The translations under genes and the position numbers were made by a program. From an uncultured Gemmatimonadales bacterium (lineage in GTDB: Bacteria > Gemmatimonadota > Gemmatimonadetes > Gemmatimonadales > GWC2-71-9): a stretch of DNA of 64,000 nt. Under the pieces are notes generated by a model that saw only the letters and a program-made list of their open reading frames with translations, made no database searches and had not been told where the DNA came from. Shown piece after piece: positions 1 through 64,000 of this stretch (within the stretch, counting starts at the first letter, position 1; the number at the start of each line of letters is the position of its first letter). The stretch lies in the NCBI GenBank assembly GCA_963810165.1, contig CAWEMG010000049.1, forward strand, positions 11,366 to 75,365. The letters are read 5' to 3'.

Positions 1-486
1 GTTCTCGTCGACCATGGCCTCGGCCAGCTTCGGATCCAGGCCGCGCTGCTCGGCCAGCGACCGGAACTCCGCCCGCATGGCCGATACCATCTTCTCAGAG
101 GCCTTGGTCCCCTCGCCGTCAACCGGCGTGGCGGCCCCGATGACGGCGCCGGGACGCATGTAGATCCCGTTGGTCGAGATGGCGATGAGCGCACCGGCGC
201 TGTATGCCCGCGGATTGACGAAGCCATATACCGGAATCCTGGCCCCCCGTACCGCATCGGCAATGCGCTCGGCTGCATCGACTCTGCCACCCGGCGTATC
301 GATGTCGAGGAATGCGGCGGCTGCCCCGGCTGATTCCGCTTCCCTGATGCTGCGGGCGACATAGGGTGCCAGCCCGTTCTCTACCACGCCCGAGACTGGG
401 ATGCGGTAGACGGTCGGAGCCTGGGCCCGGGGCACGAGCCAGGAGGTGGCAAGAAGAGCGAGCGTCAGTGACGTCAAACGGCGCAT
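1..486 (-). CDS. NfeD-like membrane-bound ClpP-class serine protease, N-terminal part (3' end runs off the window)
   Basis: Hand translation of the minus strand from ATG 486-484: MRRLTSLTLALLATSWLVPRAQAPTVYRIPVSGVVENGLAPYVARSIREAESAGAAAAFLDIDTPGGRVDAAERIADAVRGARIPVYGFVNPRAYSAGALIAISTNGIYMRPGAVIGAATPV... This shows a signal peptide plus the DTPGG / SAGALIA pattern typical of NfeD/S49-like proteases. Not in the ORF track because it has no stop in the window. Confidence 0.6.
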   Translation of the reverse strand, partial: MRRLTSLTLALLATSWLVPRAQAPTVYRIPVSGVVENGLAPYVARSIREAESAGAAAAFLDIDTPGGRVDAAERIADAVRGARIPVYGFVNPRAYSAGALIAISTNGIYMRPGAVIGAATPVDGEGTKASEKMVSAMRAEFRSLAEQRGLDPKLAEAMVDEN

Positions 487-563
487 CGCGGAATCCTGTG
501 GGGGGATGCCGCAATCTAGCCGGAGGCCTGTTTCGGGGCGAGGGGAAGGAGAGGGATGTGAGT

Positions 564-614
564 AAAAAACGGTGAACGGCAAACGGCGCGGCTGCACCCC
601 GTTTGCCGCTCACC
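564..614 (-). terminator. Intrinsic terminator after the sigma/anti-sigma/Spy-like operon
   Basis: On the minus strand the stem GGTGAGCGGCAAACGG / CCGTTTGCCGTTCACC (571-614) is followed by TTTTTT (564-569). It lies 21 nt downstream of the stop at 635. The stem is built from GGTGAACG/GCAAACG-type short repeats. Confidence 0.6.
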
Positions 615-634
615 GTTCATCGTTCACCGTAGAT

Positions 635-1195
635 TCAGATCTGGCCGGTCTCACGCGTCCGCTGGCGAACGTGGCTCCGGCCAGACTTCCCATCTTTGTG
701 CCAGTCCCGCATCTCGCCGCGGTGTCCGTGGACTTCCCGCACGCGATGTGCGAATCGCTCCCGCATCATATAGAGCTGGGCCCGCTGCACCGCGTTGAGA
801 TACTTGGACTGCTCCTTGATCTCGTCGCGAGAGAGCTGGGCCCGGGCTGACCTCAGCTCTATCATGGCGTCGGTGAGCTTGGCAACACTGTCCTGGTTGG
901 CCGCCACTCCGGGCTGCAGCTGATTTGCCAGCGCATTCCGCAGCCGCTCCTCCCGGCTTCGGAGATCGGCCCGCCTGACGCCGAACTGCCGGCTGGTGGC
1001 TCGGAGCTTGGCGGTCTGATCGTCGGTGAGCCTCAGCTTCTCCTGAGCTCGCGAAGCAAACCGCTCCTCGATGCGATGCCGGAGCGAGTCGGCTCGGGCG
1101 GAACTGGAGTCGGCACGCTGCGCGTACGCCAGGCTGAGCGGCGACAGCATCAGCACCAGAGACCATCTATATGCGGCTTGCATCAACCCTCCCAT
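635..1195 (-). CDS. Periplasmic Spy/CpxP-like (LTxxQ) stress protein
   Basis: Signal peptide MQAAYRWSLVLMLSPLSLAYAQ, an LTDDQ motif and a helical R/E/Q-rich body. Last gene of the ECF sigma operon. The alternative start ATG 1183-1181 overlaps the upstream stop (TGATG). Confidence 0.55.
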   Translation of the reverse strand: MGGLMQAAYRWSLVLMLSPLSLAYAQRADSSSARADSLRHRIEERFASRAQEKLRLTDDQTAKLRATSRQFGVRRADLRSREERLRNALANQLQPGVAANQDSVAKLTDAMIELRSARAQLSRDEIKEQSKYLNAVQRAQLYMMRERFAHRVREVHGHRGEMRDWHKDGKSGRSHVRQRTRETGQI

Positions 1196-1713
1196 GAGTT
1201 GAGGACACGTTCGAGTTCTTCCGAATTGAGGTCACCCAGTTCCAGGTCTTCACCGTTGGCGCTCCGGGCGGCGGCTTCATCCATGGTCTGAAGCACCGAA
1301 TCGAGCTCCGCCGGCTGCAGGCTCTCGAGCTCCGGCAGCGGGATCTCGAGCTGGCCTGCGACCAGCGACGCTTCGGGGATACCTGAGCTGCCGCGGCGTG
1401 GGCAGCTCTCCGGTCCAGACTGCGACCAGGACGGCCGCCGCGGCCGCCAGGCCCCCGAAGGTCCAAGTTCTGACTGCGGCGGCGCCTGGAGCTTCCTGTC
1501 ACGCTCCACTCGTCCCAGGACCGAGCCCGCGAGCGCGGCAGGCTCCAGCCGTTCGGCGGCGGCCGTTCCGAGGCGATTCGCCGCACAGACCAGCTTCCAT
1601 TCCAGCTGGCAGCCGCCGCATAGTGTCAGGTGTTGCACCTCCTGCTGCGTCCATTGGGCATGCCCCAGCGCCACAGCCGGCATCCGATCGGAGAGCCACC
1701 CACAGTCGCTCAT
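1183..1713 (-). CDS. Anti-sigma factor, zf-HC2 type
   Basis: N-terminal H-x3-C-x2-C (HLTLCGGC). The start overlaps the sigma-factor stop (ATGA at 1710-1713). Confidence 0.6.
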   Translation of the reverse strand: MSDCGWLSDRMPAVALGHAQWTQQEVQHLTLCGGCQLEWKLVCAANRLGTAAAERLEPAALAGSVLGRVERDRKLQAPPQSELGPSGAWRPRRPSWSQSGPESCPRRGSSGIPEASLVAGQLEIPLPELESLQPAELDSVLQTMDEAAARSANGEDLELGDLNSEELERVLNSWEG

Positions 1714-2297
1714 CGAACCAGCTCCTTCAGTCGCTTGACAGCGTGGTGATAGTGAACCCGGGCGGCACCGGGTGTGGTGCCAAGGGCCGCTGCGATCTCC
1801 TCGTACTCGGTGCCCTCCTGCACCCGCAGGAGGAAGACTTGTCGCTGCAGCCGCGGCAGCTGAGCCAGCCCTTCTCGCACCCGCGCTTCGGCTTCGGCCG
1901 CGGCCAGGTCCGCATGCGGATTCGATTCGGCGACGATGTCACGATCATCCAGCGGCACCAGCTTTCCCTTTCGCCTTCGCACCTGATCTCGAAGCAGGTT
2001 GCTGCCGATCGTCAGGAGCCAGCTCCGGAAGGAGGCGCCACCCCGCCAGCCGTCGACTCGGCGGAAGGCCCGAAACAGGGTCTCCTGCACCAGATCTTCG
2101 AGCTCGCCCGGATCAGCGCCGAGACTGTATAGGAACCGGCCCAGCGGCCTGGCGTGCCGGCGGACCAGCTCGGCGGCGGCGCGCTCGTCGCCGGCCCGAT
2201 AAGCGGCTACCAGCGCCGGGTCAGTTACGGAGTCGGGTCTGATTGAGCCCGGCATGGGAGGAGCGCTCATCCGAATGTGAGACGGGTGGCCGGCCAA
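1710..2297 (-). CDS. ECF (sigma-70 family) RNA polymerase sigma factor
   Basis: Region 2 (LVQETLFRAFRR...FRSWLLTIGSNLLRDQVRRR) and region 4 (LPRLQRQVFLLRVQEGTEYEEIAAALGTTPGAARVHYHHAVKRL). The true start may be an internal Met (MSAPP or MPGS). Confidence 0.85.
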   Translation of the reverse strand: MAGHPSHIRMSAPPMPGSIRPDSVTDPALVAAYRAGDERAAAELVRRHARPLGRFLYSLGADPGELEDLVQETLFRAFRRVDGWRGGASFRSWLLTIGSNLLRDQVRRRKGKLVPLDDRDIVAESNPHADLAAAEAEARVREGLAQLPRLQRQVFLLRVQEGTEYEEIAAALGTTPGAARVHYHHAVKRLKELVR

Positions 2298-2339
2298 TTT
2301 GTTAATTGGCCGGGGGAGAGTGGCGGGCTATCTTAGGCC

Positions 2340-3045
2340 ATGCGACGGCCAAGTGTGATCGCCCACCGGGGCGCTTCCGGATACGAATACGAAAACTCGC
2401 GAGCGGCGTTTCGGCGCGCGATAATGCTCGACGCCGATGGCATCGAGCTGGACATTCACGCCACCCGGGACGGTGGCATCGTCGTTCACCACGATCCCGA
2501 GATTCCCGGCGTAGGCCCGATCTCCCAGCTCTCGCTCGCCGAGGCCAGGCGGGTGATGCTGCAGAAACGGCGAGACCGTGCCGCTCCTGAGTGAGATTCT
2601 GGAGCTGGTCGGAGACCGGGACGTCTGGGTCGAGGTGAAGACGCTGCCCGCCCGCTACGATCATCTGCTGCTCGCCGTCCTGGACCAGGGGCCGGCGCCG
2701 GCGAGCTACGCGGTGCACAGCTTCGATCACCGGATCGTGCACCGTCTGGGCGAGGCCCGGCCCGCGCTGCCGCGCGGGATTCTGCTCACCGCTTATCTGC
2801 GCGATACGGTCGCGGTCATGCGCTCGGTGGGCGCCACCACGCTGTGGCAGGAGTGGCAGCAGGTGGACCAGGACCTGGTAACGCAGGTGCACGAGGCCGG
2901 TCTCAGCGTCATTGCCTGGACCGTGAACGAGATCGGCGACCTGGACCGCATGGTGCGGCTGGGCGTCGATGGCCTGTGCGGCAACTACCCGGACCGGATC
3001 CGGGTTGCCATTGCACCCCGGCTCGACCAGGTGTCTCGCGCCTGA
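2340..3045 (+). pseudogene. Glycerophosphodiester phosphodiesterase (GDPD), one frame break near 2565
   Basis: ORF 2340-2594 (VIAHRGASGYEYENSRAAF...IELDIHATRDGGIVVHHD) and ORF 2578-3045 (VPLLSEILELV...VWVEVK...VIAWTVNE) are the two halves of one GDPD. The +1 frame at CAGAAACGGCGAG reads NGETVPLLSEIL. Confidence 0.8.
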
Positions 3046-3052
3046 GTCGGGC

Positions 3053-3391
3053 CTAGTGCGTCTCGGTGCGATCCGCGGCGACCTCGACCGGAGCCGGCGA
3101 TGGATCCCCTGGGGCCCCGGCGCGCCTCGGCGATCTGCTGTTCCAGCCGCGCCACCTCGGCCTGAAGATCGTCAGCCGCAGCAGCAGCGCGTCGAAGCGG
3201 CGCGCCTCCACCTCGCCACCGCGCTCCCGGCGATGCACCAGCAGGCCGAGGTCGCGGGCGGCACGGTCCTGCCGGCGCCGGAGCCGCAGCAGCTCGATCT
3301 GCAGCTTGCCCTCGTCGAGCGCCGCCTGAGCCTTCTTGCCGAACGCCTCGAGCTCATGGTTGAGCCGGTCGAAGAGCGTGGATTTCGTCAT
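3053..3391 (-). CDS. Small coiled-coil hypothetical protein
   Basis: GGAGGA lies 5 nt upstream of ATG 3391. Sequence MTKSTLFDRLNHELEAFGKKAQAALDEGKLQIELLRLRRRQDRAARD... Around 3170 a shifted frame reads a better heptad continuation (DDLQAEVARLEQQIAEA), so there may be a frame break. Confidence 0.4.
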   Translation of the reverse strand: MTKSTLFDRLNHELEAFGKKAQAALDEGKLQIELLRLRRRQDRAARDLGLLVHRRERGGEVEARRFDALLLRLTIFRPRWRGWNSRSPRRAGAPGDPSPAPVEVAADRTETH

Positions 3392-3495
3392 GGCATCCTC
3401 CGGTGGAGATAGCTGAGCTTGGAGCTTGGAGCTGGGAGCCCAGCACAACGCCAGGATCCGACGCGCTCCGCGCCGCCACTGTTTCAACATAACAG

Positions 3496-3526
3496 AAAAA
3501 AGGGACGCAGAGTGTGTCTGCGTCCC
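3496..3526 (-). terminator. Intrinsic terminator after rpmA
   Basis: Minus strand: GGGACGCAGA-cacac-TCTGCGTCCC followed by TTTTTT (3496-3501), 27 nt after the rpmA stop. Confidence 0.75.
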
Positions 3527-3552
3527 AGCTCCTGACTCCCGGCTCCCCGCTA

Positions 3553-3825
3553 CTAAGAGGCAGCCACCTCAGCCGCCGGGTACACCGACACCTTCTGCCG
3601 GTTCTTGTCCTTGAACTCGAACTTGACCACCCCGTCCACGAGCGCGAAGAGGGTGTCGTCGTTGGCCCGGCGGACATTCCGGCCGGCGTGGAACTTGGTT
3701 CCCCGCTGGCGCACCAGGATGTTGCCGGCCACCACCTGCTCCCCACCGTAGCGCTTCACGCCGAGATACTGGGGATTGCTGGTCCGGCCGTTGCGGCTGG
3801 AGCCTACGCCCTTTTTGTGTGCCAT
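3553..3825 (-). CDS. rpmA: 50S ribosomal protein L27
   Basis: [51 protein letters not shown] is the canonical L27 N-terminus. Confidence 0.97.
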
Positions 3826-3832
3826 ATGCGCC

Positions 3833-4147
3833 TCAACCCAGCTTGACGTCGGTGATGCGGACTTCGGTGAACTTCTGCCGGTGTCCGGTCTTCCGGCGGT
3901 AGTTCTTCCGCCGCTTGAACTTGAACACGTAGATCTTGGGCTCCTTGCCCTCGCCCACCACCTCGGCCACCACCTTGGCGCCTTTGACCAGCGGCGCGCC
4001 CGCCTTGATGGTCTCTCCGTCCGAGGAGAGAAGCACCTCGTCGAAGGTGATCTTCGAGCCCGCCTCCGCGGTCATGAGCGGCAGCCGGAGGGTCTTCCCC
4101 TTCTCGGCCCTGAACTGCTTCCCAGCCGCCCGGAAAATGGCGTACAT
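3833..4147 (-). CDS. rplU: 50S ribosomal protein L21
   Basis: [23 protein letters not shown]...[23 protein letters not shown] is the canonical L21 sequence, directly upstream of rpmA. Confidence 0.97.
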
Positions 4148-4225
4148 ATCTACCTGTCTGACTTAAAAGGTGGTCGAACGACAGCCGGTAAACTTAGACA
4201 GGCACGGCGGTTGAGACAAGGGGCG

Positions 4226-5960
4226 TCAGGCGACCGCGTAGAGCTCCGTCACGTCCCGTCCCGCCGGCCGGCTCATCAGGCGGAACTCGTCCAGCCGCAT
4301 CATGGGGTCATCCCGAAGCTCGATGTCCACCCCGGTCAGCTTGGTGAGGGTCTGAAGCAGCCGGGGCTCCTCCTCCAGCAGGTACAGCGCCACCTCAGGA
4401 TGCAGCCGGACGGTCAGCTGCCGTTCGCGCCGGTCGTGTCCCGCCCGCTTGAGAGCCCGCTCCAGCCGCCGGGCCACTACTTCAGGCGTGAATACCCGGC
4501 CTGAAGCGGCGCAGGTGGGGCAGTCGGTGGTCATGGAGTGCCACAGCGATGGCCGGACCCGCTGGCGGGTCATTTCCACCAGTCCCAGCTCGGACACGGC
4601 CAGCGCCTTGGTGCGGGCCCGATCGCGGCCCAGGTGGGTGCGCAGCTCCTGGAGCACCTTGTCGCGGTTGGACCTGGTCTCCATGTCGATGAAGTCGCAC
4701 ACGATGATGCCGCCGATGTCCCGGAGACGGATCTGCCGGGCGATCTCGCGGGCCGCTTCGATGTTGGTGCGGAGGATGGTCTTCTCCGGATCCTTCTTGC
4801 CGGTATAGCGGCCGGTGTTGACGTCGATACTGATCAGCGCCTCGGTCGGCTGGATGACGAGGGAGCCGCCGGTGGGCAGCTCGACCCGGGCCTTGAAGAG
4901 GTCGCGGATCTCGGATTCGATATCGAACTTGTCGAACAGCGGCGTGGCGTCGGTGTAGAGGTGCACCCGGCTCATCAGCTCGGGATCGATCTGCTGGAGG
5001 TACTGCTCGATCTCGTTGTACAGCTCCTTCATGTCGACGTGGAGCGCATCGACCTTGGCGCTGAACAGGTCCCGGATGATGCCTCGGGTCAGGCTGGTCT
5101 CGCGCTGGAGCAGTGCCGGAGCCCGCCGCACGAAGCTCTTCTTACGGTTGATCTTCTTCCACAAGGCGAGCAGAGACTCGATCTCGCGCCGGAAGTGATC
5201 TTCGGTGACCCCTTCCGCTACCGTCCTGACGATCACGCCACCCGAATTCTCCGGCAGCAGCTTGGTGACCATCTCCCGCAGCTTGGCGCGCTGCTCCCGG
5301 CTCTCGATCTTCCGGCTGACGCCGACCTTCGAGGCGTAGGGCATGTAGACCAGGAACCGGCCCGGCAGCGAGATCTGCGCCGTCACCCGGCAGCCCTTGG
5401 AACCTATCGGCTCCTTGGTCACCTGGACGGGAAGGCTCTGCCCCTTCTTCAGAATGTCCTGGATGTTGGGGAACGCACGGCGGGGAGAGATCTCGCGCTG
5501 GCGGGCCTCACCGGCTGGTTTCTCAGCGGCGCCATTCCCGCGGCGCCCCCGGCGCCGGTCCCGGCTCCGCCAACCACCCGCCTTGCGCTCGGGGGGCGGG
5601 TCAGTGACTCCGGGGGGCTCACTCGCCTCTGGCTGCTCGGTCGACCTCGTCCTCGGCAGCCTCCTCCTCTTCCGGCTCCTCGTCCTCATCCGGCTCGAGG
5701 AGATCGGAGGCGTGCAGGAAGGCGCTCTTCTCCTGACCAATGTCGACGAACGCGGCCTGGATGCCCGGAAGGACGGCTTCGACGCGGCCAAGGTAAATGT
5801 CACCCACGGTGCGGCGATGGTCGGGACGGTCCACCAGCAGCTCTACCAGCCTATCGTCTTCCAGGATGGCCACACGGGTTTCCCGCTGGCTCCCATTGAT
5901 CAGGATCTCGCGCTTCAAGTATGACCTCGTGGAGATCACCGGGACCGCCCGGTGATTCAC
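4226..5960 (-). pseudogene. rng: Ribonuclease G/E family endoribonuclease, one frame break near 5640
   Basis: N-terminal ORF 5619-5960 has the S1 domain start (REILINGSQRETRVAILEDDRLVELLVDR...GDIYLGRVEAVLPGIQAAFVDIG). ORF 4226-5803 continues with IQDILKKGQSLPVQVTKEPIGSKG...GGIIVCDFIDM...CPTC. The join lies in an acidic linker. A likely true start is TTG 5918 (MKREILIN). Confidence 0.85.
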
Positions 5961-6046
5961 TCATCCCAGAGAAAACGCGCTCCTCGGAGGCTGCCCACGA
6001 CCGTATGGAGGAGCATGCCGCGAAAAGCGCGTCGCTGCTGGCGCTA

Positions 6047-6075
6047 ATTATATGTAGGGGAGTGATTTAGAGCAA
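6047..6075 (-). promoter_or_regulatory. Sigma-70-like promoter for the rng-rplU-rpmA operon
   Basis: Minus strand: TTGCTC (6075-6070), a 17-nt spacer, then TATAAT (6052-6047). It sits about 90-130 nt upstream of the rng start candidates. Confidence 0.5.
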
Positions 6076-6082
6076 TGAGGGC

Positions 6083-6169
6083 GAGTCGCCAGTCGCCGGT
6101 TGCCGGTTGCTAGTTGCTCAGTCGGCGACGAAGGTTGGCCCTGACTGGCGACTGACGACTGGCGACTGC
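6083..6169. repeat. Heptamer-repeat inverted arms (AGTCGCC / GGTTGCC units)
   Basis: GAGTCGCCAGTCGCC-GGTTGCCGGTTGCTAGTTGC...CTGACTGGCGACTGACGACTGGCGACTGC. The left AGTCGCCAGTCG is the reverse complement of the right CGACTGGCGACT. The right arm abuts the acyl-CoA dehydrogenase stop codon. Confidence 0.6.
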
Positions 6170-7386
6170 TAATCCACCGTCTCCCCCAGAATGTGCCTGG
6201 CAATCACGATCCGCTGGATCTCGCTGGTCCCTTCCCCGATCTCGCAGACCTTGGCATCTCGCATCATGCGCTCCACCGGGTACTCGGTGGTGTAGCCGTA
6301 GCCGCCGAAGATCTGGACTGCCTTGGTGGTGGCCCGCATGGCCAGCTCCGAGCAGAACAGCTTGGCCATGGCCGCCTCCTTCTTGAAGGGGCGGCCGCTC
6401 TGCTTGAGCCAGGCAGCGTGGTACAGGAGATGGGTTCCGGCCTCGATCTCCAGGGCCATATCGGCGAGCTGGAAGCTGACGCCCTGGAAGCTCCCAATGG
6501 GGCGGCCGAACTGTTTTCTCACCCCGGCGTACTTCAGGGCTTCCTCGTAGGCTCCCTCCGCGATGCCGAGGGAGAGCGCGGCGATCCCGATGCGGCCCGC
6601 GTCGAGGGTCTTGAGGAAGTTGATGAAACCGTAGCCCGGCCGCCCCAGTACGTTCTCCTTCGGCACCACCGCATCTTCGAAGATCAGCTCCCGGGTGTCG
6701 CTGGCCCGCCACCCCATCTTGTCCTGCTTCTTCCCCGCCCTGACCCCCTTGGTCTTGGGCAGATCGGGTGCGTGGCCGATGCCCAGCCGGCGAGCCTGAT
6801 CCAGATCGACCGTGTCCTTGGTGACGATAAAGCTGGTGATTCCCTTGTTCCCTTTGCCGGCCTCGGTGCGCGCGGTGATCACGAATACTTCGCCCACGCC
6901 CGCATGAGTGATGAAGATCTTGGAGCCGTTCACCAGATAGTGATCGCCCTTATCCACCGCCGTGGTTGCGGTCCCGCCGGCATCGCTGCCGGCTCCCGGC
7001 TCCGTCAGGCCGAAGCCACCCAGAACGCGCCCCGACGCCAGCAGGGGCACGTATCTGCGCTTCTGCTCCTCGGTGCCGAACTCGACGATGGGAGATGTGC
7101 CCAGGTTGGTGTGGGCACTGATGGTCAGCGCATGACTGGCGTCGACCTTTGCCATCTCGTGGATGGTGATGTAGTACGACAGCTGATCCATGCCCGCACC
7201 GCCCAACTCCTCGCTCCAGGGAACTCCCAGGAGCCCCAGCTCGCCCATCGCCTTGATGTTGTCCCACGGGAAGGTCGAGGTACGATCGAGCTCCGGCGCC
7301 ACGGGGAGGATGTGGGTCTGCGAGAAGTCACGCACCATCTCGCGAACCTGGTGGTGGTGCTCGGTGAAGTACAACGAGTCGTCCAT
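6169..7386 (-). CDS. Acyl-CoA dehydrogenase
   Basis: 405 aa, intact. [78 protein letters not shown]. Confidence 0.92.
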
Positions 7387-7428
7387 CGTGTTGCGTGCTC
7401 CGGTCAGGTGGTGGAACCAGTCACCAAG

Positions 7429-9286
7429 CTAACCCGGAGGCATGAGGGGAGCCACCGCCTGCTCGGCCGTGCCTCCCTCATGCCGCACCAGCCGCAGCAG
7501 ATCATCGGCAAACTTCGCCAGGGCCCTCGGACCGACCCCGCGTATTCCGGCCAGATCCACTCTCGTCTCCGGCCGTCTGGCCGAAACGGCGCGGAGCACT
7601 GCGTCCGGTATGACCACGTAGGCGGGCACGCCCATCTCTACGGCCACCCCGGCACGCCACGCTTCCAGTCTCATGTACATCGGGATCAGGAGGCGGGTCT
7701 TGGGATTCCGGCTCAGCGGAGAGCGCACGAAGAACCACGGCGCCGAGACGGGACGCGAGCGCCGGGCCGACTCCCGGCACATCGGCCAGGGATGCCGCGT
7801 CTGGGGGTGGCTGGCGAGCCAGCCGAAGCAGCACCCGTGGCTCCAGCGGACAGCCTCCCCACACGGCGTCCCGGCCCGCGAGTGCGCGCCTGAGCCGGCC
7901 CAATCGAGCGGCGACTTCCTGATCGGCGGGTGCCGGAATCGGCTTGGTACCACAGCGATCACAGCCGGCGCAACGGGTGAGGCGCTCTCCGAAATACCCC
8001 ACCAGCCGAGCCCGCCGACATCTACCTTCCCGGGCGTATGCTTCCACGGCCTGGATGCGTGCCTCCGCCTGTGACCGGCGCTCCCGAATCGGCCGCCAGT
8101 CAACCGGACCTCGCTCGGGGTGCAGCTCCCGCCGCAGCCGCTCGGCGGATTCCAGCACGTTGCCGGGAACGCCGACCCGCCCATCTCGCTCGTGCCAGAT
8201 TTGCTCCAGCAGCCGCCGGGCCGGGAACGTGACATCCAGCTGGCGGCGGTGGAGGTCGGCGTCTGCGGACCTCCACAGCAGCACGCAGCGGGCGAACTCT
8301 CCGTCTCGTCCGGCTCGGCCGGCCTCCTGGTAGTAGGCCTCCGGGGTGGGCGGCGGACTCCAGTGGACCACCAGCCGGACCGACGGCTTGTCTATCCCCA
8401 TGCCGAAGGCGCAAGTGGCGACAATGACGTCAACCCGATCTCGCAGGAAATTGTCCAGAGTGGCTGCACGGGTAGTCTTGGAGAGACCGGCATGGTACGG
8501 CGCGGCCCGGTGGCCGGCTTTCACGAGTGCACGGGCTATGGCTTCCGTGCTGCCCCGGGTAGGAGCGTAGACGATGGACATGGCATCGTCTCCCTGCAGA
8601 AGACGGAGCAAAGTCTGCAGCCGCTCCTTCTCACTGGCGACACGTACCGCACCGAACCAGAGATTCCGCCGGTCGAACGACCCGAGATGCAATGCGTAGC
8701 CAGGCCGGAGCCGGAGCGCGCGCGCGATTTCCTCCCGCACGCCGGGCGTGGCGCTTCCGGTGAGCGCTACCGCCTGGGGCTGGCCCAGCCGATATCGAGC
8801 GCGCGACAGCCTGCGGTAGCTGGGACGGAAATCATGTCCCCATTCGGCAATGCAGTGCGCCTCGTCCACCACCAGCAGCCGAGGCCGAGTGCCTCGGGCC
8901 AGGAGCTCTTCGCTGAGGCGCTCGAGCCGCTCTGGTGACACGTACAGCAACCGTAGAGAACCGTCGGCAACACCTCGACGAACCTCCGCCTGCTCCGCCT
9001 TGCTCAAACTGCTGTTGAGACAGGCGGCAGGAAGTCCTCGGGCCCGTGCGGCTTCGACCTGGTCCTGCATCAGCGAGATCAGCGGTGAGACCACGATGCT
9101 GAGGCCCGGCAGCACCAGTGCGGGAATCTGGAAACAGATCGATTTCCCGCCCCCGGTTGGCAGCACTGCGAGCGTGTCACGACCATCGAAGATGGACTGG
9201 AGAATGGGGATCTGCGAGCGGCGGAAATCCGGGTATCCGAAGTGGTGCAGCAGGAGACGGCGTGCCTCGGCCATATGATCGGTCAC
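7429..9286 (-). pseudogene. recQ: ATP-dependent DNA helicase RecQ, one frame break near 7.71 kb
   Basis: ORF 7502-9286 has FRRSQIPILQSIF, LPTGGGKSICFQIPAL, DEAHCIAEWGHDFRPSY, a Zn-binding CAGCDRC and a first HhH/HRDC-like segment. A second HRDC (LEAWRAGVAVEMGVPAYVVIPDAVLRAVSARRP...GIRGVGPRALAKFADDLL) lies in ORF 7429-8235 in another frame. Confidence 0.88.
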
Positions 9287-9482
9287 ACCCGAAGATGCCC
9301 GGATTGCCGGGAAGTCAGGATTCAGAAAACTGCAGCGATGGGCCTCGAAGCGCGGAGCCTGCGGTGCTAATTCTCACAAGAAACGGTAGACAGAGAGGCC
9401 GGTGATCATCGGCCTCCATGCCTACCGCTCTTAGTCTTCGCCTTGCGTCCTGCTCAACTTCGTCGGTCGGTACCGCTTCCCG

Positions 9483-10055
9483 TCAGTCACCGCCCAGGCG
9501 TATTCCCAACGTGATCGGAATGAACTGTGCATCGGAACTGCCCTCTCCGAACACATTATGAAAGCGTCCTTCAACGAAGAAACCGATACCGCTGGTCTTG
9601 ATGTCGAAGCCGGCCCCACCATTGATGCCGAAATCCGTGCTGGTGTCGCCATCACCGGGCGCCACTACGTCGTCGCCACCCACCGATTTGAAGTTGTAAA
9701 TGCCACCTCCAGCAATTAGGTAGGGGCGAAATGTGCTTTCCTCTGAGGTCTTGAACTTGTACACGAGGTTGGCCGTCCCCTGAATGATCTGGCTCGTCAG
9801 ATCGCCGGGGATGGCGTCATCGAATGCGAGGCGCTGGTACATGCCGTCAATCTGAATACCCAGTGGAAAGGAGCCGGGAACGAACGATATCCCGACCAAG
9901 CCGTGAAAGCCGGTCTTGGCCGCGTCGGCATAGTCACTCAGCGGGACAGTGGCTCCACCGCCTAGAGAAAACTCCGCGCCCTGCGCTCGAACGGTAGGCG
10001 CACTAAGCAGCATTCCCAATGCGAGTGCCGCCGTACCCCTCAGAAGCCCCCTCAT
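9483..10055 (-). CDS. Outer-membrane beta-barrel protein (OmpA-like porin family)
   Basis: Signal peptide MRGLLRGTAALALGMLLSAPTVRAQ followed by alternating beta-strand pattern with G/Y/F-rich turns. 190 aa. Confidence 0.6.
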   Translation of the reverse strand: MRGLLRGTAALALGMLLSAPTVRAQGAEFSLGGGATVPLSDYADAAKTGFHGLVGISFVPGSFPLGIQIDGMYQRLAFDDAIPGDLTSQIIQGTANLVYKFKTSEESTFRPYLIAGGGIYNFKSVGGDDVVAPGDGDTSTDFGINGGAGFDIKTSGIGFFVEGRFHNVFGEGSSDAQFIPITLGIRLGGD

Positions 10056-10139
10056 AGATCCTCCATGTCAGCGAGGTGATGCCATCAGTGTTGTGGGGGG
10101 CAAAGTAGTAGGCCTAGGAAATGGGACCTGTGAGCGCCG

Positions 10140-10337
10140 TCACAATTCCTGGTCCGGATGAGAGTTCCCGTCCTCCCGCTTGCGAGTGATCAGACGGGCG
10201 GCGAGGGAGATAAGTAGCACGGCGATGGCCGCCCAGACAAGCCAACTGTCGTTCAGGGCGATGCTCGCGAACGCGAGCACGAAGCCCAGTGCCGCGAACG
10301 CGAGGCGCAGGCGATTCGTTGCCTGCACCCGATTCAT
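10140..10337 (-). CDS. Small membrane protein, hypothetical
   Basis: 65 aa with two hydrophobic helices (LRLAFAALGFVLAFASIAL, WLVWAAIAVLLISLAA). The start overlaps the enoyl-CoA hydratase stop by 4 nt. Confidence 0.35.
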   Translation of the reverse strand: MNRVQATNRLRLAFAALGFVLAFASIALNDSWLVWAAIAVLLISLAARLITRKREDGNSHPDQEL

Positions 10338-11092
10338 TGCTTGAGGAACTGGGAGATGGCCGTGCGAAAGTCAGAGGTGCCTCGGGCCACAGCGTTCACC
10401 CGGGCCCCCAGTCTGATCCCGTCCCGGAAGCCACTGCCCTCCAGCTCGTAGAACAGCCGCTTGGTGAGCGCCATGGCCGATGCACTAGAACCGGCCAAAC
10501 GTCCCGCCAGCTTCACGCCTTCCTGTTCCAGCTCCTGATCGGCCACCACGCGGCTGACCAGCCCCGCGGCGAGCGCCTCCTCCGCGCCCAGCACCCGCCC
10601 GGTGAGGAGCAGGTCGAGAGCCACCTTCTCTCCCGCACTACGCCGCAGCAGCGTGGCAACCATGGCGGGAACGAACCCGCGCTGAATCTCGGGATACCCA
10701 AGCTGCGCGCTCCGGGAAGCGATCACCAGGTCGCAGGCAGTCGCGAGTCCCGCGCCGCCGGCGAGCGCTCGACCCTGCACCAGCGACAGCACCGGTTTGG
10801 GCAGCGCGCGGATCCGCTCGAAGATCTCGCCCAGCCGGAGCGCGGAGCTTTCATTCTCAGCGAGGCTGAGATCCGCGGAAGCCAGCAACTCGTCCAGATC
10901 GGCACCGGCACAAAAGTCCTGTCCCGCCCCGCGGATCACCACCACGCGGGTTTCCGCGTCGAGGTCGGCTTGTTCCAGCGCCTGGTGCAGCAGCTCGATC
11001 AGCTCGCCGCTGAGCGCGTTGCGCTTGGCCCCCCGATTGAGGGTGATGTTGAAGATGCCGGCGTCGACAGAGGTGAGAACGAGGTCGGTCAC
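10334..11092 (-). CDS. Enoyl-CoA hydratase/isomerase (crotonase family)
   Basis: 252 aa, intact. VVIRGAGQDFCAGADL, GRALAGGAGLATACDLVIA, LGYPEIQRGFVP. Confidence 0.88.
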   Translation of the reverse strand: MTDLVLTSVDAGIFNITLNRGAKRNALSGELIELLHQALEQADLDAETRVVVIRGAGQDFCAGADLDELLASADLSLAENESSALRLGEIFERIRALPKPVLSLVQGRALAGGAGLATACDLVIASRSAQLGYPEIQRGFVPAMVATLLRRSAGEKVALDLLLTGRVLGAEEALAAGLVSRVVADQELEQEGVKLAGRLAGSSASAMALTKRLFYELEGSGFRDGIRLGARVNAVARGTSDFRTAISQFLKQ

Positions 11093-11532
11093 CGCGGCTT
11101 CCCTGACTTTCCAGCTAGGGTCCGGGCCACGGTAGGTGGCACCGCAATCTCCATCCGCAGGAGGGCGGTAGAGTAGACCTTCCCCTGCGCGTCGGTCTTG
11201 AGAGAAATGGTCCCGCCCCCACCGAGCGCGCCATGCAGCAGAAAATTCAGCGCGTTCAGATTGGGAAGCTCGAAGCGCTCGACTCCGCTCACCATTCCCT
11301 TGAAGTGCCGGGCCACCCGGGCCACGGTGACCTCGCGTTGGAGGACAGGGTAGTACTCGGGCTCCAGCGCGATCAGGCCGACGTTCGCGGTATCGCCCTT
11401 GTCGCCGGAACGCGCGTGTGCGAGCCAGCGGAGCTGGCAGCGGGGCAGCGGGGCAGCGGGGCGGCGGGGCAGCTTCCCCTTTCGAGCCACGGATTTTTTC
11501 ACAACACTCTTCGCTGCAGCCCGTTTACTCAT
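11089..11532 (-). CDS. AtuA-family C-terminal-domain protein (small partner of DUF1446)
   Basis: AHARSGDKGDTANVGLIA...ERFELPNLNALNFLLHGALGGGG matches the C-terminal module of AtuA-like proteins. GAGGA lies 6 nt before ATG 11532. The N-terminal ~35 aa (K-rich, then LPRRPAAPLPR) is encoded by the repeat element listed next. Confidence 0.6.
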   Translation of the reverse strand: MSKRAAAKSVVKKSVARKGKLPRRPAAPLPRCQLRWLAHARSGDKGDTANVGLIALEPEYYPVLQREVTVARVARHFKGMVSGVERFELPNLNALNFLLHGALGGGGTISLKTDAQGKVYSTALLRMEIAVPPTVARTLAGKSGKPR

Positions 11533-11580
11533 GACGCATCCTCATGTGACTTGTCTGCCCCGCTGCCCCGCTGCCCCGCC
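11436..11580. repeat. GGGGCAGC-octamer inverted arms bracketing an ~80-nt loop
   Basis: Arm 1 is 11436-11473 (GGCAG CGGGGCAG CGGGGCAG CGGGGCGG CGGGGCAG C). Arm 2 is 11555-11580 (CTGCCCCG x3 CC). The two are reverse complements. The loop contains the RBS and ATG of the 11089-11532 ORF. Confidence 0.8.
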
Positions 11581-11581
11581 C

Positions 11582-12958
11582 TCACGCTTCGAGAATCTCC
11601 ACCCGCACTTCCCCTTCCACCTGACGCCGATCGATCAACGCCGGCCAGTAGGCCACGACCTCCTCCACCGCCGGTCGTCCGCCCGCAAAACCCGTGACAC
11701 TCGGCGGGCCCGTGAGCACCAGCGGCGCGATCTCCCTGGTAAACCGCTCCACCGGCGCTTTCTCGCGAGCGCGCACCCCAACCCGCAGCTGGACCTCCGG
11801 CGCCTCGGGGTCGGGCGGACCGCTTAGCGCACCATGGGTTGCATTGGCGCCGACGTACTCGGTCAGGATCTGCTCGAACTCCAGCCCCAGATCCTTCAGC
11901 CGCTCGCGCAGGATGCGGTCCGCCGCCTGGGCCTTGTCGAATGCGTCCGGCCAGGAGTAAACCAGCGTTCCCACCGCCTTGTAGCCGTAGAAGTACGCGA
12001 CCGACACTTTCAGCATCGGGGTGCGGGGGCCGCCGCGGATACCGCTGACCCGCACCCGGTCTCGCCCCGCCTTGGCCAACTGAATCGTGGTGAAATCGGC
12101 GACGCCGTCCGGCGTGATGTACGCCCTCGGATCGCCCATCTCGTACACCAGCTGCTCCGTCACCGAGGCCACCGATACCACGCCGCCGGTGCCCGGATGC
12201 TTGGTCACGACGAAGCTCCCATCAGGTGAGGCCTCGACGATCGGGAATCCGGGATCGCCCAGTCCCTTTACCGAGCGCCAATCCTTGAGGAGGTTCCCAC
12301 CCGAGCATTGGGCCCCACACTCGATGATGTGGCCAGCCACGGTTCCCGCGGCAACCTTGTCCCAATCCTCAGTGGGCCAGCCGAACTCGTGGAAGATCGG
12401 CCCGAGGGTCAGACCCGTATCGGTTACCCGCCCGGTGATCACTACGTCAGCCCCGCCGCGTAGCGCCTCGACGATCGGGCCCATGCCCAGGTACGCGTTG
12501 GCGGAGAGCACCTGTCCGCGGATCTCCGCGAGCGGGGCACCAGTCTCCATGTTACTGAGCGAATGCCCGGCCGCTATCAGGTCATCCAGCCGCTCAAGCA
12601 GATCGTCACCCGTCACCAGGCCTACCTTCAGCTTTCCCGCGAGCCCCAGCCGGCGCGCCACCTCCAGCACTGCCTCGGCGCAGCCGCGCGGATTGACTCC
12701 GCCCGCGTTCGACGTGACCTTGATCCCCTTCTCGACAATATCCGGAAGGATCCGCTCCATCAGCGGCACGAAGTCACGCGCATACCCGGCCCTCGAATCG
12801 CGCGATTTCTGCTTCTGCATGATGGACATCGTCACCTCGGCGAGGTAGTCCATCATCAGATAATCGATCGGCCCGCCGCGGACCTGGCGGACCGGCGCCT
12901 CGAGCCAGTCGCCCCAGAACCCCTGCCCCGCGGCGACGCGGACGATACCGCGAGTCAT
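11582..12958 (-). CDS. AtuA-like acyclic terpene utilisation family protein (DUF1446)
   Basis: [13 protein letters not shown]...[16 protein letters not shown]...[10 protein letters not shown]...[12 protein letters not shown]...[14 protein letters not shown]. The start ATG 12958 overlaps the S8 peptidase stop (ATGA). Confidence 0.75.
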
Positions 12959-15827
12959 CGCATCATCGGCGGATTTGGCAGCGGCAGCCCACCCTCTCTC
13001 GTCCAGCTCTGCTGCCCCACGCGGGCGACCAGGATCCCCAGCGGAAAGAATCCGTCTCCCAATCGCCACGGGCTTTCCGGAATCTGAAAGGCCCGGGATG
13101 CCTCTCGACCCGGAGCGACGGTCAGCGAAGCCGGCCCTGGTCCGGCTGAAGTGAGGGCTACTGCCGAATCGGAGTAGAGACGGATGGCGGCGCGGACCGT
13201 CCAGGGCTCATCGCTGTTGGGATCTGCGAAGGCGGGAAACAGAGCCAGTGTGACGGGCATGTCGACATGACCGCTCGGCAGCGATGCCTGGAGACGACCG
13301 AACGCATAGTTCTGCGGCTGCTTTTCGATCTGGCGGCCGGCCGAATCGAAGAGCGTAACGCCGAAGTCGGTAAACCTGCTCCACTGGGCCCGGTCCATGG
13401 TGATATCCACCATGATGGTCGCGGCCCAACGCGGCGCGATGAACGGAATGCGGTGTACCGCGGAGCCGCGCGTCACCACAGTCTCTACTCGCTCCGCGCC
13501 TCCCAGCAGCATCGCGACCTCCGCCGTAGCGGCGCCGGAGCTTGCGCTCGACAAGGTGCCGACGGCCTCGTTCCCTTTTCGAGTCAGATGCAGGCGGAAG
13601 GGCGCGTGCGTAACCCTCACGCTGGCATTGATGGCGGCACCCGTCGGGGCCACCGCAACAGCATCGACCTCGTAGTTGCCTGCTACCACGTCGCGGGCAT
13701 CCACCCGGTAGACGGCGCCCTCACCGGCTCCAAGCGGCCTGGCGCCTTCGTCGCGGTACGGCATGCCGTCCGGCTCGTGCAGGAATGCCAGCCCCTTCTC
13801 GCCAGGGCGAGCCGAGACCCGCAGCTCGAAAGGCCGAGCGCTGTCCGCCTGGAAGAACGTGCGCAGGGAGGCGCCAGACTCCACTGGAACCTCGGAACGG
13901 AGCTCCCGCGATTGCGGGCTCGCCGGCGCGGGAACGATGATCGTGTTCACCAGCCGGAATGCCGGTCCGGCCAGCGAGTCCGCGCCCCACCCCGTGACTG
14001 TGCCCACGTAGACTCCGGGAGGTTGGAGTGCCGGCAGATTGTACCGCAGCTGGACTGGTGTCTTTGGTCCCGTCAGCGTCACCCGTTCCGGCGCAATGAG
14101 CCAGGGGGAATCGCTCTTGAGGGTGTAGCCGGCCGGGGGCGCCGATGCGGGGCGCAGCAGTTCGAACTGCTGCCGGGCCGGCGGCCGGCGCCCCGGGGGC
14201 ACTTCGTGAAGCGCGGCTGTGGCATTGCCGCCGGCCCGGACGGAAATCTCCGCGACCGGCCTGTCGCCGGTAAGCCAGCGATAGGCCCGTTCCGCATCAG
14301 GCAAGCCGGTCCCTTCGTCCACGAACGTCGCACCGGCCAGGGGACGCGCGGTCACCATGAGCGCCTGCTTGATGAGGCGCGCCTGGACAGTTCGCTTCTC
14401 CTGCACTGCCGCCGATACCAGCAGGGCTGCCAGACCGGCTGCATGAGGTGAAGCCATGCTGGTGCCCTGCGCGATTTCCTGCCCCGTATTCCAGCGGGGC
14501 ACCGCGGAGTATGCCACGCCGGGCGTGACGATCTCGGGCTTGGCCAGCTCCCCGCCTCGGGAGCTGAAGTACGCCAGCTGGTCCTCCCGCCTCGCGCCCG
14601 AGCGGTCGGGCAGCAGGAACGTCCCCGGAAGTGTCGCACCGACGCTGATGGCAAGGTCGGCGGAACCCGGGAATCCGACGGTGGAGAGGCCCGGGCCATC
14701 GTTGCCGGCACTGATCGTGAACACCAGCCCGGGCCGCGCCGCGAGCACCGAATCGATCAGGACATCGATACGCGCCTGGCCTTCGATCTCATTCCCGACG
14801 CCGAAGCTGGTGTTCAGAACCAGCAGAAGCTTGCGCTGCTCGGCGAAACGGATGGCGTATTCCACCGCGCGCATCATGCTCCCGGTGGTGGTAATGCCGC
14901 CCTGCGCCCCGGGAGCGATCTTCAGACCCAGCAGCTGCGCGCCGGGCGCCACCCCGTCGAACCCGGCAACGCCGTAGAGATCGTTTCCCGCCGCAATGCC
15001 GGCCACGTGGGTTCCATGGCCGAAGCTGTCGAATACCAGATCCAGCTCCGGCTCTCCGCCGGCGACCGCGAAGTTGGCGGCCACAGTGAGCCTCGGCTTC
15101 CGTCCTCGTGCAGCCCAGCCGAATGTCTCTCGTGCCACCAGGTAATCGTGCACCGGCCGCTCCCCTGCCAACGACTGGTCGCCGTCGGTGTCGGCGAAGA
15201 CCACCCAGCCGTCGCTGGCGCGCGTGACGATGACGGGGAGCGTATCGCCCACTTCGCCATTCCCATTCACATCGGACGCGGGTGGCGAGCCGAGCGGGAG
15301 CTCGGCCAGTACGCCGCCGTAGTACGGTCCCTCGGTGTTGAGCGCGGTCACTCGGCCGAATCCGGCCAGCTTCCGACCGGCGACCTCGACCGTGTCTCCC
15401 ACGGGGGTGACCCGCCGGAGCGCCACTGCCCCCTCCTCCGAGAAATCACGCAGGTCGAGAATCTTGGGCGCGTCGGTCGAGGTCCGAGTCAGGCCGGAGG
15501 CGCCAGGATCGACGCCGGTATCCAGAATGCCGATCACCACCCCGCGCCCGTCGTAGGTGGGATGTTGCTGCAGGAACTCGTTCACGCCGGTGCTGGCGAG
15601 GGGCATCCAGCCATGCGCAAACGCGGTCTCGGGCGGCACGACCGGCTGAATGGAGTCATACGGATCCGGCTCGGGGGCCACCGCCGGCGTGGGCCGGGGG
15701 GAAGCCGTCCCGGATCGATGTTCGGTTTGGGGAGAGGTCGCTCCGGGGCCGGCTGCTCCTGCTCCGGCTGCTTCGGGGCGCATGCGAGGCCCAGCGCCAG
15801 CACGGTAAACGCGAGACGCCAAGGCAT
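12955..15827 (-). pseudogene. Subtilisin-like S8 serine peptidase, lipoprotein; one frame break near 15.71 kb
   Basis: The 955-aa ORF has the catalytic triad contexts GILDTGVD, HGTHVAGIAAGN and GTSMASPHAAG. The only signal peptide (MPWRLAFTVLALGLACAPK, lipobox) is in ORF 15582-15881 in another frame. The join falls in a C/G-run context. Confidence 0.85.
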
Positions 15828-15834
15828 GCGGCTC

Positions 15835-17469
15835 CTAACGGGTAGTTGCCGCATCGAGCGGCGGGAGAACGAACGGGCCAAGGTGGGGCCCGTGATAGTT
15901 GGCGGCGATCTTCAGGGAGAACGCGAGCTGGGCCCGGGTCTCCTCGGGTGTGACGATGGCGTCCACGAAGCCTCGGGCAGCCGCATATTTGGCGTCCAGC
16001 TGCTCCTCATAGTCGGCCCGCATCGAGCTCATCGAGGCCTTCACCTCGGCTGAGGGCTCGCGTCCCTCCCGCCGGGCCTTCTCAATCTCGGCGCCGTGGA
16101 CCGCCATCACCGCCGATTCACCCTCCATTACACCCATCCGTCCGGTGGGCCAGGAGAGGATGAAGTCGGGGTCGAATCCCTGCCCTGCCATGGCGTAGTA
16201 GCCGGCGCCCGAGGCGTGATTCACCGTGAGGACGATCTTGGGAACCACCGCCGTCGCCATGGCCTCCACGAAGTGGGCGCCCGCCCGGATGATGCCGGAC
16301 TGCTCCGCCTCCGGCCCCACCATGAATCCGCTCACGTCCTGGATGAAGAGAATAGGCAGGCGCTCCCGGTTGGCCGTCTCGATGAAGAAGGCCACCTTCT
16401 CGGCGCTGCCGGTGTAGACGATGCCACCGAAACGCGGGCGCTCGCCCGGCTGGCTCTTGATCACGCCCCGCTGGTTGGCGATCACCGCGACCGGGCGCCC
16501 CTCGATATGGGCATGTCCGCACAGCATTTCGCGGGCGACGTCGGGCTGGAACTCGTCCAGCGCGCCGCCGTCGAGAATGCACGCCAGCACCTGTCGCATG
16601 TCATACGAGAGGCGGTGGTCCTGGGGCAGGAGGTCGTAGAGGTCGGTAGACGGGCGGGCAGGCGGGCGGACGGATAGAACCCGATGGCTCAGGCCCGGGC
16701 TCAGCGGGAGCCGGCCGATGTATTCACGAATGCGCGTGAGACATTCGGCGTCATTGGCGGCCCGATAGTGCGCCACCGCGCTCTGCTCGGTGTGGGTGCG
16801 TGCGCCTCCCAGGGTTTCGGCGTCTATCGTCTGGCCGGTGGCGCCCTTCACCAGGTTGGGCCCGCCCAGTCCCATGAAGCTGGTGCCCTCCACCATGAAT
16901 ATGACGTCCGAGAGCGCCGGCAGGTACGCACCGCCCGCGATGCAGCTTCCCATCACCGCGCTGATCTGGGGCACATGCAGGTACCGGCGCATGATCGAGT
17001 TGTAATAGAAGATCCGGGCCGCCCCGTACTGCCCCGGGAACACGCCGCCCTGATAGGGCAGATTGACTCCGGCGCTGTCCACCAGATACACGATCGGAAT
17101 GCGCTGCCGCATCGCGATTTCCTGGGCCCGGAGAATCTTCCGGATGGTCTCCGGCCACCAGGAGCCGGCCTTGACGGTGGCGTCGTTGGCGACGACCACC
17201 ACCTCGCGCCCCTCCACCACACCAACCCCGGTAATGACGCCGGCGCCGGGAGCCTGTCCCTCGTACTGGTCGTACGCCACCAGCAGCCCCAGTTCGAGCC
17301 AGCTGGTATTCTTGTCCAGCAGCCGCTCCACCCGCTCGCGCGGGGCGAGCTTTCCCTGCTCGTGCATCTTGGCGACGCGCGCCGGCCCGCCGCCCTGCCT
17401 CAATTTCGCGGCGAGCTTCTGGTACTCCTCGGTGAGCGCCCGGAGTCGGCTGCCGGCTGGGCTCATGAC
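15835..17469 (-). CDS. Acyl-CoA carboxylase carboxyltransferase (beta) subunit (methylcrotonyl-/geranyl-/propionyl-CoA type)
   Basis: Intact. [83 protein letters not shown]. The start MSPAG overlaps the upstream gene's stop. Confidence 0.88.
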
Positions 17470-17897
17470 TCCAGGTGCGCCGCGGCCCACTGCTCGATGT
17501 ATTCGATGAGATCGGTGGTCGGGGTGCCGGGTCCGAAGAGTTTACCGATTCCCTGCTGCTGCAGCGCCGCCATGTCCTCGGGTGGGATGATCCCGCCTCC
17601 GGTCACCAGCGTCTCCGGGCGGCCCATCTGTTCCAGCAGCTGGCGAACCCTCGGAAATAACGTCATATGTGCGCCCGAAAGTATCGACAGACCAACTACA
17701 TCCACATCCTCCTGCACCGCCGCGGTCGCGATCATTTCGGGCGTCTGGTGGAGGCCGGTGTAGACCACTTCCATGCCGGCGTCGCGCAGGGCGGCCGCCA
17801 CCACCTTGGCCCCGCGGTCGTGTCCGTCCAGTCCGGGCTTGGCGACCAGCACCCGGATCGGGCGCGGGTTCCGGGCAGTGTTTGGGCGAGGAGTCAT
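17463..17897 (-). CDS. Methylmalonyl-CoA mutase, cobalamin-binding small subunit/domain
   Basis: [63 protein letters not shown] is the DxHxxG B12-binding signature. Confidence 0.9.
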
Positions 17898-18575
17898 CAC
17901 ACTTTCACGGCAAGAGGTCGTCTACCAGTTCGTCGATCGAAGCGGCGGTACGGCAGGGATGGGTCGGCTGGGCTTCCGCGAGAGGTGAGCAACACCGCCT
18001 CCATGCCTGCCGCCCGAGCTCCGACCACGTCCACGTCGTACAGGTCTCCCACGTACAGTGCTTCCTCCGGCGCAACCCCGAGTGCGTCGAGCGCGGCCCG
18101 AAAGATCGCCGGGTCCGGCTTTTCGGTGCCGAAGATACTGGAGTCGATCACCACGTCGAAGTATTGGCGCAGCCCGGCCGCGGCGAGCGCCTGTTCTACC
18201 CGCCCATCACTGTTCGACACGATTCCGAGGCGCAGCCCCGCGTCTTTCAGCCGGCCCAGGGCCTCGGGAGTGCGCTGCCGCACCGAGCACCACAGGTGGC
18301 GCTCCCCATGCATGCGGCGGAGGCAGTCCCGGAGCTCGCCCATCCGCTCCGGAGGCACGCCGCCGAGCCGGAATAGCGCTTCCAGGTACACGGCGGCACG
18401 ATGCTGATCGGCGCCGGCGGCCTGCTCCATGGCACTGGACGCTTCGAGCGGCATGGGCGGAGAGACCTTCGCCGGTGAGCCTCAGGCCTAGGGCGGCGCT
18501 TACGCCCTCGGCCATACGCTCGTAGTCAAGGAACACCAGCGTGTTGCCCGCGTCGAACAGGACGGCCCGCAGGAC
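17897..18575 (-). pseudogene. HAD-superfamily hydrolase, frame break near 18.46 kb, start unresolved
   Basis: ORF 17897-18454 has LGIVSNSDG...EKPDPAIF...YVGDLYDVDVVGARAAG (HAD motifs II-IV). Motif I (AVLFDAGNTLVFLDYERM) is in a different frame at 18480-18575. No ATG/GTG/TTG lies in that frame upstream of motif I. Confidence 0.7.
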
Positions 18576-18580
18576 CCGGC

Positions 18581-18665
18581 CCGAGCGGAGGCGAACAGCC
18601 TGTCCTGAGCCCTTCGCTGCGCTCAGGGTAAACTCCGCGAAGAGCCTGTCCTGAGCGTAGCGAAG
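18581..18665. repeat. REP-like palindromic unit pair (GCCTGTCCTGAGC / CCTTCGC..GCTCAGG)
   Basis: GAACAGCCTGTCCTGAGC-CCTTCGCTGCGCTCAGG-gtaaactcc-GAAGAGCCTGTCCTGAGC-GTAGCGAAGG. Related pieces occur at about 37895-38010 and 57040-57075 (TCGACTGCGCTCAGGATGACAGC). Confidence 0.6.
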
Positions 18666-18669
18666 GAAA

Positions 18670-19830
18670 TCAACGAAACCGCAGCAGCGCGCCCAGGTTG
18701 TCGATCGAATCCCGGGCTTCGGGTTCGTAGACCACGTTTACATCGACTCCCTGCCGCAGCGCTTCCTCGATAGCGTCGTCCACGAATGTCGAGCACCGGG
18801 ATCGGCTCGCCCTCGCCCCGGCATTCCGACTCGGTGAGCGCCAGCCGGCCCGAATCCCCGCAGCGGAACCCCGGCCTGCTCGCGTCGGAGTTGACGAGAA
18901 GGGAGCGGACCTGTCCCCGCGCCAGGGCTTTGAGCGTCGGGCCCGAGCCCATTCACGCCCCAACCACTCCCCACCCCCTCGAGCATCTCGTGCACGAGAG
19001 CGCGCTCCGAAGCCCGCTCGAAGCCTTCCCGCACCGCGAGGGTGGCGGCGTGAACCGTGGCCGGCGTTGCATCCTTCGGGTTCAGCCGCACCGTGCCGAT
19101 CAGGCGCTCCGCGAGATACGAGTGGAGGAACGGCTCGACCGCCCCCGCATCGCCGCCGGCGAGGACAATGCCATGGGCCGGATGCCGGCGATCCATCGCG
19201 AACAGCTCCCGCGCGATGGCCTCATAGTGGCGCTGCTTTTCCTGACGGATGCGATTGTTGTAGGTGTGCTCGCCCCAGCCGCTGGTTCCGTCATTGTCCG
19301 AGTGGAAGCGCTTGCCGCGGGTGCTCTCGGAGTGGAGGCCGGAGACCTCCTGCGACTCGTACGCAGTCACCTCGAAGAAACGAGCCCGGCTCCGGTCGAG
19401 CACCACCGTCAGAAGGCGGCCGAATTCCTCCTCTACCGACGCGAGCTCCCGCACCAGCGGTGAGGTATCCACGGCGAGCCGGGATCGGTGCACCACCGGC
19501 AACGGCACCATCTCGAACAGATCCGAGACCCTCGCAAGCGAAGATCGCCAGGCCCTGGCTATGGGGAAGGTTGCCCGGCAGCCGCAGAAATTCCTGCACC
19601 CGGTTCAGGTCCCTGGCGACCTCCTCCGATATTTCCCGGTGAAGTCCCAGACGAGGCAGCGACTGCAGCGCCGACTTGACCCGGTTCTTGACCTTGATCA
19701 AATACTTACCGCGACTGCGGTCCCTCGGCTCCAGCTTCAGGTAGCAGGTGACGACCCGATGCTCGCCCGACTCAATGTGCGTGAGCCGCTCGACCACGCC
19801 GGCCAGAGGCGAGGCACTGGTCGACGGCAA
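18670..19830 (-). pseudogene. Bacterial eRF1/Pelota-like (baeRF-type) protein, at least 3 frame breaks
   Basis: Pieces in four frames join as VVERLTHIESGEHRVVTCYLKLEP...LAIFACEG / VPLPVVHRSRLAVDTSPLVRELA...ARFFEV...GIVLAGGDAGAVEPF...ERALVHEMLEGVGSGWGVNGL / TLKALARGQVRSLLVNSDASRPGFRC / VDDAIEEALRQGVDVNVVYEPEARDSIDNLGALLRFR. The C-terminal G..V..AL..G.V..LLV ... G..V..V ... LGALLRF pattern is that of eRF1/aRF1/Pelota domain 3. The start is tentatively TTG 19830. Confidence 0.6.
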
Positions 19831-19915
19831 CCTGCCATTCCCGTTCCTGCCTTCCCGTCCCCTCGCCTGTTTGCTCGGGGCAAGCTCTTCCCGCCCTTGC
19901 CGTCTTTCCCGCCCT

Positions 19916-21610
19916 CTAGAAGAAGACCGGCTCGCGATAGCTCCCATAAATCTCCTCGAGCACATGCCGGATCTCGTAGAGCGTGCAGTACGCGCGCGCG
20001 CAATCCAGCATCGCAGGTATGATGTTTTCCTCGCGTTGGGCAGCCTGGCCGAGCGCCTCAAGCCGCTGCGCCACCAGCGCGCTGTCGCGGCGGGCGCGGA
20101 GCGCGGCGATGCGGTCGCGCTGAGTGCGCTCCGCCGCATCGCCGACCTTCAGAATTTCGACCGGGGCTTCTGCTTCCTCCACGAAGTCGTTGACGCCGAC
20201 AATCGTTCGCCGCCCTTGCTCCAGCTCGGCCTGGAACCGCATGGACGAATGCGCGATCTGCCGCTGGAACCAGCCGCCCTCGATCGCCCGCACCACTCCG
20301 CCCTGGGCTTCGATCTCGGCGAACAGTCCCTCCGCCTCCCGCTCCATGGCGTCGGTCAGCGCTTCCAGGTAGTACGAGCCGCCTAGCGGATCGGCGACGT
20401 CCGCCACGCCGGTCTCGTAGGCCAGGATTTGTTGAGTCCGCAGCGCGATGCGGACGGATTCCTCGGTAGGCAAGGCCAGGGTTTCGTCGAACGCGTTGGT
20501 GTGCAGAGACTGGGTGCCGCCCAGCACCGCCGCCATCGCCTGATAGGCCACCCGCGCGACGTTGTTATGCGGCTGCTGCGCGGTGAGCGTCACCCCGGCG
20601 GTCTGGCAGTGGAACCGCATCTTCCAGCTGCGCGGGTCATGGGCGCCGTAGCGTTCGCGCATGTGGCGGGCCCACACCCGGCGTGCGGCCCGCAGCTTGG
20701 CGACCTCCTCGAAAAAGTCGTTATGAATGTCCCAGAAGAAGGAGAGACGGGGCGCGAAGCTGTCCACCGCGAGGCCCCGGGCCAGGCCATGCTCCACGTA
20801 GCAGAAGCCATTGGCCAGCGTGAACGCCAGCTCCTGGGCGGCGGTGGAACCTGCCTCCCTGATGTGATACCCGGAGATGGAGATGGTGTTCCACTTGGGG
20901 GTGTGCTCCGCGGCCCATTCGAACAGGTCTACGATGATTTTCAGCGCGGGCTCAGCCGGAAAGATCCAGGCGTGCTGCGCCATGTACTCCTTGAGGATGT
21001 CGTTCTGGATCGTGCCCTGCAGCTCCGCGATGTTCACGCCCTGGCGCTCGGCCGCCGCGACGTAGAAGCAGAAGAGCATGGCAGCGGGGCCGTTGATCGT
21101 CATCGAGGTGGAGACTTTATCGAGCGGAATCCCGTCGAACAGCGTCTCCATGTCGGCCAGGCTCGAGATTGCCACCCCGCACTTCCCCACTTCGCCCTCC
21201 GAGCGGGGGTGATCCGAGTCGTAGCCCATCAGGGTGGGAAAGTCGAAGGCCACCGAGAGGCCGGTCTGGCCCCGCTCCAGCAGGAACTTGTAGCGCTCGT
21301 TCGTGTCGTCGGCGGTGCCGAAGCCGGCAAACTGCCGCATGGTCCAGAGCCGGCCCCGGTACATCGTGGGGTGGATCCCGCGGGTATAAGGAAACTGTCC
21401 CGGCAGCCCGGTCGAGCTGACCACATCGGGCGAGAGATCGAGCGGGGTATAGACCGGTTCGACCGAGGTGGCGCCCAGATCCTCACGAGTGGGAAGTGCG
21501 CCCGCCTTTGCGCGCCATGCAGTCACCTCGGCTCGCAGCTGGGCCAGCTCCCGCTCCTGCTCCGAGAGTCGAGCCGCGTCGGCGTTTCGGTTGGCACGGC
21601 GTGCCGTCAT
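19916..21610 (-). CDS. Methylmalonyl-CoA mutase, large (catalytic) subunit
   Basis: Intact. FPYTRGIHPTMYRGRLWTMRQFAGFGT, TGLSVAFDFPTLMGYDSD, SMTINGPA, ISISGYHIREAGSTAAQELAF, FHCQTAG. The start ATG 21610 overlaps the MeaB stop (ATATGA). The upstream 81 codons of the track ORF are probably not translated. Confidence 0.93.
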   Translation of the reverse strand: MTARRANRNADAARLSEQERELAQLRAEVTAWRAKAGALPTREDLGATSVEPVYTPLDLSPDVVSSTGLPGQFPYTRGIHPTMYRGRLWTMRQFAGFGTADDTNERYKFLLERGQTGLSVAFDFPTLMGYDSDHPRSEGEVGKCGVAISSLADMETLFDGIPLDKVSTSMTINGPAAMLFCFYVAAAERQGVNIAELQGTIQNDILKEYMAQHAWIFPAEPALKIIVDLFEWAAEHTPKWNTISISGYHIREAGSTAAQELAFTLANGFCYVEHGLARGLAVDSFAPRLSFFWDIHNDFFEEVAKLRAARRVWARHMRERYGAHDPRSWKMRFHCQTAGVTLTAQQPHNNVARVAYQAMAAVLGGTQSLHTNAFDETLALPTEESVRIALRTQQILAYETGVADVADPLGGSYYLEALTDAMEREAEGLFAEIEAQGGVVRAIEGGWFQRQIAHSSMRFQAELEQGRRTIVGVNDFVEEAEAPVEILKVGDAAERTQRDRIAALRARRDSALVAQRLEALGQAAQREENIIPAMLDCARAYCTLYEIRHVLEEIYGSYREPVFF

Positions 21611-22686
21611 ATGCGCGCACCTTGTTTGAGGCCGTCGAGAACTTCCGCCGCCACTTCGTATGGACTCAGCCGCCCCGCGACGACCTGGTCCAGCCGCTGG
21701 TCGATCAGCTGCTCGGCCCGGGTCTCTTCCCAGATCCACTTCCGGGTGGCGCGGTCCACGACTTCGCGCGTGCGATCGGAAAGCCGGCGCCGGCGGCGCT
21801 GCTCCAGCTCGCCCGAGTGGTGAGATGATCGTGGTGGCGGTCGAGTGCGGCAACGAGGTCGGAGACGCCCTCGCCCTTGGCTGCGGTCGTCAGCAACACC
21901 GGATTCTCCCAGGCGCCGTTGTCACCCTGAGGGTCGCGAAGCGCCCGAGGGGGCCGAAACCTCTCTGGTCTTCGATCCCTTCGCGTTTACCTTGACGCCC
22001 TTGCATCCCATGGTGACGCGGGAAAGTTCTTGAACGCATTCCCCCTGCGTATCCCCAGGGTTATCTCGATCTCCTGTCGTAGCTTTTCGGCTCCGGTCCT
22101 ATCTGCCTTGTTCACCACGAAGATGTCGCGCGATCTCCATGATGCCCGACTTCAGCGTCTGGATCCCGTCACCCGATTCCGGCACCAGCACCAGCACCGT
22201 CGAGTCCGCCATCCGGGCAACCGCCAGCTCCGACTGGCCCACGCCCACGGTTTCGACCAGGATACGGTCGAACCCGGCGGCGTCGAGCAGGTCGCACACC
22301 TCGCGCGTGGTGGTGGCCAGGCCCCCCAGCGAGCTGCGGGTGGCCATCGATCGGATGTAGACGCCCTGGTCCAGGGCGACTGATTCCATGCGGATGCGAT
22401 CACCGAGCAGGGCGCCGCCGGTGAATGGGCTGGTGGGATCGACCGCGACCACTGCCACCTTGAGGCCGGCGGCGCGGTAGGCCGTGACGAGGCGTTCGAC
22501 CAGGGTGGACTTCCCGGCCCCGGGCGGGCCGGTAATGCCGATGCGGCGGGCTTTGCCGAGGGAGCGGTGGACTTCGGCCAGGAGCTGCTCGAAGCCGGGC
22601 CGGCCGTTCTCGACCACCGAAATCGCCCGAGCCAGCGCCGCAGTTTTACCGGCAACCAGCTCGGAGATGAGGTGATCGAGGTCCAT
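21607..22686 (-). pseudogene. meaB: Methylmalonyl-CoA mutase-associated GTPase MeaB/ArgK, at least 4 frame breaks
   Basis: ORF 22099-22686 has the P-loop ITGPPGAGKSTL, VDPTSPFTGGALLGDRIRM and ILVETVGVGQSE. The continuation DIFVVNKADR..., then PVLLTTAAKGEGVSDLVAALDRHH, then SGELEQRRRRRLSDRTREVV...EVLDGLKQGARI* lie in other frames between 21607 and 22110. Confidence 0.85.
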
Positions 22687-22872
22687 GGGTGAAAGGTCGC
22701 CAGAGGCAGAGGGTCAGGCAAGCGGGCCGACTAGGGAGAATGCCGGTGATGCAAGCCACTGCAGATTGAGTTGGATCAGTTCTGCTGCGTTAGCTTCTGC
22801 AATCCCAATGAGAGTTTTGCAGGACATCGTCATGCCGATGAGCAGACTCCCTCAAGCCACTGAGAATTCGGG

Positions 22873-23780
22873 ATGACACTCAGGAAGAAGGTGGCACTGG
22901 TGGCGGGGGCAACCCGCGGGGCCGGCCGGGGCATCGCTGTCGAGCTGGGCGCTGCCGGTGCCACGGTCTATGTCACGGGCCGAACCACGCGCACCCAGCA
23001 GTCGGAGTACGCCAGACCGGAGACGATCGAAGAGACCGGCGAGCTGGTCTCATTGGCCGGGGGCACCGGCATCGCCGTGCAGGTGGATCATCTCGTGCCC
23101 GACCAGGTGAGAGATCTCGTCGCCCGCATCCGGTCCGAGCAGGGCCGGCTCGACATCCTGGTCAACGACATCTGGGGCGGAGAGAACCTCAAGGAATGGG
23201 ACCAGCCGGTCTGGAAGCATGACCTTCAGAACGGACTCCGCCTCCTCACGCTCGGCGTGCATACCCATCTCATCACCGCTCACCATGCGCTGCCGCTCCT
23301 GATCGAGCGGCCCGGCGGGCTCCTGGTCGAGGTCAACGACGGCACCGCCGAATACAATGCCGAGCATTACCGGATCAATCCGTTCTACGACCTGGCCAAG
23401 GTCTCGGTGAACCGTATGGCATGGGCCCACGCCAGAGACCTGGCTCCCTACGAGGCGACTTCGGTCGCGCTGACGCCCGGATGGCTGCGGTCCGAGATGA
23501 TGCTGGAGACTTTCGGTGTGACGGAGGACAACTGGCGCGACGCCACCCAACGGGTTCCGCACTTCGTGATCTCGGAGACGCCCCGCTTCGTCGGCCGCGC
23601 CGTGGTCGCGCTTGCGGCCGACCCCGATCGGTCCCGCTGGAACGGACAGTCGCTCTCCAGCGGCGATCTGGCCAGGTCTACGGCTTTACCGATCTCGATG
23701 GCTCGCGCCCTGATGCCTGGCGCTATATGCGGGAGGTGCAGGACCCCGGCAAGCCGGCCGACGCGAGCGGGTACCGATAG
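22873..23780 (+). pseudogene. SDR-family oxidoreductase, one frame break near 23.675 kb
   Basis: VALVAGATRGAGRGIAVELGAAGATVYVTGR (TGxxxGxG-type NAD(P) site). The C-terminus QVYGFTDLDGSRPDAWRYMREVQDPGKPADASGYR* lies in ORF 23421-23780 in a different frame. Confidence 0.75.
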
Positions 23781-23782
23781 GT

Positions 23783-26168
23783 TTACCTCACGATCATGGT
23801 CACTGCTGGCGGAACCTGCAGCAGGCGATTCTTTCTGCCGAGCATGCGGATGCCGGCGGGACTGAGCGCAACCGGTTTGCCGTTCAGGTAATACTTGGCA
23901 CCGGGCACTTCCTTCACCTTGAGGACGAGGCTCCACCCCGCATGCTCCGCCTCGAAGCCATACTCGATCCCCCTGTCTGTCATTGCCCGCGAGAAGGAAA
24001 TGACGATTGGTTCCGATAGGGAGAGCCTCGATGCTCATGTCCTCCCACCCCGTAGGCAGGTGCGGCTCGAAGACCACGGTCTTGTGCAGCGCATCCGGCT
24101 GAATGCCAAAGACATGTTCGATGAGCGGTACTACGATCCCATAGCTGGTCCAGGCAATGGAGAAGCCGCCATAGTCAGGCATCATCTCTGAGATCGAGCC
24201 TGGTAACTTCCGGTTGAACGTCTGCACGATCTTGTCGACATACCACATCGCCTCGTCGGTGCGGCCATAGTTTCCTTCCGCCACCGCCTGGACCCCGGTC
24301 GAGATGGTCATCATCGCCTGTTTCTCGGTGGCCGACAGAAACGGACCGTACTCTCCGACGTTTTCCTTCCTGATCTTGTCGAGGAGCCGCGAGCGCCCGC
24401 TCTCGCGGTGCGATGCCCGCGCTCCATCGGCGTAGCGATGACCCAGTTCCGGTTGGTGGTCCACCCTCTGCTGCTGTCGGGCATGGTGGAGAACTTCTGC
24501 TTCAGCCGCTCATAGTCCTCGCATCAGCTCCCGGTCACGCTCCGTCAACTCGATCTGTCACCCTTGAGTCCGATCTGGGTGACTAGCGCCTTCCGCGGTG
24601 GTCATCGCCTGCGCACCTGGTTCCATAGAAATCGGCGTATGATCCCTCCTCCTCGATCCAGAAGCGCTCGTTGATTTTCGCTTTCAGCTCGGCCGCGAGC
24701 TTCAGATACCGGGCCGATGCGCGTGGCTGGTTGAGAGCACCAGCCGACGCCGACCTGTCGCTTCCAGCGCCTGCTGGGTGTACACCGCCACATCGATCAC
24801 CTCCGCGTTCAAACCCAGGACTTCCATGATCCCATAGCCTGCCGGGAACAGATTCTCGTTCTGGTCCATGTCGGTCAGCAGCCATTTGAGACCCAATGTC
24901 ATGGCTGGATACATCTCCCTCGCAAAATCGAGGTCTCCACGTCCACTCGACCACCTTACCCACCGTAAGGATGAACTGAGCTGTCTCCTGTGTGTTGCCG
25001 GGATTGGACACGGCACCATGGGTGGTTATCTCGTGCAGGATCCGGCCATTCCCATTGGCCTTCATGGACTGGTTCTTCAGTAGGCGCAACGTCTGCTTGG
25101 CGAGCTCGAAATCGCCCGTCGCCACGAACGCCTGCAGGGTGTAGGTCTCGGTGCCGAACCACCAGGGATACTCCATCAGCGCCGCCGCTCACACCCCGGC
25201 CGAGCCCGGGAACGTCCCGCACCATCCACTCGGTATTGATGCGGACCCAGTTGTACACTTCCTGGAGTCGCTGATCGGGAATCGTGATTCGGGCCTTCTC
25301 GATGATGGAGGCGTAGTGCTTCCTTTTCTCCTGCCAGCAGCCGGGCATGATGGGTAGCGAGGTAGCGGTAGGCGCGCAGCGCATCCGATCTGTTGGTCGC
25401 CGATCCCGTAAACGACCAGCGTCAGAGTCGCTGAATCCTGGGGCGCTACCGAAAGCCGATGACGGGAGCCGGCGGTTACCCCGGGTCCCTGGGTCACAAT
25501 CGGTTTCGGGTTCGGCAGAGGCTCGTACCGCTCCGGAACTAGTGCCTCCCCAGACGGCGAACCAGTTGTATCCCTTATCCCTCCCGACGAAGGCCCTGAC
25601 GCTCGGCTCCCATGCTACGCTGTCGTCCGTATCCTGAATCCCGAGCTTTTCGGAGAACCAAACGGGTCTCAGGTCCGTCTTCACCGATACATCGAAATGC
25701 AGATCTCGCCTGCGAGCTGCTGTTGTTCCTGAGGGTGTACTGCACGATCACACCAGGCTGCCCGTCGGGGCTGAACTGGAAGCGCTCGATGTCGAGGTTG
25801 TCGAGAACGGCGCCGTACCGGAACCGATTGCCGTAGGGATAGTTGAGGAACTCGTGGGCTCGCCGACAACGGCCCGCTCCTGGTTGGTCGCCACGTCGGT
25901 GACGCGGACCCAGAAGCCGTCGATCAGCTTGATCGGGTGGACCCAGAGCCCGCCCATTTCGCCAGGCACATGGCCGCCCATGTCCGGGAAATTCCCATCC
26001 TGCGAGCCGATCAGGTACGCCCGGTCCCCGGCAGCGACGTACGGATCGTCCAGGGTTACGTCCCTGGTTGCTGATCCCGGCCATGATGGGGGCGGCGTAG
26101 TCGGCTTGGGACCGCAGCTGGCGGGCGTTTATCAGCAGGAGCAGAAGCACAAGAACGGATCGGATCAC
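23783..26168 (-). pseudogene. Six-hairpin (alpha/alpha)6 glycosidase, glycogen-debranching-enzyme-like, at least 8 frame breaks
   Basis: AAGGAGGG lies 6 nt before GTG 26168, with signal-like [18 protein letters not shown]. Pieces in all three frames: [47 protein letters not shown] / [38 protein letters not shown] / EYPWWFGTETYTLQAFVATGDFELAKQTL...GRILHE / ENLFPAGYGIMEVLGLNAEVIDVAVYTQQALE / GPFLSATEKQAMMTISTG...MMPDYGGFSIAWTSYGIVVP. Confidence 0.65.
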
Positions 26169-26282
26169 GTGATACCCTCCTTGGCGCGGTGGCAGCGGCA
26201 ATCCACAAGGTTGCCCCAGAGGTGGAGAGGTCAACCTTGCGGCCAAATTGGCCCTGACTCACCTTGTTCTGCTGAACCGGAG

Positions 26283-26675
26283 ATGACCATGCCCTCCTCG
26301 AGTCGTTCTAAGGCCGACGCCAAACAGGCTGCAGCGCAGGTGCGGGCCTATTTCGCGGCTTTACCGCCCGGGCCCCGAAGACATCTCAAGCAGCTGCGCG
26401 AGGCGATCCTCGCCGCGGCCCCGGGCGTTGTGGAAGCCTTCAGTTACAGGATCCCCGCCTTTCGATTGGAGGGGAAGCCGCTGGTCTGGTACGCGGGCTT
26501 CAAACAGCACAGCAGCCTCTATCCGATAGGCCCCGCAATCCGCCGCGCCCACGCAAAGGAGCTGGAGGGCTACGAGACCTCGAAGGGCACCATCCGGTTC
26601 CCCCACTCCAAGGCGCCGCCCGCCGGACTGGTCAAGCGACTGGTAAGAGCCCGCATTGCCGAGCTGGACAGGTAG
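26283..26675 (+). CDS. DUF1801 (YdhG-like) domain protein
   Basis: [62 protein letters not shown]...KGTIRFP. Intact. Confidence 0.65.
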
Positions 26676-26718
26676 CGAAAGCCCGAGGGCTGATAGCCAA
26701 TGCTCTGAGGAATCATAG

Positions 26719-27360
26719 ATGAGCAGACTGCGCTTTAGAATTTCGATATCGCTCGATGGATACACCTCAGGACCCGATCAGAGCGTGGAGAACCCGCTCG
26801 GGATCGGCGGAGAGGGGCTGCATGAGTGGGCCCTCGGCCTGGCCGCATGGCGGGCACCGCACGGGCTCGAGGGCGGCGCCGTGGACCAGAGCACGCCGGT
26901 CTTCGAGGAGCTGCTGAGCAACATCGGGGCGACCATCATGGGCCGGAACATGTTTGGCGGCCATCCCGGTCCCTGGGACTCGAAGAAACCGTGGAACGGC
27001 TGGTGGGGATCCAACCCGCCCTTCCATCACCCGGTCTTCGTCCTCACGCACCATCCTCGTCCCCCGTTGACACTGGAGGGCGGCACGACCTTCACCTTCG
27101 TGACCGACGGCATCAGGAAGGCCTACGAGCTGGCGCGACAAGCCGCAAACGGTCAGGACGTCGCCCTCGCCGGCGGCGCCCACATCGCCCGCGAGTATCT
27201 CAATGCGGGGCTGGTCGACGAGATGCAGCTCCACCTGGCGCCGACCTTGCTCGGCGGCGGTGAGCGCCTGTTCGAAGGCGTCACCGATCTCCACGGCCTG
27301 AGGCCGGTGCGCACCGTCGCCGCGCCCAACGTCACCCACCTGAAGTTCGCCCGGCGCTAA
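26719..27360 (+). CDS. Dihydrofolate-reductase-like (RibD C-terminal domain) family protein
   Basis: ISISLDGY..GPD...IMGRNMF...VFVLTHH...DVALAGGAHIAREYLNAGLVDEMQLHLAPTLLGGGERLF. Intact, 213 aa. Confidence 0.75.
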   Translation: MSRLRFRISISLDGYTSGPDQSVENPLGIGGEGLHEWALGLAAWRAPHGLEGGAVDQSTPVFEELLSNIGATIMGRNMFGGHPGPWDSKKPWNGWWGSNPPFHHPVFVLTHHPRPPLTLEGGTTFTFVTDGIRKAYELARQAANGQDVALAGGAHIAREYLNAGLVDEMQLHLAPTLLGGGERLFEGVTDLHGLRPVRTVAAPNVTHLKFARR

Positions 27361-27367
27361 CCCCGTC

Positions 27368-28273
27368 GTGCGACCGGCTCATGCCGCGCGACTCGCCGCC
27401 TTCAGCGCCGTGGTGCTCTGGGGCATCTCCTTCGTCGCCACCAAGGCCGCGCTCCGGGAGGTCACACCGGTCACGCTGATCTTCAGCCGCTTCGCCATCG
27501 GCGTGGCGGTCCTCATCCTGATTCTCAGCCTCAGACGCGAACCGCTTATTCCGCCGCGAGATGCGTGGCCCATGCTCATGCTGATGGGCTTCGTCGGCAT
27601 CTTCGTCCATCAGATGATCCAGGTCCACGGGCTGGCCCTGACCACCGCCGTCAGGACCGGGTGGCTGATCGGGGTCACGCCGATCTGGTCCGCGCTGCTC
27701 GCGGCTTTCTTTCTGGGAGAGTCGTTCGGCCCACGCAAGATCCTGGGACTCTGCGTCGGCGCCCTCGGAGCGCTGCTCGTGGTGACCCGGGGCGACTTCT
27801 CACCTGAGGTTCTCGCCCTTCCCGCAACCCAGGGTGATCTCCTGGTCCTCGCGACCACCGTGAACTGGGCGATTTATACCATCCTGGGGCGGGACACCCT
27901 CAAACGCGTGGGCAGTGCCAGGACCATCACCGCCGCCATGTTCGCCGGCACCGCCATGCTCCTGCCCTTCTTTGCAATCTCCGCCGGCTGGCAGGAATTC
28001 GGGCGTCTGTCCACCACCAGCGTGATCGCCATCCTGTTTCTCGGCGTGGGGTGCTCCGCGCTGGGCTACCTGTTCTGGTACGCGGCCCTGGAGCGGATCG
28101 ACGCCTCCCAGGTCGCGGCATTCCTTTATATCGAGCCTCTGGTCACCGTGGTCGCGGCAGTGGCGCTGCTGGGCGAGTCGGTGGCGCTGTCCACTCTGGT
28201 TGGCGGCCTCCTGGTCCTGGCCGGCGTCCTTATCGTGCAAACCACCGGAAAAGCTCGGCAGGACGCCGACTGA
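27368..28273 (+). CDS. DMT-superfamily (EamA) transporter
   Basis: 301 aa with ten hydrophobic segments and duplicated EamA pattern (WGISFVATK...; LGYLFWYAALERI). Intact. Confidence 0.85.
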   Translation: MRPAHAARLAAFSAVVLWGISFVATKAALREVTPVTLIFSRFAIGVAVLILILSLRREPLIPPRDAWPMLMLMGFVGIFVHQMIQVHGLALTTAVRTGWLIGVTPIWSALLAAFFLGESFGPRKILGLCVGALGALLVVTRGDFSPEVLALPATQGDLLVLATTVNWAIYTILGRDTLKRVGSARTITAAMFAGTAMLLPFFAISAGWQEFGRLSTTSVIAILFLGVGCSALGYLFWYAALERIDASQVAAFLYIEPLVTVVAAVALLGESVALSTLVGGLLVLAGVLIVQTTGKARQDAD

Positions 28274-28274
28274 A

Positions 28275-28496
28275 ATGATCGAGCGACGGATCGTCGGCTT
28301 TCGCCAGGACGATGAACAGGAGTGGATCGCGGAGCTGGAGTGCGGACATGCGCAACACGTGCGGCACGATCCTCCGTGGCAGGTATTTCCTTGGATTCTC
28401 CACCACGAAGGGCGATCCGAACACATTGGCACCCGGCTGTATTGCAGACTGTGCGATGAAGAGAGAGAGCAGATGGGAGATCATGTGAATCCTTAA
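28275..28496 (+). CDS. DUF3565 domain protein
   Basis: IVGFRQDDEQEWIAELECGHAQHVRHDPPWQVFPWI...GTRLYCRLCD matches the DUF3565 pattern as I remember it. Confidence 0.55.
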   Translation: MIERRIVGFRQDDEQEWIAELECGHAQHVRHDPPWQVFPWILHHEGRSEHIGTRLYCRLCDEEREQMGDHVNP

Positions 28497-28612
28497 AGGC
28501 CGGCTGCGCTTGAATGGGTGTCGGAGGATTACCGTCCGACTGCGGTGGGTGCACATTATGCGGTGCCGTGCCCACGACCGAGGACTACACCCTCAATTGG
28601 GTGCCGTGAGAC

Positions 28613-28801
28613 ATGATAGAATTCCCTCCGGGATTCACCTGTGAGTTCACCATTCGTCGCCTGGAAGGGTACCTCCTGGCAACACTTTCCCTGGGTGAGT
28701 GTCTTGCCATAGCCGAGCACATCGAGGCTTGTGCGAACTGCGCCCAGCGTCTGGTGCTCTTCAGGGCACAGCGTGAAAGGCCGGCACACCGTGGCCGATA
28801 G
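28613..28801 (+). CDS. Short zf-HC2 (anti-sigma-like zinc finger) protein
   Basis: CEFTIRRLEGYLLATLSLGECLAIAEHIEACANCAQRL contains H-x3-C-x2-C. 62 aa. Overlaps the next gene's start region. Confidence 0.4.
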   Translation: MIEFPPGFTCEFTIRRLEGYLLATLSLGECLAIAEHIEACANCAQRLVLFRAQRERPAHRGR

Positions 28802-29378
28802 GGTCGTGGCATTTGCGGGAAGCCTCCGGCGCGGGTCGTTCAATCGCGCCTTGCTTCGGGCCGCTCAAGAGCTCGCACCGGAGGGCATGGAGATCGAACT
28901 GATTGAAATCGGCGAGCTGCCGTTCTATAACGCTGATCTGGAAGCCCAAGGTGATCCGCCCAGTGTCGCAGCCTACAAGGCATCAGTCGGCGGCGCCGAT
29001 GGCGTTATCATCGCGACCCCGGAGTACAACGACGGAATCCCAGGTGTGCTCACCACGGCTATCGACTGGGGCTCGCGCCTTCCGGGCCGAGCACCGCTCA
29101 TGGGAAGGCCAGTGGCGCTCATGGGTGCGTCGCCCAGCCGGATCGGCACCGCGCGAGCCCAGCTCCACCTGCGGCAGCTCCTCTCTCACGTGCATGCCCG
29201 CACTCTCCCCCCGCCCGAGCTACTGATTGCGTCAGCTCACGAAAGTTTCGACAAGAGTCTTCGACTGACCGACGAGAGCACGCGAGACGTACTGGCGAAG
29301 CTGCTCCAGCGGTTCAGTCGCTGGATCGTGCGGGAGCGCGCCGCGGTCGAAGCCGAGCGGCAACAGGCGGTGCAGTAA
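28791..29378 (+). CDS. NAD(P)H-dependent FMN reductase family protein
   Basis: VVAFAGSLRRGSFNRALLRAA...ADGVIIATPEYNDGIPGVLTTAIDW. GTG 28791 is preceded by GAAAGG. The track ORF starts earlier, at 28731. Confidence 0.8.
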   Translation: MADRVVAFAGSLRRGSFNRALLRAAQELAPEGMEIELIEIGELPFYNADLEAQGDPPSVAAYKASVGGADGVIIATPEYNDGIPGVLTTAIDWGSRLPGRAPLMGRPVALMGASPSRIGTARAQLHLRQLLSHVHARTLPPPELLIASAHESFDKSLRLTDESTRDVLAKLLQRFSRWIVRERAAVEAERQQAVQ

Positions 29379-29884
29379 TGCCAGCCCGGTGGCACCTGGC
29401 GCAGGTCAACATCGGCCGCGCTCGCGGAAACATCACCGATCCGGTCATGCAGGGCTTCGTCGCCCGGCTGGACGAGATCAACGCCCTGGCGGAGCGGAGT
29501 CCCGGCTTCGTCTGGCGGTTGCAGACCGAGGACGGCAACGCCACGGCGTTCCGGCCCTACCCCGACGACAACGGCATCCTGATCAACATGTCGGTGTGGA
29601 CCGATCTCGATTCTCTACGGGCGTATGTCTTCCGAACCGTCCACGCCGAGGTGATGCGGCAAAGACGCGAGTGGTTCGAGAAGTTCGAAGGGGTGTACGT
29701 CGCCCTCTGGTGGGTTCCCGCCGGCCACCGTCCATCATTGGAGGAGGCGGTGAGCCGCATCGCCCACCTCGAGTCCCACGGCGCCACGCCGTTCGCCTTC
29801 AGCTTTGCACAGCCGTTCGACGCTGAGGGCCGTGCCATCACTCGCCAGTGGGCGACTCACGGCGACGCCTGCCCGGCGACGTGA
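29378..29884 (+). CDS. DUF3291 domain protein
   Basis: LAQVNIGRARGNITDPVMQGFVARLDEINALAERSPGFVWRLQ...INMSVWTDLDSLRAYVF. Intact. Confidence 0.65.
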   Translation: MPARWHLAQVNIGRARGNITDPVMQGFVARLDEINALAERSPGFVWRLQTEDGNATAFRPYPDDNGILINMSVWTDLDSLRAYVFRTVHAEVMRQRREWFEKFEGVYVALWWVPAGHRPSLEEAVSRIAHLESHGATPFAFSFAQPFDAEGRAITRQWATHGDACPAT

Positions 29885-30572
29885 CGACTCCAGTCGCGCT
29901 GGCCTGGAGCGGCGGCAAGGATAGTAGTCTCGCCCTGGAAGCGCTCAAGGCCGATCCTGCGGTCAGGGTCGTTGCGCTGATCACCACCGTCACCGGCGAC
30001 TACGACCGGATCAGCATGCATGGCGTCCGGCGTGCCGTGCTCGAGGCGCAGGTGGCGGAGCTGGGACTACCGCTGGTCGAAGCGACGATCCCTGCCGCAG
30101 CCAGCAATGCCATCTACGAGGACGCACTGGCTGCCGCACTGGCCCTGTTGCGGCTGGCGCATCCTGATTTGACGCGAGTGGCGTTTGGCGATCTCTTTCT
30201 CGCCGACGTGCGCGACCTATCGCGAGCAGCTGCTGGCGCGGCTCGGCTGGACGCCGGTCTTTCCACTCTGGGGGCAGGATACGGCCGAGCTGGCCCGGCA
30301 CTTCGTGGACGCCGGCTACAAAGCCATCCTGACCTGCGTCGACACGACTCAGCTCGATGCCGGTTTTGCCGGCCGGGAGTTCGACGCCAGCCTGCTGCGC
30401 GATCTGCCGTCAACCGCAGATCCCTGCGGCGAGAACGGCGAGTTCCATACCTGTGTGTACGCCGGACCGATCTTTCCGCGGCCCGCTCGCGCTGGAGCGA
30501 GGAGAGCGGGTCCGGCGGGACGGGCGCTTCGAGTACTGCGACCTGTCTCTTTCCGTGGAAGCTGTTCGCTAG
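29881..30572 (+). pseudogene. Dph6-related ATP pyrophosphatase (PP-loop, MJ0570 family), 2 frame breaks
   Basis: The GTG start overlaps the preceding stop (GTGA). PP-loop ALAWSGGKDSSLAL. The continuation YREQLLARLGWTPVFPLWGQDTAELARHFVDAGYKAILTCVD...GENGEFHTCVYAGPIF (frame of ORF 30185) and the end PLALERGERVRRDGRFEYCDLSL (ORF 30357-30572) are in other frames. Confidence 0.7.
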
Positions 30573-31255
30573 CTCCGGCCAGCGGTGCTGCCTTCCTTCG
30601 CCTGAAACTCGGCACTCCTCTCAGCCTTCGCGGCGGACAAGGCCTTTCGCACTCCTTCGACATCGAGATCGCTGCCGTAGACCGGTGTCCCCGGCTGCTG
30701 CCGCCAGGACTCGTCCAGACTGCCCGCGTCCACTCCATCGAATCCCAGCTCGTCGAGCAGCCGGATGACGGTGCTCTTCGCAGCCTTGTCGTCGCCGGCC
30801 ACCGGCAGGGCGATGCGTCCGGGCGCGCCTCTCGGCTTACCGCGTTCCAACAGATGCCGGGCGTAGATGTTGTTGAATGCCTTGACGACTGGCCTGCCGA
30901 GCTGCTGGGCAACCCAGCGGCTCTCGGTGATACCCCGCTCGATCGCATCGATTCGCCCGTCTCGTTGCCGCGGGTAGTAGTTGCCGGTGTCGATCACGAC
31001 CACGTTGTCAGGCACGCCCTGGAATAGACCTGCTGGAAGACGAGCGACGTTCTTCATCGGAATGGTCACGATGACCACGTCACCCGCTCGGGCTGCTTCT
31101 TCCACCGTGACCGGCCGTATGCCGGTCTCCTGGGCCAGTGCAGCGAGAGAGGCTGGGCCGCGCGAGTTGGCGATGGACACGTCGTGTCCCGCCGCTCTGA
31201 GGCGCCGCGCCAGGGTGCCGCCGATCTGACCCGCGCCGATGATTCCGATTTTCAT
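30569..31255 (-). CDS. NAD(P)-binding oxidoreductase (NADPH-dependent F420 reductase-like)
   Basis: MKIGIIGAGQIGGTLARRLRAAGHDVSIANSR Rossmann start. ...LPVAGDDKAAKSTVIRLLDELGFDGVDAGSL. Intact, 228 aa. Confidence 0.75.
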   Translation of the reverse strand: MKIGIIGAGQIGGTLARRLRAAGHDVSIANSRGPASLAALAQETGIRPVTVEEAARAGDVVIVTIPMKNVARLPAGLFQGVPDNVVVIDTGNYYPRQRDGRIDAIERGITESRWVAQQLGRPVVKAFNNIYARHLLERGKPRGAPGRIALPVAGDDKAAKSTVIRLLDELGFDGVDAGSLDESWRQQPGTPVYGSDLDVEGVRKALSAAKAERSAEFQAKEGSTAGRS

Positions 31256-31341
31256 GTTTCCTCCTTACATATGTGCGTCGGCCACGGACGCAGGCGTCCC
31301 CTGCGCCAGCCAATATCTGAGTTTAACATCAATGCCGAGCG

Positions 31342-32378
31342 GTGCCCGACGTCTGTCGGACTGGACACCTTTTACCGCCGTACCGCCGTACCGCCATAGC
31401 TCGAGGTGAGCTGTTGCCCAACGCGATCGAAACCAGCGGGCTGGTCAAGACCTTCGGTGAGACTCGCGCGCTCGATGGTGTGGACCTCCACATTCGCGAG
31501 GGATCGGTCTACGGCCTGCTGGGGCCGAACGGCGCCGGCAAGACCACCGCCATCCGCATTCTCACCACCTTGCTCCGCCCCACGGCCGGTACTGCCAGCG
31601 TGCTGGGCCACGATGTCGTGCGCGAGGCCCGGGCGGTGCGCGAGAAGGTGAGCTTGACCGGCCAGTACGCCTCGGTGGACGAGGACCTCACCGGGTACGA
31701 GAACCTGATCCTGGTGGGACGGCTGCTGGGGCTCTCCTGGCGCGGCGCCCGGGAGCGCGCGTCGGAGCTGCTCGAGGCCTTCGGTCTGGCGGAGGCCGCG
31801 GGAAGGCAGGTGCAGACCTACTCCGGCGGCATGCGGCGCCGCATCGACATCGCCGCCAGCCTGGTGGCGATTCCGCGAGGTGCTCTTCCTCGACGAGCCG
31901 ACCACCGGGCTCGATCCCCGGAGCAGGAACCAGGTGTGGGAGCTGGTGCGGCGGATCTCATCGGAGGGGACCACCGTCCTCCTCACGACTCAGTATCTGG
32001 ACGAGGCCGACCGGCTGGCGGAACGCCTCGCGGTGGTGGACCGGGGCCGGGTCATCGCCGAGGGTACCAGCCGCGAGCTCAAGGCATCGGTCGGCGCCAG
32101 CGCGCTGCACCTGAGGCTCGCGAGCGCGGACCAGCGGGGATTGGCGGAGGAGCTGGTGGCGCGGGTCCTGGGCGATGGGCTCCTGCCGGTAAGCGAGCCG
32201 ATGGAGCTGGCGGTGCGGCTCTCGAACCCGGGTCAGGCGGCCGAGGTGCTCGCCGCGCTCACGCAGGCAAGCGTGGAAGTCGCCGAGTTCTCGGTGGGAA
32301 ACCCGAGCCTGGACGAAGTATTCCTGGCGCTCACGGGACGGCAGCGCGGAGCACCCCGTCCCGGAGGCCGTGACATGA
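31342..32378 (+). pseudogene. ABC transporter ATP-binding protein (DrrA/ABC-2 type), 2 frame breaks
   Basis: Walker [14 protein letters not shown]-loop, signature YSGGMRRR, then a frame break at about 31.875 kb before Walker [13 protein letters not shown]. As given, the ORF reads through into the permease. A shifted frame gives ...[12 protein letters not shown] with TGA 32376-32378 overlapping the permease ATG. The start is uncertain (GTG 31342 or TTG 31414). Confidence 0.85.
31373..31396. repeat. Three tandem octamers TACCGCCG
   Basis: TACCGCCG TACCGCCG TACCGCCA, immediately upstream of (or inside the 5' extension of) the ABC ATPase gene. Confidence 0.7.
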
Positions 32379-33202
32379 CCACCGACGTTCTTCCCTCGGG
32401 CGAGCGGACCCACCAGGTGCTCGCCATGGGGGCCCGGCCCCGCCCGGCCTCGGCCCTGTCTGCCGTCGCGACGCTGGCCTGGCGCGCCATGCTCAAGATC
32501 AAGCACGTCCCGTTTCAGCTCTTCGACGTGACCGTGATGCCGATCATGTTCACGCTCCTGTTCACCTACATCTTCGGCGGCGCGCTCGCGGGCACGCCGC
32601 GGCAGTACATCCAGTACCTGCTGCCGGGGGTGCTGGTGCAGACCGTCATCTTCATCACGGTGTACACCGGCATGGGGCTCAACACCGACATCAACAAGGG
32701 GCTGTTCGACCGGTTTCGTTCGCTGCCCATGTGGCAGCCGGCTCCCCTGCTCGGCGCTCTGGCGGGCGACCTGTTTCGCTATTCGGTTGCGTCGACGCTG
32801 ATTCTCGTGGTGGGATTCATCCTGGGCTTCCGCCCTCAGGGCGGCGCCGTCGGCGTGATCCTGGCCGTGGCTTTGGTGCTGGTGTTCGCCTTTGCCCTGT
32901 CCTGGCTCTGGATCATCGTGGGCATGCTGGTGAGAACGCCGGAGTCGGTCATGACCACCAGCTTTATTTTTCTGATGCCGCTGACATTCGCGAGCAACAT
33001 CTTCGTGGAGCTGTCCACCATGCCGGGCTGGCTTCAGGCCGTGGTGGGCCGGAACCCGGTGACCTACCTGGCGAACGCATCACGCGCGCTGATGCACGGA
33101 CAGCCGGCAGGGACCGACGTAATGTGGGTGCTGGTGGCGTCCGCCGTCATCGTGCTGGTGGCGGCACCGATTGCCATGAGGATGTATCGGAAGGAGAGGT
33201 AA
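32375..33202 (+). CDS. ABC-2 type transporter permease
   Basis: GGAGG lies 7 nt before ATG 32375. Six hydrophobic segments and the ABC-2 pattern (FDRFRSLPM...). Intact. Confidence 0.8.
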   Translation: MTTDVLPSGERTHQVLAMGARPRPASALSAVATLAWRAMLKIKHVPFQLFDVTVMPIMFTLLFTYIFGGALAGTPRQYIQYLLPGVLVQTVIFITVYTGMGLNTDINKGLFDRFRSLPMWQPAPLLGALAGDLFRYSVASTLILVVGFILGFRPQGGAVGVILAVALVLVFAFALSWLWIIVGMLVRTPESVMTTSFIFLMPLTFASNIFVELSTMPGWLQAVVGRNPVTYLANASRALMHGQPAGTDVMWVLVASAVIVLVAAPIAMRMYRKER

Positions 33203-33341
33203 GCGGGTAAGTAAGAAAGCGGGTAAGTGAGAAGCGGGTAAGCGGGTAAGCGCGACAGCGCGACAGCGGGACAGCGGGACAGCGTGACAGCGGGACAGCG
33301 GGATCAGCGGGACAGACGTGACATCGGGACGAGCGGACAGC
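33199..33341. repeat. Direct array of about 16 tandem octamers (GTAAGCGG units switching to GACAGCGG units)
   Basis: GTAAGCGG GTAAGTAAGAAAGCGG GTAAGTGAGAAGCGG GTAAGCGG GTAAGCGC GACAGCGC GACAGCGG GACAGCGG GACAGCGT GACAGCGG GACAGCGG GATCAGCGG GACAGACGT GACATCGG GACGAGCG GACAGC. The array starts on the permease stop codon. Confidence 0.85.
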
Positions 33342-33408
33342 TCCGCTCGGGACGGGAAGCCGTCAGTGCTGACCGGCGCTGGCCTCCGGTCAAGGAGAGT
33401 GACGCACG

Positions 33409-34461
33409 TTGCCGATCGCGGACCAGAGACTCCACAACCAGCGGATCACCCGTCCCGGCCCCCGCGGCCCGGAGAAGCTGGTCGCGTGGTTCGGCGCGGT
33501 GCAGGCTCAGGAGTATGGCCCGGCCAAATGGGGACTCGGCCTTCGTTCGCCGCCAGGCACGACCGATGCCGCCATCGAGCGCGCGATCGATCGGGGTCGC
33601 ATCCTCCGCACCCACATCCTCCGTCCCACCTGGCACTTCGTCGCCGCCGCCGACATCCGCTGGATGCTGGATCTCACCGGGCCTCAGGTGCAGCGCCGAA
33701 TGGGCCCCTACGACCTTCAGCTCGGCCTCGATGCCCGGGTCAAGGCCCGCGCAATGGGAGTCCTCGAGCGCGCACTCGGCGACAACGGCTGTCTCACCCG
33801 CCAGGAGCTCGGCCCCCATCTCCAGCGCGCCGGACTGCCGGCCGGCAACCGGGAGCTGGCCCACATCGCGATGTACGCCGAGCTGGAAGGGCTGATCTGT
33901 AGCGGCCCCCGGCGCGGCAAGCGGTCCACCTATGCGCTGCTGTCCGATCGCGCGGCGGCCACCGCGCGCTTGCAGCGGGACGAGGGGCTGGCCGAGCTGA
34001 CGAAGCGATATTTCCGGAGTCACGGTCCGGCCACGGTGCGGGACTTCGTCTGGTGGTCCGGACTGCCGACCTCGGATGCCAGGCGCGGGCTGGAGATTGC
34101 CGGCGCCCGGTCTCGCGATGTGGACGGCCTCCGGTACTGGTTCCTCGGCCGCGCCGCATCCGCCGGCTCTGTTGGGAAGAGCGCCGTACACCTGCTGCCG
34201 GTGTATGACGAATACCTGGTGGCGTACCGGGACCATGAAGTAGTACCCCGTCCCGCGTACGTGCTGGGAAGCTTTCAGCATGCGCTCGTGGTCGGCGGAC
34301 AGGTGGCGGGGACCTGGAGAACCATGCCGGCGGCCGAAGGATTCGTGATGGACGTCCGCCCACTCAGGCGGCTGACTCCGAGCCAGCGGCGCAATCTGGC
34401 TCAGCAGGTGGCGCGCTATCGTCGCTTCCTCCGGGTGCCGGTTTCGCTGTCGGTGACCTGA
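33409..34461 (+). CDS. Winged-helix DNA-binding domain protein (DUF1006 / AlkZ-like)
   Basis: 350 aa, intact. FGAVQAQEYGPAKWGLGLR...ILRTHILRPTWHFVAAADIRWML...YFRSHGPATVRDFVWWSGL...LLPVYDEYLVAY. Confidence 0.7.
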   Translation: MPIADQRLHNQRITRPGPRGPEKLVAWFGAVQAQEYGPAKWGLGLRSPPGTTDAAIERAIDRGRILRTHILRPTWHFVAAADIRWMLDLTGPQVQRRMGPYDLQLGLDARVKARAMGVLERALGDNGCLTRQELGPHLQRAGLPAGNRELAHIAMYAELEGLICSGPRRGKRSTYALLSDRAAATARLQRDEGLAELTKRYFRSHGPATVRDFVWWSGLPTSDARRGLEIAGARSRDVDGLRYWFLGRAASAGSVGKSAVHLLPVYDEYLVAYRDHEVVPRPAYVLGSFQHALVVGGQVAGTWRTMPAAEGFVMDVRPLRRLTPSQRRNLAQQVARYRRFLRVPVSLSVT

Positions 34462-34550
34462 CGGCGGGCGCTGGAGGCTGATCGCCCGGCACGCCAACGT
34501 GATGCCAACCGGTGGGAGCACAGTGCTGCGGTACGCTAGGTCTGCCGGCA

Positions 34551-35444
34551 TCAGCCGACTGAGCCCGCCAGCGCGGCCCCGACAGTCTCAGCCAGGCCCC
34601 GCCCGGACGACCCGTCCGGGTCGAGCCTGGGATTGTAAATCGTGACCTCCAGACCCACCGCGCGCCTTGACTCCACCGCCTGCCGCAGCGTCAAGCCCAG
34701 CTCGTCCCATGAGAGTCCGCCCGGAATCCGGTAGTCCACCGCCGGCATGATCGCGTCGTCCAGCACATCCGCGTCCAGGTGGATCCAGAATCCTTCCGGT
34801 GCGCCGCTCCGCATCAGATGCTCCATTGCGTCCTTCACCGTTGCCTCGATCCCTCGCCGCCGGATCTCGGCCAGGTCGATCGCCCGGATATTCGGCGCCA
34901 GCGGCTGGCTGCCGTACTCCGCCTGCTCCTCCGCGTCGCGGTAGCCGAACACGACCACATCCTGGTCCCGCACCAGCGGACGGCGCCCCTCGATATCGGT
35001 GACCGCTTCCGGTCCCCGCCCGGTGGCGAGCGCCAGGTCCATCGAGGCCGCCTGCCCGTTCGGGTTGGCCTCCGGATGGTAAAAGTCGGCGTGCCCGTCG
35101 ATGAACAAGAGCCCAAACCGGCCCCGGCGGCGGAGCGCCAGCATGCCGCCCAGCAGGATGGAACAGTCGCCACCCAGCACGACCGGAAACTCGCCGCCAT
35201 CGAGCACTTCGCCCACGGCATCGGCCAGCTGCCTGGAGTACTCGGCGATCGCGCGGGGATTCAGCATGCGCGTCCCGGGATCGATGTCGCCGCTGTACGG
35301 CGACCGCGGCTCGACCCGTCCCGCATGGCGGGCACGCAGCCGCGTCGCCAGGCCCGCGGCCAGGAGCGTGTCGGACAAGCCATCCACGCCGGTCGGCATC
35401 AGACCGAGTATGGAAGGCGCCTCGAGTACCGCGAACCGGCTCAT
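34551..35444 (-). CDS. Arginase-family (ureohydrolase fold) protein
   Basis: VVLGGDCSILLG, FIDGHADF, HLDADVLDD are metal-ligand motifs of the arginase/agmatinase fold. The start is taken as MSRFAV (ATG 35444). Confidence 0.8.
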   Translation of the reverse strand: MSRFAVLEAPSILGLMPTGVDGLSDTLLAAGLATRLRARHAGRVEPRSPYSGDIDPGTRMLNPRAIAEYSRQLADAVGEVLDGGEFPVVLGGDCSILLGGMLALRRRGRFGLLFIDGHADFYHPEANPNGQAASMDLALATGRGPEAVTDIEGRRPLVRDQDVVVFGYRDAEEQAEYGSQPLAPNIRAIDLAEIRRRGIEATVKDAMEHLMRSGAPEGFWIHLDADVLDDAIMPAVDYRIPGGLSWDELGLTLRQAVESRRAVGLEVTIYNPRLDPDGSSGRGLAETVGAALAGSVG

Positions 35445-35492
35445 GTCCCTATCATCACGGTCTGCGACGGTGTCGTCCAGTGTCACTACATT

Positions 35493-36070
35493 ATGGAACC
35501 GTATTTGGACGCCGACATGCGAGATACATGGCAGTGGAGGGCTGCGCTCGCCGGGCATCAGAATGCCGTAGGCGAGTTCCTGGCCGCCTGCAAACGGCTT
35601 GGGCCCGATGACTGGCAGCGCGCGACCGGCGCCGGGAAAGTGGACCGCCGCGGCCGTGGTGCTGCACGTCTGCCGCGCCTACGAGCTGGGCCGGGACGCA
35701 GCCGCCGGCGGCGAGAGCATGCGGCTCAAGGTCTCTCCCTCGGCCGCGTGGATCTCGCGGATGCTGATCCTGCCGGTCGTCCTCGTCTACCCACCGCTTT
35801 CCCCGTGGTGCGCGGTCGCCCCGGGAGGTCGTGCCCGACGCCGGCGAGGCGAGCGTGCTGCTGCCGGACGTCGCGGCGAAGCGGCTTCACGATGCGGCGG
35901 AACAGGCCGCGGAGCAGTTGCGGCAAGCCGCCGCTCGGCGCCCGGTGCCGCTAGTGACCCACGCCTATTTCGGTCCGCTCGCGCCGCTCGCCACCCTTCG
36001 CCTTCTCACCGCCCATACCGTGCATCACGCTCGAGATCTGACCGGCATGGCTTCGGGCCGGACGGTATAG
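35493..36070 (+). pseudogene. DinB / maleylpyruvate-isomerase-N-terminal-like protein, 2 frame breaks
   Basis: Pieces MEPYLDADMRDTWQWRAALAGHQNAVGEFLAACKRLGPDDWQR / WTAAAVVLHVCRAYELGRDAAAGG / ...VTHAYFGPLAPLATLRLLTAHTVHHARDL lie in three frames. Confidence 0.5.
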
Positions 36071-36090
36071 CCTTCACGTTGGAGTTCCCC

Positions 36091-36475
36091 ATGGATGCAA
36101 CCAGTACCACCGCGTACCGGGCGATCAATCTGCGCCGAGAAGCTCCGGATGGTCAGCGAGCAGTGGAGTCCCAGGGTCGTCGCCGAGCTGAACGACTATC
36201 AGTTCAAGGTCGTGCGCATCGAGGGCGACTTCATCTGGCACGATCATCCCGAGACCGACGAGGCGTTCCTGGTGCTGGACGGCCAGCTCCGCATTGACTT
36301 CCGGGATGGCGCGGTCGTCCTGGGGCCGGGCGAGCTGTACGTGGTGCCGAAGGGCGTCGAGCACAAACCCTACGCGGCCGGCGAGGTGCAGCTGCTGCTG
36401 ATCGAGCCGCGCGGGGTGGTAAACACGGGAGAGGCGGGCGGAGAGCGAACCGCGCCGAACGACGTGTGGATCTAG
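36091..36475 (+). pseudogene. Cupin domain protein, one frame break near 36.13 kb
   Basis: GGAG lies 6 nt before ATG 36091 ([14 protein letters not shown]). It then shifts to ORF 36095-36475 ([59 protein letters not shown]...[10 protein letters not shown]). Confidence 0.75.
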
Positions 36476-36490
36476 GGTAGACAGGTCTCG

Positions 36491-37010
36491 ATGACCGCAC
36501 CAATTCCCGAGGTCTGGCTCCGCGGACCGATCTCCGGCATTCAGCCGCTGCTACAGCCCGCCGCTCATGCCATCCAGCAGGTGGGTGAGGACGTCATTCC
36601 AATCGTGCGGGACCTGACACCGGCACAGCTCTGGGCCCGACCCGGAGGCGCCGCCGCGATTGGTTTTCACTTGGCCCACCTCCCCGGCAGCCTCGACCGG
36701 CTGCTGACCTACTCGCGCGCGGAGGGTCTCAGCCCCGATCAGATGGCGGCGCTCGCCGCCGAGCGGACAGTCCACGAGGATCGGCCCCGAGCTGGCACGT
36801 TGTTAGCGAGATTCCCGGCCGGATTGGAGGCGGCCGATCGATTATCTGCGGACGGTCCCCGCCGACAGTCTCCTTCTACCGCGAGAGGTCGGGCGCAAGC
36901 GGCTGCCTTCTACCACGCTGGGACTGATCTTCCACGCCGCCGAACACTCGTCTCGGCATGCCGGGCAGATCGTCACTCTTGTCCGGGTGGTCCGGGGTGA
37001 CGAAGGGTGA
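36491..37010 (+). pseudogene. DinB-family protein, frame breaks in the C-terminal third
   Basis: WARPGGAAAIGFHLAHLPGSLDRLLTY in ORF 36491-37000. The conserved end LPSTTLGLIFHAAEHSSRHAGQIVTLVRVVRGDEG* is in another frame and ends at 37010. Confidence 0.65.
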
Positions 37011-37085
37011 GCGCGTGACATCTTCTATGAGAACGCGAGGACCTTCTTTCGTTTGAAGGTAGTCCCGGTCCTGGCACCCCGTCAG

Positions 37086-37565
37086 CTACCGCATTCGGGT
37101 TCCCTCGGCTGCGCGAAGAGCCACCGAGTCCCGCCCGCCGATCTTGTAGCGCGCTTCGGTGGTGCCCACGAGCTTGTCGCCCTGGAGCCGATAGACGGTG
37201 CGGGTGGAGACCTTGGCTCCTTTGACAATGTAGCTCGCGAAGGGGCCGGCTTCGGTGACGATGCTATCTCCGCCAACCGCGACCACCCTGACGGGAACCG
37301 GCTTATTGTCCGGTCCCACCATGGTCCAGTCCGAGCTGTCGGCCGTAGCGCGGATATGGGTCTCGATCGGGGTACCGCCCTGCGCATCGGTCGTACGTAC
37401 CTTCCAGGTTCCGGCCAGCTCGCTGAGGGAGATGGGAATGGCCTCTGCGGTGGTCGCCGCTGTGGCGGCGGTATCGCCGGTGCTTGCGGCTCCGACCGAC
37501 CGATCCTCGGCCTTGGTGCAGCCGGCCAGGACGATCGCGCCGGCGAGAAGGGTGAGGTTTCGCAT
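37086..37565 (-). CDS. Lipoprotein, hypothetical
   Basis: MRNLTLLAGAIVLAGCTK lipobox. 159 aa, intact, beta-rich. Confidence 0.6.
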   Translation of the reverse strand: MRNLTLLAGAIVLAGCTKAEDRSVGAASTGDTAATAATTAEAIPISLSELAGTWKVRTTDAQGGTPIETHIRATADSSDWTMVGPDNKPVPVRVVAVGGDSIVTEAGPFASYIVKGAKVSTRTVYRLQGDKLVGTTEARYKIGGRDSVALRAAEGTRMR

Positions 37566-38048
37566 GACACCCTCGATGTTGAGGAGGTTGTATGGCAGGC
37601 GGCGCTAACTTACGGCCCGGTACCAGGAGGAGCAATCGAGTAGCGGTACATCTGCTGGCGGTGGGCGCCCTGACCGGGTGCGGCGACGGCCCACCCTGCC
37701 GGTTCCGGCCGAGCCCGGGTTCGTGCTGGCCGTCTCCATCCCCGGACTCATGGATACCACCGTCCAGTGCGACTCACCTATTGGCGGATCTTCCATAGGC
37801 CGGTTCCCATCGGGTCGCCGCGGGTGAAGAGCTTATTCTCGAGCTGCTCAGTGCTCGACCCGCCCACCCCTCGCTCGAGCGGAGCTACACACTATCGAAC
37901 GGAGCGACGAGCGATCGTCGGCCCCTCGTTTCACTCGGGGCAGGCTCTGCCGACTCACCGCGCTACGTCCCTCCAAGAACTTTCGAGGGCCTTCGACTGT
38001 GGCTCAGGGCGCCACCCTTTCACTTCTGATGACCCAGCAGCAGTATAG

Positions 38049-38288
38049 ATGATGGTTCATCCCGGCCACCTGATGCTCGGCCCAGTTCTCCTCGCATTTC
38101 TCGGCGGCTGCGCCGCGAACCATCAGACCGCGGCTGTGGCGAACGAAACCGAGCCGGACTGCTCATTCCGCTCCGCCGCCACCTGCTGGTCAGTAGGGGG
38201 CCGGTTCCCCACCCCGCCGTCTGTACGACCAGATCGTATCAGGGATTCTTTGAGCGTCCTCGCGACCGTCGCAGACAGCGCGCCCTGA
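38049..38288 (+). CDS. Small putative lipoprotein
   Basis: LGPVLLAFLGGCAAN lipobox-like. 79 aa. No other support. Confidence 0.3.
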   Translation: MMVHPGHLMLGPVLLAFLGGCAANHQTAAVANETEPDCSFRSAATCWSVGGRFPTPPSVRPDRIRDSLSVLATVADSAP

Positions 38289-38314
38289 GTCACTATGGGA
38301 GTGGCGAACACTCC

Positions 38315-39086
38315 TCACACCGCTGAAGCTTCGGGAAATAGCCGCTGCAACACCCCGGCCCATCTGGCCCTGAGCTGTTCCACCCGCTCTTCCGTATCTC
38401 CCCAGGCCGAAAGCCAGAGCACGACCTCCCGCTCGTGGACCCCCGGCCCTCCCGGCTCGACCGAGAGTCGGAACAGCGCGTCCGCAGGATCGTTCACGAC
38501 CGCGCAGAACTGGCTCGCCGGACGCCGGTCGAATACCTGTCCGCCGCTGAGCCAGGGCGACGAACTCCTCCTCTCCCGACAGCCGTGCCCACGCCTCTTG
38601 GTTCGAGACGGGTGTCCGGCGCCGAAGGTACACCACGTGCCTCGGCTCGCCGACGTGCCGTTCGAGATAGTGCTTGAGCGACCGTAGCTCGAAGGCCCAG
38701 CCCCGGTTGGTGCCTTCGACCCAGCCGTCCCACGCCGGATCGAGCGGGAAGCCCGAGGTGACCGCTCTGACCACCGTGCGTCCGCCCTTGGTCTCGACGT
38801 AATAGTCGGTAACCTGGGCGGCTCCCTCGTCGTGGAACTTCCAGCCGGTTCGGAGGTGGCGAGGAGGGTCCCACACCTGGATCTCGGCGGTCGCGGCGAA
38901 CTCGTTCAGCCACGACAGGTAGAAGCTCCCGCCGGGACCGGGCTCGACCTTCGCATCGAGCGGGAACCAACGGATCAGCTCGCGCTCGTCGGTCAGTGCC
39001 TGCCACACCCGATCCGCGCTCGCTCGGACGTCGATCTCCCCCTCCGCCGACCGCGTCTCCGCCAACTCCTTGGTTCGCTCAGTCAT
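38315..39086 (-). pseudogene. SRPBCC (AHSA1/START-like) domain protein, one frame break near 38.54 kb
   Basis: MTERTKELAETRSAEGEIDVRASADRVWQALTDERELIRWFP...VEGTNRGWAFELRSLKHYLE. The tail VVNDPADALFRLSVEPGG...WAGVLQRLFPEASAV* lies in ORF 38315-38497. The start overlaps the ArsR stop. Confidence 0.7.
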
Positions 39087-39705
39087 CGCCGGTCTCCTCG
39101 GGTCCTCGTGGTGGACGCGGGCCCGGGTACGCTCCCGCGACGACCCGGAACCAGCGTCCCGTGCCCTGCTCCTGGTGATGTTTCGCGACGACTTGCGCCA
39201 CCGCGCGCGCCAGGTCGCCCTGGAAGTAGTTGAACGCCGCCGGCGATCCCACTCGCACGCTGGTATTGACCGAGGCGGTGGCCAGCCGGGCCCGTTTCTG
39301 CTTGGCCCGGTCCAGCAGCTCCGCCAGCTCGCGCAGCGTCCTCGAGGCCAGCGCCACCAGATAGGTGGCGGAGAAACGGTCGCCCACCTCGTCCGGATCG
39401 GCCGCCACACTCCCGAGCGCCGCGGGATCCACCACATACTGGCGAGCGACCAGTCGCATCACCCGCTCCGGCTTGCTGCCCTTCCACCGTTCTTCGGCCA
39501 GCTCGACCTGCCCTGCCTCCTCCAGCAGGCGAAGGTGGTAGTTGAGCCGCTGACGGCTCTCGCCCAGGCGCCGGGCCAACCCGGACGCCGAGTCGGGACC
39601 GGCAGCAAGAGCTTCGATGAGGCGGCGGCGCTCCGGGTGCAGCAGCACTTGGGCCTGATTGGGCTGGCGGACGATCTGGAGCGAGGGGACAGCGGCGGCG
39701 GTCAT
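39079..39705 (-). CDS. ArsR/SmtB-family winged-helix transcriptional regulator
   Basis: LLHPERRRLIEALAAGPDSASGLARRLGESRQRLNYHLRLLEEAGQVEL. 208 aa, intact. Confidence 0.8.
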   Translation of the reverse strand: MTAAAVPSLQIVRQPNQAQVLLHPERRRLIEALAAGPDSASGLARRLGESRQRLNYHLRLLEEAGQVELAEERWKGSKPERVMRLVARQYVVDPAALGSVAADPDEVGDRFSATYLVALASRTLRELAELLDRAKQKRARLATASVNTSVRVGSPAAFNYFQGDLARAVAQVVAKHHQEQGTGRWFRVVAGAYPGPRPPRGPEETGDD

Positions 39706-39720
39706 GCTGTATTACAGTAT

Positions 39721-39742
39721 CTTGACAACTTATTTTGTCAAG
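39721..39742. promoter_or_regulatory. Perfect 8-6-8 palindrome CTTGACAA-N6-TTGTCAAG, candidate ArsR-family operator overlapping a -35-like TTGACA
   Basis: Located 16-37 nt upstream of the ArsR-family start codon (ATG 39705, minus strand). Both half-sites contain TTGACA/TGTCAA. Confidence 0.5.
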
Positions 39743-40188
39743 TTCAGGCCTCCCATCATGAACTCCTCCTCCCATCGACACCGCGAGGTCTCCGTTGCCG
39801 CTCACCCGGGTACCAAGGAAACGAGGGCTCACATGCGGGAACCATCACGTTTCCAGTCAATACACTCTCATCCCCTGGTTCTCCCTGGCCCGACCCTTGA
39901 CGCCCTCAAGCCCGGTCGGGATATTCGAGCCTACTGCTGTGGCCCGGCGCGCAGCGCCTGGTACCTCTGTTCCTGGGTGAGAATTTCCGTGAGACAAAGC
40001 GTTGTGGGCTCCCGGAGAATGCTCTCCGATCCCGATGTGCGGCGCTCCACCCCTGCTCGGGTCGGGCACGTCGTGCCTTCTGCGCCCGGCTGCACCTGGC
40101 TCCGGTCCTTCCACGGCCGGGGCCTTTCTGTATTGAAACACCTCTTCTCCGTGCCATCTGAGTGTCATCTGAAAGGACGTCACGCACC

Positions 40189-43100
40189 ATGAGAGGGCTA
40201 CGCTACAGCATCGGACTGCTCCTCGCGGCGATGTGGATTGCGCCACTGGCTGCCCAGGAACCCGTCGGCTCGATCCGGGGACACGTGACCGACTCCGCCT
40301 CGAAGCAGCCGCTCCAGGGGGCCGTGGTCAGAGTCGGGGACCGGACTGCCCAGACCCGGGCGGACGGCGGCTATCTCCTCACGGCGGTTCCGGCTGGAAC
40401 CGACACCCTCAGGGTGTCGATGATCGGCTACGCGCCGGCGTCCCGCCTCGTGACCGTGGCCGAGTGACGAGATACTCGACGTGGACGTCGCACTGTCGGG
40501 TCAGGCGGCGCAGCTGGCGGAGCTGGTGGTGGTCGGCTACGGCGAGCAGCGGCAGGGCAACGTCACCGGCGCGGTAACCAACGTGGCTTCCGGGGAGTTC
40601 AACACAGGGCCGCGTGGTCACCCCCACGGAGCTGATCCAGAACAAGGTGGCGGGCGTGCAGGTGGTCGAGAACACCGAGCCGGGTGGGAAGACCTCGGTC
40701 CGGATCCGCGGAGGAACCTCGACCAACGCGAGCAACGAGCCGCTCTATGTCATCGACGGGCAGCCGCTGGGGGCGCCGGCGGCGGGGTCACTTCCGGGCG
40801 GGACCCGCTCAACTTCCTCAACCCCGACGACATCGAAAGCATGACGGTGCTGCGCGACGCCGGGGCCGCGGCCATCTACGGCACCAACGCCGCCAACGGC
40901 GTCATTCTGATCACCACCAAGCGGGGCAAGGCGGGCACAGAAACCCAGCTTCGAGTACACCGGCTCGGCGTCGGCCTCCCAGATCACCCGGCTGCCCTCG
41001 ATGCTCAATGCGGCGCGAGTTCCGCTCCGCGGTGGAGCAGTACGCGCCCACCAAGGTCGGCCAGCTGCAAAACGAGAACACCGACTGGTTCGACGCGATC
41101 GACCGGACCGGCATTCGGCCAGGAGCACAACCTGTCGCTGCGCGGGCGGCGGCGTCGGCGATGGACTATCGCTTCTCCTTCAACTTCCTCGACCAGAACG
41201 GCATCGTCGAGGAGCAACAGCACCCAGCGCATCGGCCTCGGGCGCCAACTACAATCAGCGGCTCGCCAACGACCGGCTCAACCTGCGCTTCAGCCTGCGG
41301 GGCTCGCGCCAGTCGGACAGGTTCACGCCCCTCGGCGTGCTCTCCAACGCGGCGCAGTACGGCCCGACCCAGCCGATCAACGATCCCGACCGCGTCCACC
41401 GGCTACTACAACTGGCCCGACACCGCCTCCACCTCAGCCGACAATCCGGTCGAGATCCTGAATCTCGCGGAGGAGAAGGCCGAGACCTACCGCGCGCGTC
41501 GGCAACATGCACGCCGAGTATCGGCTGCCCGTGGGTCAACGGGCTCCGGGCCAACGCTACCCTCGGCTTCGACGCGAGTGACTCGAAGCGGAGGAACTTC
41601 ACGCCCAGCACCCTTCATCGCGAGCTGGCGACCGGGCGGGGCGGCCAGCAGACCCGGTACAATCCGCAGCAGACCAGCACGGTGCTGGAGACCTACCTGA
41701 ACTACACCACGCCGAAGCCGCTCGGGCCCGGGCTCGCTCGACCTCACCGGCGGCTATTCCTGGAGCCAGACCCACTTCGACTCGGTCTACTACGAGGGGA
41801 ACGGCCTCTCGAGCGACCAGGGCGGCAACGATGAACTGGTCCCGGCGGATACGGCAGACCGAGATCCTCTACGAGCAGCGGAGCAAGCTGATCTCCTTCT
41901 ACGGACGGGCGAACTACAACATCAACGATCGCTATATCTTTTCGGGAACCCTGCGGCACGACGGCTCGTCGCGCTTCGGATCGGAGAACGCCTGGGGCAC
42001 CTTCCCGTCAGTGTCGGTCGCGTGGCGCCTGTCCCAGGAGCCGTTCCTGCGAGGGGTCGAGTGGCTCTCCGACCTCAAGCTCCGGGGCTCCTGGGCCAAG
42101 ACCGGCAACCAGTCCTTCGGGAACTACCTGCAGTACTCCTCCTATCAGCTGAGCGACAATCAGACCACCTACGCGTTCGGCGACACCATCGTCACCACCA
42201 GCCGCCCCAGCGCGGTGGATCCCAACATCAAGTGGGAGCAGACCAAGGCCTTCAACGTCGGCCTCGATTTCGGGTTTGCCGGCGGGCGGATCACCGGGGC
42301 CGATCGACTACTACGACAAGCTGACCGACGACCTGCTCTTCAACGTGCCGGTGGCGGCGTTCACCAACCTGTCGAACTTCGTCACCACCAACATCGGCAG
42401 CATGCGGAACTACGGCATCGAGATGAGCCTCGGCGCTCCGGCTGCTGCAACCCAGCGAGCGAGCGGGCCTCACCTGGCAGGCCGACTTCACGGCCGCCCA
42501 CAACACCAACAACCTGCGGACCATCACCCCGTTCGGCGGGCGACGCCTTGAAGATTCTCAGTGGCGACGTCTCCGGCGGCGTGGGAACCAAGATCCAGGT
42601 CCTTGCAGCCGGGCGTGCCGGTGAACTCGTTCTACGTCTACGAGCACATCCGGGAGAACGGGAAGCCGATCTACCGGGACGTGAATGGGGGGCGGGTCGA
42701 CGGCCTCGCCCGACGGCACCATCAACGAGCAGGACCTGTACGTGGATCAGAATGGCGACGGGATCATCAACCAGGGCGATCTCCGGCCCTTCCACGACCC
42801 GGCCCCGAAATGGATTCTGGGCCACTCGTCCTACCTCACCTGGGGCAGCTTCGATCTCGGCTTCACCCTGCGGTCGTACATGGGCAACTACATCTACAAC
42901 AACGTGGCATCGGCCAACGGCAACTATCGCGAGCTCACCGCCGGAAACTCGCCCTACAACCTGCACAACTCGGTGCTGGAGACCGGGTTCGCGACCCAGC
43001 AGCTGCAGTCGGATGTCTACGTGGAGGACGCCTCTTTCCTGCGGATGGACAACATCACGCTGGGCTACACCTTCAATCTGGGCGGCCAGTCGGCCCGGGC

Positions 43101-43269
43101 GTTCGGAACGCGTGCAGAACCTGTTCACGGTCACCGGCTACAGCGGCGTGGATCCGAGCGCGAACATCACGCCGCTCAACCCCTCGCAGACCTCACCGTG
43201 AACGGCATCGACAACAATATCTATCCCCGGTCGCGGACGTTCAGCGCCGGCATCAGCTTCAGGCTATAA
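40189..43269 (+). pseudogene. susC: SusC/RagA-family TonB-dependent outer-membrane receptor, about 21 frame changes
   Basis: MRGLRYSIGLLLAAMWIAPLAAQ signal; carboxypeptidase-regulatory-like domain (GSIRGHVTD...GGYLLTAVPAG); plug (VVVGYGEQRQGNVTGAV...LIQNKVAGVQV...IRIRGGTS...PLYVIDG...DIESMTVLRDAGAAAIYG..AANGVILITTKRGK); barrel; C-terminal ...NIYPRSRTFSAGISFRL*. The family-like reading alternates between all three frames (my trace). Confidence 0.9.
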
Positions 43270-43311
43270 GCCATGACCACGGACGCAATCACCCCGAGAA
43301 GGGACCGAGCC

Positions 43312-44898
43312 ATGAACCGCAATCCGCGTCGTGCGCTTATCGCCGCCACGCTCCTGATGCTGGGGGCCGGCGGCTGCACCGACACGACCGAAGCTGCCGA
43401 TCAGCACGATCAGCGACGCCAATTACTTCAACGACCCCAGCTCCTACCGGGCGTTGCTCGCCAAGATCTACGCCGGCCTGGCCGTCAGCGGGCAGCGGGG
43501 ACCGGCCGGGAACGGGGACATTCAGGGCATCGACGAGGGATTCTCCCAGTACCTCCGTCTCTATTGGGAGGCGGAGGAGCTGCCGACCGACGAGGCGGTG
43601 ATCGCCTGGGGCGACCCGGGGCTGCCCGGAGATGAATACCCAGCTCTGGGCCTCGGCCAACCCGTTCGTCGTCGCCATGTACTACCGGGTGGCCTTCCAG
43701 GTCAGCCTGGCGAACGAATTCCTGCGGCAAGACCACCGCCGGACACGCTGGCGCAGCGGAACGTCTCGCCCGAGCTCACGGCCGACATTCAGATCTGGCG
43801 CGCCGAGGCCCGGTTCCTCCGGGCGCTCAGCTACTGGCACGGCATCGATCTGTTCGGCAACATCCCGCTGGTGACGGAGGCCGACCCGATCGGCTTCACC
43901 CCGCCGCTGCAGAGCACCCGCCAGGCGATCTTCGATTTCCTGGTGAGCGAGCTGACCGCCATGCAGGCCGACCTGCCGGCCGCGACCGGCAGCGGGACCT
44001 ATGGCCGGGCCACCAAGGAAGCCGCGGCGCCATGCTGCTGGCCAAGCTCTACCTGAATGCGGAGGTCTACACCGGCACGCCGCATGTATGCCCAGGCCCT
44101 GGCCGCGGTGCAGCAGGTGATCGCGGGCCCGTTCACGCTGGACCCCAGCTATCGTCACCTGTTCCAGGCGGACAACAACACGTCGCCGGAGATCATCTTC
44201 CCGATCATCCAGGACGGCCTCCGTACCCAGACCTTCGGTGGCACCACCTTCCTGGTCCACGCGTCCTGCGGCGGCACCATGCCGGCCGGCGAACTACGGC
44301 GTTGACGGCTGCTGGTTCGGTCTGCGGCTCAAGCCGGAGGCCTACAACCGGTATCGACCCGGCCGATCCGCGCAGGTCGTTCTTCTGGACCGATCAGCAG
44401 ACGCGTCCAGATCGGCAACCATCAGCAACTTCAGCGAGGGCATCCCGGCGCCCAAGTTCGTCAACGTGACCAGCGCGGGGGCGCAGGGCTCCAACGCGGT
44501 TCATCCTGACACCGACTTCCCGATGTTCCGGCTGGGCGACGCGTATCTCATCTACGCCGAGGCCCACCTCAGGGGCGGCGGCGGCGACCCGGCGCAGGCG
44601 CTGGCCTACGTGAACGCCCTTCGGCAGCGCGCGTACGGCGAACACCAGCGGCGACATCCCGGACGCCGACGCTCACGCTGCAGCTTCGTCCTGGACGAGC
44701 GGGCCGCGAGCTGCTGTGGGAGGCCCACCGCCGGACCGACCTGGTTCGCTACGGCCAGTTCACCGGCGGGACCTAGTCTGGGCATGGAAGGGCGGCGCGC
44801 CGGCCGGCACGGCGACCGAGTCGTTCCGGGATCTGTATCCGCTCCCCGCATCCGAGCTCACCACCAACCCCAACCTGGTGCAGAATCCCGGTTACTGA
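43312..44898 (+). pseudogene. susD: SusD/RagB-family nutrient-binding outer-membrane lipoprotein, many frame breaks
   Basis: MNRNPRRALIAATLLMLGAGGC lipobox. LLAKIYAGLAVSGQ...QYLRLYWEAEELPTDEAV..WGD, RAEARFLRALSYWHGIDLFGNIPLV, AKLYLNAEVYTG, PMFRLGDAYLIYAEA, ELLWE..RRTDLVRYGQF, LYPLPASELTTNPNLVQNPGY*. Spread over three frames. Confidence 0.88.
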
Positions 44899-44954
44899 GC
44901 TCTTCGCTTAGCGAGTCGGCCACAGCGTCGTCGCCGATGGCGGCGGCGCTGCGT

Positions 44955-45036
44955 GCAAAGCGGAACGGCGGAAAGGCGGAAGATCAAGCGCGGTGTCATC
45001 CTTCCGCGATCCGTCCCTCCGCTCGCCGCCTCCGTG
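44955..45036. repeat. GGCGGAAN-octamer imperfect inverted arms
   Basis: GCAAAGCGGAACGGCGGAAAGGCGGAAGATC ... ATCCTTCCGCGATCCGTCCCTCCGCTCGCCGCCTCCGTG. It lies between the susD stop and the GH13 start and is followed by AAACTAGGAGCGAT (RBS module shared with element A). Confidence 0.6.
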
Positions 45037-45059
45037 TGACCGAAACTAGGAGCGATCAC

Positions 45060-46414
45060 ATGCTGAATCGTCTGGCCTGTGCATTCATAGCAATGTCCCT
45101 CACAGCGGCACGGCGCGCGTTCGGGCCAAGCCCCTGCCCTGCCCGACACATCCTGGGTCGCGCGGAGCGCCCTCTACGAGGTGTTCGTCCAGGACTTCTC
45201 GCCCTCGGGCAACTTCCGTGGCCTCATCGATGGGCTGCGATCGCATTCAGGCGTCCGGGGCCAACGTGCTGTGGCTGATGCCGATCTACCCGATCGGCAC
45301 GCTCAACCGGAAGGGAACGCTGGGGTCGCCATATGCGGTGAGAGACTACCGCGCGCATCAACCCCGCGTACGGCAATGCCGCGGACTTCCGGGCGCTGGT
45401 GGAGGCGGTGCATGCGGCGCGGGATGAAGCTCATCCTCGACTGGGTGCCGAACCACACCGCTCCCGACCATGCCTGGGTCAAGCAGCACCCCGACTACTA
45501 CGTCCGGAACGAGCGCGGCGAGCCGAGCGTGCCACGGGATGAGAAGGGAAAGCTGACCGACTGGACCGACGTCGCGCAGCTGGACTACAAGAATCCCGCG
45601 GTCCGGCGCGAGATGATCGCCACCATGCAGCACTGGCTGAAGGAGTTCGGGATCGACGGCTTCCGGGTCGACGTCGCCGGCTTCATCCCGATCGACTTCT
45701 GGCGCGAGGCGGTACCCAAGCATCCGCGCCGCGGTGCCCCGGCGGATCATGCTGCTGGCCGAATGGGGCGACCTGGAGATGCACCGGGCCGGCTTCGACC
45801 TGACCTACGCCTGGGACTCCTACGACCGGCTCAAGGCAGTGTGGCAGGGAGCGCCGGCATCGAGCTTCGTCCAGGGCGAGCTGCCGGACATGAAGGCCAT
45901 GCCCCCGGGCGGGATGCGCATGCGCTTCAGCACCAACCACGACAAGACGGCCTGGGAGGATCCTCCGGTGAAGATCTTCGGTCCCGCAGCCGGAGCGCGG
46001 GCGGCCTTCGTCGCCGTGGCGCTGCTGCCGGGCCGGCCCCTGCTCTACAACGGGCAGGAGGTCGAGAGCCCGCAGAAGCTGCGGCCTGTTCGAGCGCGAC
46101 CCCATCCGGTGGAATCAGCCGCAGGCGAGCCGAGGCCCGAGCATTTTACGCCAAAGTTATCGGGCTGGCGCGGACCGAGCCCTCGCTGCTCGTCGCCGGA
46201 CCTCCGGCCGATCGAGACCAGCGCCCCCAAGGACGTGATCGCGTATCGCCGGGGCGATCTGGTCGTGCTGGTGAACGCCAGGCCACGCGCGGTGAGCTTC
46301 ACCGTGACCGGCTTCGACGTGGATGGCGCGCGTGACCTCCTGTCGAAGAACACGCAACGTGGCGACACCATCTCGCTGCCGGCACATGGGCCGCTGGTCC
46401 TGAAGAAGCCCTAG
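45060..46414 (+). pseudogene. GH13 alpha-amylase-family glycosidase, about 5-6 frame breaks
   Basis: AGGAG lies 7 nt before ATG 45060, with signal-like MLNRLACAFIAMSLTAA. GH13 regions I DWVPNHT, II GFRVDVAGF, III LLAEW, IV FSTNHD, distributed over three frames. Confidence 0.85.
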
Positions 46415-46430
46415 ATCAGTTCCGCGTACG

Positions 46431-46605
46431 ACAAAGCAACTGCGCACCACGGAAGCACGGAAGACACGGAAAAAACACGGAAGAAACAGCATGTTTGCCG
46501 CACCAAAGCTTGGCGCCACAAGTCGTCAGAAAACTATAGGAGCGATGTTGATTCTTCCGTGCAGCTTCCGTGTTTTCCGTGTTTCCGTGGTGGGCCTTTG
46601 TTTTC
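46431..46605. repeat. CACGGAAG-octamer inverted-repeat element, copy A (~175 bp)
   Basis: Left arm ACAAAGCAACTGCGCACCACGGAAGCACGGAAGACACGGAAAAAACACGGAAGAAAC. Right arm GATTCTTCCGTGCAGCTTCCGTGTTTTCCGTGTTTCCGTGGTGGGCCTTTGTTTTC. The ~65-nt loop contains AAACTATAGGAGCGATG. Confidence 0.85.
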
Positions 46606-49034
46606 TCATCACGGCAGCGCCGGCCACCGCGCAGCGGCAGCGCCTCTCCATGGACCCGGGCTGGCGTTTTACGCTTGGCGATCCCGCCGGAGCCGAGCAG
46701 GCCGTCGTTCGATGATCGCCGTTGGCGCTCGCTGGACCTGCCGCATGACTGGAGCATCGAGGGGACTCCGCGGGAAGATGCGCCCGGCGGGGGCCGGGTG
46801 GGCTACTTCCCTGCCGGCATCGGCTGGTACCGCAAGACCTTTCGGTTGCCGTCGGGTGCGCGTGATCGCGACGCGTGGCTCGAGTTCGACGGCGTGTACA
46901 TGAACAGCGACGTCTGGATCAACGGCGTCCACCTCGGCAACCGGCCGTACGGGTACATCAGCTTCGCCTACGACATCACCCGGCACCTGGTGCCGGGCGT
47001 GAACGTGATCGCGGTGCGGGTGGACAACGCGCAGGCAACCCAACTCCCGGTGGTACACCGGCAGCGGCATCTACCGGCACGTCTGGCTGACCCTGGTGGA
47101 CCGGTTGCACGTCGGCCACTGGGGCACCTATGTGACCACACCACGCGTCGATTCCGCCGGGGCCGAGGTGGTGGTCCGTACCCGGGTCGAGAATGGCCAC
47201 CCCAAGGCCCGGAACGGGGTGCTTCGCTCGGTAGTGATGGACAGCGGCGGCCGGGAGGTCGCACGGGCAGACACCTCCTTCACCCTGGCCGCCGGCGCCA
47301 AGATGGAGCTGGAGCAACGCCTCCGGGTCGCATCGCCCGCGGCTGTGGTCGGTGGAGTCACCGACGCTGTATCAGCTCCACTCGGTCGTGCGGGACGGCA
47401 AGCGCGCAGCCGACCGGGCTATCACGACGTTCGGCATTCGCACATCGAGTACCACAAGGATCGCGGCTTTCTGCTCAACGGCCGACAGGTCAAGATGCGG
47501 GGCGTGAACCTGCACCACGAAGCCGGCGGCCTCGGCGCCGCGGTCCCGGAGCAGGTCTGGCGCCGCCGGCTCCAGATCCTGAAGGCGATGGGGGCCAACG
47601 CCATCCGCACCGCCCACAATCCACCTGCGGCTGAGTTCCTCGATCTGTGCGACAGCTGGGCTTCCTGGTCATGGCGGAGGCGTTCGACGAGTGGACCGTC
47701 CCCAAGGTACCGGAGGGATATCACAAGTAGTTCGCCGAGTGGGCCGAGCGAGACGTCACCGATTTCGTCCGGCGGGACCGGAATCACCCTTCGATCGTGC
47801 TGTGGAGCGCGGGCAACGAGATCGGCGAGCAGAGCATGCCCGGCGGAGACCGGGTGCTCCGCCGCCTCGTCGATCATCTTCCACCGTGAGGATCCCACCC
47901 GGCCGGTGACCACCGGCAACGACAAGATCGCCGCCGATAGCACTCCCGCCACGCTCGCGTTCCTCAATGCCCTGGACATCGTGGGCTACAACTACGTGGA
48001 TCGCTGGCACGAGCGCCGGGAGATCTTCGCCACCGAGGACCGGCACCAGCACCCGGAGTGGAAGATGATCGGCACCGAGAGCGGCACCATCTTCCAGTCC
48101 TTCGACGAGCGCTATTCGCTGGGGCCGGATTCGTCGGTCGTCCGTCCCAACTACACTCATGGCATGCTCCAGGCGGAGCGGCTCTGGAAGTGGATCACGC
48201 TGAACGACTACTTTGCCGGCAACTTCATGTGGACCGGGATCGATTACCTCGGCGAGAGCACCTGGCCCTTCAAGGGCTTCCCCTCGGGTGCCATGGACAT
48301 CACCGGCGCTCCCAAGGACATCTACTACCTCTATCAGAGCCTGTGGACCGATCAGCCGGTGCTGCGCCTCTTCCCCCACTGGAACTGGCCCGCCGCACCG
48401 GCCAGGTGATCCCGGTGCTGGCCTACACCAACTGCAACATCGTGGAGCTGTTTCTCAACGGCCGCTCCCTGGGCGAGAAGCGGCTGGAGTTCCCGGCCCA
48501 GGGCACATCCGGCGGCTGGAACAGCTACGCCCAACCACTGGTCAATCCGACCACCACCGACCTGCACCTGAGCTGGGACGTGCCCTATGAGCCGGGCGTG
48601 CTCCGGGCGGTGGGCAAGCGCCGCGACGGAACGGTCGGCATGCCAGGCGGAGACCCGAACAGCTGGCCCGGCGGCGGCCATCCGGCTTGTCCGCGGACCG
48701 GGATACCATCACCACCGGTTCGGGTGACGTCGCGCACGTGACGTTCGAAATCGTGGACTCGGCCGGCACCGTGGTCCCCACCGCGGACAACTCTCGTGAC
48801 CATCACGGCGGCAGGTGGCACCGCCTCTGGTGGTGGACAACGCCGACCTGCTCGACCTCGCTCCATACCGGCCCGACCGCCGGCGTGCGTTCAACGGCCG
48901 AGGGCTGGCGATTCGTGCGAGCCGAGAAGCCGGGTGTGCTACGGGTGAGCGCGAGCGCGGATCGGTTGAGCCCGGCGACCGTGACCGTGCAAGTGGTGCG
49001 AGGTCCGCGGCAATCTGACGCGGGCCGGAGGTGA
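46545..49034 (+). pseudogene. GH2-family glycosidase (beta-galactosidase-like), about 8 frame breaks plus an in-frame TAG at 47728-47730
   Basis: [149 protein letters not shown]. The signal peptide MLILPCSFRVFRVSVVGLCFLITAAPATAQ is encoded by the right arm of element A. Confidence 0.85.
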
Positions 49035-49067
49035 ACCGGAAGCTAACTGCCACGCTACGGCTAGGCT

Positions 49068-49086
49068 CACACGGAGACACGGAGAG
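49068..49086. repeat. Solo CACGGAGA arm fragment
   Basis: CACACGGAGACACGGAGAG, in the same orientation as the left arm of element B. It lies in the convergent spacer after the GH2 stop. Confidence 0.5.
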
Positions 49087-49140
49087 CTGCTGAGGCTGCA
49101 AGGGTTCAGAGGCTGAGCCACAGCATCCCGAGTCGTCTAT

Positions 49141-49678
49141 TCATACTGTCTGGGCCCCGTATCGCCGCGTCACCTGAGCAGAATAAAGGGCGACTTGGTC
49201 GATCTGATGGCCGGTTTCCGTGCAACGACTTCGTGCCCTAGTGGCAGCCGTGCTCGGAACGTAGGCGCTGAAGACGTTGCGTGCCGTTGACCGCGAGAAT
49301 GCGGCGCGCCGTCGACTTCCGGCAGGGAGAGCGAGCTTCGACGGCGGCTGCTCCCGCAGAAACGTGACGATGCGTTTCGCGGCCGGCGGGAGACGGAAGG
49401 CACGGTATGGATCGGACGCCAGCATCTCCCGCAGATGCAGTCGACCGGTCGCACGATCGTGAGGAAAGTTCCGGCCGAGCTCCTGCGGTCATGGCGGCCT
49501 CGGCCTTCCGCTGGAGGGCCGTTTCGGAGTGCGGCGCGAGCCGTGAAGACCAGATTGCCGCTCGAGAGGAGCGTTCTGCACGTCGGTGAACCCGGCCGCC
49601 TCGAACGCCTTTTTCAGATCTGGCATCTTCGCGTTCATCGGGCATGACCCCGCGGAGAAAGGCGGCATACGTGGGCAT
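49141..49678 (-). pseudogene. DUF1697 domain protein, about 3 frame breaks
   Basis: MPTYAAFLRGV / NAKMPDLKKAFEAAGFTDVQ / TLLSSGNLVFTA / MLASDPYRAFRLPPAAKRIVTFLRE lie in three frames. The order matches DUF1697 (M..Y..LLRG.N..G...MA.L...F...GF..V.T...SGN..F). Confidence 0.55.
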
Positions 49679-49691
49679 CGCGGAAAGATAC

Positions 49692-49893
49692 AACCGCAAC
49701 TGCGCACCACGGAGACACGGAGAAAGACGGAGCCCGCACGGAGACTGCACGAGATCTCTCCGTGGTAATTCTTTGATGTCTTGTGGGGGTGGGGGTGGGG
49801 CACCTTTTTGGCGAACGAAGATACTAGAGGTACTACTCTGACAAATCCGTGCCATCTCCGTGTCCTCCGTGTCTCCGTGGTGAGCTTTTGCGG
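49692..49893. repeat. CACGGAGA-octamer inverted-repeat element, copy B (~200 bp)
   Basis: Left arm CGCAACTGCGCACCACGGAGACACGGAGAAAGACGGAGCCCGCACGGAGAC. Right arm AATCCGTGCCATCTCCGTGTCCTCCGTGTCTCCGTGGTGAGCTTTTGCGG. The loop contains GTGGGGGTGGGGGTGGGG and ACTAGAGGTACT. Confidence 0.85.
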
Positions 49894-52531
49894 AGTCCTT
49901 CTGCTCGCCTCACTTCTCGTCGCGCGTGACGCTGCGGCGCAGGCACAAGCCGCTGCCGGCTGCACCCGCCAACCGCGCCGTCTACCTGGACAAGGAGGGC
50001 GTCATCCGCTGGCGCGACAATCGGCAGGAGGTCGCCCTCTTCGGCGCGAACTACGTGCTGCCCATCCGCCTCCGACTATCGCGCGGCCGGCTATCTCAAG
50101 GCCGACCGGAAGCGCATGATCGACGAGGACATGGCGCACTTCGCCCGGATGGGCTGGGACGGTCTGCGGCTCACGTTCTGGGGTGACTGGGAGGCCTCCG
50201 ACACCGCCGGCAACCTGATCGCCAACGATCATCTGGACCTGCAGGACTACCTCATCGCCCGCGCGCGCGAGCGCGGGATCTACATGCTCTTCAGCCCGAT
50301 CCAGCTGTACGGCTCCAACTGGCCGGATGCGCTCCAGGACACCACCCAGCCGGGCTTCGGGCGGCACTTCGGCAAGGAGCGGATGGGCACCGACCCGGCC
50401 GCCCTCGCCGCGCAGGTGAACTACCTGCGCCAGATCCTGAAGCACGTGAACCCATATACCGGCGTCGCGCTCAAGGACGAGCCCGCCATCCTCTTCATCG
50501 AGCTGGTCAACGAGCCCTGCGCACCATCCGGAAGACCTGGAAGGCTCGATCCGCTACATCAACGCGCTCACCGAGGCGGTGCGGAGTACCGGGTGCAGGA
50601 AGCCGATCTTCTACAACGTGAGCCAGGACTTCCGGATCTCCGAGGCAATCAGGCGGTCGCGGGTGGATGGCGTGACCTTCGGCTGGTATCCCACCGGGCT
50701 CAACTCGGGCCGCGAGCTGGAAGGCAACTATCTCCGGGGCGTCGATGCCTTCCCCGACATGCTGCGCCGGGAGATCGCGGGCCTGCCGCGCATCGTGTAC
50801 GAGTTCGACACCCCCGACCTGCGCAACAGTACGATGTACCCGGCCATGGCGCGGACCTTTCGTGCGGTGGGCACGCAGATGGCGCTGATGTTCGCCTACG
50901 ACATGCTGCGGACCGCCTCTCGCAACCTCGGCTGGCAGACGCACTACCTGAACCTGGTCTACACGCCGCGGAAGGCCATGAGCGCGATCATCGCCGCCGA
51001 AGCCATGCGCCGCCTGCCTCGGATGCGCTCATACGGGCCGTATCCACGAAACACCCGGTTCGGCGATTTCCGCGTCTCCCACGAGGAGATCTGGGCGAGC
51101 TGGTCGCGCGGGACGCCTTCCTGTATGCCGGCTCCACCCGATCGAAGCCGCCAGATCGTCTCCGCTCTCCGCCGGATCGCCGGCTATGGCTCCTCTCCAG
51201 TACGGTGACCTACGATGGAGAGGGGACATACTTCCTCGACAAGGTGCGTCCGGGTCTGTGGCGACTCGAGGTCTACCCCGACGCCGTGCCCGTCCAGGAT
51301 CCATTCGAGCCGCCGAGTGCCGACAAGATCGTCACCCGTGCGATCCACCGCTCCTGGCCGATGACGGTGGCTCTGCCCGATCTGGGCGATACGTTTACGG
51401 TCCAGCCCGTGACGGCAGGAAACCGGCGCATCGAGCGCGCCGTGGGCGGCCGCGCGGCGGTGGCGCCGGGGGTCTACGTGCTGAGCGCAGCCGGAGCGGT
51501 GGACCAGGCCACGCTGCCGGCGCATATGGGCCATCTCCGCTTCGCGGAGTACCACGCTCCCCTGGCGGATACCCTGCCCCCGGCCGCCGTGCTCCTGGGG
51601 CCGCGCGCGATACCGGCTGGCCGCGATGCACAGCTCCATGCCCGCCTGGTCCACGGAGCTGCCCCAGACTCGTCTGTTCTGTTTATCAGACGGAGGGCCG
51701 ATCCATCATACCGCGGATACCGGATGCGGATGGTCCGGGGCTACGACTACGCCGCCACCATCCCGGCCGCGGAGCTTCGGGAAGGGCCGCATGAGGTGGT
51801 CGTCACCGTCTTCCACGGCAGATCGAGCGTCAGCTTTCCCGGCGGCGCGGCCCAGGCACCTACCGGCTGGAACTATTCCGACCGCAGCGCCTGGCCGGTG
51901 GACGTGACGGGGCCACGAACCCCGCTGCGCTTGTTCGACGCTGCGTTCGACGCCGAGTCGCTTGCGTTCAGCCGCATCGGCGACGCCGGACGCCGGGGGC
52001 TCTTTCAGCTCGGGCTCTCGGAAGACACCGGCAGGCCGGTCTTTCACGTCGCGCTGCCGGCAGATGACAGCGGCCGCGGGCCCAACGGACTACACCGCTT
52101 CATTGGTGATCGCGAGCCGAGTGCGGGCCCGGCAGGAGACCATCGGACCGGCGGAGTCGCTGCGGCTTCGGCTGCGTGGTCTGGGGGCCCGGCAGGTCCT
52201 GCATGTCACCCTGATGGAGGACGACGGCACCAGCTGGAGCGCCCGGGCGACGGTAGACAGTAGCTGGCGCGAGCTCTCGCTCCCGCTCGGCGATTTCACC
52301 ATCGGTCGGGGCGTGCTGCTCCCCCAAGGGTTTCCGGGCGAGTGGAACTACTGGGTCGGGCCGGCGGAAGGCCGCGGCGGTCCCGGGGATCGTCTCCGGC
52401 TCGAGCATCTCGAGCGGCTGCAGCTCTCACTGCGACGCGAGGACGGAGTAGTTGTCGTCCCGGGTGGCTACGGCGTGGAAGTGGAGTGGGTGACGCTGGA
52501 ATTCGGAGACCGGAGGAGCTCGTCGCGCTGA
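49877..52531 (+). pseudogene. Clan GH-A TIM-barrel glycosidase (GH5-like) with a long C-terminal region of unknown function, about 4-5 frame breaks
   Basis: Signal (V)SFCGVLLLASLLVARDAAAQA starts in the right arm of element B. VALFGANYVLP, MAHFARMGWDGLRLTFWGDWE, ILFIELVNEP (acid/base NEP motif), GVTFGWYPTG. The C-terminal ~450 aa has no motif I recognise. Confidence 0.5.
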
Positions 52532-52542
52532 GGCGGCGCCGG

Positions 52543-52917
52543 CTATCGCCGGGTTACCGTGCTGTTGAAGAGCTGAGGCGCGATGTGAAATTCGATCAGT
52601 GCCCCTGGAGCCAGCATGACTTCGCCGGAGCGGAATGGCTGACCGCCACCTCCACTGGGACGCGCCTCAAACTGGACTGAGCCGTTGCCGACCAGATTCT
52701 GAGGAATCACGAAATTGCCGTTCATACCCGGATGCACCGTACCCATGCGATGATTGATTCCCGAGCCCGAGGCGAAGACCTCGATTGGCAGCGCATGTCT
52801 GTTGGACACCCGAACCTCGACGGAGCCGGCGCTCGGAGCGGCGTCGTTAGCGCCTCCCGAGAGCCCACAGGCGCTCAGCAGCAGTGCAGGAAAAAGGAGT
52901 CGCAATCCGGGAAGCAC
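52543..52917 (-). CDS. Lipoprotein, hypothetical
   Basis: MLPGLRLLFPALLLSACG lipobox. 124 aa, intact. Confidence 0.5.
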   Translation of the reverse strand: MLPGLRLLFPALLLSACGLSGGANDAAPSAGSVEVRVSNRHALPIEVFASGSGINHRMGTVHPGMNGNFVIPQNLVGNGSVQFEARPSGGGGQPFRSGEVMLAPGALIEFHIAPQLFNSTVTRR

Positions 52918-53048
52918 GTGCTCTCCAGGTCTGAGGCACTACCAAGTATGCCGAACGGCCGATCCCCGCGCCAGCCCGACTTTCCTGACACGGGTGGTTC
53001 TGCCATCGCTTCAACGTTGGCACTCTACTCATCACAACGGGAAATCTT

Positions 53049-55213
53049 GTGAACTCTTTGGTGCAGGCTTCTTGTTCCCGGTTCCTCAGTGGTCCGTTGG
53101 CCGCACTCATCGTGGCCGCTTCTCCGCTAGAGGCCCAGGTACGTGTGGTCTCCCCCGACGGCCGCAACCAGGTCACTGTAGAGATTCGCGAAGGCCGGCT
53201 GAGCTACAGCCTTGTCCGCGACGGACGCCCGCTGATCCTGCCTTCCATGCTGGGCTTCGCGTTTCGGGGGGCACCGCCGCTGCGAGACCGGCTCCGCATC
53301 ACCGACACCACCCGGCAGGCGAAGGACGAGTGGTGGACCCAGCCCTGGGGCGAGGTGGCACGGGTCCGCGACCACTACAACGAGCTGGCGGTCACCGTCT
53401 ACGGAAACCGACCGCCCGGCCGCCCGACACTTTATCCTGCGGGTGCGGGCATTCGACGACGGCGTGGGCTTCCGGTACGAGCTTCCGCAGCAGCCGGCGC
53501 TCGGCGGGTTCGTGATCAGTGATGAGCTCACCGAATTTGCCCTGGCCGACAACTCGCGGGCCTGGTGGATTCCGTCCAACTATGCCCGGAAAGACCGGTC
53601 CGAAATGCTTTACTCATCGGGCCCGGTCAGCGTGCTCGACAGCGTGCAAACCCCGCTCACGATGCAGTCCCAGGACGGCCGCACCTTCATGGTGATCCAC
53701 GAAGCCAATCTCGTGGACTACGCCCGGATGTTTCTGCGGGGCGCGCGCAGCGAAAGCCGCGTCCTCACGGCCGCCCTGGCGCCGATGGCCGACGGCACCA
53801 AGGTGCGGGGCCGCACGCCATTCGTGACGCCCTGGCGCACGATTCAGCTGGCCGACCGCGCCACCGGGCTGTCGCCTTCCCTGCTCGGCTTGAAGCTCAA
53901 TCCCCCGAACGCGCTCGCCCGCACCGACTGGATCCATCCCATGAAGTACGTCGGCATCTGGTGGGGCATGCACATCGGCACCATGAGCTGGAGCTCGGGA
54001 CCGAAACACGGCGCCACCACCGAGAATACCAAGCGATACATCGACTTCGCGGCGGCCAATGAGCTCGGCGGCGTGCTGGTGGAGGGATGGAACACCGGCT
54101 GGGACGGAGACTGGATCGCGAACCGGGAGGCGTTTTCGTTCACCCAGTCCTATCCCGACTACGACCTCAAGGCCGTTGCTGCGTACGCCAAGCAAAAGGG
54201 CGTGCGGCTGATCGTCCACAACGAGACCTCGGGCGGGGTCGAGAACTACGAGCGCCAGCTGGACAGCGCCTTCACCCTGTACCGGTCGCTGGGGCTCGAT
54301 GCCATCAAGTCCGGCTACGTCACCGACCTGACCAGCGAGGGCCACTCGCACTACTCGCAGTACATGGTGCGCCACTATCGCAAGGTGGTCGAGGCGGCCG
54401 CCAAGTACGGCATCATGGTGAACGTCCACGAGCCGATGCACGACACCGGCGAGCGGCGGACCTACCCCAACATGATGAGCCGCGAGGGGTCCCGCGGTCA
54501 GGAGTACAACGCCTGGAGCGGCGACGGCGGCAACCCGCCGGAGCACGAGACCATCCTCTTCTTCACCCGGCTCCTGGCCGGGCCCATGGACTTCACGCCG
54601 GGGATCTTCGATCTGCTGCGGGTCCGCCGGCCGGAGGAGCCCCGGGTCCGCACCACCCTGGCCAAGCAGCTCGCGCTGTACGTGGTCCTCTACTCGCCGA
54701 TGCAGATGGCGGCCGATCTCCCGGAGAACTACGAGGGACAGCCGGCCTTCCAGTTCATCCGCGATGTCGCGGTGGATTGGGACACGACCCGGGTGCTCGA
54801 CGGCAGGATTGGAGACTATGTCGCGGTCGCGCGCCGTGAGCGCGGGGGGCCAGACCTGGTTCGTGGGAGCGATCACCGACGAGGAGGGGCGCACGCTTGA
54901 CCTTCCGCTCACCTTCCTCACCCCGGGCCAGCGCTACGTCGCCGAGATCTATGCGGATGGCCCCAAGGCGCATTGGCTGGACAATCCGCTGCCGGTCACC
55001 ATCAATCAAACCGCCGTGACCTCCGCGACCCGGCTGCGGGTCAGGCTGGCGCCCGGCGGCGGCCAGGCGATCCGGATCCGGCCGGCACGACGAACAGAGC
55101 GCTCGTTCCGCGCATTCCGTGTACTGAGTGCTGAAGGCGACTGCGCTCGCTCGCCCGGGCGATGGGGGTGCATACCCGCTACATCAACGGCCTGGGCAAG
55201 GCCGTCACCGTAG
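53049..55213 (+). pseudogene. GH97 alpha-glucosidase (SusB-like), 2-3 frame breaks, C-terminus unresolved
   Basis: VSPDGRNQVTVEIREGRLSYSLVRDGRPLILPSMLGF, RAFDDGVGFRYELP, WWIPSNY...EMLY, TPWRTIQLAD, YVGIWWGMH, VLVEGWNTGWDGDW, VHNETSG, YVTDL...HYSQYMVRHY, VNVHEP..DTGERRTYPN.MSREGSRGQEYNAW, FTRLLAGPMDFTPGIF. The in-sequence frame runs to 55213. TGA codons at 55125 and 55132 in other frames are alternative ends. Confidence 0.85.
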
Positions 55214-57072
55214 CTCCCGAGACGCTGGTGCGGGTCTGCGCAGCGCTTGGGAGCCTCGATCGAGCGGCCGGGCGATGCCACCGATGCACTCACCGAACAT
55301 CGCGAGCAGGCCCAGGCGCAGCTCGTGCCGCCTGTGCTCGTTGCCTGGGATGGGTGCCCTCGCCCTTACGATCTCCACCGATCGCCCCATCCATGCCCAG
55401 CTGCAGCTCGAGGACGGATCGGTCGTCCCGCTGGCCCGTTCGGAAGCCGGGTTGGGGACCGCACAGCCGCTTCCCTCCGGGTACCACCGTCTCACCGTCG
55501 AGGCTGGCGAGCCGAAGCGAGACGAGCACGGTCATCGCCGCGCCGCTTCAGGTCTGGCGACGGCCGGGGGAGCATCGGAGCTGGGGCGTCGGGACCCACC
55601 TGGCCGCGCTCCGCTCGGCACGCAGCCGATCGCTTGGAGATCTTCGGGATCTCGAGCTGCTCTGTCGCTGGGTGGGTGAGCGCGGCGGCGACCTGGTCAC
55701 GGTCCTTCCCCTGGTCCCGACCTTCAACTCCCGGCCGCCGGAGCCCAGTCCGTACTCGCCGGTGAGCCGGCTCTTCTGGTCCGAGCTGATCCTCGATCTC
55801 GGTCAGAACCACCGCGCCGTGCCACCACCCCAGGGCCTGGACGTCACCCGCGCCGACGCCGAACTGCGACAAGCTCTGGCCGGGCATCCGCTGCCACCGC
55901 TCTCGGAGCTGGACGAGGAGCTGGTCCGCTACGCCCGCTTTCGCGGCGCGCAGGTCCGGCTCGGCAGGAACTGGCGGGACTGGCCGGCATCCGCCCGCGC
56001 CGGCACGCTCTCTCCTGAGGACATGGATCCGGAAGAGGAGCGCTTTCACCTCGTGGCCCAGACGCTGGCGCGCCGCCAGCTTCGCGACCTGCGGCAACGC
56101 CTCGACGCCGATGGATTTCGTCTGGGGCTCGACCTCGCGGTGGGAGTCCATCCGGACGGCTACGACCCCTGGTCGCGCCAGGCTCTGTTCGCCGAAGGGA
56201 TGTCGGTGGGCGCCCCTCCCGACCAGGGCTTCCCCAGCGGGCAGGACTGGGGGTTCAGCCCGGTGCTTCCCGGGGCATCCCGCCTGGAGGGGCATCGCTA
56301 TCTAGCGGCTTCCATAGCTCACCAGGCGGGGCTCGCGGGCGTGCTCCGGGTGGACCACATTATGGCCTGGACCCGGCTGTACTGGATCCCTCACGGGCTC
56401 GGCCTGCACGACGGGACCTACGTCTCCTATCCGGCCGAGGAGCTGTTCGCGGTGCTGAGCCTGGAGTCGAACCGCCACCGATGCGAGGTGGTGGGCGAGA
56501 ATCTGGGCACCGTGCCGCGCGAGATCTTCGAGGCGCTACCGCGCCACCGGATCTGGGGCATGTACCTCGCCATGTTTCAGGCGTCCGCCGGCCCGGTGGT
56601 TGCGCCGCCGACCGCGGCGGACATGGCCCTGGTCGGCAGCCACGATACGCCGACGTTCGCGGGTTGGCTCAAGGGCAACGACATCGCGGACCGGGTGCGC
56701 CATGGACTGTTGCCGGAGGCAAAAATGCCGGCGGTCATGGAGGAACGGCAGCGCGCCGTCGGATGGTTGGCGGCCCAGCTGGAGAGTACCGCCGAGAACC
56801 CTCGCGCCTTGCTGGCTGCGCTGCTCGAGTGGCTCGGCCGCTCGGACAGCCCGCTCGTGGTTCCCTGGCTCGAGGACCTCTGGCTCGAAGAGGAGTCCGT
56901 CAACCTGCCTGGCACCCCGTCATTCGTTCGCCCCAACTGGCAGCGGCCGATGCGGCGGCTGCTGGACGAGATCTTCAGTGACCCGGACGTGGACGAGCTG
57001 GTACGCCGTCTCGACCGCGCTCGGAGGTCACAAGTCACTCGCGGAGAGATCCTTCGACTGCGCTCAGGATGA
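55162..57072 (+). pseudogene. malQ: 4-alpha-glucanotransferase (amylomaltase, GH77), about 3 frame breaks in the N-terminal 350 nt
   Basis: The long ORF has RSWGVGTHLAALRS..S.GDLRDL, PLVPT...SPYSPVS, GLDLAVGVHPDGYDPW, GQDWGFSPV, LRVDHIMA, VGENLGTVP, GSHDTPTFAGW, NLPGT. The N-terminal domain (ALALTISTDRPIHAQLQLEDGSVVPLA...YHRLTVEAGE) is in ORF 55128-55679. The true start may be GTG 55128. Confidence 0.88.
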
Positions 57073-57103
57073 CAGCACTGGTGGAAAACCGTGAGGGATA
57101 GAC

Positions 57104-58691
57104 ATGGCAACACACGCCGTAACTGCTCCTGCTCTGCCAGTCCGCACGAAGCCGCGACTCACGTTCTGGGAAATCTGGAACATGAGCTTCGGCTTCCTCG
57201 GCATTCAGATCGGCTTCGCCCTCCAGAATGCCAACGTGAGCCGGATCTTCGAGACCCTGGGTGCCAAGGTGGAGAACATCCCCATCCTCTGGATCGCAGC
57301 ACCGGTGACCGGTCTCCTGGTCCAGCCGATCGTCGGCTACATGAGCGATCGGACCTGGAACCGCCTGGGCCGACGGCGGCCTTACTTCCTGGTGGGGGCG
57401 ATCCTGGCGTCGCTCGCGCTGCTGGCGATGCCGAACTCGCCGGCGCTCTGGGTCGCGGCGGGTATGCTCTGGATCATGGATGCGTCGATCAACATCTCCA
57501 TGGAACCGTTTCGCGCCTTCGTGGGCGACAATCTGCCCTCGGAGCAGCGGACCACCGGTTTCGCGATGCAGAGCTTCCTCATCGGCACCGGCGCGGTGGC
57601 GGCCTCGATTCTTCCCTGGCTCCTGACCACGCAGTTCGGGGTGAGCAACGAGGCGCCGCCGCACATGATCCCGGACTCGGTGCGGCTCTCGTTCTACTTC
57701 GGCGCCGCGGTGTTCTTTCTGGCGGTGCTGTGGACGGTGCTGCGCTCGAAGGAGTATGCGCCCGAGGAGATGGCCAGCTTCGCGGAGAACCAGGCGCGGG
57801 AGGGCGTAAGACAGGAGAGTCGAACGGCCGCGGAGTTCAGCGTGAACGGCGGGCGCCAGATCCGCGTGGGGGCGATCCTATTGGTTGTCGGCGTGGTGCT
57901 GAGCGCCTGGCTGGCCCGGGCCGAGATCTACCAGGTGATGATCCTGTCTGCCGGGGTCGCGGCCGTTGGGCGTGCTGCTGATCCTCAGTGGTCTGCTGCA
58001 GCGGGGCGGCCGCTACGACAACGGCTTCGTCACCATCCTGAACGACTTCCAGGACATGCCCCGTACCATGAAGCAGCTGGCCTGGGTCCAGTTCTTCTCC
58101 TGGTTCGCGCTCTTCGCCATGTGGATCTACACCACGCCGGCGGTGACCAGCCATCTCTACGGCACCACCGACGCCAGCTCGGCGCTCTACAACGAGGGCG
58201 CCAACTGGGTCGGGGTGGGTTCGGCGCGTACAACGGCGTCGCGGCCGTGGTCGCCTTCGGAATCCCGATCCTGGCGCGGCGGACCAACCGCAGGATCGCG
58301 CACGCGATCTGTCTGGTCTGCGGCGCCCTCGGGCTGCTATCGATTCTGGTGCTCAACGATCCGCGTCTCCTGCTGGGCTCGATGGTGGGGGTCGGGATCG
58401 CCTGGGCCAGCATCCTCGCCATGCCGTACGCGATCCTGACCGGCTCGCTGCCGCCGTCGAAAATGGGCTACTACATGGGGGTGTTCAATTTCTTCATCGT
58501 GATCCCCCAGATCGTCGCGGCGGCGCTTCTGGGCTTTCTGGTGGGGCGCTTTTTCGGTGGCGAGGCGATCTACGCGCTCGCCATCGGCGGCGGCTCGCTG
58601 CTCCTGGCCGCGGTGCTCACCCTGCGAGTAGAGGACAGGGACGAGCCGGAGACCGGGACGTGGCATCCAGGGTTCCCTCCACCTCGGTCTG
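57104..58691 (+). pseudogene. MFS sugar transporter (SLC45/GPH-like, maltose/sucrose type), 2-3 frame breaks, C-terminus unresolved
   Basis: LTFWEIWNMSFGFLGIQIGFALQNANVSRIFETLGA...QPIVGYMSDRTW.RLGRRRPYFLVG...MEPFRAFVGDNLP. The second half (MKQLAWVQFFSWFALFAMW..., GIAWASILAMPYAIL) is in other frames. The given frame reads through element C to 58915. Confidence 0.8.
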
Positions 58692-58697
58692 ATCATG

Positions 58698-58869
58698 GCA
58701 AAGCAACTGCGCACCACGGAACACGGAAGACGCGGAAGTGCCGGAACTCGGTGGAAGCCGGGAATGCGTCGCGTAACGGAGGTAGACATCCAGTCGGTAT
58801 CAGCCCTTGCCTAGCTGTTCCGTGCGACTTCCGTGTCTTCCGTGTTTCCGTGGTGCGCTTTTGTTTTTG
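58698..58869. repeat. CACGGAAG-octamer inverted-repeat element, copy C (~172 bp)
   Basis: Left arm GCAAAGCAACTGCGCACCACGGAACACGGAAGACGCGGAAGTGCCGGAAC. Right arm CTGTTCCGTGCGACTTCCGTGTCTTCCGTGTTTCCGTGGTGCGCTTTTGTTTTTG. Confidence 0.85.
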
Positions 58870-60519
58870 TTCGCCACGCTGGTCGGCGCGTGTGGCCCCA
58901 GACCCGAGACGATGAAGTCCGTCCCGCCGGTGCGACTGCCTCAGCCACCGACCCGGCCGTGTTCTGGAACAGCGCCACCATCTACTTCCTGCTCACCGAT
59001 CGCTTTTTCAACGGAGACTCGACCAACGACCGCGCCGCGGGCCGCGCGAAGGACGGAGCGGTGCTGCGGAACTTCGAGGGTGGAGACCTCGCCGGCGTGC
59101 TCCAGAAGATCGAGGAGGGATACTTCGACAGCCTGGGCGTGACCGCCATCTGGATGACTCCGTTCGTGGAGCAGATCCACGCAGGGGTCGACGAGGGAAC
59201 CGGGAAGACCTACGGATACCACGGCTACTGGACCCGCGACTGGACCGCCGTGGATCCAGCGCTGGGAACCACAGGACGACCTTCGCGCGGTGGTGGACGC
59301 TGCCCATCGGCATGGCATTCGGGTCCTCATGGACGCAGTGATCAACCACACCGGCCCAGCGACCCCACAGGATCCCGCGTGGCCCGGCGACTGGGTGCGC
59401 ACGGCTCCCAACTGCTCCTACAAGAGCTACGTCACCACGGTGGACTGCACCCTGGTGGCCACGCTTCCCGACATCCGCACCGATCGCGACGCGCCGGTGG
59501 CACTCCCTCCAGCCCTGCTCGAGAAGTGGCAGCAGGAGGGGCGACGGGAGCGCGAAGTGGCGGAGCTCGACGCGTTCTTCGAGCGCACCGGGTACCCGCG
59601 CGCACCGCGCTACTATGTCATCAAATGGCTGACCGATTGGGTGCGCGAGCTCGGCTTCGACGGCTATCGGCTGGACACCGCCAAGCACTTCGAGCCGGCG
59701 GTCAGCGCCGAGCTGAGGCGTGAAGCCGAAGAGGCGCTGAGCGGACTGGAGGCGGACGCATTCGGATCAGGTTCGGGACAGCCTGCCTGTTCTACATGGT
59801 GGGCGAGGTCTACGGTTGGGAGCCGGGCCAGGGCGCGGGAGTACAGCTTCGGCGACCGGACCGTGGACTTCTTCTCCCACGGTTACGACGCCCTCATCAA
59901 CTTTGGCTTCAAGAGCGATACCGCGTCGCTGGATGGTCTCTTCAGCCGGTACTCCGCGATGCTCGACGGCGGGATCACTCCGCGGGGTCAGCATGCTCAA
60001 CTACATCAGCTCTCACGACGACGGATCGCCGTACGATCCCGACCGGAAGGATCCCATCGGCGCCGGGACGCGACTGCTGCTCGCACCAGGGGGCGCTCAG
60101 ATCTACTACGGCGACGAGCTGGCGCGGCCGCTGAGGGTCTCAGGGGCCGAGGGCGATGCGAACCTGCGGTCGTTCATGAACTGGGGAGATCTGGAGCGCC
60201 GGGCCGAGGTTCTACAGCATTGGCGCAAGCTGGGGCGATTCCGTCGGGCCCATCCTGCCGTGGGGGCCGGCGTACATCGCACGCTTCAGGCGAAGCCGTA
60301 CATCTTCAGCCGCACGCTCGAGTCGGGGGGCAAGGTCCGATCGCGTGCTGGTGGCGATGGATCAGGGAAAGGGGGCCAAGACGATCCCGGTGTTTGGCGT
60401 GTTCCCCGATGGCACCAAACTGGTGGACGCATACTCGGGCGTGTAGCCACTGTGTAAGAGACGGGAAGGTTTCGCTTACGACCGGATCCGGCCTGGTACT
60501 GCTCGCTGAGCCACGGTAA
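58822..60519 (+). pseudogene. GH13 alpha-amylase, lipoprotein, about 5 frame breaks
   Basis: GTG 58822 gives (M)RLPCLPCFRGALLFLFATLVGAC (lipobox), encoded by the right arm of element C. FLLTDRFFNGD, GH13 regions I LMDAVINHTG, II GYRLDTAKH, III MVGEVYG, IV NYISSHDD. The end is ...KVSLTTGSGLVLLAEPR*. Confidence 0.85.
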
Positions 60520-61084
60520 AGGCGCACCACGGAAGCACGGAAGACACGGAAGTAGCACGGAAGAACGGACATTACCGCAGAAATCGACTTAATGCCGTGC
60601 GAACAGAGTTGATACGTTGAATTTAATGAGAGAGTCCGGAGGACTCCCATTGCAGGCGCATGTAAGTCAACTGAGCTGATGCGGAATGAATCGGGGACGG
60701 TTTATCACTGATTTTATTTCGACAACTAGGACGTCTTCGATCAGTAGATCAATGACATACCCCTTCGCGAGCTGTATTCCCTTGTATTGCAAGAGGCAAG
60801 ACAACCTCGCTTCGATACGGGATCTCTCGAGCTCGCGACACGGGCATATATCATTGATTCGTTGATCGAGAGACCGGGCCTAATTGACGAGATCAAAGCC
60901 GTCGATGCAAACTCGCTGGCCGTTCGTCTGCATGACTGATGAGCCTACATGCGTCTCACAACAGCTCTCCCATGATCTTCTCGACTGAATTATCAACGTT
61001 CACCTTTTACCGCACGGCATCAAGAGAATCTGCTGTGATCCGTGCCTTCCGTGTCTTCCGTGCTTCCGTGGTGAGCTTTTGCAG
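60516..61084. mobile_element. CACGGAAG-octamer inverted-repeat element, copy D (~570 bp), with a low-GC core carrying a GxxExxY pseudogene; IVS-like cassette
   Basis: Left arm 60516-60568 and right arm 61037-61084 are reverse complements. A nested 10-bp inverted repeat ATGCCGTGCG/CGCACGGCAT lies at 60592-60601 / 61011-61020. The core is ~49% GC by hand count (205/420 over 60601-61020). It sits between two convergent GH13 stops (60519 and 61093). Confidence 0.7.
60572..61003 (-). pseudogene. GxxExxY-family (PD-(D/E)XK nuclease fold) protein remnant
   Basis: Minus-strand hand translation: ...RPGLSINESMIY... / ...LSCLLQYKGIQLAKGYVIDLLIEDVLVVEIKSVINRPRFIPHQLS*LTCACNGSPPDSLIKFNVSTLFARH* / HGIKSISAV. 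This matches the family pattern YKG..L..GY..DLLVE..VIVELK...H.AQL..YL...LLINFNV...GIKR, with in-frame stops and frame breaks. Confidence 0.6.
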
Positions 61085-61092
61085 TTACGGCG

Positions 61093-62968
61093 CTACTCTC
61101 TGATCCAGATCCTAGCCGCCCGAGCCGGCAGCTGGGCCTTGAGCTTCCCGTCGACAACGTTCGCTGTCCCGCCCGCCGGAAAGGCGAGCCGATAACTTCC
61201 CTCCGCCGCGAGGGAGATCTCCTGTGGCGCATCCGAGACGTTGAACGCCACAATGGCGCGCTGGTCGCCCAGAACCCGGTCGTACGCCAGCAGGCCCCGG
61301 CGCATCGTCGGTAAGTAGCCAGTTCAAGGTTCCGTCGACGAACAGTCGCAGATTCTGCTTCCTCAGCGTGATCAGGTCGCGGTATACCCGGAAGAGCGCG
61401 GTGTCGGGCGCCACCGGGTCCCGCCGGCGAGGCCGGCCGAACGGATGTACCACCTCGTCCTCGTAGCGCTGATCCGACCACACCATCGGCTTCCGCTCGT
61501 CCGGGTCGTCGGCGCCCCACATGCCTACCTCGTCGCCGTTCCAGATGTGCGGCGCACCGATGTAGGTGAACTGCTGTGCCAGGATCATCTCCTGCGTCTG
61601 GCGGGTGCGCTGCGTCGGGCCGGTCGATCCGGTAGGCGGGGTCCTCGCGGGGCGAGTTGTGGTACTTGTAGCGGCCGGGATTGTAGATCGACGTGCCGAA
61701 GCGCGGAGTGTCGTGGCTCGCCGGTCAGGTTCATCATCGCCTTGACGTGCGTGGGGCCGATCCCGGTGGCCAGTGAGTCCAGGCTGTGCCGCGTACGCCG
61801 TGGGAGTGAGCGGCGCCGGCGCCTTCGCGAAGAAGCTGCGGGTCGGCATGTACCAGCGGTAGTTCATCACCGCGTCGAACACGTCGCCCTTGAGCCACGG
61901 GATCGGGTCGTAGATCGTGTCGGGCCATTTCTCCCACCATACCTCGCCCACCAGGTACGCCTCGGGGTTGATGCTCCGGACGAAGCGCCGGTAGTCGCGC
62001 CAGAAGCCCAGCGGAACCATCTCGGCCACGTCCAACCGGAAGCCGTCGACTCCGTCAGACGGGATCGCCGTCGCCATTGGGGTCCAGCCAGCGGCGGGTC
62101 ACGTGGAACACCTGGTCTCGGACGCCGGGGACGAGGTTGCCCTCGATCGCGCCGTGGGTCTTCCCCGGCGGCCGGCCCACCTTCTTCCATTCCGGCAGCC
62201 ATGGCACACCGACCCATCCGCGATACCGGAACTCGTTCGTGTCCGCGGTGGCAGGGTCATCGAAGCGCTCGATCGCGTACCAGTCGGCGAAGCGCGACGC
62301 GCGCTGCTTGGCGAGCACATCCTTCCAGGCCCAGAAAGAGATCCCGGTGTGGTTCCAGGAGTAGTCCATGATGATGCGCATGCCCGCGGCGATGCGCCTC
62401 GCGCACCAGGCGCGAGGAACAGGCTGTCGGCGGCGGTCCACTTCCAGGTGGCCGGGTCCACCGGGTTCTTCGGCCGCCATGAGGGCTTCGTCGCCGCGCG
62501 GGTCGGGGCCGAAGTTGCGGTCGATGTGGTGGTAGTTCCGGGCGTCGTACTTGTGCAGCGAGGGTGCGTCGTTCACCGGGTTGAGATACAGCGCCGTGAC
62601 GCCGAGATCCTGGAGATAGTCGAGCCGGTCGATGACGCCCTGGAGATCGCCGCCGTAGCGGCGGGACTGGACCGTGGCGTAGAAGTCCTTCCCGGTCGCT
62701 TTGGCCCAGGGCTCCTGCCGGTACCAGTCCTGCGACCAGGGCGTCGGCCGCCAGTCGCGGGGTGGCGGCTGATCCGTCACCCCTTCGATGTCGTGGGGGG
62801 TCGGATCGTTGGACGGGTCGCCGTTGCGAAAGCGTTCGACGAAGATCTGGTACCAGACCACGTCGCCGGCCCAGGCGGGCACGCTCCAGGTTGCCGCCGG
62901 GCGCCTCCTGGGGCGCGCCTCCTGGCGCAGGCGGCGCCGAGGAGCAGGAGAATCAGTAGCCTGGGCAA
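61093..62968 (-). pseudogene. GH13 glycosidase (cyclomaltodextrinase/neopullulanase-like), about 7 frame breaks
   Basis: Signal MPRLLILLLLGAACA. VVWYQIFVERFRNGDPSND, RRYGGDLQGVIDRLDYLQDLGVTALYLNPV, GH13 regions I IMDYSWNHTG, II GFRLDVAEM, III LVGEVW. IGAPHIWNGDEVGMWG. The end is ...KLKAQLPARAARIWIRE*. Confidence 0.85.
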
Positions 62969-62997
62969 TCAGCTCCCCGGCGCGATGCCGCCTTGCC

Positions 62998-63513
62998 TTA
63001 TCGCCTCCCTGCCGTCTCTCCTTCGAATGCGCGCTCCAGCGCCTCGATGTCGATCTTCTTCATCTTCAGCATCGCCTCCATGGCGCGGTCCGACTTCTCC
63101 CGGTCCGGATCGCTCATCATCTCGACCAGTGCTGTCGGCACCACCTGCCATGACAGGCCGTACTTGTCCTTGAGCCAGCCGCACTGCTGTGCCGCCGGAT
63201 CCCCACCCTGCGGTCAGCCGGTTCCAGTAGTGATCCACCTCCTCCTGGTCCCGGCACATGATCTGGAACGACACCGCCTCGTTGAACTTGAAGTGCGGGC
63301 CGCCATTGAGCGCGGTGAACGGTTGTCCGTTGAGCTCGAACTCGACGGTCATCACCGATCCCGCCGGCCTGCCATGGACTTCCGTCCGGCATCGCTGTAG
63401 CGAGTGATGGTGACGATCTTGGAGTTCTTGAAGATGCCGGTGTAGTACCGGGCTGCCTCTTCGGCCTGGGTATCGAACCACAGGCAGGGGGTAATTGGTT
63501 GGGTGGTCGCCAT
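62998..63513 (-). pseudogene. VOC-family / PhnB-like (3-demethylubiquinone-9 methyltransferase-domain) protein, 2 frame breaks
   Basis: GGAGGC lies before ATG 63513. MATTQPITPCLWFDTQAEEAARYYTGIFKNSKIV / [52 protein letters not shown] / [61 protein letters not shown]. Confidence 0.7.
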
Positions 63514-63719
63514 GGTAGCCTCCTATGGTTGTCGGTCAGGTAGGTGCTCGGGACGGGGCTCGCCTCCAGTCTGGAGGGTGCCCGATGCACGCTGGTAACG
63601 ACGCTCCAGCGCAGTCTGTCCCCACAGCCGCGACGACGCAAGTCTGGCCGGCCTCCTCGACTGCTGCTCCAAACCGATGCATCTTGTACTCCGACCTCAC
63701 TGATCGGCAGCTCCGACCT

Positions 63720-63854
63720 ATGACTGATTCCGAGAAGATGCTCCTGATGTTGATCTCCGTCGTAGCCGCGCTGGGGCTGGCTGGACTGTATTTGCTGCTG
63801 AAGGTGCTCTGGCGCATCGTCGCCGAGCTGGAAAAGAGAAACCGCTCCCTATGA
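63720..63854 (+). CDS. Small single-pass membrane protein, hypothetical
   Basis: MTDSEKMLLMLISVVAALGLAGLYLLLKVLWRIVAELEKRNRSL. The stop overlaps the next ATG (ATGA). Confidence 0.3.
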   Translation: MTDSEKMLLMLISVVAALGLAGLYLLLKVLWRIVAELEKRNRSL

Positions 63855-64000
63855 CATATGATCCGCCGGTACCCTGGTCTCCCTCCGGACCCAACGAGCA
63901 GCCCTCTACCCTGCCGAAGGACAGCCAGGGTCAGGCGATCAACGAAGATCGCCGGGAGCGGAAGGCTCGCGAGGCCGAGTTCGAAGAAAAGCATGGGCGC
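63851..64000 (+). CDS. Hypothetical protein, 5' part (runs off the window)
   Basis: MTYDPPVPWSPSGPNEQPSTLPKDSQGQAINEDRRERKAREAEFEEKHGR..., translationally coupled to the preceding small ORF. No family recognised. Confidence 0.25.
   Translation, partial: MTYDPPVPWSPSGPNEQPSTLPKDSQGQAINEDRRERKAREAEFEEKHGR

Follow-up and report, generated by a model that had tools for sequence, protein, structure and literature searches.

The window analysed here, a 64-kb stretch of DNA from an uncultured Gemmatimonadales bacterium, contains many genes whose reading frames are interrupted directly beside genes that are intact. The question that it raises is whether these genes are decaying in the organism or were broken in the deposited consensus. 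A first-pass annotation reported a large and patchy load of frame breaks and left the choice between homopolymer-linked sequencing error and relaxed selection on accessory genes undecided.

Distribution of the frame breaks

Frame breaks were mapped in two independent ways, by a Viterbi model of codon usage and by our own frameshift-aware protein-DNA alignment. Each gene was aligned to three protein references, which were orthologous ORFs without interruptions taken from Gemmatimonadales MAGs and JGI soil contigs. Our dynamic-programming aligner was substituted for plain chaining of blastx/tblastn hits, which was dropped because high G+C yields long off-frame ORFs and read-through HSPs. The codon-usage model alone recovers only 48 of the 78 reference-supported junctions and mislabels gene borders, and the counts in unreferenced genes are therefore lower bounds. 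Both methods confirm that the load is real, with roughly 120 breaks in the 64-kb window and a density of ~2.5 per kb of assessed coding sequence. The earlier counts proved mostly to be lower bounds. A six-hairpin glycosidase and the glycan-utilisation locus at 40-63 kb are hit hardest:

40174..43266, + strand: susC-type TonB-dependent receptor (Pfam Plug, TonB_dep_Rec_b-barrel, CarboxypepD_reg); 21 breaks (18 of +1, one of +2, two of -1)
43150..44895, + strand: susD-family lipoprotein (Pfam SusD_RagB, SusD-like_3); 13-14 breaks
45012..46408, + strand: GH13 alpha-amylase-family gene; 8 breaks, all +1
46545..49007, + strand: GH2 glycosidase (Pfam Glyco_hydro_2 domains); 12-13 breaks (9-10 of +1, 3 of -1)
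49814..52519, + strand: large secreted protein, conserved beside polysaccharide-utilisation genes in relatives, no family match in a Pfam search; 7 breaks by alignment
53076..55090, + strand: GH97 glycosidase (Pfam Glyco_hydro_97); 2 breaks towards the ends (53400, 54844), the intervening 1.44 kb clean
55020..57030, + strand: GH77 4-alpha-glucanotransferase (Pfam Glyco_hydro_77); 3-4 breaks, all before 55510, the next 1.5 kb clean
57104..58636, + strand: membrane transporter; 2 breaks by alignment (~57975, ~58219)
58946..60443, + strand: second GH13 gene (Pfam Alpha-amylase); at least 5 breaks by codon model
61104..63483, - strand: small 3-dmu-9_3-mt-fold gene and third GH13 gene (Pfam); at least 8 breaks by codon model
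23807..26168, - strand: six-hairpin glycosidase; 17 break events, all insertions (19-21 extra bases)

The susC gene was aligned to three intact orthologues of 1005-1022 aa over the full length of each (e.g. residues 1-1022 of 1022), and the 21 breaks found agree with the approximately 21 that had been read from the sequence. The susD, GH13 and GH2 genes are broken as annotated, but the numbers given (8-10, 5-7 for each GH13 and about 8) were too low for susD, for the GH13 gene at 45 kb and for GH2. The at least 8 given for the six-hairpin gene holds as a lower bound.

Outside of the glycan locus, the breaks and the clean stretches around the methylmalonyl-CoA mutase genes and further downstream are as follows:

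5640..15690, - strand: 10-kb clean block (acyl-CoA dehydrogenase, recQ-like gene, outer-membrane protein, enoyl-CoA hydratase, AtuA, most of the S8 peptidase); no supported break
12958..16028, - strand: S8 peptidase; 1 break (+2) at ~15700
15838..17945, - strand: carboxyltransferase (Pfam Carboxyl_trans) and B12-binding mutase subunit; clean by alignment
17908..18734, - strand: HAD-family hydrolase; 3 breaks by alignment
18673..19998, - strand: eRF1-like (baeRF) gene; 3 breaks, all +1 (18784, 18944, 19521)
19919..21754, - strand: methylmalonyl-CoA mutase large subunit (Pfam); clean by alignment
21610..22713, - strand: meaB GTPase (Pfam MeaB); 4-5 breaks
26283..29884, + strand: six consecutive ORFs (DUF1801, RibD_C, EamA, FMN_red, DUF3291 and others; Pfam); no frame change, codon model only
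~31872: ABC ATPase; 1 break
35626..37007, + strand: DinB_2, cupin and DinB-like genes (Pfam); 4-5 breaks by codon model

Here the earlier reading was largely borne out. The single break of the S8 peptidase, at least 4 breaks in meaB, at least 3 in the eRF1-like gene and 5 in the three genes at 35.5-37.0 kb were all recovered at or close to these numbers; in the last region alignment places a +1 at 36836. The mutase large subunit, carboxyltransferase, AtuA and acyl-CoA dehydrogenase genes are unbroken by reference alignment, and the AlkZ-like gene, the arginase-fold gene and the ORFs at 26.3-29.9 kb are unbroken by the codon model only. Broken and intact genes are indeed direct neighbours: meaB adjoins the intact mutase and the ABC ATPase adjoins its permease.

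The breaks are clustered. When 86 breaks are placed in 70 bins of 500 nt the dispersion is 1.99 (p = 2e-6), 34 bins are free of breaks where 20.5 are expected, and the probability of zero breaks across 5634-15701 by chance is 1e-11. Error-rich blocks of 0.3 to ~12 kb, with ~3-13 breaks per kb, alternate with essentially error-free blocks of 1.3-10 kb; the density reaches 7 per kb over the susC-GH2 block and 13 per kb in the short meaB patch. The error-rich blocks lie at 17.9-19.6, 21.8-22.1, 23.7-26.2, 35.6-37.0, 40.4-52.1, 54.8-55.5 and 58-63.5 kb. The load had been described as patchy on the scale of genes. The patchiness stands, but the patches are regional and not gene-wise. In meaB the breaks are confined to 21817-22128 and the P-loop half (22131-22686) is clean, and the patch at 54844-55506 runs from the 3' end of GH97 into the 5' part of GH77. 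Patches start and stop within genes and cross gene borders, so that the lesions do not respect gene units. It was considered whether the clean stretches are simply the conserved ones, and this was ruled out, as the poorly conserved S8 body is only 65-73% identical to relatives yet clean and the GH13 gene at 45.3-45.9 kb is 90% identical yet broken. Neither conservation nor core or accessory status forecasts where the clean stretches lie.

Extra bases in the window and in a related contig

The direction of the indels is strongly biased. Among the 85 single-step events 76 are net +1 and 9 are net -1 (binomial p = 2e-14), in addition to 10 events of +2, and no window-specific coding indel is longer than 2 bases. 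Half of the 58 isolated +1 events (29) cannot copy a neighbouring base, and only 11 fit a run of three or more. For the extra bases that could be placed exactly, 13 of 43 equal a neighbour, as compared with 45% for a random base of the window sequence. Homopolymer runs, which the first-pass annotation had seen in or beside some junctions, are thus the exception. One such case, a C/G run at about 15.71 kb, was correctly identified: the S8 break sits in a 6-base G/C run at 15694-15701 (six G on the + strand). Homopolymer-type error as known from 454, Ion Torrent and classic Nanopore data finds no support in these counts. The suggestion of an artefact stands, but not in its homopolymer-linked 454, Ion or long-read form, as nearly all of the single-step events are insertions.

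Comparison of the orthologous locus in sister genomes had been proposed as a check, and at the sites that could be compared it speaks for an artefact. Short-read contigs of relatives that are 90-95% identical, from several independent studies, lack the extra bases exactly at the mapped junctions, and every orthologous ORF that was fetched is a single uninterrupted ORF. Relatives omit one base at 41154, 41215 and 42435 in susC, at 43728, 43738 and 43755 in susD, at 17980 in the HAD-family hydrolase and at 18785, 18944 and 19522 in the eRF1-like gene, where the three protein references agree on the breaks to the base. In meaB, four runs from three different studies omit one base at 22128-22130, and X12 inserts a C at 21820. 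The stretch of the GH13 gene at 45 kb is matched as a single uninterrupted segment by 80 of 80 metagenome relatives. In the second GH13 gene one base is omitted at 59271, 59743, 59789, 59835 and 59968, and the phase of the third-position differences from relatives jumps by +1 exactly at the inserted base 59271. In 61104..63483 one base is omitted at 61721, 62884, 62923, 62968 and 62993; over the block at 58.9-63.5 kb as a whole, relatives left out one base in 11 cases and put one in in 1.

Additionally, a syntenic contig of a relative (L161), ~92-95% identical and from a separate ENA assembly, was compared with the window. Its orthologue of the eRF1-like gene carries PF18854 (baeRF_family10), and the window has 4 extra bases relative to it in the 35626..37007 region. 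The carboxyltransferase gene, intact in the window, has 9 insertion-type (+1) breaks in L161, and the mutase (5), EamA (5) and AlkZ (4) genes, all intact in the window, are likewise broken there, mostly by insertions. The six-hairpin gene is broken in the window and intact in L161; in the nucleotide alignment the window has 21 single extra bases, whereas L161 has none. Short-read runs gave no useful coverage of the six-hairpin region, and its relatives, which carry PF17389 and PF22422, were obtained by protein search instead. The frame-corrected product has 94% identity to one intact relative (P0001) across 781 of 782 aa, and the alignment contains neither stops nor codon indels. These results demonstrate that the extra bases are specific to the window sequence and that errors of this type also occur, in other genes, in a related contig of a separate assembly. 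The error spectrum is the same across unrelated genes and in the other genes of L161, and it is unlike that of natural mutation. We are confident that it is the deposited consensus that is in error at the frame breaks, overwhelmingly through spurious single-base insertions.

Selection on the broken genes and other explanations

There is some chance, though a minor one, that the bulk of the breaks is artefactual and that a few are real polymorphisms or recent inactivations. Candidates include the GH2 stop codon, the S8 break at ~15700 and some of the -1 events. The S8 run is a natural slippage site, the in-frame TAG of GH2 (47728-47730) differs from the TAT of the relatives by one T-to-G change, and the -1 events are a minority class that may differ in origin. 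The GH2 TAG and the S8 break could be genuine. However, nothing separates these few events from the error background. All are located within error-rich blocks or at their margins, and some substitutions and deletions are also to be expected in a consensus with ~0.7% indel error.

Genuine pseudogenisation, in which frameshifts accumulated under relaxed selection on the starch/glycan locus and other accessory genes, is very unlikely. The heaviest load does fall on the glycan locus and on the six-hairpin gene, which has a lower G+C (0.61) and is absent from the contigs of one relative. The GH2 TAG bears out the earlier report of at least one in-frame nonsense codon, and susC has a somewhat elevated branch-specific dN (0.094 vs ~0.055). 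These points are outweighed by the marks of continuing purifying selection that the underlying genes bear. After frame correction the products are full length (all 1022 residues in susC), and one stop is found in 5590 codons carrying 91 breaks, where decay would give 8-27 if 3-10 substitutions are assumed per indel. An estimate of dN/dS for broken versus intact genes had been proposed as a check. In the broken genes the values between the window and relatives (0.10-0.29) are equal to those between relatives, in which the genes are intact. Among the best-supported differences from close relatives, 25 of 40 in the polysaccharide-utilisation locus are third-position and synonymous, and 32 of 40 in the mutase region are synonymous, in the corrected frame.

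The indels themselves also argue against decay. Natural bacterial indels are said to be deletion-biased and to arise mostly by slippage (a finding attributed to Mira, Ochman and Moran, 2001), whereas those of the window are non-templated single bases with an insertion bias of 76:9 and none exceeds 2 bases. Breaks occur as well in functionally coupled housekeeping genes (meaB, the ABC ATPase, RNase E/G), the patches begin and end inside genes, and L161 is broken instead in the mutase and the carboxyltransferase. Like the reductive or relaxed-selection decay of Mycobacterium leprae, Rickettsia and Sodalis, the window has disrupted genes beside intact ones, with accessory catabolic loci affected worst. 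That decay brings deletion bias, broad indel sizes, nonsense codons and a dN/dS that approaches 1, and apart from the one TAG none of these is seen here.

It is highly improbable that the extra bases are real in the DNA of the population, either as the product of a strongly insertion-biased, non-slippage mutational process or as bases tolerated by an unknown form of decoding. Such a process could stem from a defect of repair or an aberrant polymerase confined to certain chromosomal segments, and it would have to be caught before any substitutions had followed. That the genes are functional as written, with the +1 sites read by programmed +1 frameshifting, quadruplet decoding or transcriptional slippage, is barely conceivable: in its favour, almost every break is +1 and the corrected proteins show no damage, but a search of the 43 exactly placed sites found no quadruplet codon, slippery sequence or shared motif (the commonest 4-mer occurs in 4 of 43), all four bases are inserted at all codon positions, relatives at 92-95% identity are without them, the sites differ between the window and L161, and the peak density has no known precedent.

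Origin of the errors and consequences

The consensus errors would be explained by a long-read-only or incompletely polished metagenome assembly. The name of the L161 contig is Flye-style, and the genome collection's nearest relatives include many Nanopore MAGs from a catalogue of the Flye plus one-round-Medaka type; such Nanopore-only catalogues exist (e.g. PMC12313526). Among public sequencing runs, including those selected with NANOPORE and PACBIO filters, the best hold at most 21% of the 31-mers of the window and represent relatives only, and an exact-protein look-up with three intact window proteins returned no record.

Watson and Warr are said to have described gene-fragmenting indel errors in long-read assemblies in 2019. 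As in such (meta)genome assemblies, many one-base indels split otherwise intact genes in the window, the orthologues in short-read assemblies are uninterrupted, and a contig with a Flye-style name shows the same damage; the problem is worse in low-coverage MAGs. The profile is not the textbook residual error of a Nanopore or HiFi consensus, which counts against an artefact. Residual errors of that kind are mainly homopolymer-linked, especially deletions (PMC12007338, the Kastor paper), whereas the window has ~90% insertions, mostly outside of homopolymers and strongly blocky.

The blockiness may reflect local consensus quality, through low coverage, mixed strains or failed polishing windows. 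One plausible cause, already raised in the first-pass annotation, would be that errors are worse where strains differ. In the Trypanosoma brucei allele-specific assembly study, apparent frameshifts are reported to result from collapsed alleles (PMC8445201): a mosaic consensus of similar molecules makes frame breaks that are gone once the haplotypes are separated. If strains that live together diverge in certain segments only, a comparable collapse would account for the blocks.

The breaks are almost all spurious extra bases, and the 'pseudogenes' of this contig should therefore not be accepted as they stand. In every 64 kb, dozens of genes would be turned into 'pseudogenes' or fragments. Gene counts and coding density are distorted as a result, as are inferences on pangenome and metabolism and any protein database that draws on the record, and the damage propagates if the genome serves as a species representative. 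The insertion-dominated, non-homopolymer, blocky signature, which is common to the related ENA assembly, is worth flagging to assembly curators because homopolymer-aware correction would miss such errors. Any use should be preceded by frameshift-aware annotation or by reference-guided frame repair of the predicted proteins. Most likely, the uncultured Gemmatimonadales soil bacterium carries all of these genes intact. They are ordinary starch/glycan-utilisation genes and a methylmalonyl-CoA mutase operon, almost certainly whole in the organism.

Mapping of the frame breaks

The window covers 64 kb at a G+C content of 66%, and all of the close relatives retrieved are Gemmatimonadales MAGs or soil/rhizosphere metagenome contigs. 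Pfam supports the gene names susC-type receptor, SusD, GH13, GH2, GH97, GH77, methylmalonyl-CoA mutase, carboxyltransferase, AtuA, acyl-CoA dehydrogenase, MeaB, AlkZ-like, arginase-fold, DinB, cupin and EamA. With the window's own long ORFs as its training set, a codon-usage Viterbi model found numerous frame switches on the same strand. As references we used syntenic loci around the carboxyltransferase (L001-L080) and around the 45-kb GH13 gene (L081-L160), together with homologues of the six-hairpin glycosidase; the genes are single unbroken ORFs in all of them. At this G+C content ordinary blastx chaining gave unreliable results, and therefore a custom protein-to-DNA dynamic-programming aligner was written, which permits +1, +2, -1 and -2 steps and was run with three references per gene. 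The references concur on the break positions to within a few bases.

Frame breaks per gene, by reference alignment
susC: 21
susD: 13-14
GH13 (45 kb): 8
GH2: 12-13, plus TAG at 47728-47730
unnamed protein (49.8-52.5 kb): 7
GH97: 2
GH77: 3-4
transporter: 2
meaB: 4-5
baeRF/eRF1-like: 3
HAD: 3
S8 peptidase: 1
RNase E/G: 1
six-hairpin glycosidase: 17

By this alignment the acyl-CoA dehydrogenase, recQ-like, enoyl-CoA hydratase, AtuA, carboxyltransferase, B12-binding subunit and mutase large subunit genes have no supported break. The list of broken genes in the first-pass annotation is thus borne out and, if anything, conservative. The codon model finds just 62% of the reference-aligned junctions, and its counts for the genes that have no references (the GH13 genes at 58.9-63.5 kb, the genes at 35.6-39.7 kb and the ABC ATPase) are therefore minima.

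Several of these genes merit a description of their own. The order meaB, mutase large subunit, baeRF, HAD hydrolase, B12-binding subunit, carboxyltransferase is kept in the window (17466-22713, minus strand), in L001 and L003, and in the related contig L161; baeRF (PF18854) is a bacterial eRF1-like gene that is conserved within the methylmalonyl-CoA mutase operon across Gemmatimonadales. The six-hairpin glycosidase region (23807-26168) has a G+C of ~0.61 vs 0.66, the region is missing from the relative X12, whose 11.4-kb contig spans the adjoining mutase operon, and the gene is probably accessory or acquired. On many soil contigs the conserved ~900-aa protein at 49814-52519 is encoded next to genes for susC/D and GHs; a Pfam search with it gave no family at E <= 0.001, and it may represent an undescribed glycan-active enzyme family.

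Nature of the surplus bases

The well-supported events comprise 76 of +1 (one surplus base in the window), 9 of -1 and 10 of +2 (p = 2e-14), and the +2 events can mostly be split into a pair of neighbouring +1 events. Insertions make up 17/17 events in the six-hairpin gene. For half of the isolated +1 events (29/58) no equally good placement makes the extra base a copy of its neighbour, and only 11/58 fit a run of at least 3. Independent contigs or the 95.5%-identical L161 gene allowed 43 extra bases to be placed exactly: 13/43 equal a neighbour, compared with 45% for a random base in the window, and no 3- or 4-mer is common to more than 6 of the 43. A homopolymer signature characterises 454, Ion, and typical Nanopore and HiFi consensus (PMC12007338). 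Error of that kind, which had been proposed from junctions near short runs, is rejected, as the extra bases are non-templated and lie mostly outside runs. Replication slippage is also rejected, its product pattern being unlike that of the extra bases.

Short-read-derived contigs of 90-95%-identical relatives, from several unrelated studies, omit exactly the mapped bases. These are 41154, 41215, 42435, 43728 and 43755 in the glycan locus; 17980, 18785, 18944, 19522 and 22128-22130 in the mutase region; and 59271, 59743, 59789, 59835, 59968, 61721 and 62884-62993 in the GH13 genes. At 21820, the one -1 site, the relatives carry an additional C, and the mutase gene in the 11.4-kb relative contig has zero 1-base indels vs the window. 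With orthologues unbroken and the mapped extra bases absent from the relatives' loci, the suggestion of an artefact held, and we consider it very likely that the frame breaks are consensus errors.

Differences of another kind were also seen. At ~19887, in the area where the mutase gene ends and the baeRF gene starts, X12 carries 18 additional nt (TTCCCGCCCTTCCCGACT), a natural-looking multi-base indel that contrasts with the 1-base events in genes. Between the two convergent GH13 genes, the segment at 60565-60993 is an insertion polymorphism, because the contig of a relative, X1, has 98 other letters in place of the 427 nt. Comparable skips of 80-150 nt occur in X1 and X2 in the spacer at 46284-46555.

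Selection on the frame-corrected genes

Relaxed selection on accessory genes had been the other explanation offered. After frame correction, pairwise dN/dS between window genes and relatives is 0.10-0.29, the same as among intact relatives: 0.29 and 0.26 vs 0.22 for susC, 0.27 vs 0.26 for susD, and 0.24 and 0.19 vs 0.18 for GH13. In the glycan locus, of the 40 single-base differences to close relatives that have the best support, 25 are third-position and 25 synonymous, and 32/40 are synonymous in the mutase region, including the broken baeRF gene. The differences in the 59-kb GH13 gene show a 3-base rhythm whose phase steps +1 precisely where base 59271 is inserted. Once corrected, the six-hairpin protein shares 94% identity with its L161-encoded homologue P0001 over 781/782 residues, with zero codon-level indels. 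The corrected frames contain 1 stop in 5590 codons bearing 91 breaks, where neutral decay (3-10 substitutions per indel) would give 8-27. Relaxed selection is not supported by these results. The only nonsense codon found in the corrected genes is the in-frame TAG at 47728-47730, which is TAT (Tyr) in three relatives; this GH2 codon may be a genuine event, as may the S8 break, which sits in a run of six G/C bases.

Regional clustering and a second damaged assembly

The clustering of the breaks is real (dispersion 1.99 across 70 bins, each 500 nt wide, p = 2e-6; 34 bins without a break vs 20.5 expected), and given an average of 2.5 breaks per kb the break-free 10 kb at 5634-15701 has a probability of 1e-11. 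The patchiness noted in the first-pass annotation therefore stands, but its unit is the region and not the gene. The meaB breaks are confined to 310 nt (21817-22128) and leave the P-loop half clean, a patch at 54844-55506 spans the GH97 end and the GH77 start with ~1.5 kb clean on either side, and the sole S8 peptidase break sits right at the gene's 5' end. Breaks inside the 40.4-48.9 kb block appear to be spaced in a Poisson-like manner, at ~7 per kb. Conservation did not predict cleanliness, as the S8 body is clean despite its poor conservation and the GH13 core is broken despite its high conservation. The blocky pattern could stem from local depth, from the collapsing of strains or from windows in which polishing failed.

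L161 (ENA ERZ25039576 contig_185354, 53.5 kb, from an ENA metagenome assembly) is syntenic with the window at 15-42 kb, and for much of that stretch the identity is 92-95%. Its first 22349 nt are full of +1 frame breaks, the same error signature in another public assembly. The six-hairpin gene is intact in L161, whereas the carboxyltransferase (9 breaks, insertions only), mutase (5), EamA (5) and AlkZ-like (4) genes are broken there and intact in the window; the breaks in its baeRF (7) and meaB genes are at positions that differ from those in the window. Two related assemblies thus each carry breaks, predominantly +1, in different genes, some of them essential, as a technical process predicts. 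Lineage-specific decay, in which the breaks would follow from relaxed selection, is very hard to reconcile with this distribution and is not supported.

A Nanopore-only catalogue assembled with Flye and one round of Medaka is the source of many of the nearest relatives; its authors checked for coverage-related sequencing errors and reported high microdiversity in soils (PMC12313526). The L161 contig name is Flye-style, and we infer that the window derives from a similar long-read assembly. Of the earlier interpretation the artefact is retained, without its homopolymer form and without relaxed selection. The frame breaks are no biological novelty, and the window record needs frameshift-aware handling.

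Follow-up and report, generated by a model that had tools for sequence, protein, structure and literature searches.

Inverted heptamer-array elements in a Gemmatimonadales alpha-glucan locus belong to a widespread hairpin family associated with GxxExxY genes

Introduction

What are the inverted, unit-built repeats that occupy the spacers of an alpha-glucan utilisation locus in an uncultured Gemmatimonadales bacterium, and are they peculiar to that locus? The 64,000-nt stretch of DNA that we analysed (the window) contains four copies with inverted arms (A to D), a solo arm and a remnant. The four copies and the solo arm had been described in an initial annotation as a proliferating family of hairpin-forming elements, and all five features were recovered here. 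We compared them with relatives, with GxxExxY genes and with known repeat systems.

Results and Discussion

Inverted unit arrays in the alpha-glucan locus

Allowing at most one mismatch, CACGGARNCACGGA occurred 9 times against 0.33 expected, a count reached by none of 100 shuffles, and within the window every match fell inside 46.4-61.1 kb. A repeat finder paired the arms of copies A (46430-46492/46545-46607; 63 nt, 79%), B (49694-49722/49865-49893; 29 nt, 90%), C (58700-58739/58827-58867; two segments, 86% and 95%) and D (60513-60552/61046-61085; 40 nt, 90%). All arms of the four copies hold 3-5 units, which end in GGAA in A, C and D and in GGAG in B. The end sequences were in general those annotated, except that the left end of copy D lacks CAACT (GGTAAAGGCGCACC). 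The features are as follows.

46430..46492, plus strand: copy A left arm, ...CAAAGCAACT/GCGCAC and four CACGGAA units
46493..46544, plus strand: copy A core, partial conserved gene-less module (...GTCGTCAGAAAACTATAGGAG)
46545..46607, plus strand: copy A right arm, in-frame reading MLILPCSFRVFRVSVV, running into the GH2 signal peptide GLCFLITAAPATAQ/RQRLSMDPGW
49068..49086, plus strand: solo left-type arm, two CACGGAG units, past the GH2 3' end
49694..49750, plus strand: copy B left arm, CCGCAACT/GCGCAC and CACGGAG-type units
49768..49845, plus strand: copy B core, conserved gene-less module GTGGGGGTGGGG...TAGAGGTACTACT (49825-49837), then CTG at 49838
49846..49893, plus strand: copy B right arm, which from CTG 49838 reads LTNPCHLRVLRVSVV, running into SFCGVLLLASLLVARDAAAQ of the downstream 715-aa protein
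55105..55130, plus strand: right-arm remnant GTTCCGCGCATTCCGTGTACTGAGTG in the GH97-GH77 spacer, newly noticed
58700..58745, plus strand: copy C left arm, starting 7 nt past a candidate TGA stop (58690-58692) for the MFS transporter
58819..58867, plus strand: copy C right arm, which from GTG 58822 reads (M)RLPCLPCFRGA, running into LLFLFATLVGAC (lipobox) of the downstream GH13
60513..60570, plus strand: copy D left arm, with the TAA stop of the upstream GH13 inside it
60573..61005, minus strand: copy D cargo, a broken GxxExxY / PD-(D/E)XK (PDDEXK_3) gene
61039..61085, plus strand: copy D right arm, adjoining the 3' end of a convergent minus-strand GH13 (61112 onwards)

The left arm of copy A starts 16 nt past the TAG stop (46412-46414) of the upstream GH13 gene, and its core ends in an SD-like AGGAG (46538-46542) followed by ATG at 46545. 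The candidate TGA of the MFS transporter does not share the frame of the called ORF, in an assembly prone to frameshifts. The solo arm is the orthologue of left-arm units in copy B of the related genome L199. A short nested right-arm-like piece (TCTCCGTGGTAA) follows the left arm of copy B, at about 49757-49767.

Copy D encloses a decaying GxxExxY gene

As proposed in the initial annotation, copy D encloses a GxxExxY gene: its core matched PF13366 (E 4e-7; 30.8 bits, over the cutoff of 22) and TIGR04256 (E 3e-7; 30.9 bits, under the curated cutoff of 35). The gene carries several frameshifts and one in-frame stop, and the GC content of this cargo is 47-53% versus 66% for the window. Its orthologue in L199 is nearly intact and in the opposite orientation, and the same site in L201 holds an eroded remnant. 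Copy D is a full-form copy in decay. Copies A, B and C are gene-less, and their cores showed no homology to the GxxExxY cassette (p 0.07-0.99). A and B instead hold a separate conserved module, absent from C, so the suggestion that copy A is an internally deleted D is not supported.

In its full form the gene encodes about 125 aa with conserved nuclease residues (D...E-x-K). Its structure model was weak (pLDDT 62), and comparison with known nucleases gave no significant sequence or structure match. The fold search likewise returned no significant neighbour; the commonest, all non-significant, were minimal PD-(D/E)XK nucleases such as the archaeal Hjc-type Holliday-junction resolvases. These resemble GxxExxY in size (about 125 aa) and in having an alpha-alpha-beta-beta-beta-alpha core with the D...E-x-K motif. 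A nuclease of this kind would naturally act on a palindrome that extrudes as a cruciform.

The arms recur across phyla and bracket GxxExxY genes

At least 118 loci showed the arm pattern, in MAGs belonging to more than 10 phyla, where about 17 were estimated by chance, confirming that the four copies are genuine members of a widespread hairpin element family and not a local peculiarity. Among the matches listed, about 75 of 128 arms had an inverted partner, and the paired elements measured 64-668 nt in total. Of 80 GxxExxY loci picked by protein similarity alone, 26 had the gene between an upstream left arm and a downstream right arm by a strict motif, and arm density was 2.21 per kb beside the gene versus 0.04 per kb elsewhere (about 55-fold enrichment). 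Inverted repeats also flanked 65 of 78 independently fetched GxxExxY (PDDEXK_3) genes, mostly with this family's arm design, namely a TTCACC cap followed by C-R-C-N-G-A-G units spaced about 8 nt. The same design surrounds GxxExxY in finished genomes of Bacteroides, Bernardetia and Gemmatirosa. GxxExxY was the only recurrent gene bracketed by arms. Apparently, this family has not been described before.

The arms had been said always to follow the 3' end of a gene. This rule does not hold in the window, where the left arm of B adjoins the 5' end of a minus-strand DUF1697 pseudogene, nor across genomes, where 58 arms lay at 3' ends versus 32 at 5' ends among the matches listed.

Relatives differ in occupancy and in unit subtype

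Orthologous sites of relatives were found filled, eroded, collapsed and empty. The GH97-GH77 junction is empty in L200, where the two genes overlap as GTGA; L199 and L202 carry a full element there, and the window the remnant. In L201, site C is shrunk to about 50 nt. This presence/absence polymorphism, together with the spread of the arm pattern over more than 10 phyla, supports the view of a proliferating, hairpin-capable family. The comparison of orthologous spacers had also been suggested as a way to find target-site duplications; none was seen at copies A-D or between filled and empty GH97-GH77 junctions. Neither a transposition event nor a known transposase was seen for the elements compared, and the occupation of several host sites in many diverged lineages fits old vertical inheritance as well as mobility. 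We infer that the elements are mobile, and those of the alpha-glucan locus would be old residents.

Unit subtypes within one element change in concert: at site B all seven units of the window are GGAG (7/7) versus five of five GGAA in L199, with orthologous flanks.

Arms as RNA stems or as arrays of a recognised motif

Fold prediction, another check that had been proposed, gave very stable RNA stems (-94 and -99 kcal/mol; z -10.8 and -8.6). Six unit positions are fixed and 97-100% identical between arms. The variable position N matched its true partner at a frequency of 0.76 versus 0.72 for non-partners and so showed no partner-specific pairing covariation. On this evidence the arms resemble arrays of a motif that is recognised. 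A strand-specific G·U excess was likewise absent (48 vs 37, p 0.28), and the RNA stem thus receives no independent support from sequence evolution. The heptamer arrays would be recognised sites, most likely for GxxExxY, whose binding to the arms is purely inferred. RNA-derived contigs contain one cassette region at a related locus (contig-level data), and the window was found in no RNA run. RNase III processing of the window's stems is plausible, because 23S rRNA intervening sequences share the arm design.

One alternative is that the elements are non-mobile host RNA structures (REP-like punctuation, terminators or 3'-end stabilisers), kept since their stem shields or terminates the upstream mRNA, and that their adjacency to GxxExxY is incidental. 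The stability of the predicted stems would fit, as would the long-term retention at orthologous sites, the A-rich and T-rich outer flanks of tight-loop copies in other phyla and the way in which arms hug 3' ends (45 of the 58 arms there lie within 45 nt of the stop, among the matches listed). However, neither partner-specific covariation nor a G·U bias was found, and a canonical terminator was not found at the window's copies. No terminator-like site spanned the arm pair of any of them, and the scan gave two matches only, fewer than in shuffles, each a short stem on the minus strand within the left arm of A or of B; cores of 50-490 nt and right ends with only TTT(T)G also differ from the 3-8-nt loop and U-tract of intrinsic terminators. 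Moreover, arms are enriched exactly around GxxExxY, with the gene inside the arm pair, convergent structure alone hardly accounts for their near-identical sequence in different phyla, and unit subtypes are replaced in concert. We consider this alternative unlikely.

Right arms may encode the start of secreted enzymes

Right arms run into downstream coding sequences, a feature absent from the initial annotation. In the window, L199, L085 and L201, an open frame leads from the start of the module through the arm into GH2; at sites B and C, open frames likewise cross the arm into the downstream gene. All arginines that precede the hydrophobic core of the signal peptides are arm-encoded. From the open frames and this signal-peptide logic, the downstream enzymes at A, B and C probably take the n-region of their signal peptide from the translated right arm; the putative starts are often CTG or TTG.

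These same features could mean that the elements act here in translational control. The right arm would encode the n-region and the left arm, as an anti-sequence, would block initiation in read-through transcripts until the stem is opened or transcription begins inside the core. The SD-plus-start module and the open arm frames are conserved in 3-4 genomes at three sites, the stem of copy A would start within about 8 nt of the proposed start, and the arm-derived coding part survives even in the collapsed site C of L201. Against this, no promoter-like site was found in the cores of the window's copies, and neither copy D, which lies between convergent genes, nor the partnerless solo arm can act in this way. 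Elsewhere the family is defined by its cargo gene and not by secreted host genes. As the main role of the elements in this locus, translational control is rather improbable.

It is very improbable that the arms serve as CsrA/RsmA-type GGA arrays, sponging or recruiting the carbon-storage regulator, as the initial annotation had loosely suggested: A-C-G-G-A occurs in each unit of the window's genome and the locus is carbohydrate-related, but the superfamily consensus is C-R-C-N-G-A-G with N often A, C or T (CACAGAG, CGCCGAG and CACTGAG units), without a conserved GGA, a long predicted duplex rather than hairpin loops would contain the motifs, and the family tracks a nuclease-like gene instead of CsrA targets; we rejected this candidate. 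The arms are almost certainly not an assembly artefact of a tandem repeat, since, error-prone as this assembly is (GH2 switches frame about 6 times with GC3 staying near 0.9, so that single-base indels within copies may be errors), the same elements recur at orthologous sites of independent assemblies, including an Illumina one, and in finished isolate genomes.

A selfish cassette with partly co-opted arms

Taking together the observed family membership, gene association, polymorphism, concerted unit change and design shared with rRNA intervening sequences, we think it fairly probable that the four copies are selfish unit-array hairpin cassettes, for which we jointly propose spread, looping-out at the RNA level and partial co-option. 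Each end consists of a cap (TTCACC, or GC-N-CACC in the window) and 3-5 C-R-C-N-G-A-G heptamers about 8 nt apart; the two ends are mutually inverted and, in the full form, enclose GxxExxY (PDDEXK_3). This form occupies a narrow spacer between neighbouring host genes, usually in the same orientation as both, which makes read-through transcription probable. In the host transcript, pairing of the arms may create a long stem and loop out the cassette, and RNase III may cut this stem, as has been demonstrated for the 23S intervening sequence of Coxiella. At the DNA level, copies may be spread or renewed by a nuclease-plus-recombination process acting at the heptamer arrays. The downstream secreted enzymes at A, B and C have probably recruited the right arm for their first 15-20 codons, which provide the arginine-bearing n-region of the signal peptide, with the SD-plus-start module ahead of the arm at A and B; such use as an enzyme start would help explain why the elements are retained.

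A more far-reaching joint reading is possible, and we hold it only tentatively. In it, GxxExxY would act as the dedicated nuclease of elements that move or renew themselves and form a new class spanning phyla, the PD-(D/E)XK equivalent of RAYT/REPIN. The heptamers would bind oligomeric GxxExxY, S23p rRNA intervening sequences would be an rRNA-resident branch, and gene-less copies could be domesticated as portable modules of SD, start and signal-peptide n-region for secreted enzymes.

Comparison with known systems

The elements resemble MITEs in their terminal inverted repeats, small size and multiple copies. Correia elements of Neisseria are said to be 100-200 nt long, with terminal inverted repeats, and inserted near genes; their co-transcribed hairpins are reportedly cleaved by RNase III, and they reportedly may lend expression signals to neighbouring genes. 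Unlike in MITEs, a target-site duplication was not seen, nor was an IS with a classical transposase sharing the ends; unlike in Correia-type MITEs, the ends consist of unit arrays, and a 125-aa nuclease-like gene is present in full-length copies. To our knowledge, GxxExxY is not a known transposase. The window copies and the GxxExxY-bearing copies have their arm ends in common, and the gene-less cores are unrelated to the GxxExxY cassette.

REP/REPIN-RAYT systems reportedly comprise many short gene-less palindromes at gene 3' ends and few small nuclease genes bracketed by inverted repeats, and are said to be long-lived and largely vertically inherited. The likeness lies in gene-less hairpins near 3' ends that coexist with a few nuclease-gene copies within the same arms. 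However, RAYT is a Y1/HUH transposase, whereas the protein associated here is PD-(D/E)XK-like, and no bracketed Y1/HUH gene was found. The arms are repeated heptamer arrays ending, across the family, in TTCACC or GCNCACC, while REPs are single palindromes with a 5' GT[AG]G; the arm sequence is common across phyla, while REPs are lineage-specific.

With the 23S rRNA intervening sequences of Coxiella, Leptospira and Azospirillum, GxxExxY cassettes share a small ORF within inverted tandem arms of 7-8-nt purine-rich units. The Coxiella arms have two to three GACAGAT units, in strain-variable number, and are in this like the tandem units of the window. RNase III cuts these tandem heptamers at the first repeat (PMC4990558). 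Intervening sequences are also called selfish and sporadic, acquired horizontally and then kept vertically, with an ORF that tends to decay. Unlike them, the window's copies lie between glycoside-hydrolase and transporter genes and not in rRNA helix 45, their cargo is an unrelated PD-(D/E)XK-fold protein or, in most copies, no gene, and parts of them have probably become host coding sequence. A search of the window for rRNA gave nothing, so that these copies are not located in 23S helix 9, 25 or 45, as intervening sequences are, and a GxxExxY cassette was located in rRNA at 0 of 198 loci from two collection scans. The same inverted unit arrays also enclose four-helix-bundle/S23p genes, and a copy in Azospirillum, with GAC[AG]GAG units, sits in 23S rRNA as a true intervening sequence. 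Near-identical units can thus enclose four-helix-bundle and GxxExxY genes, two cargos that are unrelated, and this speaks against a recognition that is strictly specific to the cargo.

Inverted-arm copies in an alpha-glucan utilization cluster

All copies lie in one alpha-glucan utilization cluster, which runs, in order, TonB-dependent receptor, SusD, GH13, GH2, an unknown 715-aa protein, GH97, GH77, MFS transporter, GH13, and a convergent GH13. Each arm is a cap followed by tandem heptamer units about 8 nt apart, left and right arms being inverted around a core, and the sequence at the positions reported in the initial annotation agrees with its description of the copies.

Elements of the cluster, with inverted pairs as delimited by the repeat finder
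46430-46607: copy A, gene-less; pair of 63 nt, 79% complementary
49068-49086: solo arm
about 49150-49690, minus strand: frameshifted DUF1697 gene, between the solo arm and copy B
49694-49893: copy B, gene-less; pair of 29 nt, 90% complementary
55105-55130: element remnant in the GH97|GH77 spacer
58700-58867: copy C, gene-less; two paired segments, 86% and 95% complementary
60513-61085: copy D, with a broken GxxExxY gene on the minus strand; pair of 40 nt, 90% complementary

Nine matches to the two-unit motif CACGGARNCACGGA lie in the whole window, where 0.33 would be expected by chance, and all of them are confined to 46.4-61.1 kb. The GC content of the window is 66%, and its GH77 is 80-82% identical to the closest proteins, homology pointing to Gemmatimonadales; a look-up of the exact GH77 protein gave no record. 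The GH2 gene (46545-49040) switches reading frame about six times while GC3 stays near 0.9; the GH13, GH97, and 715-aa genes likewise switch frame, and the closest relative, L199 (a locus fetched from another genome), has the same kind of breaks. Frame switches with high GC3 are typical of long-read-assembly indel errors, not of pseudogenes, and given how many there are in the assembly, small indels should not be over-read. Assembly artifact as the origin of the copies was rejected.

A family of arms across phyla

The copies are members of a family that is found across phyla and, in its full form, includes a GxxExxY gene. Scanning one genome per species with the pattern GCNCACCACGGARNCACGGAR returned at least 118 loci in MAGs, with about 17 chance matches by our estimate, so that the arms are not local to this cluster. 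The phyla among the matches listed include Acidobacteriota, Planctomycetota, Gemmatimonadota, Chloroflexota, Myxococcota, Armatimonadota, Bacteroidota, Spirochaetota, and Pseudomonadota. Also among the matches listed, an inverted partner is present for about 75 of 128 arms, and strictly paired elements span 64-668 nt, from tight hairpins to long cores. The proposal that an arm always follows the 3' end of a gene did not hold: by a rough ORF caller, 58 arms among the matches listed adjoin a 3' end (45 of them at most 45 nt from the stop codon) versus 32 that adjoin a 5' end. Rfam gave no matching family, either at the gathering threshold or at E values up to 5; sub-threshold matches of Gemmatirosa hairpins to miRNA precursors reflect only hairpin shape. 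A literature search with arm strings and TIGR04256/PF13366 found no description of the arms.

GxxExxY genes as cargo

The low-GC core of copy D has a broken minus-strand gene for a GxxExxY/PDDEXK_3 protein (TIGR04256, E = 3e-7; PF13366, E = 4e-7), and among the matches listed in the genome scan, no small gene other than GxxExxY is repeatedly bracketed by arms. Three of these loci have compound layouts. In L028 (5490-6045), an arm and the gene are followed by a full hairpin that directly duplicates the left arm; in L059 (1040-1760), the gene sits between two identical 120-nt hairpins nested within an outer arm pair; and L088 reads hairpin, gene, hairpin. The nesting in L059 and the duplication in L028 may be footprints of an insertion or renewal mechanism.

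The association was also seen in an independent set of 80 metagenome GxxExxY loci chosen by protein similarity alone. The strict arm motif was found upstream in 30, downstream in 32, and on both sides in 26, left-type arms being always upstream and right-type arms always downstream in the last group. Beside the gene, these loci have 2.21 arms/kb, and away from it 0.04/kb. When the repeat sequence is left free, 65 of 78 GxxExxY genes have flanking inverted repeats, most of them with one design: a TTCACC cap, then units about 8 nt apart (CACGGAG, CACAGAG, CGCGGAG, CGCAGAG, CGCCGAG, CACTGAG, or CACGAAG). The cassettes fit closely between host genes, with the left arm beginning 0-20 nt past the upstream stop codon and the right arm ending a few nucleotides ahead of the next start. 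These junctions recur across lineages with synonymous-site differences in the host genes, and in about two-thirds of cases the neighbors point the same way as the cargo gene. Finished isolate genomes of Bacteroides finegoldii (radA > GxxExxY > FAD-dependent protein), Bernardetia, Gemmatirosa, and Sphingomonas (between fabD and fabG) carry the same design.

GxxExxY proteins form a very large family: of 8,000 scored candidates, 7,989 reach an E value of 1e-5 or better. Most of the scored candidates lie on contigs of about 1-2 kb, which suggests that the arms routinely break short-read metagenome assemblies; arm translations (FRVFRG, HGDTE…) may also populate protein databases as spurious ORFs. 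GxxExxY proteins have conserved D…E-x-K residues. A sequence search of the PDB gave no solved homolog, and a low-confidence AF2 model (pLDDT 62) gave no significant Foldseek match, the nonsignificant fold neighbors of this weak model being minimal PD-(D/E)XK nucleases such as Hjc resolvases. Defense and phage family libraries contained GxxExxY in none of their families, except for a weak Cas4-like match (E = 0.003). A faint GxxExxY-like tblastn match at 15.9 kb of the window was dismissed as noise.

Gene-less copies and signal peptides

The initial annotation had read copy A as an internally deleted derivative of copy D. This is not supported, since the cores of A, B, and C and of their orthologs have no detectable homology to the GxxExxY cassette. 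Copies A and B share instead, with copies in four loci of other genomes (L199, L094, L089, and L085), a conserved module immediately inside one arm, …TCAGAAG·TAGAGGTAYT·…(C/T)TGAC…, with an SD-like GAGG and, 6-7 nt further on, CTG, TTG, or ATG. From this putative start codon, an open frame crosses the right arm into the downstream gene: into GH2 in L085 (829 aa), L199, L201, and the window, and, at site B of the window, L199, and L085, into the 715-aa protein. At site C, the frame into GH13 is another one, with a PCxRGA…lipobox. The outer end of the arm coincides exactly with the start of each signal peptide's hydrophobic core, and the sole arginines ahead of that core are arm encoded. The collapsed site C of L201 retains 'CSPCLRSALL'. 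We infer from these frames that right arms were absorbed into downstream coding sequences. The start codons of the neighboring secreted enzymes would then probably lie inside the element, which flags a gene-calling problem.

History of the copies in relatives

Relatives show the copies in filled, empty, and decayed states, together with concerted change of their units. Three fetched loci are syntenic with the cluster (L199, L201, and L202). L199 holds six elements, the orthologs of A, B, C, and D and two more, one upstream of GH97 and one between GH97 and GH77. At the latter junction, the element of L199 and L202 fills exactly the stop-to-start interval, the window has only its remnant, and another locus, L200, is empty, the genes overlapping as GTGA. 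Of the two features that the initial annotation proposed to look for in related genomes, presence/absence polymorphism was seen; target-site duplications were not, including in the filled/empty GH97|GH77 comparison.

At site D, the L199 ortholog (15446-15981) has a nearly intact GxxExxY gene in the orientation opposite to that of the window, consistent with either recombinational inversion between the inverted arms or independent reinsertion; in L201 the element has eroded to a remnant, and in L202 nothing but a stub of the left arm is left. L201 also has a collapsed site C, about 50 nt long. The DUF1697 gene that separates the solo arm from copy B matches PF08002 in its N-terminal piece (E = 2e-7). 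Because the solo arm is orthologous to left-arm units of copy B in L199, an older element in the window seems to have received both the DUF1697 gene and a new left arm by insertion.

One unit subtype runs throughout each element and differs between orthologous elements of different genomes. At site B, all 7 units of the window are GGAG and all 5 of L199 are GGAA; sites A and D of L201 and site C of L202 are GGAG. Judged by these subtypes, the unit change is concerted replacement or homogenization, not independent point mutation.

Constraints on the arms and a proposed mechanism

In a test of RNA versus DNA constraint, with elements oriented by their GxxExxY gene, arm mismatches had no G·U bias (48 versus 37 of A·C type; p = 0.28). 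The unit consensus is C-[A/G]-C-N-G-A-G, and its six fixed positions are 97-100% identical between arms. The variable N agrees with that of its true pairing partner 76% of the time and with that of nonpartner units 72% of the time, which gives no sign of compensatory evolution; pairing covariation at this position is absent. The sequences of the arms point to inverted arrays of a putatively recognized heptamer that are also able to pair. The stems envisaged by the initial annotation are stable in predicted RNA folds (copy A, -94 kcal/mol, z = -10.8; copy C, -99 kcal/mol, z = -8.6). Neither sigma-70 promoters nor canonical terminators were detected in or at the copies of the window, and a classical terminator role was rejected on the latter ground. 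The reading of the arms as CsrA arrays was likewise rejected. The window sequence was found in no RNA run, and arm-to-arm 'joints' in contig-level RNA data for L088 are probably repeat induced.

We propose that copies would be transcribed by read-through, that the RNA stem would form and be cut by RNase III, that GxxExxY would recognize the heptamers, that copies would be renewed at the DNA level, and that right arms would be translated. Under this scheme, the GxxExxY family gains a testable role, with Bacteroides finegoldii and Gemmatirosa kalamazoonensis as cultured carriers. It would also account for a class of repeats that breaks metagenome assemblies and yields spurious 'FRVFRG / HGDTE' ORFs and, if the arms are translated, would be a case of selfish DNA taken up into signal peptides.

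Comparison with 23S rRNA intervening sequences

The selfish hairpin-plus-ORF elements called intervening sequences (IVS) were recognized in 23S rRNA more than 30 years ago. To our knowledge, they have no known means of spread, and their ORFs have no known function. The Coxiella IVS, described as selfish, has 428 nt and a decaying S23p ORF; its 5' arm carries 2-3 tandem GACAGAT heptamers and is cut by RNase III at the first repeat (PMC4990558).

The design of the copies matches that of these rRNA elements. Four-helix-bundle/S23p genes fetched from isolates are flanked by inverted arrays of 7-8-nt units, namely TAGGGAG in Nostoc, AAAAGGG in Geminocystis, GCAGGAGG in Gemmatirosa, TTCAAGG in Riemerella, and GAC[AG]GAG in Azospirillum, where the copy is inside 23S rRNA (RF02541, E = 1e-140). 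In L210, the Pseudanabaena galeata plasmid pPg_01, a four-helix-bundle gene between cas6 and cas4 has tandem AAAAGCT / AAAAGCC heptamers on its two sides (about 15 and about 10), which appear direct, not inverted.

The window holds other unit arrays. The hairpin at 11434-11593 has 4-5 copies of GGGGCAGC on the left and the complement on the right (23 nt perfectly complementary; core of 82 nt); it has the design of copies A-D but is of another family, and it is similar to the GCAGGAGG arms that flank the four-helix-bundle gene of Gemmatirosa. Inverted pairs are also found at 6084-6167 (AGTCGCC x3, 36 nt between arms) and 3415-3545 (GAGCTTG x3, 85 nt between arms, 78% complementary). About 15 direct 8-nt units, GCGGGTAA grading into AGCGGGAC, form a one-sided array at about 33195-33340, for which no inverted partner was found, and three GTACCGCC units (31372-31395) lie just upstream of an ABC-ATPase-like ORF.

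Taken together, the IVS-type vehicle of inverted 7-8-nt unit arrays is common outside rRNA. Its cargo there is a second and unrelated one, the very large, uncharacterized GxxExxY/PDDEXK_3 family, and many gene-less hairpins are left at the ends of genes in phyla of soil and gut. Among the matches listed in two collection scans, 0 of 198 loci had the GxxExxY cassette in rRNA. Since S23p genes too are flanked by inverted unit arrays, the arms of the window fall in the same design class as IVS arms, but they differ from them in cargo and in the kind of host site.

Follow-up and report, generated by a model that had tools for sequence, protein, structure and literature searches.

Results

Inverted-repeat elements at the 5' ends of glycoside hydrolase genes

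The window, by which we mean the whole 64,000-nucleotide stretch analyzed here from the 2.83-Mb metagenome-assembled genome (MAG) of an uncultured Gemmatimonadales bacterium, carries genes for a GH2 enzyme, a GH13 lipoprotein, and an 860-residue enzyme that returned no match in a Pfam search and is placed in clan GH-A solely by its ELVNEP motif. It also contains four inverted-repeat copies (A–D), and none occur elsewhere in the MAG (Table 1). The arms are tandem arrays of CACGGAAG octamers with CACCACGG and CCGTGGTG as their ends, and they are 80%–93% complementary over 40–55 nt, forming terminal inverted repeats of the kind that MITEs have. The flanks of the element (..GCGC / GCGC..) are themselves palindromic and form part of the inverted repeat; scars in the congeneric genomes G016 and G002 show no clear target-site duplication.

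The palindromic repeat family is genus-wide and very uneven in copy number, with 0 to ~105 arm termini per congeneric genome and 0 for a reversed control pattern. Its multiple copies, its termini in congeners, and its predicted folds (z-scores −5 to −8) are those of a dispersed palindromic repeat family resembling Rickettsia palindromic elements (RPEs). The gene enclosed in gene-bearing copies encodes a PD-(D/E)XK protein (PF13366), so that, judged from enclosed genes, no autonomous relative with a transposase was found. This nuclease is at most a candidate mobilizer of the family: counts of PF13366 genes do not track arm counts, and the 105 arm ends of G007 occur in a genome that lacks the gene. 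Copy D belongs to no signal peptide, and copy A is open in the GH2 frame over the entire element. The Shine-Dalgarno module of copy A is similar to the one that precedes the upstream GH13 gene (45045–45062).

Table 1 Features of the repeat copies and the adjoining gene starts (positions in the window)
Feature	Position	Strand	Details
Copy A left arm	46432..46485	+	CAAAGCAACTGCGCACC, then 4 CACGGAAG-type octamers
Copy A loop	46486..46554	+	AGGAG 46538–42, ATG 46545, TTG 46548; earlier in-frame ATG 46491
Predicted GH2 signal peptide	46545..46634	+	MLILPCSFRVFRVSVVGLCFLITAAPATAQ; mature protein begins RQRLSMDPGWRF
Copy A right arm	46555..46604	+	SVV frame reads PCSFRVFRVSVVGLC
GH2 frameshift	46700..46706	+	1 extra base relative to relatives, between signal peptide and GH2 body; related contig 1 nt shorter at 46704, reads GAEQPSFDD
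Copy B left arm	49692..49746	+	CACGGAGA variant
Copy B loop, 3' end	49826..49840	+	AGAGG, 7-nt spacer, CTG
Predicted signal peptide, clan GH-A enzyme	49838..49945	+	(M)TNPCHLRVLRVSVVSFCGVLLLASLLVARDAAAQA; start codon uncertain
Copy B right arm	49845..49893	+	SVV frame reads PCHLRVLRVSVVSFC
Ancestral GH13 start	58660..58692	+	GTG 58660 (VASRVPS..) in 3' end of MFS gene; MFS stop TGA 58690–92
Copy C left arm	58697..58747	+	Directly 3' of TGATC; in the ancestral lipoprotein signal peptide, this is behind codon 12
Copy C right arm	58818..58867	+	RG frame reads VRLPCLPCFRGALL
Predicted GH13 lipoprotein signal peptide	58822..58893	+	MRLPCLPCFRGALLFLFATLVGA|C; GTG 58822 to Cys codon 58891–93
GH13 frameshift	58905..58912	+	1 base missing between lipobox and GH13 body; related contig has extra C after 58909
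Copy D	60512..61085	.	Same arms flank a decayed PD-(D/E)XK (PF13366) gene, between convergent GH13 genes

Right arms as the probable beginnings of export signals

In copies A, B, and C, the right arm very probably encodes the beginning of the export signal of a secreted starch-degrading enzyme. Each of these arms continues without a stop codon into a hydrophobic core followed by a cleavage site or lipobox; the clan GH-A gene reads SVVSFCGVLLLASLLVARDAAAQA from 49874, and the GH13 lipoprotein gene reads MRLPCLPCFRGALLFLFATLVGAC from GTG 58822, with the upstream frame stopping 8 nt 5' of that codon, at TAG 58811–13. Stop-free arm frames were rejected as evidence in themselves: left arms are nearly T-free and neither their units nor those of the right arms (TCCGTG) can form stops, so the informative parts are the loops and junctions only. 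Judged heuristically, the arm-containing N-termini have what a signal peptide calls for, namely a charged n-region (net charge +2), a hydrophobic core of 7–15 or more residues (uncharged runs of 13–18), and small −3/−1 residues or a lipobox (ATAQ, AAQA, and LVGA|C). Past the arm, 14–16 uncharged residues remain before the cleavage site in GH2 and 10 in the GH13 lipoprotein, and this portion alone is too short and uncharged for a signal peptide.

Candidate start codons differ between the copies. Beside the Shine-Dalgarno-like AGAGG of copy B, ATG, GTG, and TTG are all absent and only CTG 49838 is present; the copy's other in-frame candidates are TTG 49781, a second TTG ~30 nt downstream, and GTG 49877/49880. 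At the Shine-Dalgarno-spaced position, copy B and the GH2 genes of G008 and G069 offer nothing but a CTG, which counts against arm-encoded export signals. An in-frame TTG occupies the position of copy B's CTG in the clan GH-A gene of G008, 7 nt past AGAGG, and is, as judged from its placement, a canonical candidate start at the loop position. Genome-wide, GGAG/GAGG motifs peak 4–8 nt 5' of start codons.

Orthologues with, without, and with remnants of the element

Within the genus, element-free orthologues begin with ordinary signal peptides of 20–30 residues, and homology to them starts only at the arm end. Their net charge is +1 to +2, with the clan GH-A enzyme of G033, which has no charged n-part, as the sole exception. 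The arm-to-gene frame is kept in every intact orthologue and segment lengths are multiples of three; as with RPEs, the element lies inside an ORF whose frame it preserves. The arm is read in the SVV frame in GH2 and clan GH-A genes and in the RG frame in GH13 and GH97 genes. The former holds for GH2 of G008 and G069 (same junction) and G044 (another junction) and for the clan GH-A gene of G008, G017, and G054, and the latter for GH13 of G050, G061, and G069 and GH97 of G002. GH13 of G069 and of G052 can be read straight through the complete element, which is open and keeps the frame between the ancestral start and the lipobox. In the window, the corresponding ancestral start region has one base fewer than in G002. 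An ATG at 58695, just 5' of the left arm of copy C, was considered as the native GH13 start and rejected; the conserved ancestral start is the GTG/ATG GCA.. at 58660.

In four species, all that is left of the element is a remnant, in each case inside an unambiguous signal peptide. One such peptide, whose ATG overlaps the stop codon upstream of it, reads MKVLRVSVVSFF...AAQ/RQRLSMDPGW. In GH2 of G061, an ATG overlaps the upstream TGA and is followed by AAG GTT CTC CGT GTC TCC GTG GTG AGT TTT TTC; the clan GH-A gene of G016 has a GTGA-coupled MRQLRSFC.. made of the element's outer termini; GH13 of G002 carries a scar in frame with the ancestral start; and GH13 of G044 carries a solo right arm in frame with the ancestral ATG.

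These remnants bear on the possibility that the arms form an untranslated 5' leader, with translation starting at the arm-terminal GTG GTG (GH2 and clan GH-A) or at the TTG just past the arm (GH13). Signal peptides would then be short and would lack a charged n-region, the latter being lacking also in the element-free clan GH-A enzyme of G033, and the hairpin would act at the RNA or DNA level only. The GTG codons at 46587/46590 and 49877/49880 are in frame, MVSFCGVLLLASLLVA.. offers a usable uncharged run of 16 residues, and copy B lacks a canonical start behind its Shine-Dalgarno-like motif. However, the only post-arm start in GH13 leaves a 10-residue peptide before the Cys, the first post-arm start in GH97 of G002 deletes the h-region, and the remnants in G061, G016, G002, and G044 place arm-derived codons 3' of unambiguous starts. 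Frame conservation 5' of the GTGGTG would also go unexplained, and we regard an untranslated leader as improbable.

The sequence-only reading of the window had given coordinates and translations for all three genes, including GTG 58822 for GH13, and we recovered the same on re-reading the sequence. It placed each start inside or 5' of the arm, with the arm supplying the n-region and first h-region residues, and offered as one account that the element inserted into 5' ends and was then exapted; the orthologue comparison argues for both, since element-free orthologues are normal and remnants lie inside translationally coupled signal peptides. The opposing pattern, a normal signal peptide encoded past the arm, was found in one case: in GH2 of G050, whose arm frame is broken, 54 extra nt with their own ATG separate the arm from the homologous region. 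The window lacks those 54 nt, and its reading therefore stands.

Frameshifts in the window and independent contigs

All three window genes are frameshifted just past the signal peptide (near 46704, 49946–50061, and 58909), the clan GH-A gene twice (~49946–49966 and 50061). The assembly is rich in 1-nt indels, so any one frame read from the window carries little weight by itself. At 46704, 50061, and 58909, related soil contigs depart from the window by exactly one base, and with their sequence the frames are restored; no such contig spans the first clan GH-A shift (~49946–49966). One of these contigs covers 46579–46703 without a gap and so independently confirms the arm-to-GH2 frame, and the lipobox-to-GH13 frame is likewise backed by an independent contig. 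Among public sequencing runs, none matched the window (share ≤0.09).

If the frameshifts were real, the three genes would be pseudogenes, nothing would be translated, and the open arm frames would be leftovers. Each gene does carry at least one frameshift within ~100 nt past its signal peptide, and GH2, which is broken up into four or more ORFs, may be decaying in the window. Yet the same 1-nt frameshifts occur in unrelated window genes and in other MAGs of the genus made up of few large contigs (G017 and G050), which fits assembly error, and intact orthologues share the arm junction (G008, G044, G069, and G054). The window frameshifts are thus probably assembly errors, and we judge the pseudogene explanation very unlikely.

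Genomic context and predicted folding

The sequence-only reading had alternatively proposed a portable 5' module for exported proteins. Such a dedicated mobile export cassette, spreading through its supply of a Shine-Dalgarno motif, start codon, and n-region, could account for the recurrence of the B-type loop end (AGAGG-N7-YTG-AC plus arm) at GH2, clan GH-A, and a SusD-GH13 spacer in different species and for signal-peptide-like residues in two of three arm frames, but we judge it very unlikely given that 0 of 80 arm ends (40 elements in the copy-rich congeners G007 and G012) abut an h-region and one lies just 5' of a signal-peptide gene with its own ATG, that all abutting cases in the window's sub-family fall at four orthologous genes from a single operon, that several copies lie between convergent genes or 5' of a gene that has its own start, and that some lineages have deleted the hairpin and kept the remnant alone.

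The further expectation of the sequence-only reading, that pairing with the upstream arm would occlude the start regions, agrees with predicted folds: where a single transcript carries both arms, stems at about −105 to −111 kcal/mol (z-scores −5 to −8) would cover them. Escape, which we infer, could be provided by a promoter in the loop or by ribosomes that arrive in the upstream frame and melt the left arm. A search of the loops for sigma-70-like promoters found none, a result that says little for Gemmatimonadota; it and the predicted stems count against arm-encoded starts.

Discussion

We consider it likely that a hairpin element inserted into signal-peptide codons of a starch-utilization operon and was exapted as the n-region and first part of the h-region. 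The insertion host would have been an ancestor of the present Gemmatimonadales genus, in which operon genes overlapped or abutted their upstream neighbors (ATGA or GTGA), with the GH13 start ~30 nt inside the MFS gene. With genes so arranged, the sole tolerated site behind a stop codon would be where the following gene, at its 5' end, encodes its signal peptide; the element would therefore have inserted into signal-peptide codons and been exapted. Copies A, B, and C would thereby have contributed their right arms to the GH2, clan GH-A, and GH13 lipoprotein reading frames. The positive n-region would derive from Arg encoded by CGT within CCGTG, and the first hydrophobic residues from GTG GTG NGC TTT TG (VVxFC) in one frame or CGT GGT GCG CTT TTG (RGALL) in the other. 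Tolerance may reflect the degeneracy of signal peptides, together with the two arm frames in three that give compatible residues. Initiation, which like translation itself we infer from reading frames, would use a codon recruited from the loop's 3' end or the first octamer: ATG 46545 or TTG 46548 for GH2, CTG 49838 (probably, with other in-frame codons as alternatives) for the clan GH-A enzyme, and GTG 58822 for GH13.

A more speculative extension, which we think unlikely, is that the hairpin acts as a coupling switch and that the arms were shaped for signal-peptide-compatible frames. Ribosomes arriving from the upstream cistron or ancestral start would traverse left arm and loop, opening the stem and making the right-arm start accessible; at GH13 in the window, the traversing frame would end at TAG 58811–13, just 5' of GTG 58822. 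Each downstream gene of the operon would then be expressed in strict dependence on translation of its predecessor. Selection on two frames to encode signal-peptide-compatible residues would in turn let the element colonize 5' ends of exported-protein genes in spacer-less operons.

Insertion followed by exaptation would mean that a selfish hairpin repeat ended as signal-peptide coding sequence, with every stage found in one genus: empty site, full insertion, in-frame whole element, solo arm, and scar. It also suggests why signal-peptide codons are a permissive landing site in operons of overlapping genes. Gene callers can be expected to assign such genes wrong starts or to call them non-secreted, and translation would have to begin under a ~50-bp stem over the start site.

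Selfish DNA turned protein-coding in this way is uncommon but not unprecedented. RPEs (Ogata et al. 2000, 2002), as summarized in PMC10969869, are palindromic repeats found in frame inside protein genes, and the present family resembles them as a short palindromic repeat family that is in frame, tolerated, and presumably translated. Whereas RPEs lie in internal surface loops, the insertions into genes here fall only at the very 5' end, in the signal peptide; they further differ in their tandem-octamer arms and their free-living soil Gemmatimonadales host, and full-hairpin copies sever the original start, so that a new start within the element is required. Inverted pairs of short repeats, long hairpins, mostly intergenic locations, and copy numbers that vary between relatives are shared with REPINs (REP doublets), and a gene-carrying version among gene-less ones recalls the REPIN/RAYT system. 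In contrast to that system, the only enclosed gene seen here encodes a PD-(D/E)XK protein (PF13366) rather than a Y1 transposase, its copy number is independent of arm count, and the arms are ~50-nt octamer arrays. MITEs such as Correia, ERIC, BOX, and Anabaena elements donate promoters or fuse to ORFs (reviewed in PMC10969869), and the family is like them a non-autonomous inverted-repeat element that alters the expression or coding sequence of a neighboring gene. Unlike in MITEs, no target-site duplication or transposase was identified and no promoter was detected in the loops; what the element would donate here is a start codon and the n-region of a signal peptide.

Inverted-repeat elements in a starch-utilization operon

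Contig C49, which contains the window, belongs to a metagenome-assembled genome (MAG; 2.83 Mb, 60 contigs, 66% G+C) assigned to a Gemmatimonadales genus from soil. Its 44–62 kb region holds a starch-utilization operon that encodes, in order, an alpha-amylase-family enzyme (GH13), GH2, a clan GH-A enzyme, GH97, GH77, an MFS transporter, and a second GH13, and that is syntenic in the related genomes G008, G050, and G017. The third gene product (860 residues) has no Pfam match and bears the clan GH-A ELVNEP motif. We scanned the whole MAG and found four inverted-repeat elements, all within this operon, with no further copy elsewhere in the 2.83 Mb. Every left arm has (C)AAAGCAACTGCGCACC and then between three and five CACGGA[A/G]G octamers, and every right arm is its complement, with the terminus TCCGTGGTGNGCTTTTG. 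The Shine-Dalgarno and start module of the upstream GH13 gene (45045–45062, GAAACTAGGAGCGATCACATGCTGAAT) and the end of loop A (46531–46550, GAAAACTATAGGAGCGATGTTGATT) are very similar.

Inverted-repeat elements of the operon (window numbering)
Copy	Position	Gene adjoining right arm
A	46432–46604	GH2
B	49692–49894	clan GH-A
C	58699–58867	GH13 lipoprotein
D	60512–61085	

Right arms run in frame into three predicted signal peptides

Retranslation of the window reproduced the arm translations proposed in the sequence-only reading: copy A yields MLILPCSFRVFRVSVV-GLCFLITAAPATAQ, then RQRLSMDPGWRF; copy B yields ..PCHLRVLRVSVV-SFCGVLLLASLLVARDAAAQA; and copy C, in a frame differing from that of A and B, yields (M)RLPCLPCFRG-ALLFLFATLVGAC from GTG 58822. 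Each of the three genes is frameshifted shortly past its signal peptide, and GH2 is broken into at least four pieces. The source organism was found in no public sequencing run, and the frameshifts were checked by aligning related soil-metagenome contigs (85–92% identity) to the window. At 46704, 47031/47033, 50061, and 58909 the difference between contig and window is exactly one base, and relatives show further single-base differences at 58683, 59182, and 59269–59277; at the frame breaks 46704, 50061, 58683, and 58909, the relatives' sequence recovers the expected reading. Because one such contig, covering 46579–46811, is gap-free up to 46704, the frame linking arm A to GH2 is independently confirmed, and in one related contig the frame of the LVGAC lipobox continues into the GH13 body. 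Comparable 1-nt shifts occur in G017 and G050, same-genus MAGs with few large contigs. We read the window indels as assembly errors, the assembly probably having a high indel error rate; real gene decay is a minority alternative.

Orthologues with and without the element

GH2 lacks the element in G017, G033, and five neighboring-family genomes, where it has an ordinary 25–28-residue signal peptide (e.g., MRRSAILLLLGLAALSLSASPAFGQ/RQRLSMDPGW), and in G039, which has no recognizable CCGTG repeats, a GTGA overlap couples its start to the upstream GH13. The element is present in G050, where 15 nt separate its arm from a downstream ATG belonging to the gene itself (MRVIGALRAFLLVV..) and the arm frame is broken (46 nt, TGA/TAG within). 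In G044 the arm is fused after approximately codon 7 of a frame opened by an upstream ATG (MERTFRIAPCDSRVSVVRCCVAALLTLSALPSASPAQ) and unbroken over 854 codons. The window's own MAG, G008, and G069 have one common junction, 14 codons before the cleavage site and in the SVV arm-to-gene frame in all three. G061 has lost the left arm, loop, and half of the right arm, leaving a remnant within the signal peptide: an ATG overlapping the upstream stop (CCATGA) is followed by AAG GTT CTC CGT GTC TCC GTG GTG AGT TTT TTC, and the predicted product, MKVLRVSVVSFFVLAAATPVAAQ, is a textbook signal peptide whose residues 3–12 come from the arm. In G020, of a neighboring family, a solo array (ACGCACGGACGCACAGACACACGGACGCACGGAAGG, contig L003) lies ~60 nt upstream of GH2, just 5' of the ribosome-binding site, and this GH2 has a normal signal peptide.

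The clan GH-A gene is element-free in five species, with ordinary signal peptides, and fused to the arm in the SVV frame in G008, G017, G054, and the window's MAG. The loop end in G008 reads AGAGG-TGCTACG-TTG, its canonical TTG start occupying the site of CTG in window copy B and in GH2 of G008 and G069. In G044 a left arm stands alone, and the gene's own ATG comes after it. G016 retains outer termini only (GCAACTGCGCAGTTTTTG, L170), and a GTGA-coupled start reads MRQLRSFCVAALVCVPVVSAHGQG. This short palindromic scar and another in G002 (GGCAAAGCAACTGCGCACGCTTTTG, L188) occupy positions that hold full elements in other species, and they may mark either past excision or a target site that is still empty.

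In eight element-free species, the GH13 lipoprotein gene starts ~30 nt inside the MFS gene 3' end in another frame (ATG/GTG GCA .. GGT CTG ATC GGC .., giving MAPRLSLLGLIGLGALLAGGC), and the MFS stop is a TGA inside GGTCTGATC. Comparison of window positions 58660–58692 with these orthologues indicates that this is the ancestral state. In five genomes (the window's MAG, G061, G069, G050, and G052) the element directly follows TGAT(C/T), after codon 12 of the signal peptide. In G002 a scar is all that is left, read in frame from the ancestral start (MAPGVPSNLGLIVAKQLRTLLFFGATLAAC); the ancestral ATG of G044 is in frame with a solo right arm; and in G069 and G052 an open frame extends from the ancestral start through the entire element to the lipobox. 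The window keeps the ancestral start as GTG 58660, whose frame, if one missing base near 58683 is allowed, crosses the left arm and then the loop before ending at TAG 58811–13, 8 nt before GTG 58822. That in-frame GTG, within the first right-arm octamer, is common to the window's MAG, G061, and G069.

Start codons and the predicted hairpin

In long ORFs across the genome, GGAG/GAGG is enriched 4–8 nt 5' of the first ATG (~15% of these ORFs). Copy A has AGGAG, then CG-ATG-TTG, with both codons in frame and spaced 2 nt (ATG) and 5 nt (TTG); copy B has AGAGG, 7 nt, and CTG; copy C lacks a Shine-Dalgarno-like motif. By simple measures of signal-peptide quality (charge, uncharged run, and end motif), N-termini with the arm resemble most element-free ones, with net charge +2, uncharged runs of 13–18 residues, and the ends ATAQ, AAQA, and LVGA|C. 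Starting at or beyond the arm end would leave GH2 15–16 uncharged residues and GH13 10 residues.

In predicted RNA folds, each element's stem takes in the start region (-104.5, -109, and -110.6 kcal/mol; z-scores -8.2, -5.3, and -7.6). Initiation might escape the stem through an as yet uncharacterized promoter in the loop, or ribosomes on the upstream frame might melt the stem; the loops contain no sigma-70 consensus promoter, a negative result that says little for Gemmatimonadota. Several lineages have deleted the hairpin and retain just the arm-derived codons, which suggests that the stem is costly rather than needed.

The repeat family across the genus

Congeneric genomes contain 0 to ~105 matches to the arm-terminus pattern, and a reversed control pattern gives 0. 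We examined two copy-rich genomes, G007 and G012 (40 elements, 80 outward-facing ends). None of the 80 ends adjoins a hydrophobic core (h-region), which argues against the earlier suggestion of a portable export module for secreted proteins; one has a signal-peptide gene just downstream, with its own ATG. Within the sub-family sharing the window's terminus (~36 ends, including the window's four), the ends adjoining signal peptides are all at GH2, clan GH-A, GH13, or GH97 orthologues of this operon.

Genus-wide, the count of PF13366 (PD-(D/E)XK, 'GxxExxY') genes does not track that of arm termini (termini/genes: G007, 105/0; G033, 35/0; G047, 87/1). Octamer units differ between hairpins at orthologous sites: the GH13 5' region of G052 (L191) has CTGTCCGC units, yet the shared CCGTGGTGCGC terminus, and in the SusD-GH13 spacer the window (44955–45062) has a GGCGGAA-type hairpin, G050 a CACGGAAG element (L071, reverse strand 506–766). 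Arm sequence 49846–49888 matches several short contigs from unrelated soil metagenomes and from one metatranscriptome of soil (X1), so that related repeats are widespread and may be transcribed.

Proposed insertion and exaptation, and precedent

The open frame from the arms into predicted signal peptides is real, and the comparative evidence supports the proposal that arms encode signal-peptide starts. In the best model, the element would have landed among the signal-peptide codons of an operon lacking spacers, and exaptation of the arm would have followed. The nearest parallel is provided by the Rickettsia palindromic elements, which also lie in frame (PMC10969869); the Gemmatimonadales element differs from them in being limited to signal peptides and in supplying a candidate new start codon.

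Follow-up and report, generated by a model that had tools for sequence, protein, structure and literature searches.

A degenerate, rearranged GxxExxY nuclease cassette framed by octamer-array arms between two alpha-amylase genes of a Gemmatimonadales bacterium

The 64,000-nucleotide stretch of DNA analysed here (the window), from an uncultured Gemmatimonadales bacterium, carries between two alpha-amylase genes a cassette at 60513-61085 in which a conserved genetic unit survives in degenerate and rearranged form. When intact, this unit comprises a GxxExxY family gene of ~128 codons lying in the loop of a hairpin element, each arm of which strings together three or four CACGGAAG octamers and ends ...CACCACGG. 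The window copy has lost the 5' leader and the first ~39 codons, and their place is taken by ~190 nt from the 3' end of the same gene in inverted orientation. This inverted duplicate has lengthened the terminal repeat on each side from ~50 bp to ~260 bp in the inward direction, thereby turning the cassette into one long imperfect palindrome devoid of a functional ORF, and the copy in this genome would no longer be able to supply protein. The balance of the evidence tips slightly towards the view that the unit, a nuclease gene in an octamer-array hairpin, works like a REPIN-RAYT pair, in which REP doublets are associated with a REP-associated tyrosine transposase (Bertels & Rainey 2011, PMC3116915; PMC3337134; bioRxiv 10.1101/2021.07.10.451892). 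The features on which the following account draws are collected in Table 1.

Table 1. Position, strand and supporting evidence of the cassette parts, flanking genes and related hairpins in the window
Feature	Position	Strand	Evidence
Left arm: terminal ACGGTAAAGGCGCACCACGG, then four CACGGAAG units	60513..60568		repeat finder, octamer count
Fragment of a GxxExxY pseudogene, equivalent to codons ~40-127 of the 128-aa intact orthologues	60577..60846	-	profiles, DNA alignment, segment tests
Nested repeat, left copy: encodes the conserved C-terminal (P)HGIK in the minus-strand gene copy	60592..60601		
Junction of the opposed gene fragments: short palindrome TCTCGAGCTCGCGA	60825..60838		repeat finder, self-complementarity, segment tests
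Second, inverted copy of codons ~64-128 (3' part of the gene)	60830..61038	+	segment tests, self-complementarity
Nested repeat, right copy: PHGIK codons of the plus-strand gene copy	61011..61020		
Right arm: three CTTCCGTG units, terminal CCGTGGTGAGCTTTTGCAGT	61037..61085		repeat finder, octamer count
Flanking alpha-amylase (GH13) gene A	58833..60446	+	ORFs, PF00128
Flanking alpha-amylase (GH13) gene B, convergent with gene A, split over frames	61093..62882	-	ORFs, PF00128
Gene-less hairpin between an MFS transporter gene and the plus-strand alpha-amylase gene	58700..58863		same arm family
Gene-less hairpin, same arm family	46431..46601		arm pattern, RNA fold
Degenerate hairpin remnant; L045 has a full hairpin at this site	44950..45042		alignment to L045

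Arms and palindromic architecture of the cassette

The outer limits of the arms given in the initial annotation, 60516 on the left and 61084 on the right, agree with the sequence, and the repeat finder returned the pair as 60513-60552 and 61046-61085 (40 nt each, complementarity 90%). The right arm stops 7 nt short of the gene B stop codon. The octamers were recovered as described, with four copies of CACGGAAG in the left arm and three reverse-complemented copies in the right; the whole window contains 17 copies against 2.9 ± 1.8 expected, and a count of at least 17 was reached in 0/100 shuffles. The nested 10-bp inverted repeat (ATGCCGTGCG and CGCACGGCAT) is exact, as had been noted, and forms part of a larger 25-nt repeat with 76% complementarity according to the repeat finder. 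Equally reproducible were the base composition of the core (205/420 = 48.8% G+C over 60601-61020, against 66.1% for the window), the absence of any ORF of at least 60 aa lying wholly inside 60651-61019 (the longest has 59 aa), every quoted minus-strand peptide string (spread over three minus frames) and the assignment of the flanking genes, which are convergent and both match PF00128 alpha-amylase.

Unnoticed in that annotation, complementarity extends beyond the arms through nearly the whole cassette, such that 60513-60773 is ~80% reverse-complementary to 60830-61085. The two halves are identical at 191 of 240 aligned positions (score 163, compared with 23 ± 4 in shuffles), and the inner self-complement score is 202 here against 31 ± 7, with four intact elements staying within the shuffle range. 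It is hardly credible that this palindromic core is an assembly or consensus artefact, for instance one in which both orientations of an invertible segment were merged. Related genomes do differ in the orientation of the gene, and many single-base insertions in the window suggest an error-prone assembly; however, a strand switch would give perfectly complementary halves, whereas these are only ~80% identical, and each half has diverged from the orthologues (72-74%) about as much as the flanking genes have.

Two opposed gene remnants in the core

The proposed descent of the core from a gene of the GxxExxY family with a PD-(D/E)XK fold was borne out by profile searches. The stitched conceptual peptide scored 33.1 bits against PF13366, exceeding the cut-off of 22, and 32.6 bits (E = 8e-8) against TIGR04256, just under the cut-off of 35, the match spanning only profile positions ~23-89. 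Scores for the minus-strand copy range over 26.9-33.1 bits (PF13366) and 29-32.6 bits (TIGR04256), while a family profile built here matches at its positions 36-117 only, with 37.9 bits. This minus-strand fragment is 74% identical in DNA to the coding sequences of the orthologous elements L046 and L078 and keeps YVIDLL...VVEIK, which contains the D...ExK catalytic motif. It is also interrupted by an in-frame stop (HQLS*L), changes frame several times and is without the N-terminal ~39 codons and hence without the GxGxxExxY motif.

The further claim of a single decayed full-length ORF did not survive, as ~40% of the core, on its right side, consists of the 3' part of the gene duplicated in inverse orientation. 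This plus-strand copy reads ...YIIDSLIERPGLIDEIKAVD...AYMRL...NVHLLPHGIKR, broken by stops and frame changes; its final NVHLLPHGIKR is identical to the C-terminus of the protein P0003, and its catalytic motif takes the form YIIDSL...IDEIK. Over 60840-60960, the plus-strand reading matches coding nucleotides ~201-308 of five orthologues (z = 3.2-20.2), with z = 11.6-20.2 against the three closest, L046, L078 and L027. The string RPGLSINESMIY, previously read as the GxxExxY motif, must be reinterpreted, as its DNA matches codons ~67-103 on the opposite strand (z = 11-20), and it is most likely the antisense of YIIDSLIERPGL. A full-length minus-strand gene was also considered, since a gap-tolerant alignment can be stretched to codon 2, but segment-wise tests are not significant there, and the sole minus-strand signal in the disputed part is a 43-nt stretch matching L046 only (z = 5.6). 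The full-length reading was rejected because, in the same part, the plus-strand reading reaches z = 11-20 and the minus-strand reading is not significant.

The core is thus non-functional as a gene, as had been proposed: an uninterrupted ORF of ~120-130 codons is absent, in-frame stops are present and the 5' part is missing. The D...ExK motif occurs on both copies, but this is moot given that neither is an open reading frame. Because the window is rich in indels, the frameshifts alone do not testify to decay of the core, and gene A itself, compared with two intact orthologues, has about six single-base insertions that break it. Decay is evident instead from the absence of the 5' part, from the inverted duplicate and from the in-frame stops.

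Intact orthologues at the same site

The window is syntenic with L046, L078, L021, L063 and L025, and at least seven other Gemmatimonadales assemblies (L046, L078, L021, L063, L239, L240 and L241) have the element in this alpha-amylase spacer, the last three being further close homologues that also adjoin a convergent alpha-amylase gene. In the other genomes examined, it is gene B that the element adjoins. A search for intact copies found intact genes between the same arms in L046, L078, L021 and L063, and five orthologous elements share an invariant arm core. Relative to identical flanks, the gene lies in plus orientation in L046 and in minus orientation in L078. The ratio dN/dS is 0.07-0.14 among the four intact orthologues tested, with the L021-L063 pair as an exception at 0.31, and dS reaches 0.74 for the L046-L078 pair; these values indicate that the intact genes are under purifying selection. 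A simple promoter scan of the 76-nt leader of the intact L046 element returned no promoter.

These observations do not support the suggestion that the cassette was horizontally acquired, given its presence at the same site in at least seven related assemblies and the purifying selection on its orthologues. Low G+C, at 51-61% within loci of 65-69%, is found in the intact orthologues as well, and is thus better regarded as a family trait than as a sign of recent arrival. Low G+C together with inverted repeats is therefore not by itself evidence of recent horizontal transfer.

Gene-less hairpins with the same arms

The same arms also frame gene-less hairpins, which vary between relatives at orthologous sites. 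The hairpin upstream of gene A (RNA fold -92.4 kcal/mol, z = -8.0) is present in L046 and L025 and absent from L078 and L021. At the site of the 46431..46601 hairpin (-89.3 kcal/mol, z = -10.1), L073 and L022 have the full element, L071 has a shortened form with the middle of the left arm and the loop largely deleted, and L045 retains only a remnant of the right arm. The fold of the degenerate remnant at 44950..45042 is no longer significant (z = -0.6). The arm pattern occurs in at least 118 stretches of genome assemblies from Gemmatimonadota and Acidobacteriota, and loop lengths are bimodal among the matches listed, at either 5-220 nt or ~470-725 nt. Three loop families recur, each at different sites, and the short element L103 is an internal-deletion derivative of a gene-bearing one. 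In an Acidobacteriaceae assembly (L065), one arm pair encloses an unrelated ORF.

Among six copies in one assembly, the arms are near-invariant and the loops ~60-75% identical, as estimated from the alignment, which has a mean column identity of 72% over its whole length. Arm conservation of this kind could also reflect selection on RNA structure instead of recognition by a protein, a point against a REPIN-RAYT-like reading. No target-site duplication or clean empty site was recognised, filled and empty orthologous sites being too diverged. Insertion into pre-existing palindromic targets was considered on account of complementary sequence outside some arms and was rejected, as the outer stems proved to belong to a longer subfamily consensus.

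The hairpins are located mostly downstream of genes, with flanking genes co-directional in 41 cases, convergent in 17 and divergent in 2. It could be argued that they are host regulatory elements, their arms serving as bidirectional terminators or mRNA stabilisers and as a translational lock around the nuclease gene, with mobility reduced to ancient duplication. The excess of convergent over divergent placements would fit this proposal, as would the T-rich tracts TTTTGTTTTTG and TTTGTTTT that follow the right arms of the two short window hairpins and the better conservation of arms than of loops. We nevertheless consider it quite improbable, as presence varies at orthologous sites, loop families recur at different sites and the same 27-nt arm pattern is found in two phyla; a scan for consensus promoters and terminators, restricted to loops of 3-8 nt, likewise found nothing at the arms.

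Association of arms with the GxxExxY family

The link between such arms and GxxExxY genes, which the initial annotation had anticipated beyond this locus, holds across the family. In an unbiased sample of 60 randomly drawn GxxExxY genes from metagenome loci, scanned with a degenerate DNA pattern, 42 are enclosed by inverted repeats scoring at least 30, compared with 0.4% of 449 control windows (p = 3e-30); the remaining ~30% of the sampled members have no detectable arms. The arms consist of tandem CRCNRAG-type units of 8-9 nt, for example CACAGAGG, CGCAAAGG, CACGAAGG and CACGGAGG, and lie close to the ORF, at median distances of 22 nt (upstream of the start) and 8 nt (downstream of the stop). 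In the reverse direction, a search starting from the arms found the gene inside 40 pairs, alongside 22 gene-less hairpins in these loci.

It is also conceivable, and in our judgement rather improbable, that this is an ordinary REP-/MITE-like inverted-repeat family moved by an unrelated transposase, with the GxxExxY gene a passenger or addiction gene residing in hairpin loops. Gene-less hairpins far outnumber gene-bearing ones among the matches listed, the L065 arm pair encloses a different ORF and, to our knowledge, no PD-(D/E)XK protein of such size is known for transposition alone. The association of gene and arms, however, is family-wide over many octamer types and lineages (70% versus 0.4%), and the octamer unit type co-diverges with the protein, its agreement with protein similarity being reached in only 3/500 permutations. 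When arm pairs alone were searched with a gap of 300-1000 nt, the cargo was GxxExxY in all but one case among the matches listed.

As in MITEs, there are terminal inverted repeats and many short non-coding copies beside few coding ones, and at least one short copy (L103) derives from a coding element by internal deletion. No target-site duplication was recognised at the strongly diverged orthologous sites compared. Unlike in MITEs, the coding copy is fixed at one locus under purifying selection rather than being a multi-copy parent, and most of the short copies share only their arms with the coding element.

At the protein level, E32, D72, E82 and K84 do not vary among 66 diverse members, nor do G27, G29, E32 and Y35 of the N-terminal GxGxxExxY motif. 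The core of the cassette is homologous to this family and its intact orthologues are ordinary members of it, whereas the window copy is truncated, inverted-duplicated and interrupted. The family comprises 19,032 clusters at 50% identity (E <= 0.001), and TIGR04256 / PF13366 PDDEXK_3 was listed with the function 'Unknown' by Steczkiewicz et al. 2012 (PMC3424549). The literature on GxxExxY, PDDEXK_3 and the family accessions yielded no description of the hairpin-arm context. PADLOC gave only a marginal match of 14.9 bits, PHROGs gave none, and no relative was found in the PDB by sequence or by family profile. We know of no experiment or structure that ties PDDEXK_3 proteins to DNA mobility. An AlphaFold2 model built from 25 sequences (at least 71% identical) reached a pLDDT of 56, too low for a fold comparison.

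Possible processing at the RNA level

The initial annotation viewed the cassette as resembling an intervening sequence: the arms would form a double-stranded RNA stem cut by RNase III, which would excise the cassette from amylase read-through transcripts or release or regulate the enclosed mRNA, so that the biology would be played out mainly at the RNA level. We regard this as unlikely, albeit with several observations in its favour. As RNA, the cassette is predicted to fold into one stem of ~280 bp (-264.9 kcal/mol, z = -12.2), and the short hairpins fold strongly too; located mostly downstream of genes, the hairpins would be transcribed; and, because the arms of the family hug the ORF, stem formation would pair both mRNA ends. 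Intervening sequences with a small ORF in a stem are known from 23S rRNA, as in Coxiella burnetii, in which the ORF inside the stem encodes S23p and the insert is regarded as selfish and tolerated by the cell because the stem is processed (PMC4990558). The intact elements L046 and L078 resemble them in that a small ORF is enclosed by a long stem of terminal inverted repeats, but the element here lies between two alpha-amylase genes instead of in rRNA. Its ORF belongs to PF13366, whereas that of the rRNA inserts is S23p, which we take to be family PF05635.

The supposed tie between GxxExxY and 23S rRNA could not be upheld either, as conserved 23S motifs occur in 0/120 sampled family loci and the ORF of intervening sequences in the literature consulted is S23p rather than GxxExxY. 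Rfam detected no rRNA, and no family at all, in the whole window at gathering thresholds, and nothing relevant in 58.5-61.3 kb at E <= 5. Furthermore, a purely RNA-based account leaves unexplained the multi-copy hairpin families at unrelated sites, the deletion derivatives, the flipped gene orientation and a nuclease cargo with an intact catalytic site. Processing of the stem by RNase III, if it is transcribed, is plausible at such a stem length. The RNA-level and REPIN-RAYT-like explanations are compatible with each other.

A proposed REPIN-RAYT-like system built on a nuclease

The preferred, REPIN-RAYT-like reading rests on a set of architectural parallels. In both systems, the gene is framed by inverted copies of a short repeat, here and family-wide; the same repeat is dispersed outside genes as gene-less hairpin doublets (in the window, the assemblies and the metagenome loci); the gene is inherited vertically at a fixed locus instead of hopping; and the repeat part is better conserved than the spacer. 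The two differ in that the enzyme here is a ~128-aa PD-(D/E)XK nuclease (PF13366), not an IS200/IS605-type HUH Y1 transposase, and in that each arm comprises 3-5 octamers in tandem in place of a single REP of ~25 nt. Since the enzyme belongs to PF13366 and is not a Y1 (HUH) transposase, the resemblance is one of architecture only and does not imply membership.

Under the REPIN-RAYT-like reading, one vertically inherited gene, framed by the repeat, would encode an enzyme that recognises octamer-array hairpins. Its substrate would likely be extruded DNA hairpins or cruciforms, as suggested by the complete E...D...ExK nuclease site, and nicking or cutting by the nuclease could lead to copying, inversion and homogenisation of the hairpins. 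Hairpins transcribed at the 3' ends of genes may in turn form RNA stems that act as stabilisers, terminators or RNase III substrates. The rearrangement in the window might represent a fold-back or template-switch accident of the kind that long inverted repeats invite.

By analogy with REPIN-RAYT systems, it may tentatively be suggested, as a possibility that we rate somewhat below even, that GxxExxY nucleases and octamer-array hairpins constitute a widespread class, not described before, of domesticated repeat systems or of replicators within the genome, in which tandem CRCNRAG-type octamers would be recognised in extruded hairpins across many phyla. If true, this would explain the function of a protein family of ~19,000 clusters at 50% identity; and if the nuclease does act on hairpins, it would represent a second, mechanistically independent long-lived and vertically inherited repeat system of the REPIN-RAYT kind. 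The locus itself is a dead copy of little consequence for the host, and the regularity that it exposes could give a very large family its first testable role. The arrangement would also account for many assembly breaks and for the odd, repeat-derived ends seen in database proteins (TEGTEDTE..., SVFS...).

Anatomy of the cassette

This is a dead and rearranged copy of a hairpin-nuclease element, valuable for what it reveals about the GxxExxY family rather than in its own right. The initial annotation described a horizontally acquired inverted-repeat cassette around one decayed GxxExxY gene; this holds for the family, for the tie between arms and gene and for the loss of function, but not for the ORF anatomy or the horizontal acquisition. 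Its sequence statements were base-exact, including the arms, the nested 10-mers, the G+C content of 60601-61020 (205/420, or 48.8%, versus 66.1% for the window) and the lack of any ORF of at least 60 aa inside the core in an ORF scan, and every peptide string it quoted is present. A repeat finder places the arms at 60513-60552 and 61046-61085 (40 nt, 90% complementary), with four copies of CACGGAAG on the left and three of its reverse complement on the right; this octamer occurs 17 times in the window against 2.9 +/- 1.8 expected, a number reached in 0 of 100 shuffles. Both neighbouring genes match PF00128 (alpha-amylase catalytic domain) and point towards the cassette, with an MFS transporter gene farther upstream.

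The stitched minus-strand peptide scores 33.1 bits against PF13366 (PDDEXK_3), exceeding the gathering score of 22, and 32.6 bits (E = 8e-8) against TIGR04256 (GxxExxY), narrowly missing the curated cut-off of 35. The closest database proteins are 128-aa GxxExxY proteins with 41-47% identity and a 78-aa fragment with 62%. Derivation of the core from this family is upheld by these scores and homologues.

The core nevertheless consists of two opposed gene fragments instead of a single decayed ORF. The segment 60513-60773 resembles the reverse complement of 60830-61085 at 191 of 240 aligned positions (score 163; shuffles 23 +/- 4, maximum 36). When cassette pieces were compared with five intact coding sequences, the minus strand of 60775-60840 corresponded to codons ~40-63 (z = 5.5-15) and the plus strand of 60840-60960 to codons ~67-103 (z = 3.2-20.2 over all five, 11.6-20.2 for the three closest), the sole match of the minus-strand reading of the latter being 43 nt to one orthologue (z = 5.6). 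Furthermore, a family profile built in this analysis matches the minus strand only at profile positions 36-117, and the plus-strand right end, ...NVHLLPHGIKR, shares 11 identical residues with the C-terminus of the database protein P0003. Together, these results give the order left arm, minus fragment, palindromic junction, plus fragment and right arm (see table). The nested 10-bp repeat is therefore the PHGIK codons at two opposed 3' ends, and RPGLSINESMIY, once taken for the name-giving GxxExxY motif, most likely reflects YIIDSLIERPGL read in antisense.

Features of the cassette and of related hairpins in the window
Feature	Position	Strand	Basis or remark
Left arm	60516-60568		As given by the initial annotation
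Right arm	61037-61084		As given by the initial annotation
Gene fragment, codons ~40-127	60846 down to 60577	-	Segment tests, family profile
Junction, short palindrome TCTCGAGCTCGCGA	60825-60838		Between opposed gene fragments
Inverted gene fragment, codons ~64-128	60830-61038	+	Segment tests, NVHLLPHGIKR C-terminus
Gene-less hairpin	46431-46601		RNA fold -89.3 kcal/mol, z = -10.1
Gene-less hairpin	58700-58863		RNA fold -92.4 kcal/mol, z = -8.0
Hairpin remnant CGGAACGGCGGAAAGGCGGAAG ... CTTCCGCG...CTCCGTG	44950-45042		Degenerate; site of full hairpin in L045

The self-complement score of the inner region is 202 versus 31 +/- 7 in shuffles, and those of four intact elements from other genomes fall inside their own shuffle ranges; the long palindrome is therefore peculiar to the window copy. 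The inverted copy put in (~200 nt) is similar in length to what was lost, a 76-nt leader and ~117 coding nt. This agrees with inward growth of the inverted repeat, whereby fold-back or template-switch repair may have swapped the 5' stretch for an inverted copy. A palindromic core created by misassembly is unlikely, since the two halves agree at just ~80%, and each differs from the orthologues (72-74%) to roughly the extent that the flanking genes do.

The upstream alpha-amylase gene (58880-60450) carries about six single-base insertions relative to the syntenic stretches L046 and L078, in both of which its ORF is intact, and other window genes (45181-46414, 57104-58915, 61093-62882) are also split over frames. 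This suggests an indel-rich, long-read type assembly more than it does pseudogenes, so frameshifts in the core prove little. Three signs of decay are independent of such errors: loss of the 5' third, the inverted duplication and in-frame stops (e.g. HQLS*L). Gene calls on L239, a contig of another assembly, are fragmented likewise. In L027 (107-478) and protein P0001, from the same clade as the window copy, the N-terminal third is scrambled and the C-terminal two-thirds are intact; the 5' part may be the usual place of breakage in this clade.

Orthologous elements at the alpha-amylase locus

A scan with the arm pattern CACCACGGAANCACGGAARACACGGAA, one genome per species, returned at least 118 stretches, those among the matches listed all lying in Gemmatimonadales/Gemmatimonadota or Acidobacteriaceae/Terriglobales assemblies; several share synteny with the window, at 75-87% identity. 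In four (L046, L078, L021 and L063), the same arms occupy the same place beside a convergent alpha-amylase gene and enclose an intact 128-codon GxxExxY gene, confirming that such arms are tied to this family elsewhere. Three more close homologues on long contigs (L239, L240 and L241) adjoin a convergent alpha-amylase gene in starch-utilisation neighbourhoods. Among orthologues, dN/dS is 0.07-0.14 (dS of L046-L078 = 0.74), apart from 0.31 for L021-L063, and the arm cores are invariant over five species, with a mean column identity of 56% for the whole alignment. From the shared site and the low dN/dS, the element is old, has been inherited vertically at this locus and did not arrive recently, contrary to the horizontal acquisition proposed initially. 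Intact orthologues are GC-poor too (51-61% versus 65-69% for their loci; GC3 0.58-0.85), so the 49% G+C of the window copy is largely a family trait.

The gene lies on the plus strand in L046 and on the minus strand in L078 between identical flanks, from which we infer at least one inversion of the arm-enclosed segment, though the two orientations may also stem from independent re-insertion. The same 27-nt arm pattern spans Gemmatimonadota and Acidobacteriota, octamer types vary widely among GxxExxY clades, and the hairpin system may have been transferred between soil phyla. The sampled Acidobacteriota stretches contained no GxxExxY gene between arms.

Arms across the GxxExxY family

The family comprises 19,032 clusters at 50% identity (E <= 0.001). 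Across 66 diverse members, G27, G29, E32, Y35, D72, E82, K84, Q96, N113 and F114 do not vary, which indicates an intact PD-(D/E)XK site. A degenerate V-H-x3-G-P-G-L-L-E-x2-Y pattern run on metagenome contigs sampled 120 loci; none has conserved 23S rRNA motifs, and the link to rRNA intervening sequences suggested initially finds no support in this sample. Sixty genes have 300 nt or more on both sides; 42 of them are flanked by inverted repeats scoring at least 30 and 26 by repeats scoring at least 40, versus 0.4% and none of 449 control windows from the same loci (Mann-Whitney p = 3e-30); the association is thus family-wide. Arrays of three or four C-R-C-N-R-A-G-type 8-9-mers (for example CACAGAGG, CGCAAAGG, CACGAAGG, CACGGAGG, CACAAAGG and CACAGATT) always make up these arms, which usually end in ...(T)TCACCAC or TAACCAC. 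Their median distance is 22 nt ahead of the start and 8 nt past the stop. An arms-first search of the metagenome loci found 40 pairs around the gene, mostly 375-560 nt apart, and 22 gene-less hairpins (loops 1-86 nt) that usually share their unit with gene-enclosing arms. Unit type correlates with protein similarity (Spearman 0.20, reached by 3 of 500 permutations), which co-inheritance could explain equally well as co-adaptation.

Odd ends of P0149, P0165, P0268 and other database proteins (TEGTEDTE, HGDTENR, repeated PSVFSPTSVFS...LCLCASVV) are translated octamer-array arms, the gene calls having run into the hairpin. A query with one domain scores best against proteins P0124-P0140, which are 260-295 aa long and carry two GxxExxY domains in tandem, whether as true fusions or as neighbouring genes read as one.

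PDDEXK_3 has been listed with function 'Unknown' and multiple transfers (Steczkiewicz et al. 2012, PMC3424549). Across open-access papers and bioRxiv preprints, GxxExxY and the family accessions are otherwise mentioned merely incidentally, and no description of octamer-array arms was found; nor was an Rfam family, solved structure, PADLOC family or PHROG family.

Gene-less hairpins

Loops in the at least 118 stretches form two classes, by far the larger at 5-220 nt and the other at ~470-725 nt. All of the longer ones checked hold GxxExxY except L065 (5850-6490, Acidobacteriaceae assembly), whose arms stand 559 nt apart around an unrelated, small-membrane-protein-like ORF of ~180 codons without GxxExxY homology, the only such cargo among the matches listed. 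Three loop families recur at different sites in different genomes. The 212-nt loop of L103 (1116-1386) joins the leader and first ~90 coding nt to a ~45-nt 3' piece and is an internal-deletion derivative of the gene-bearing element, the only short hairpin of clear gene-bearing descent among the matches listed. Six copies of a ~145-nt-loop subfamily in one assembly (DATEJD01; L004, L007, L010, L036, L062 and L074) have near-invariant arms, loops ~60-75% identical as estimated from the alignment (mean column identity 72%), outer stems reaching ~20-25 nt past the octamer arrays and a central loop tip, GGGGTGGGGGGCACCCC, inverted in two.

At orthologous sites, the 58.7-kb hairpin is present in L046 and L025 and absent from L078 and L021; L045 holds only a right-arm remnant at the 46.4-kb site. 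The window remnant at 44950-45042 folds no better than shuffles. Where both flanks could be called from codon-position G+C (60 hairpins), 41 are co-directional, 17 convergent and 2 divergent, so hairpins are located mainly behind genes.

Proposed mechanism

The descriptive part of this picture carries high confidence: the loop of a hairpin element houses a nuclease gene whose catalytic site is intact, gene-less copies of the element type are many, and the gene-bearing copy is fixed in place, conserved and able to flip. Arm conservation exceeds loop conservation. The protein would recognise octamer arrays, probably when these are extruded as DNA hairpins or cruciforms, because many small PD-(D/E)XK enzymes are structure-specific, and its cutting would drive hairpin copying, inversion and homogenisation. 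Such action of the nuclease on hairpins is a tentative proposal, somewhat doubtful at present. REPIN-RAYT systems (REP doublets with a REP-associated tyrosine transposase) follow the same logic with another enzyme class (PMC3116915, PMC3337134, bioRxiv 10.1101/2021.07.10.451892). Inward repeat growth in the window, loop-tip inversion in the DATEJD01 copies and the switch in gene orientation between L046 and L078 are accidents expected of hairpin-forming DNA. Hairpins could also serve at the RNA level, as 3'-end stabilisers, terminators or RNase III processing sites, or by pairing the ends of the enclosed mRNA and so locking it; such a putative role is compatible with nuclease action.

Hairpins and downstream signal peptides

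The right arms of both gene-less window hairpins (58807-58900 and 46559-46640) are translated as part of the N-terminal signal peptide of the gene that follows, ...CFRGALLFLFATLVGAC (lipobox) in the upstream alpha-amylase and ...FRVFRVSVVGLCFLITAAPATAQ in the gene after the 46.4-kb hairpin. Hairpin insertion seems to have given the downstream gene a new 5' end. L078 and L021, which lack the 58.7-kb hairpin, have a different signal-peptide start that overlaps the upstream gene.
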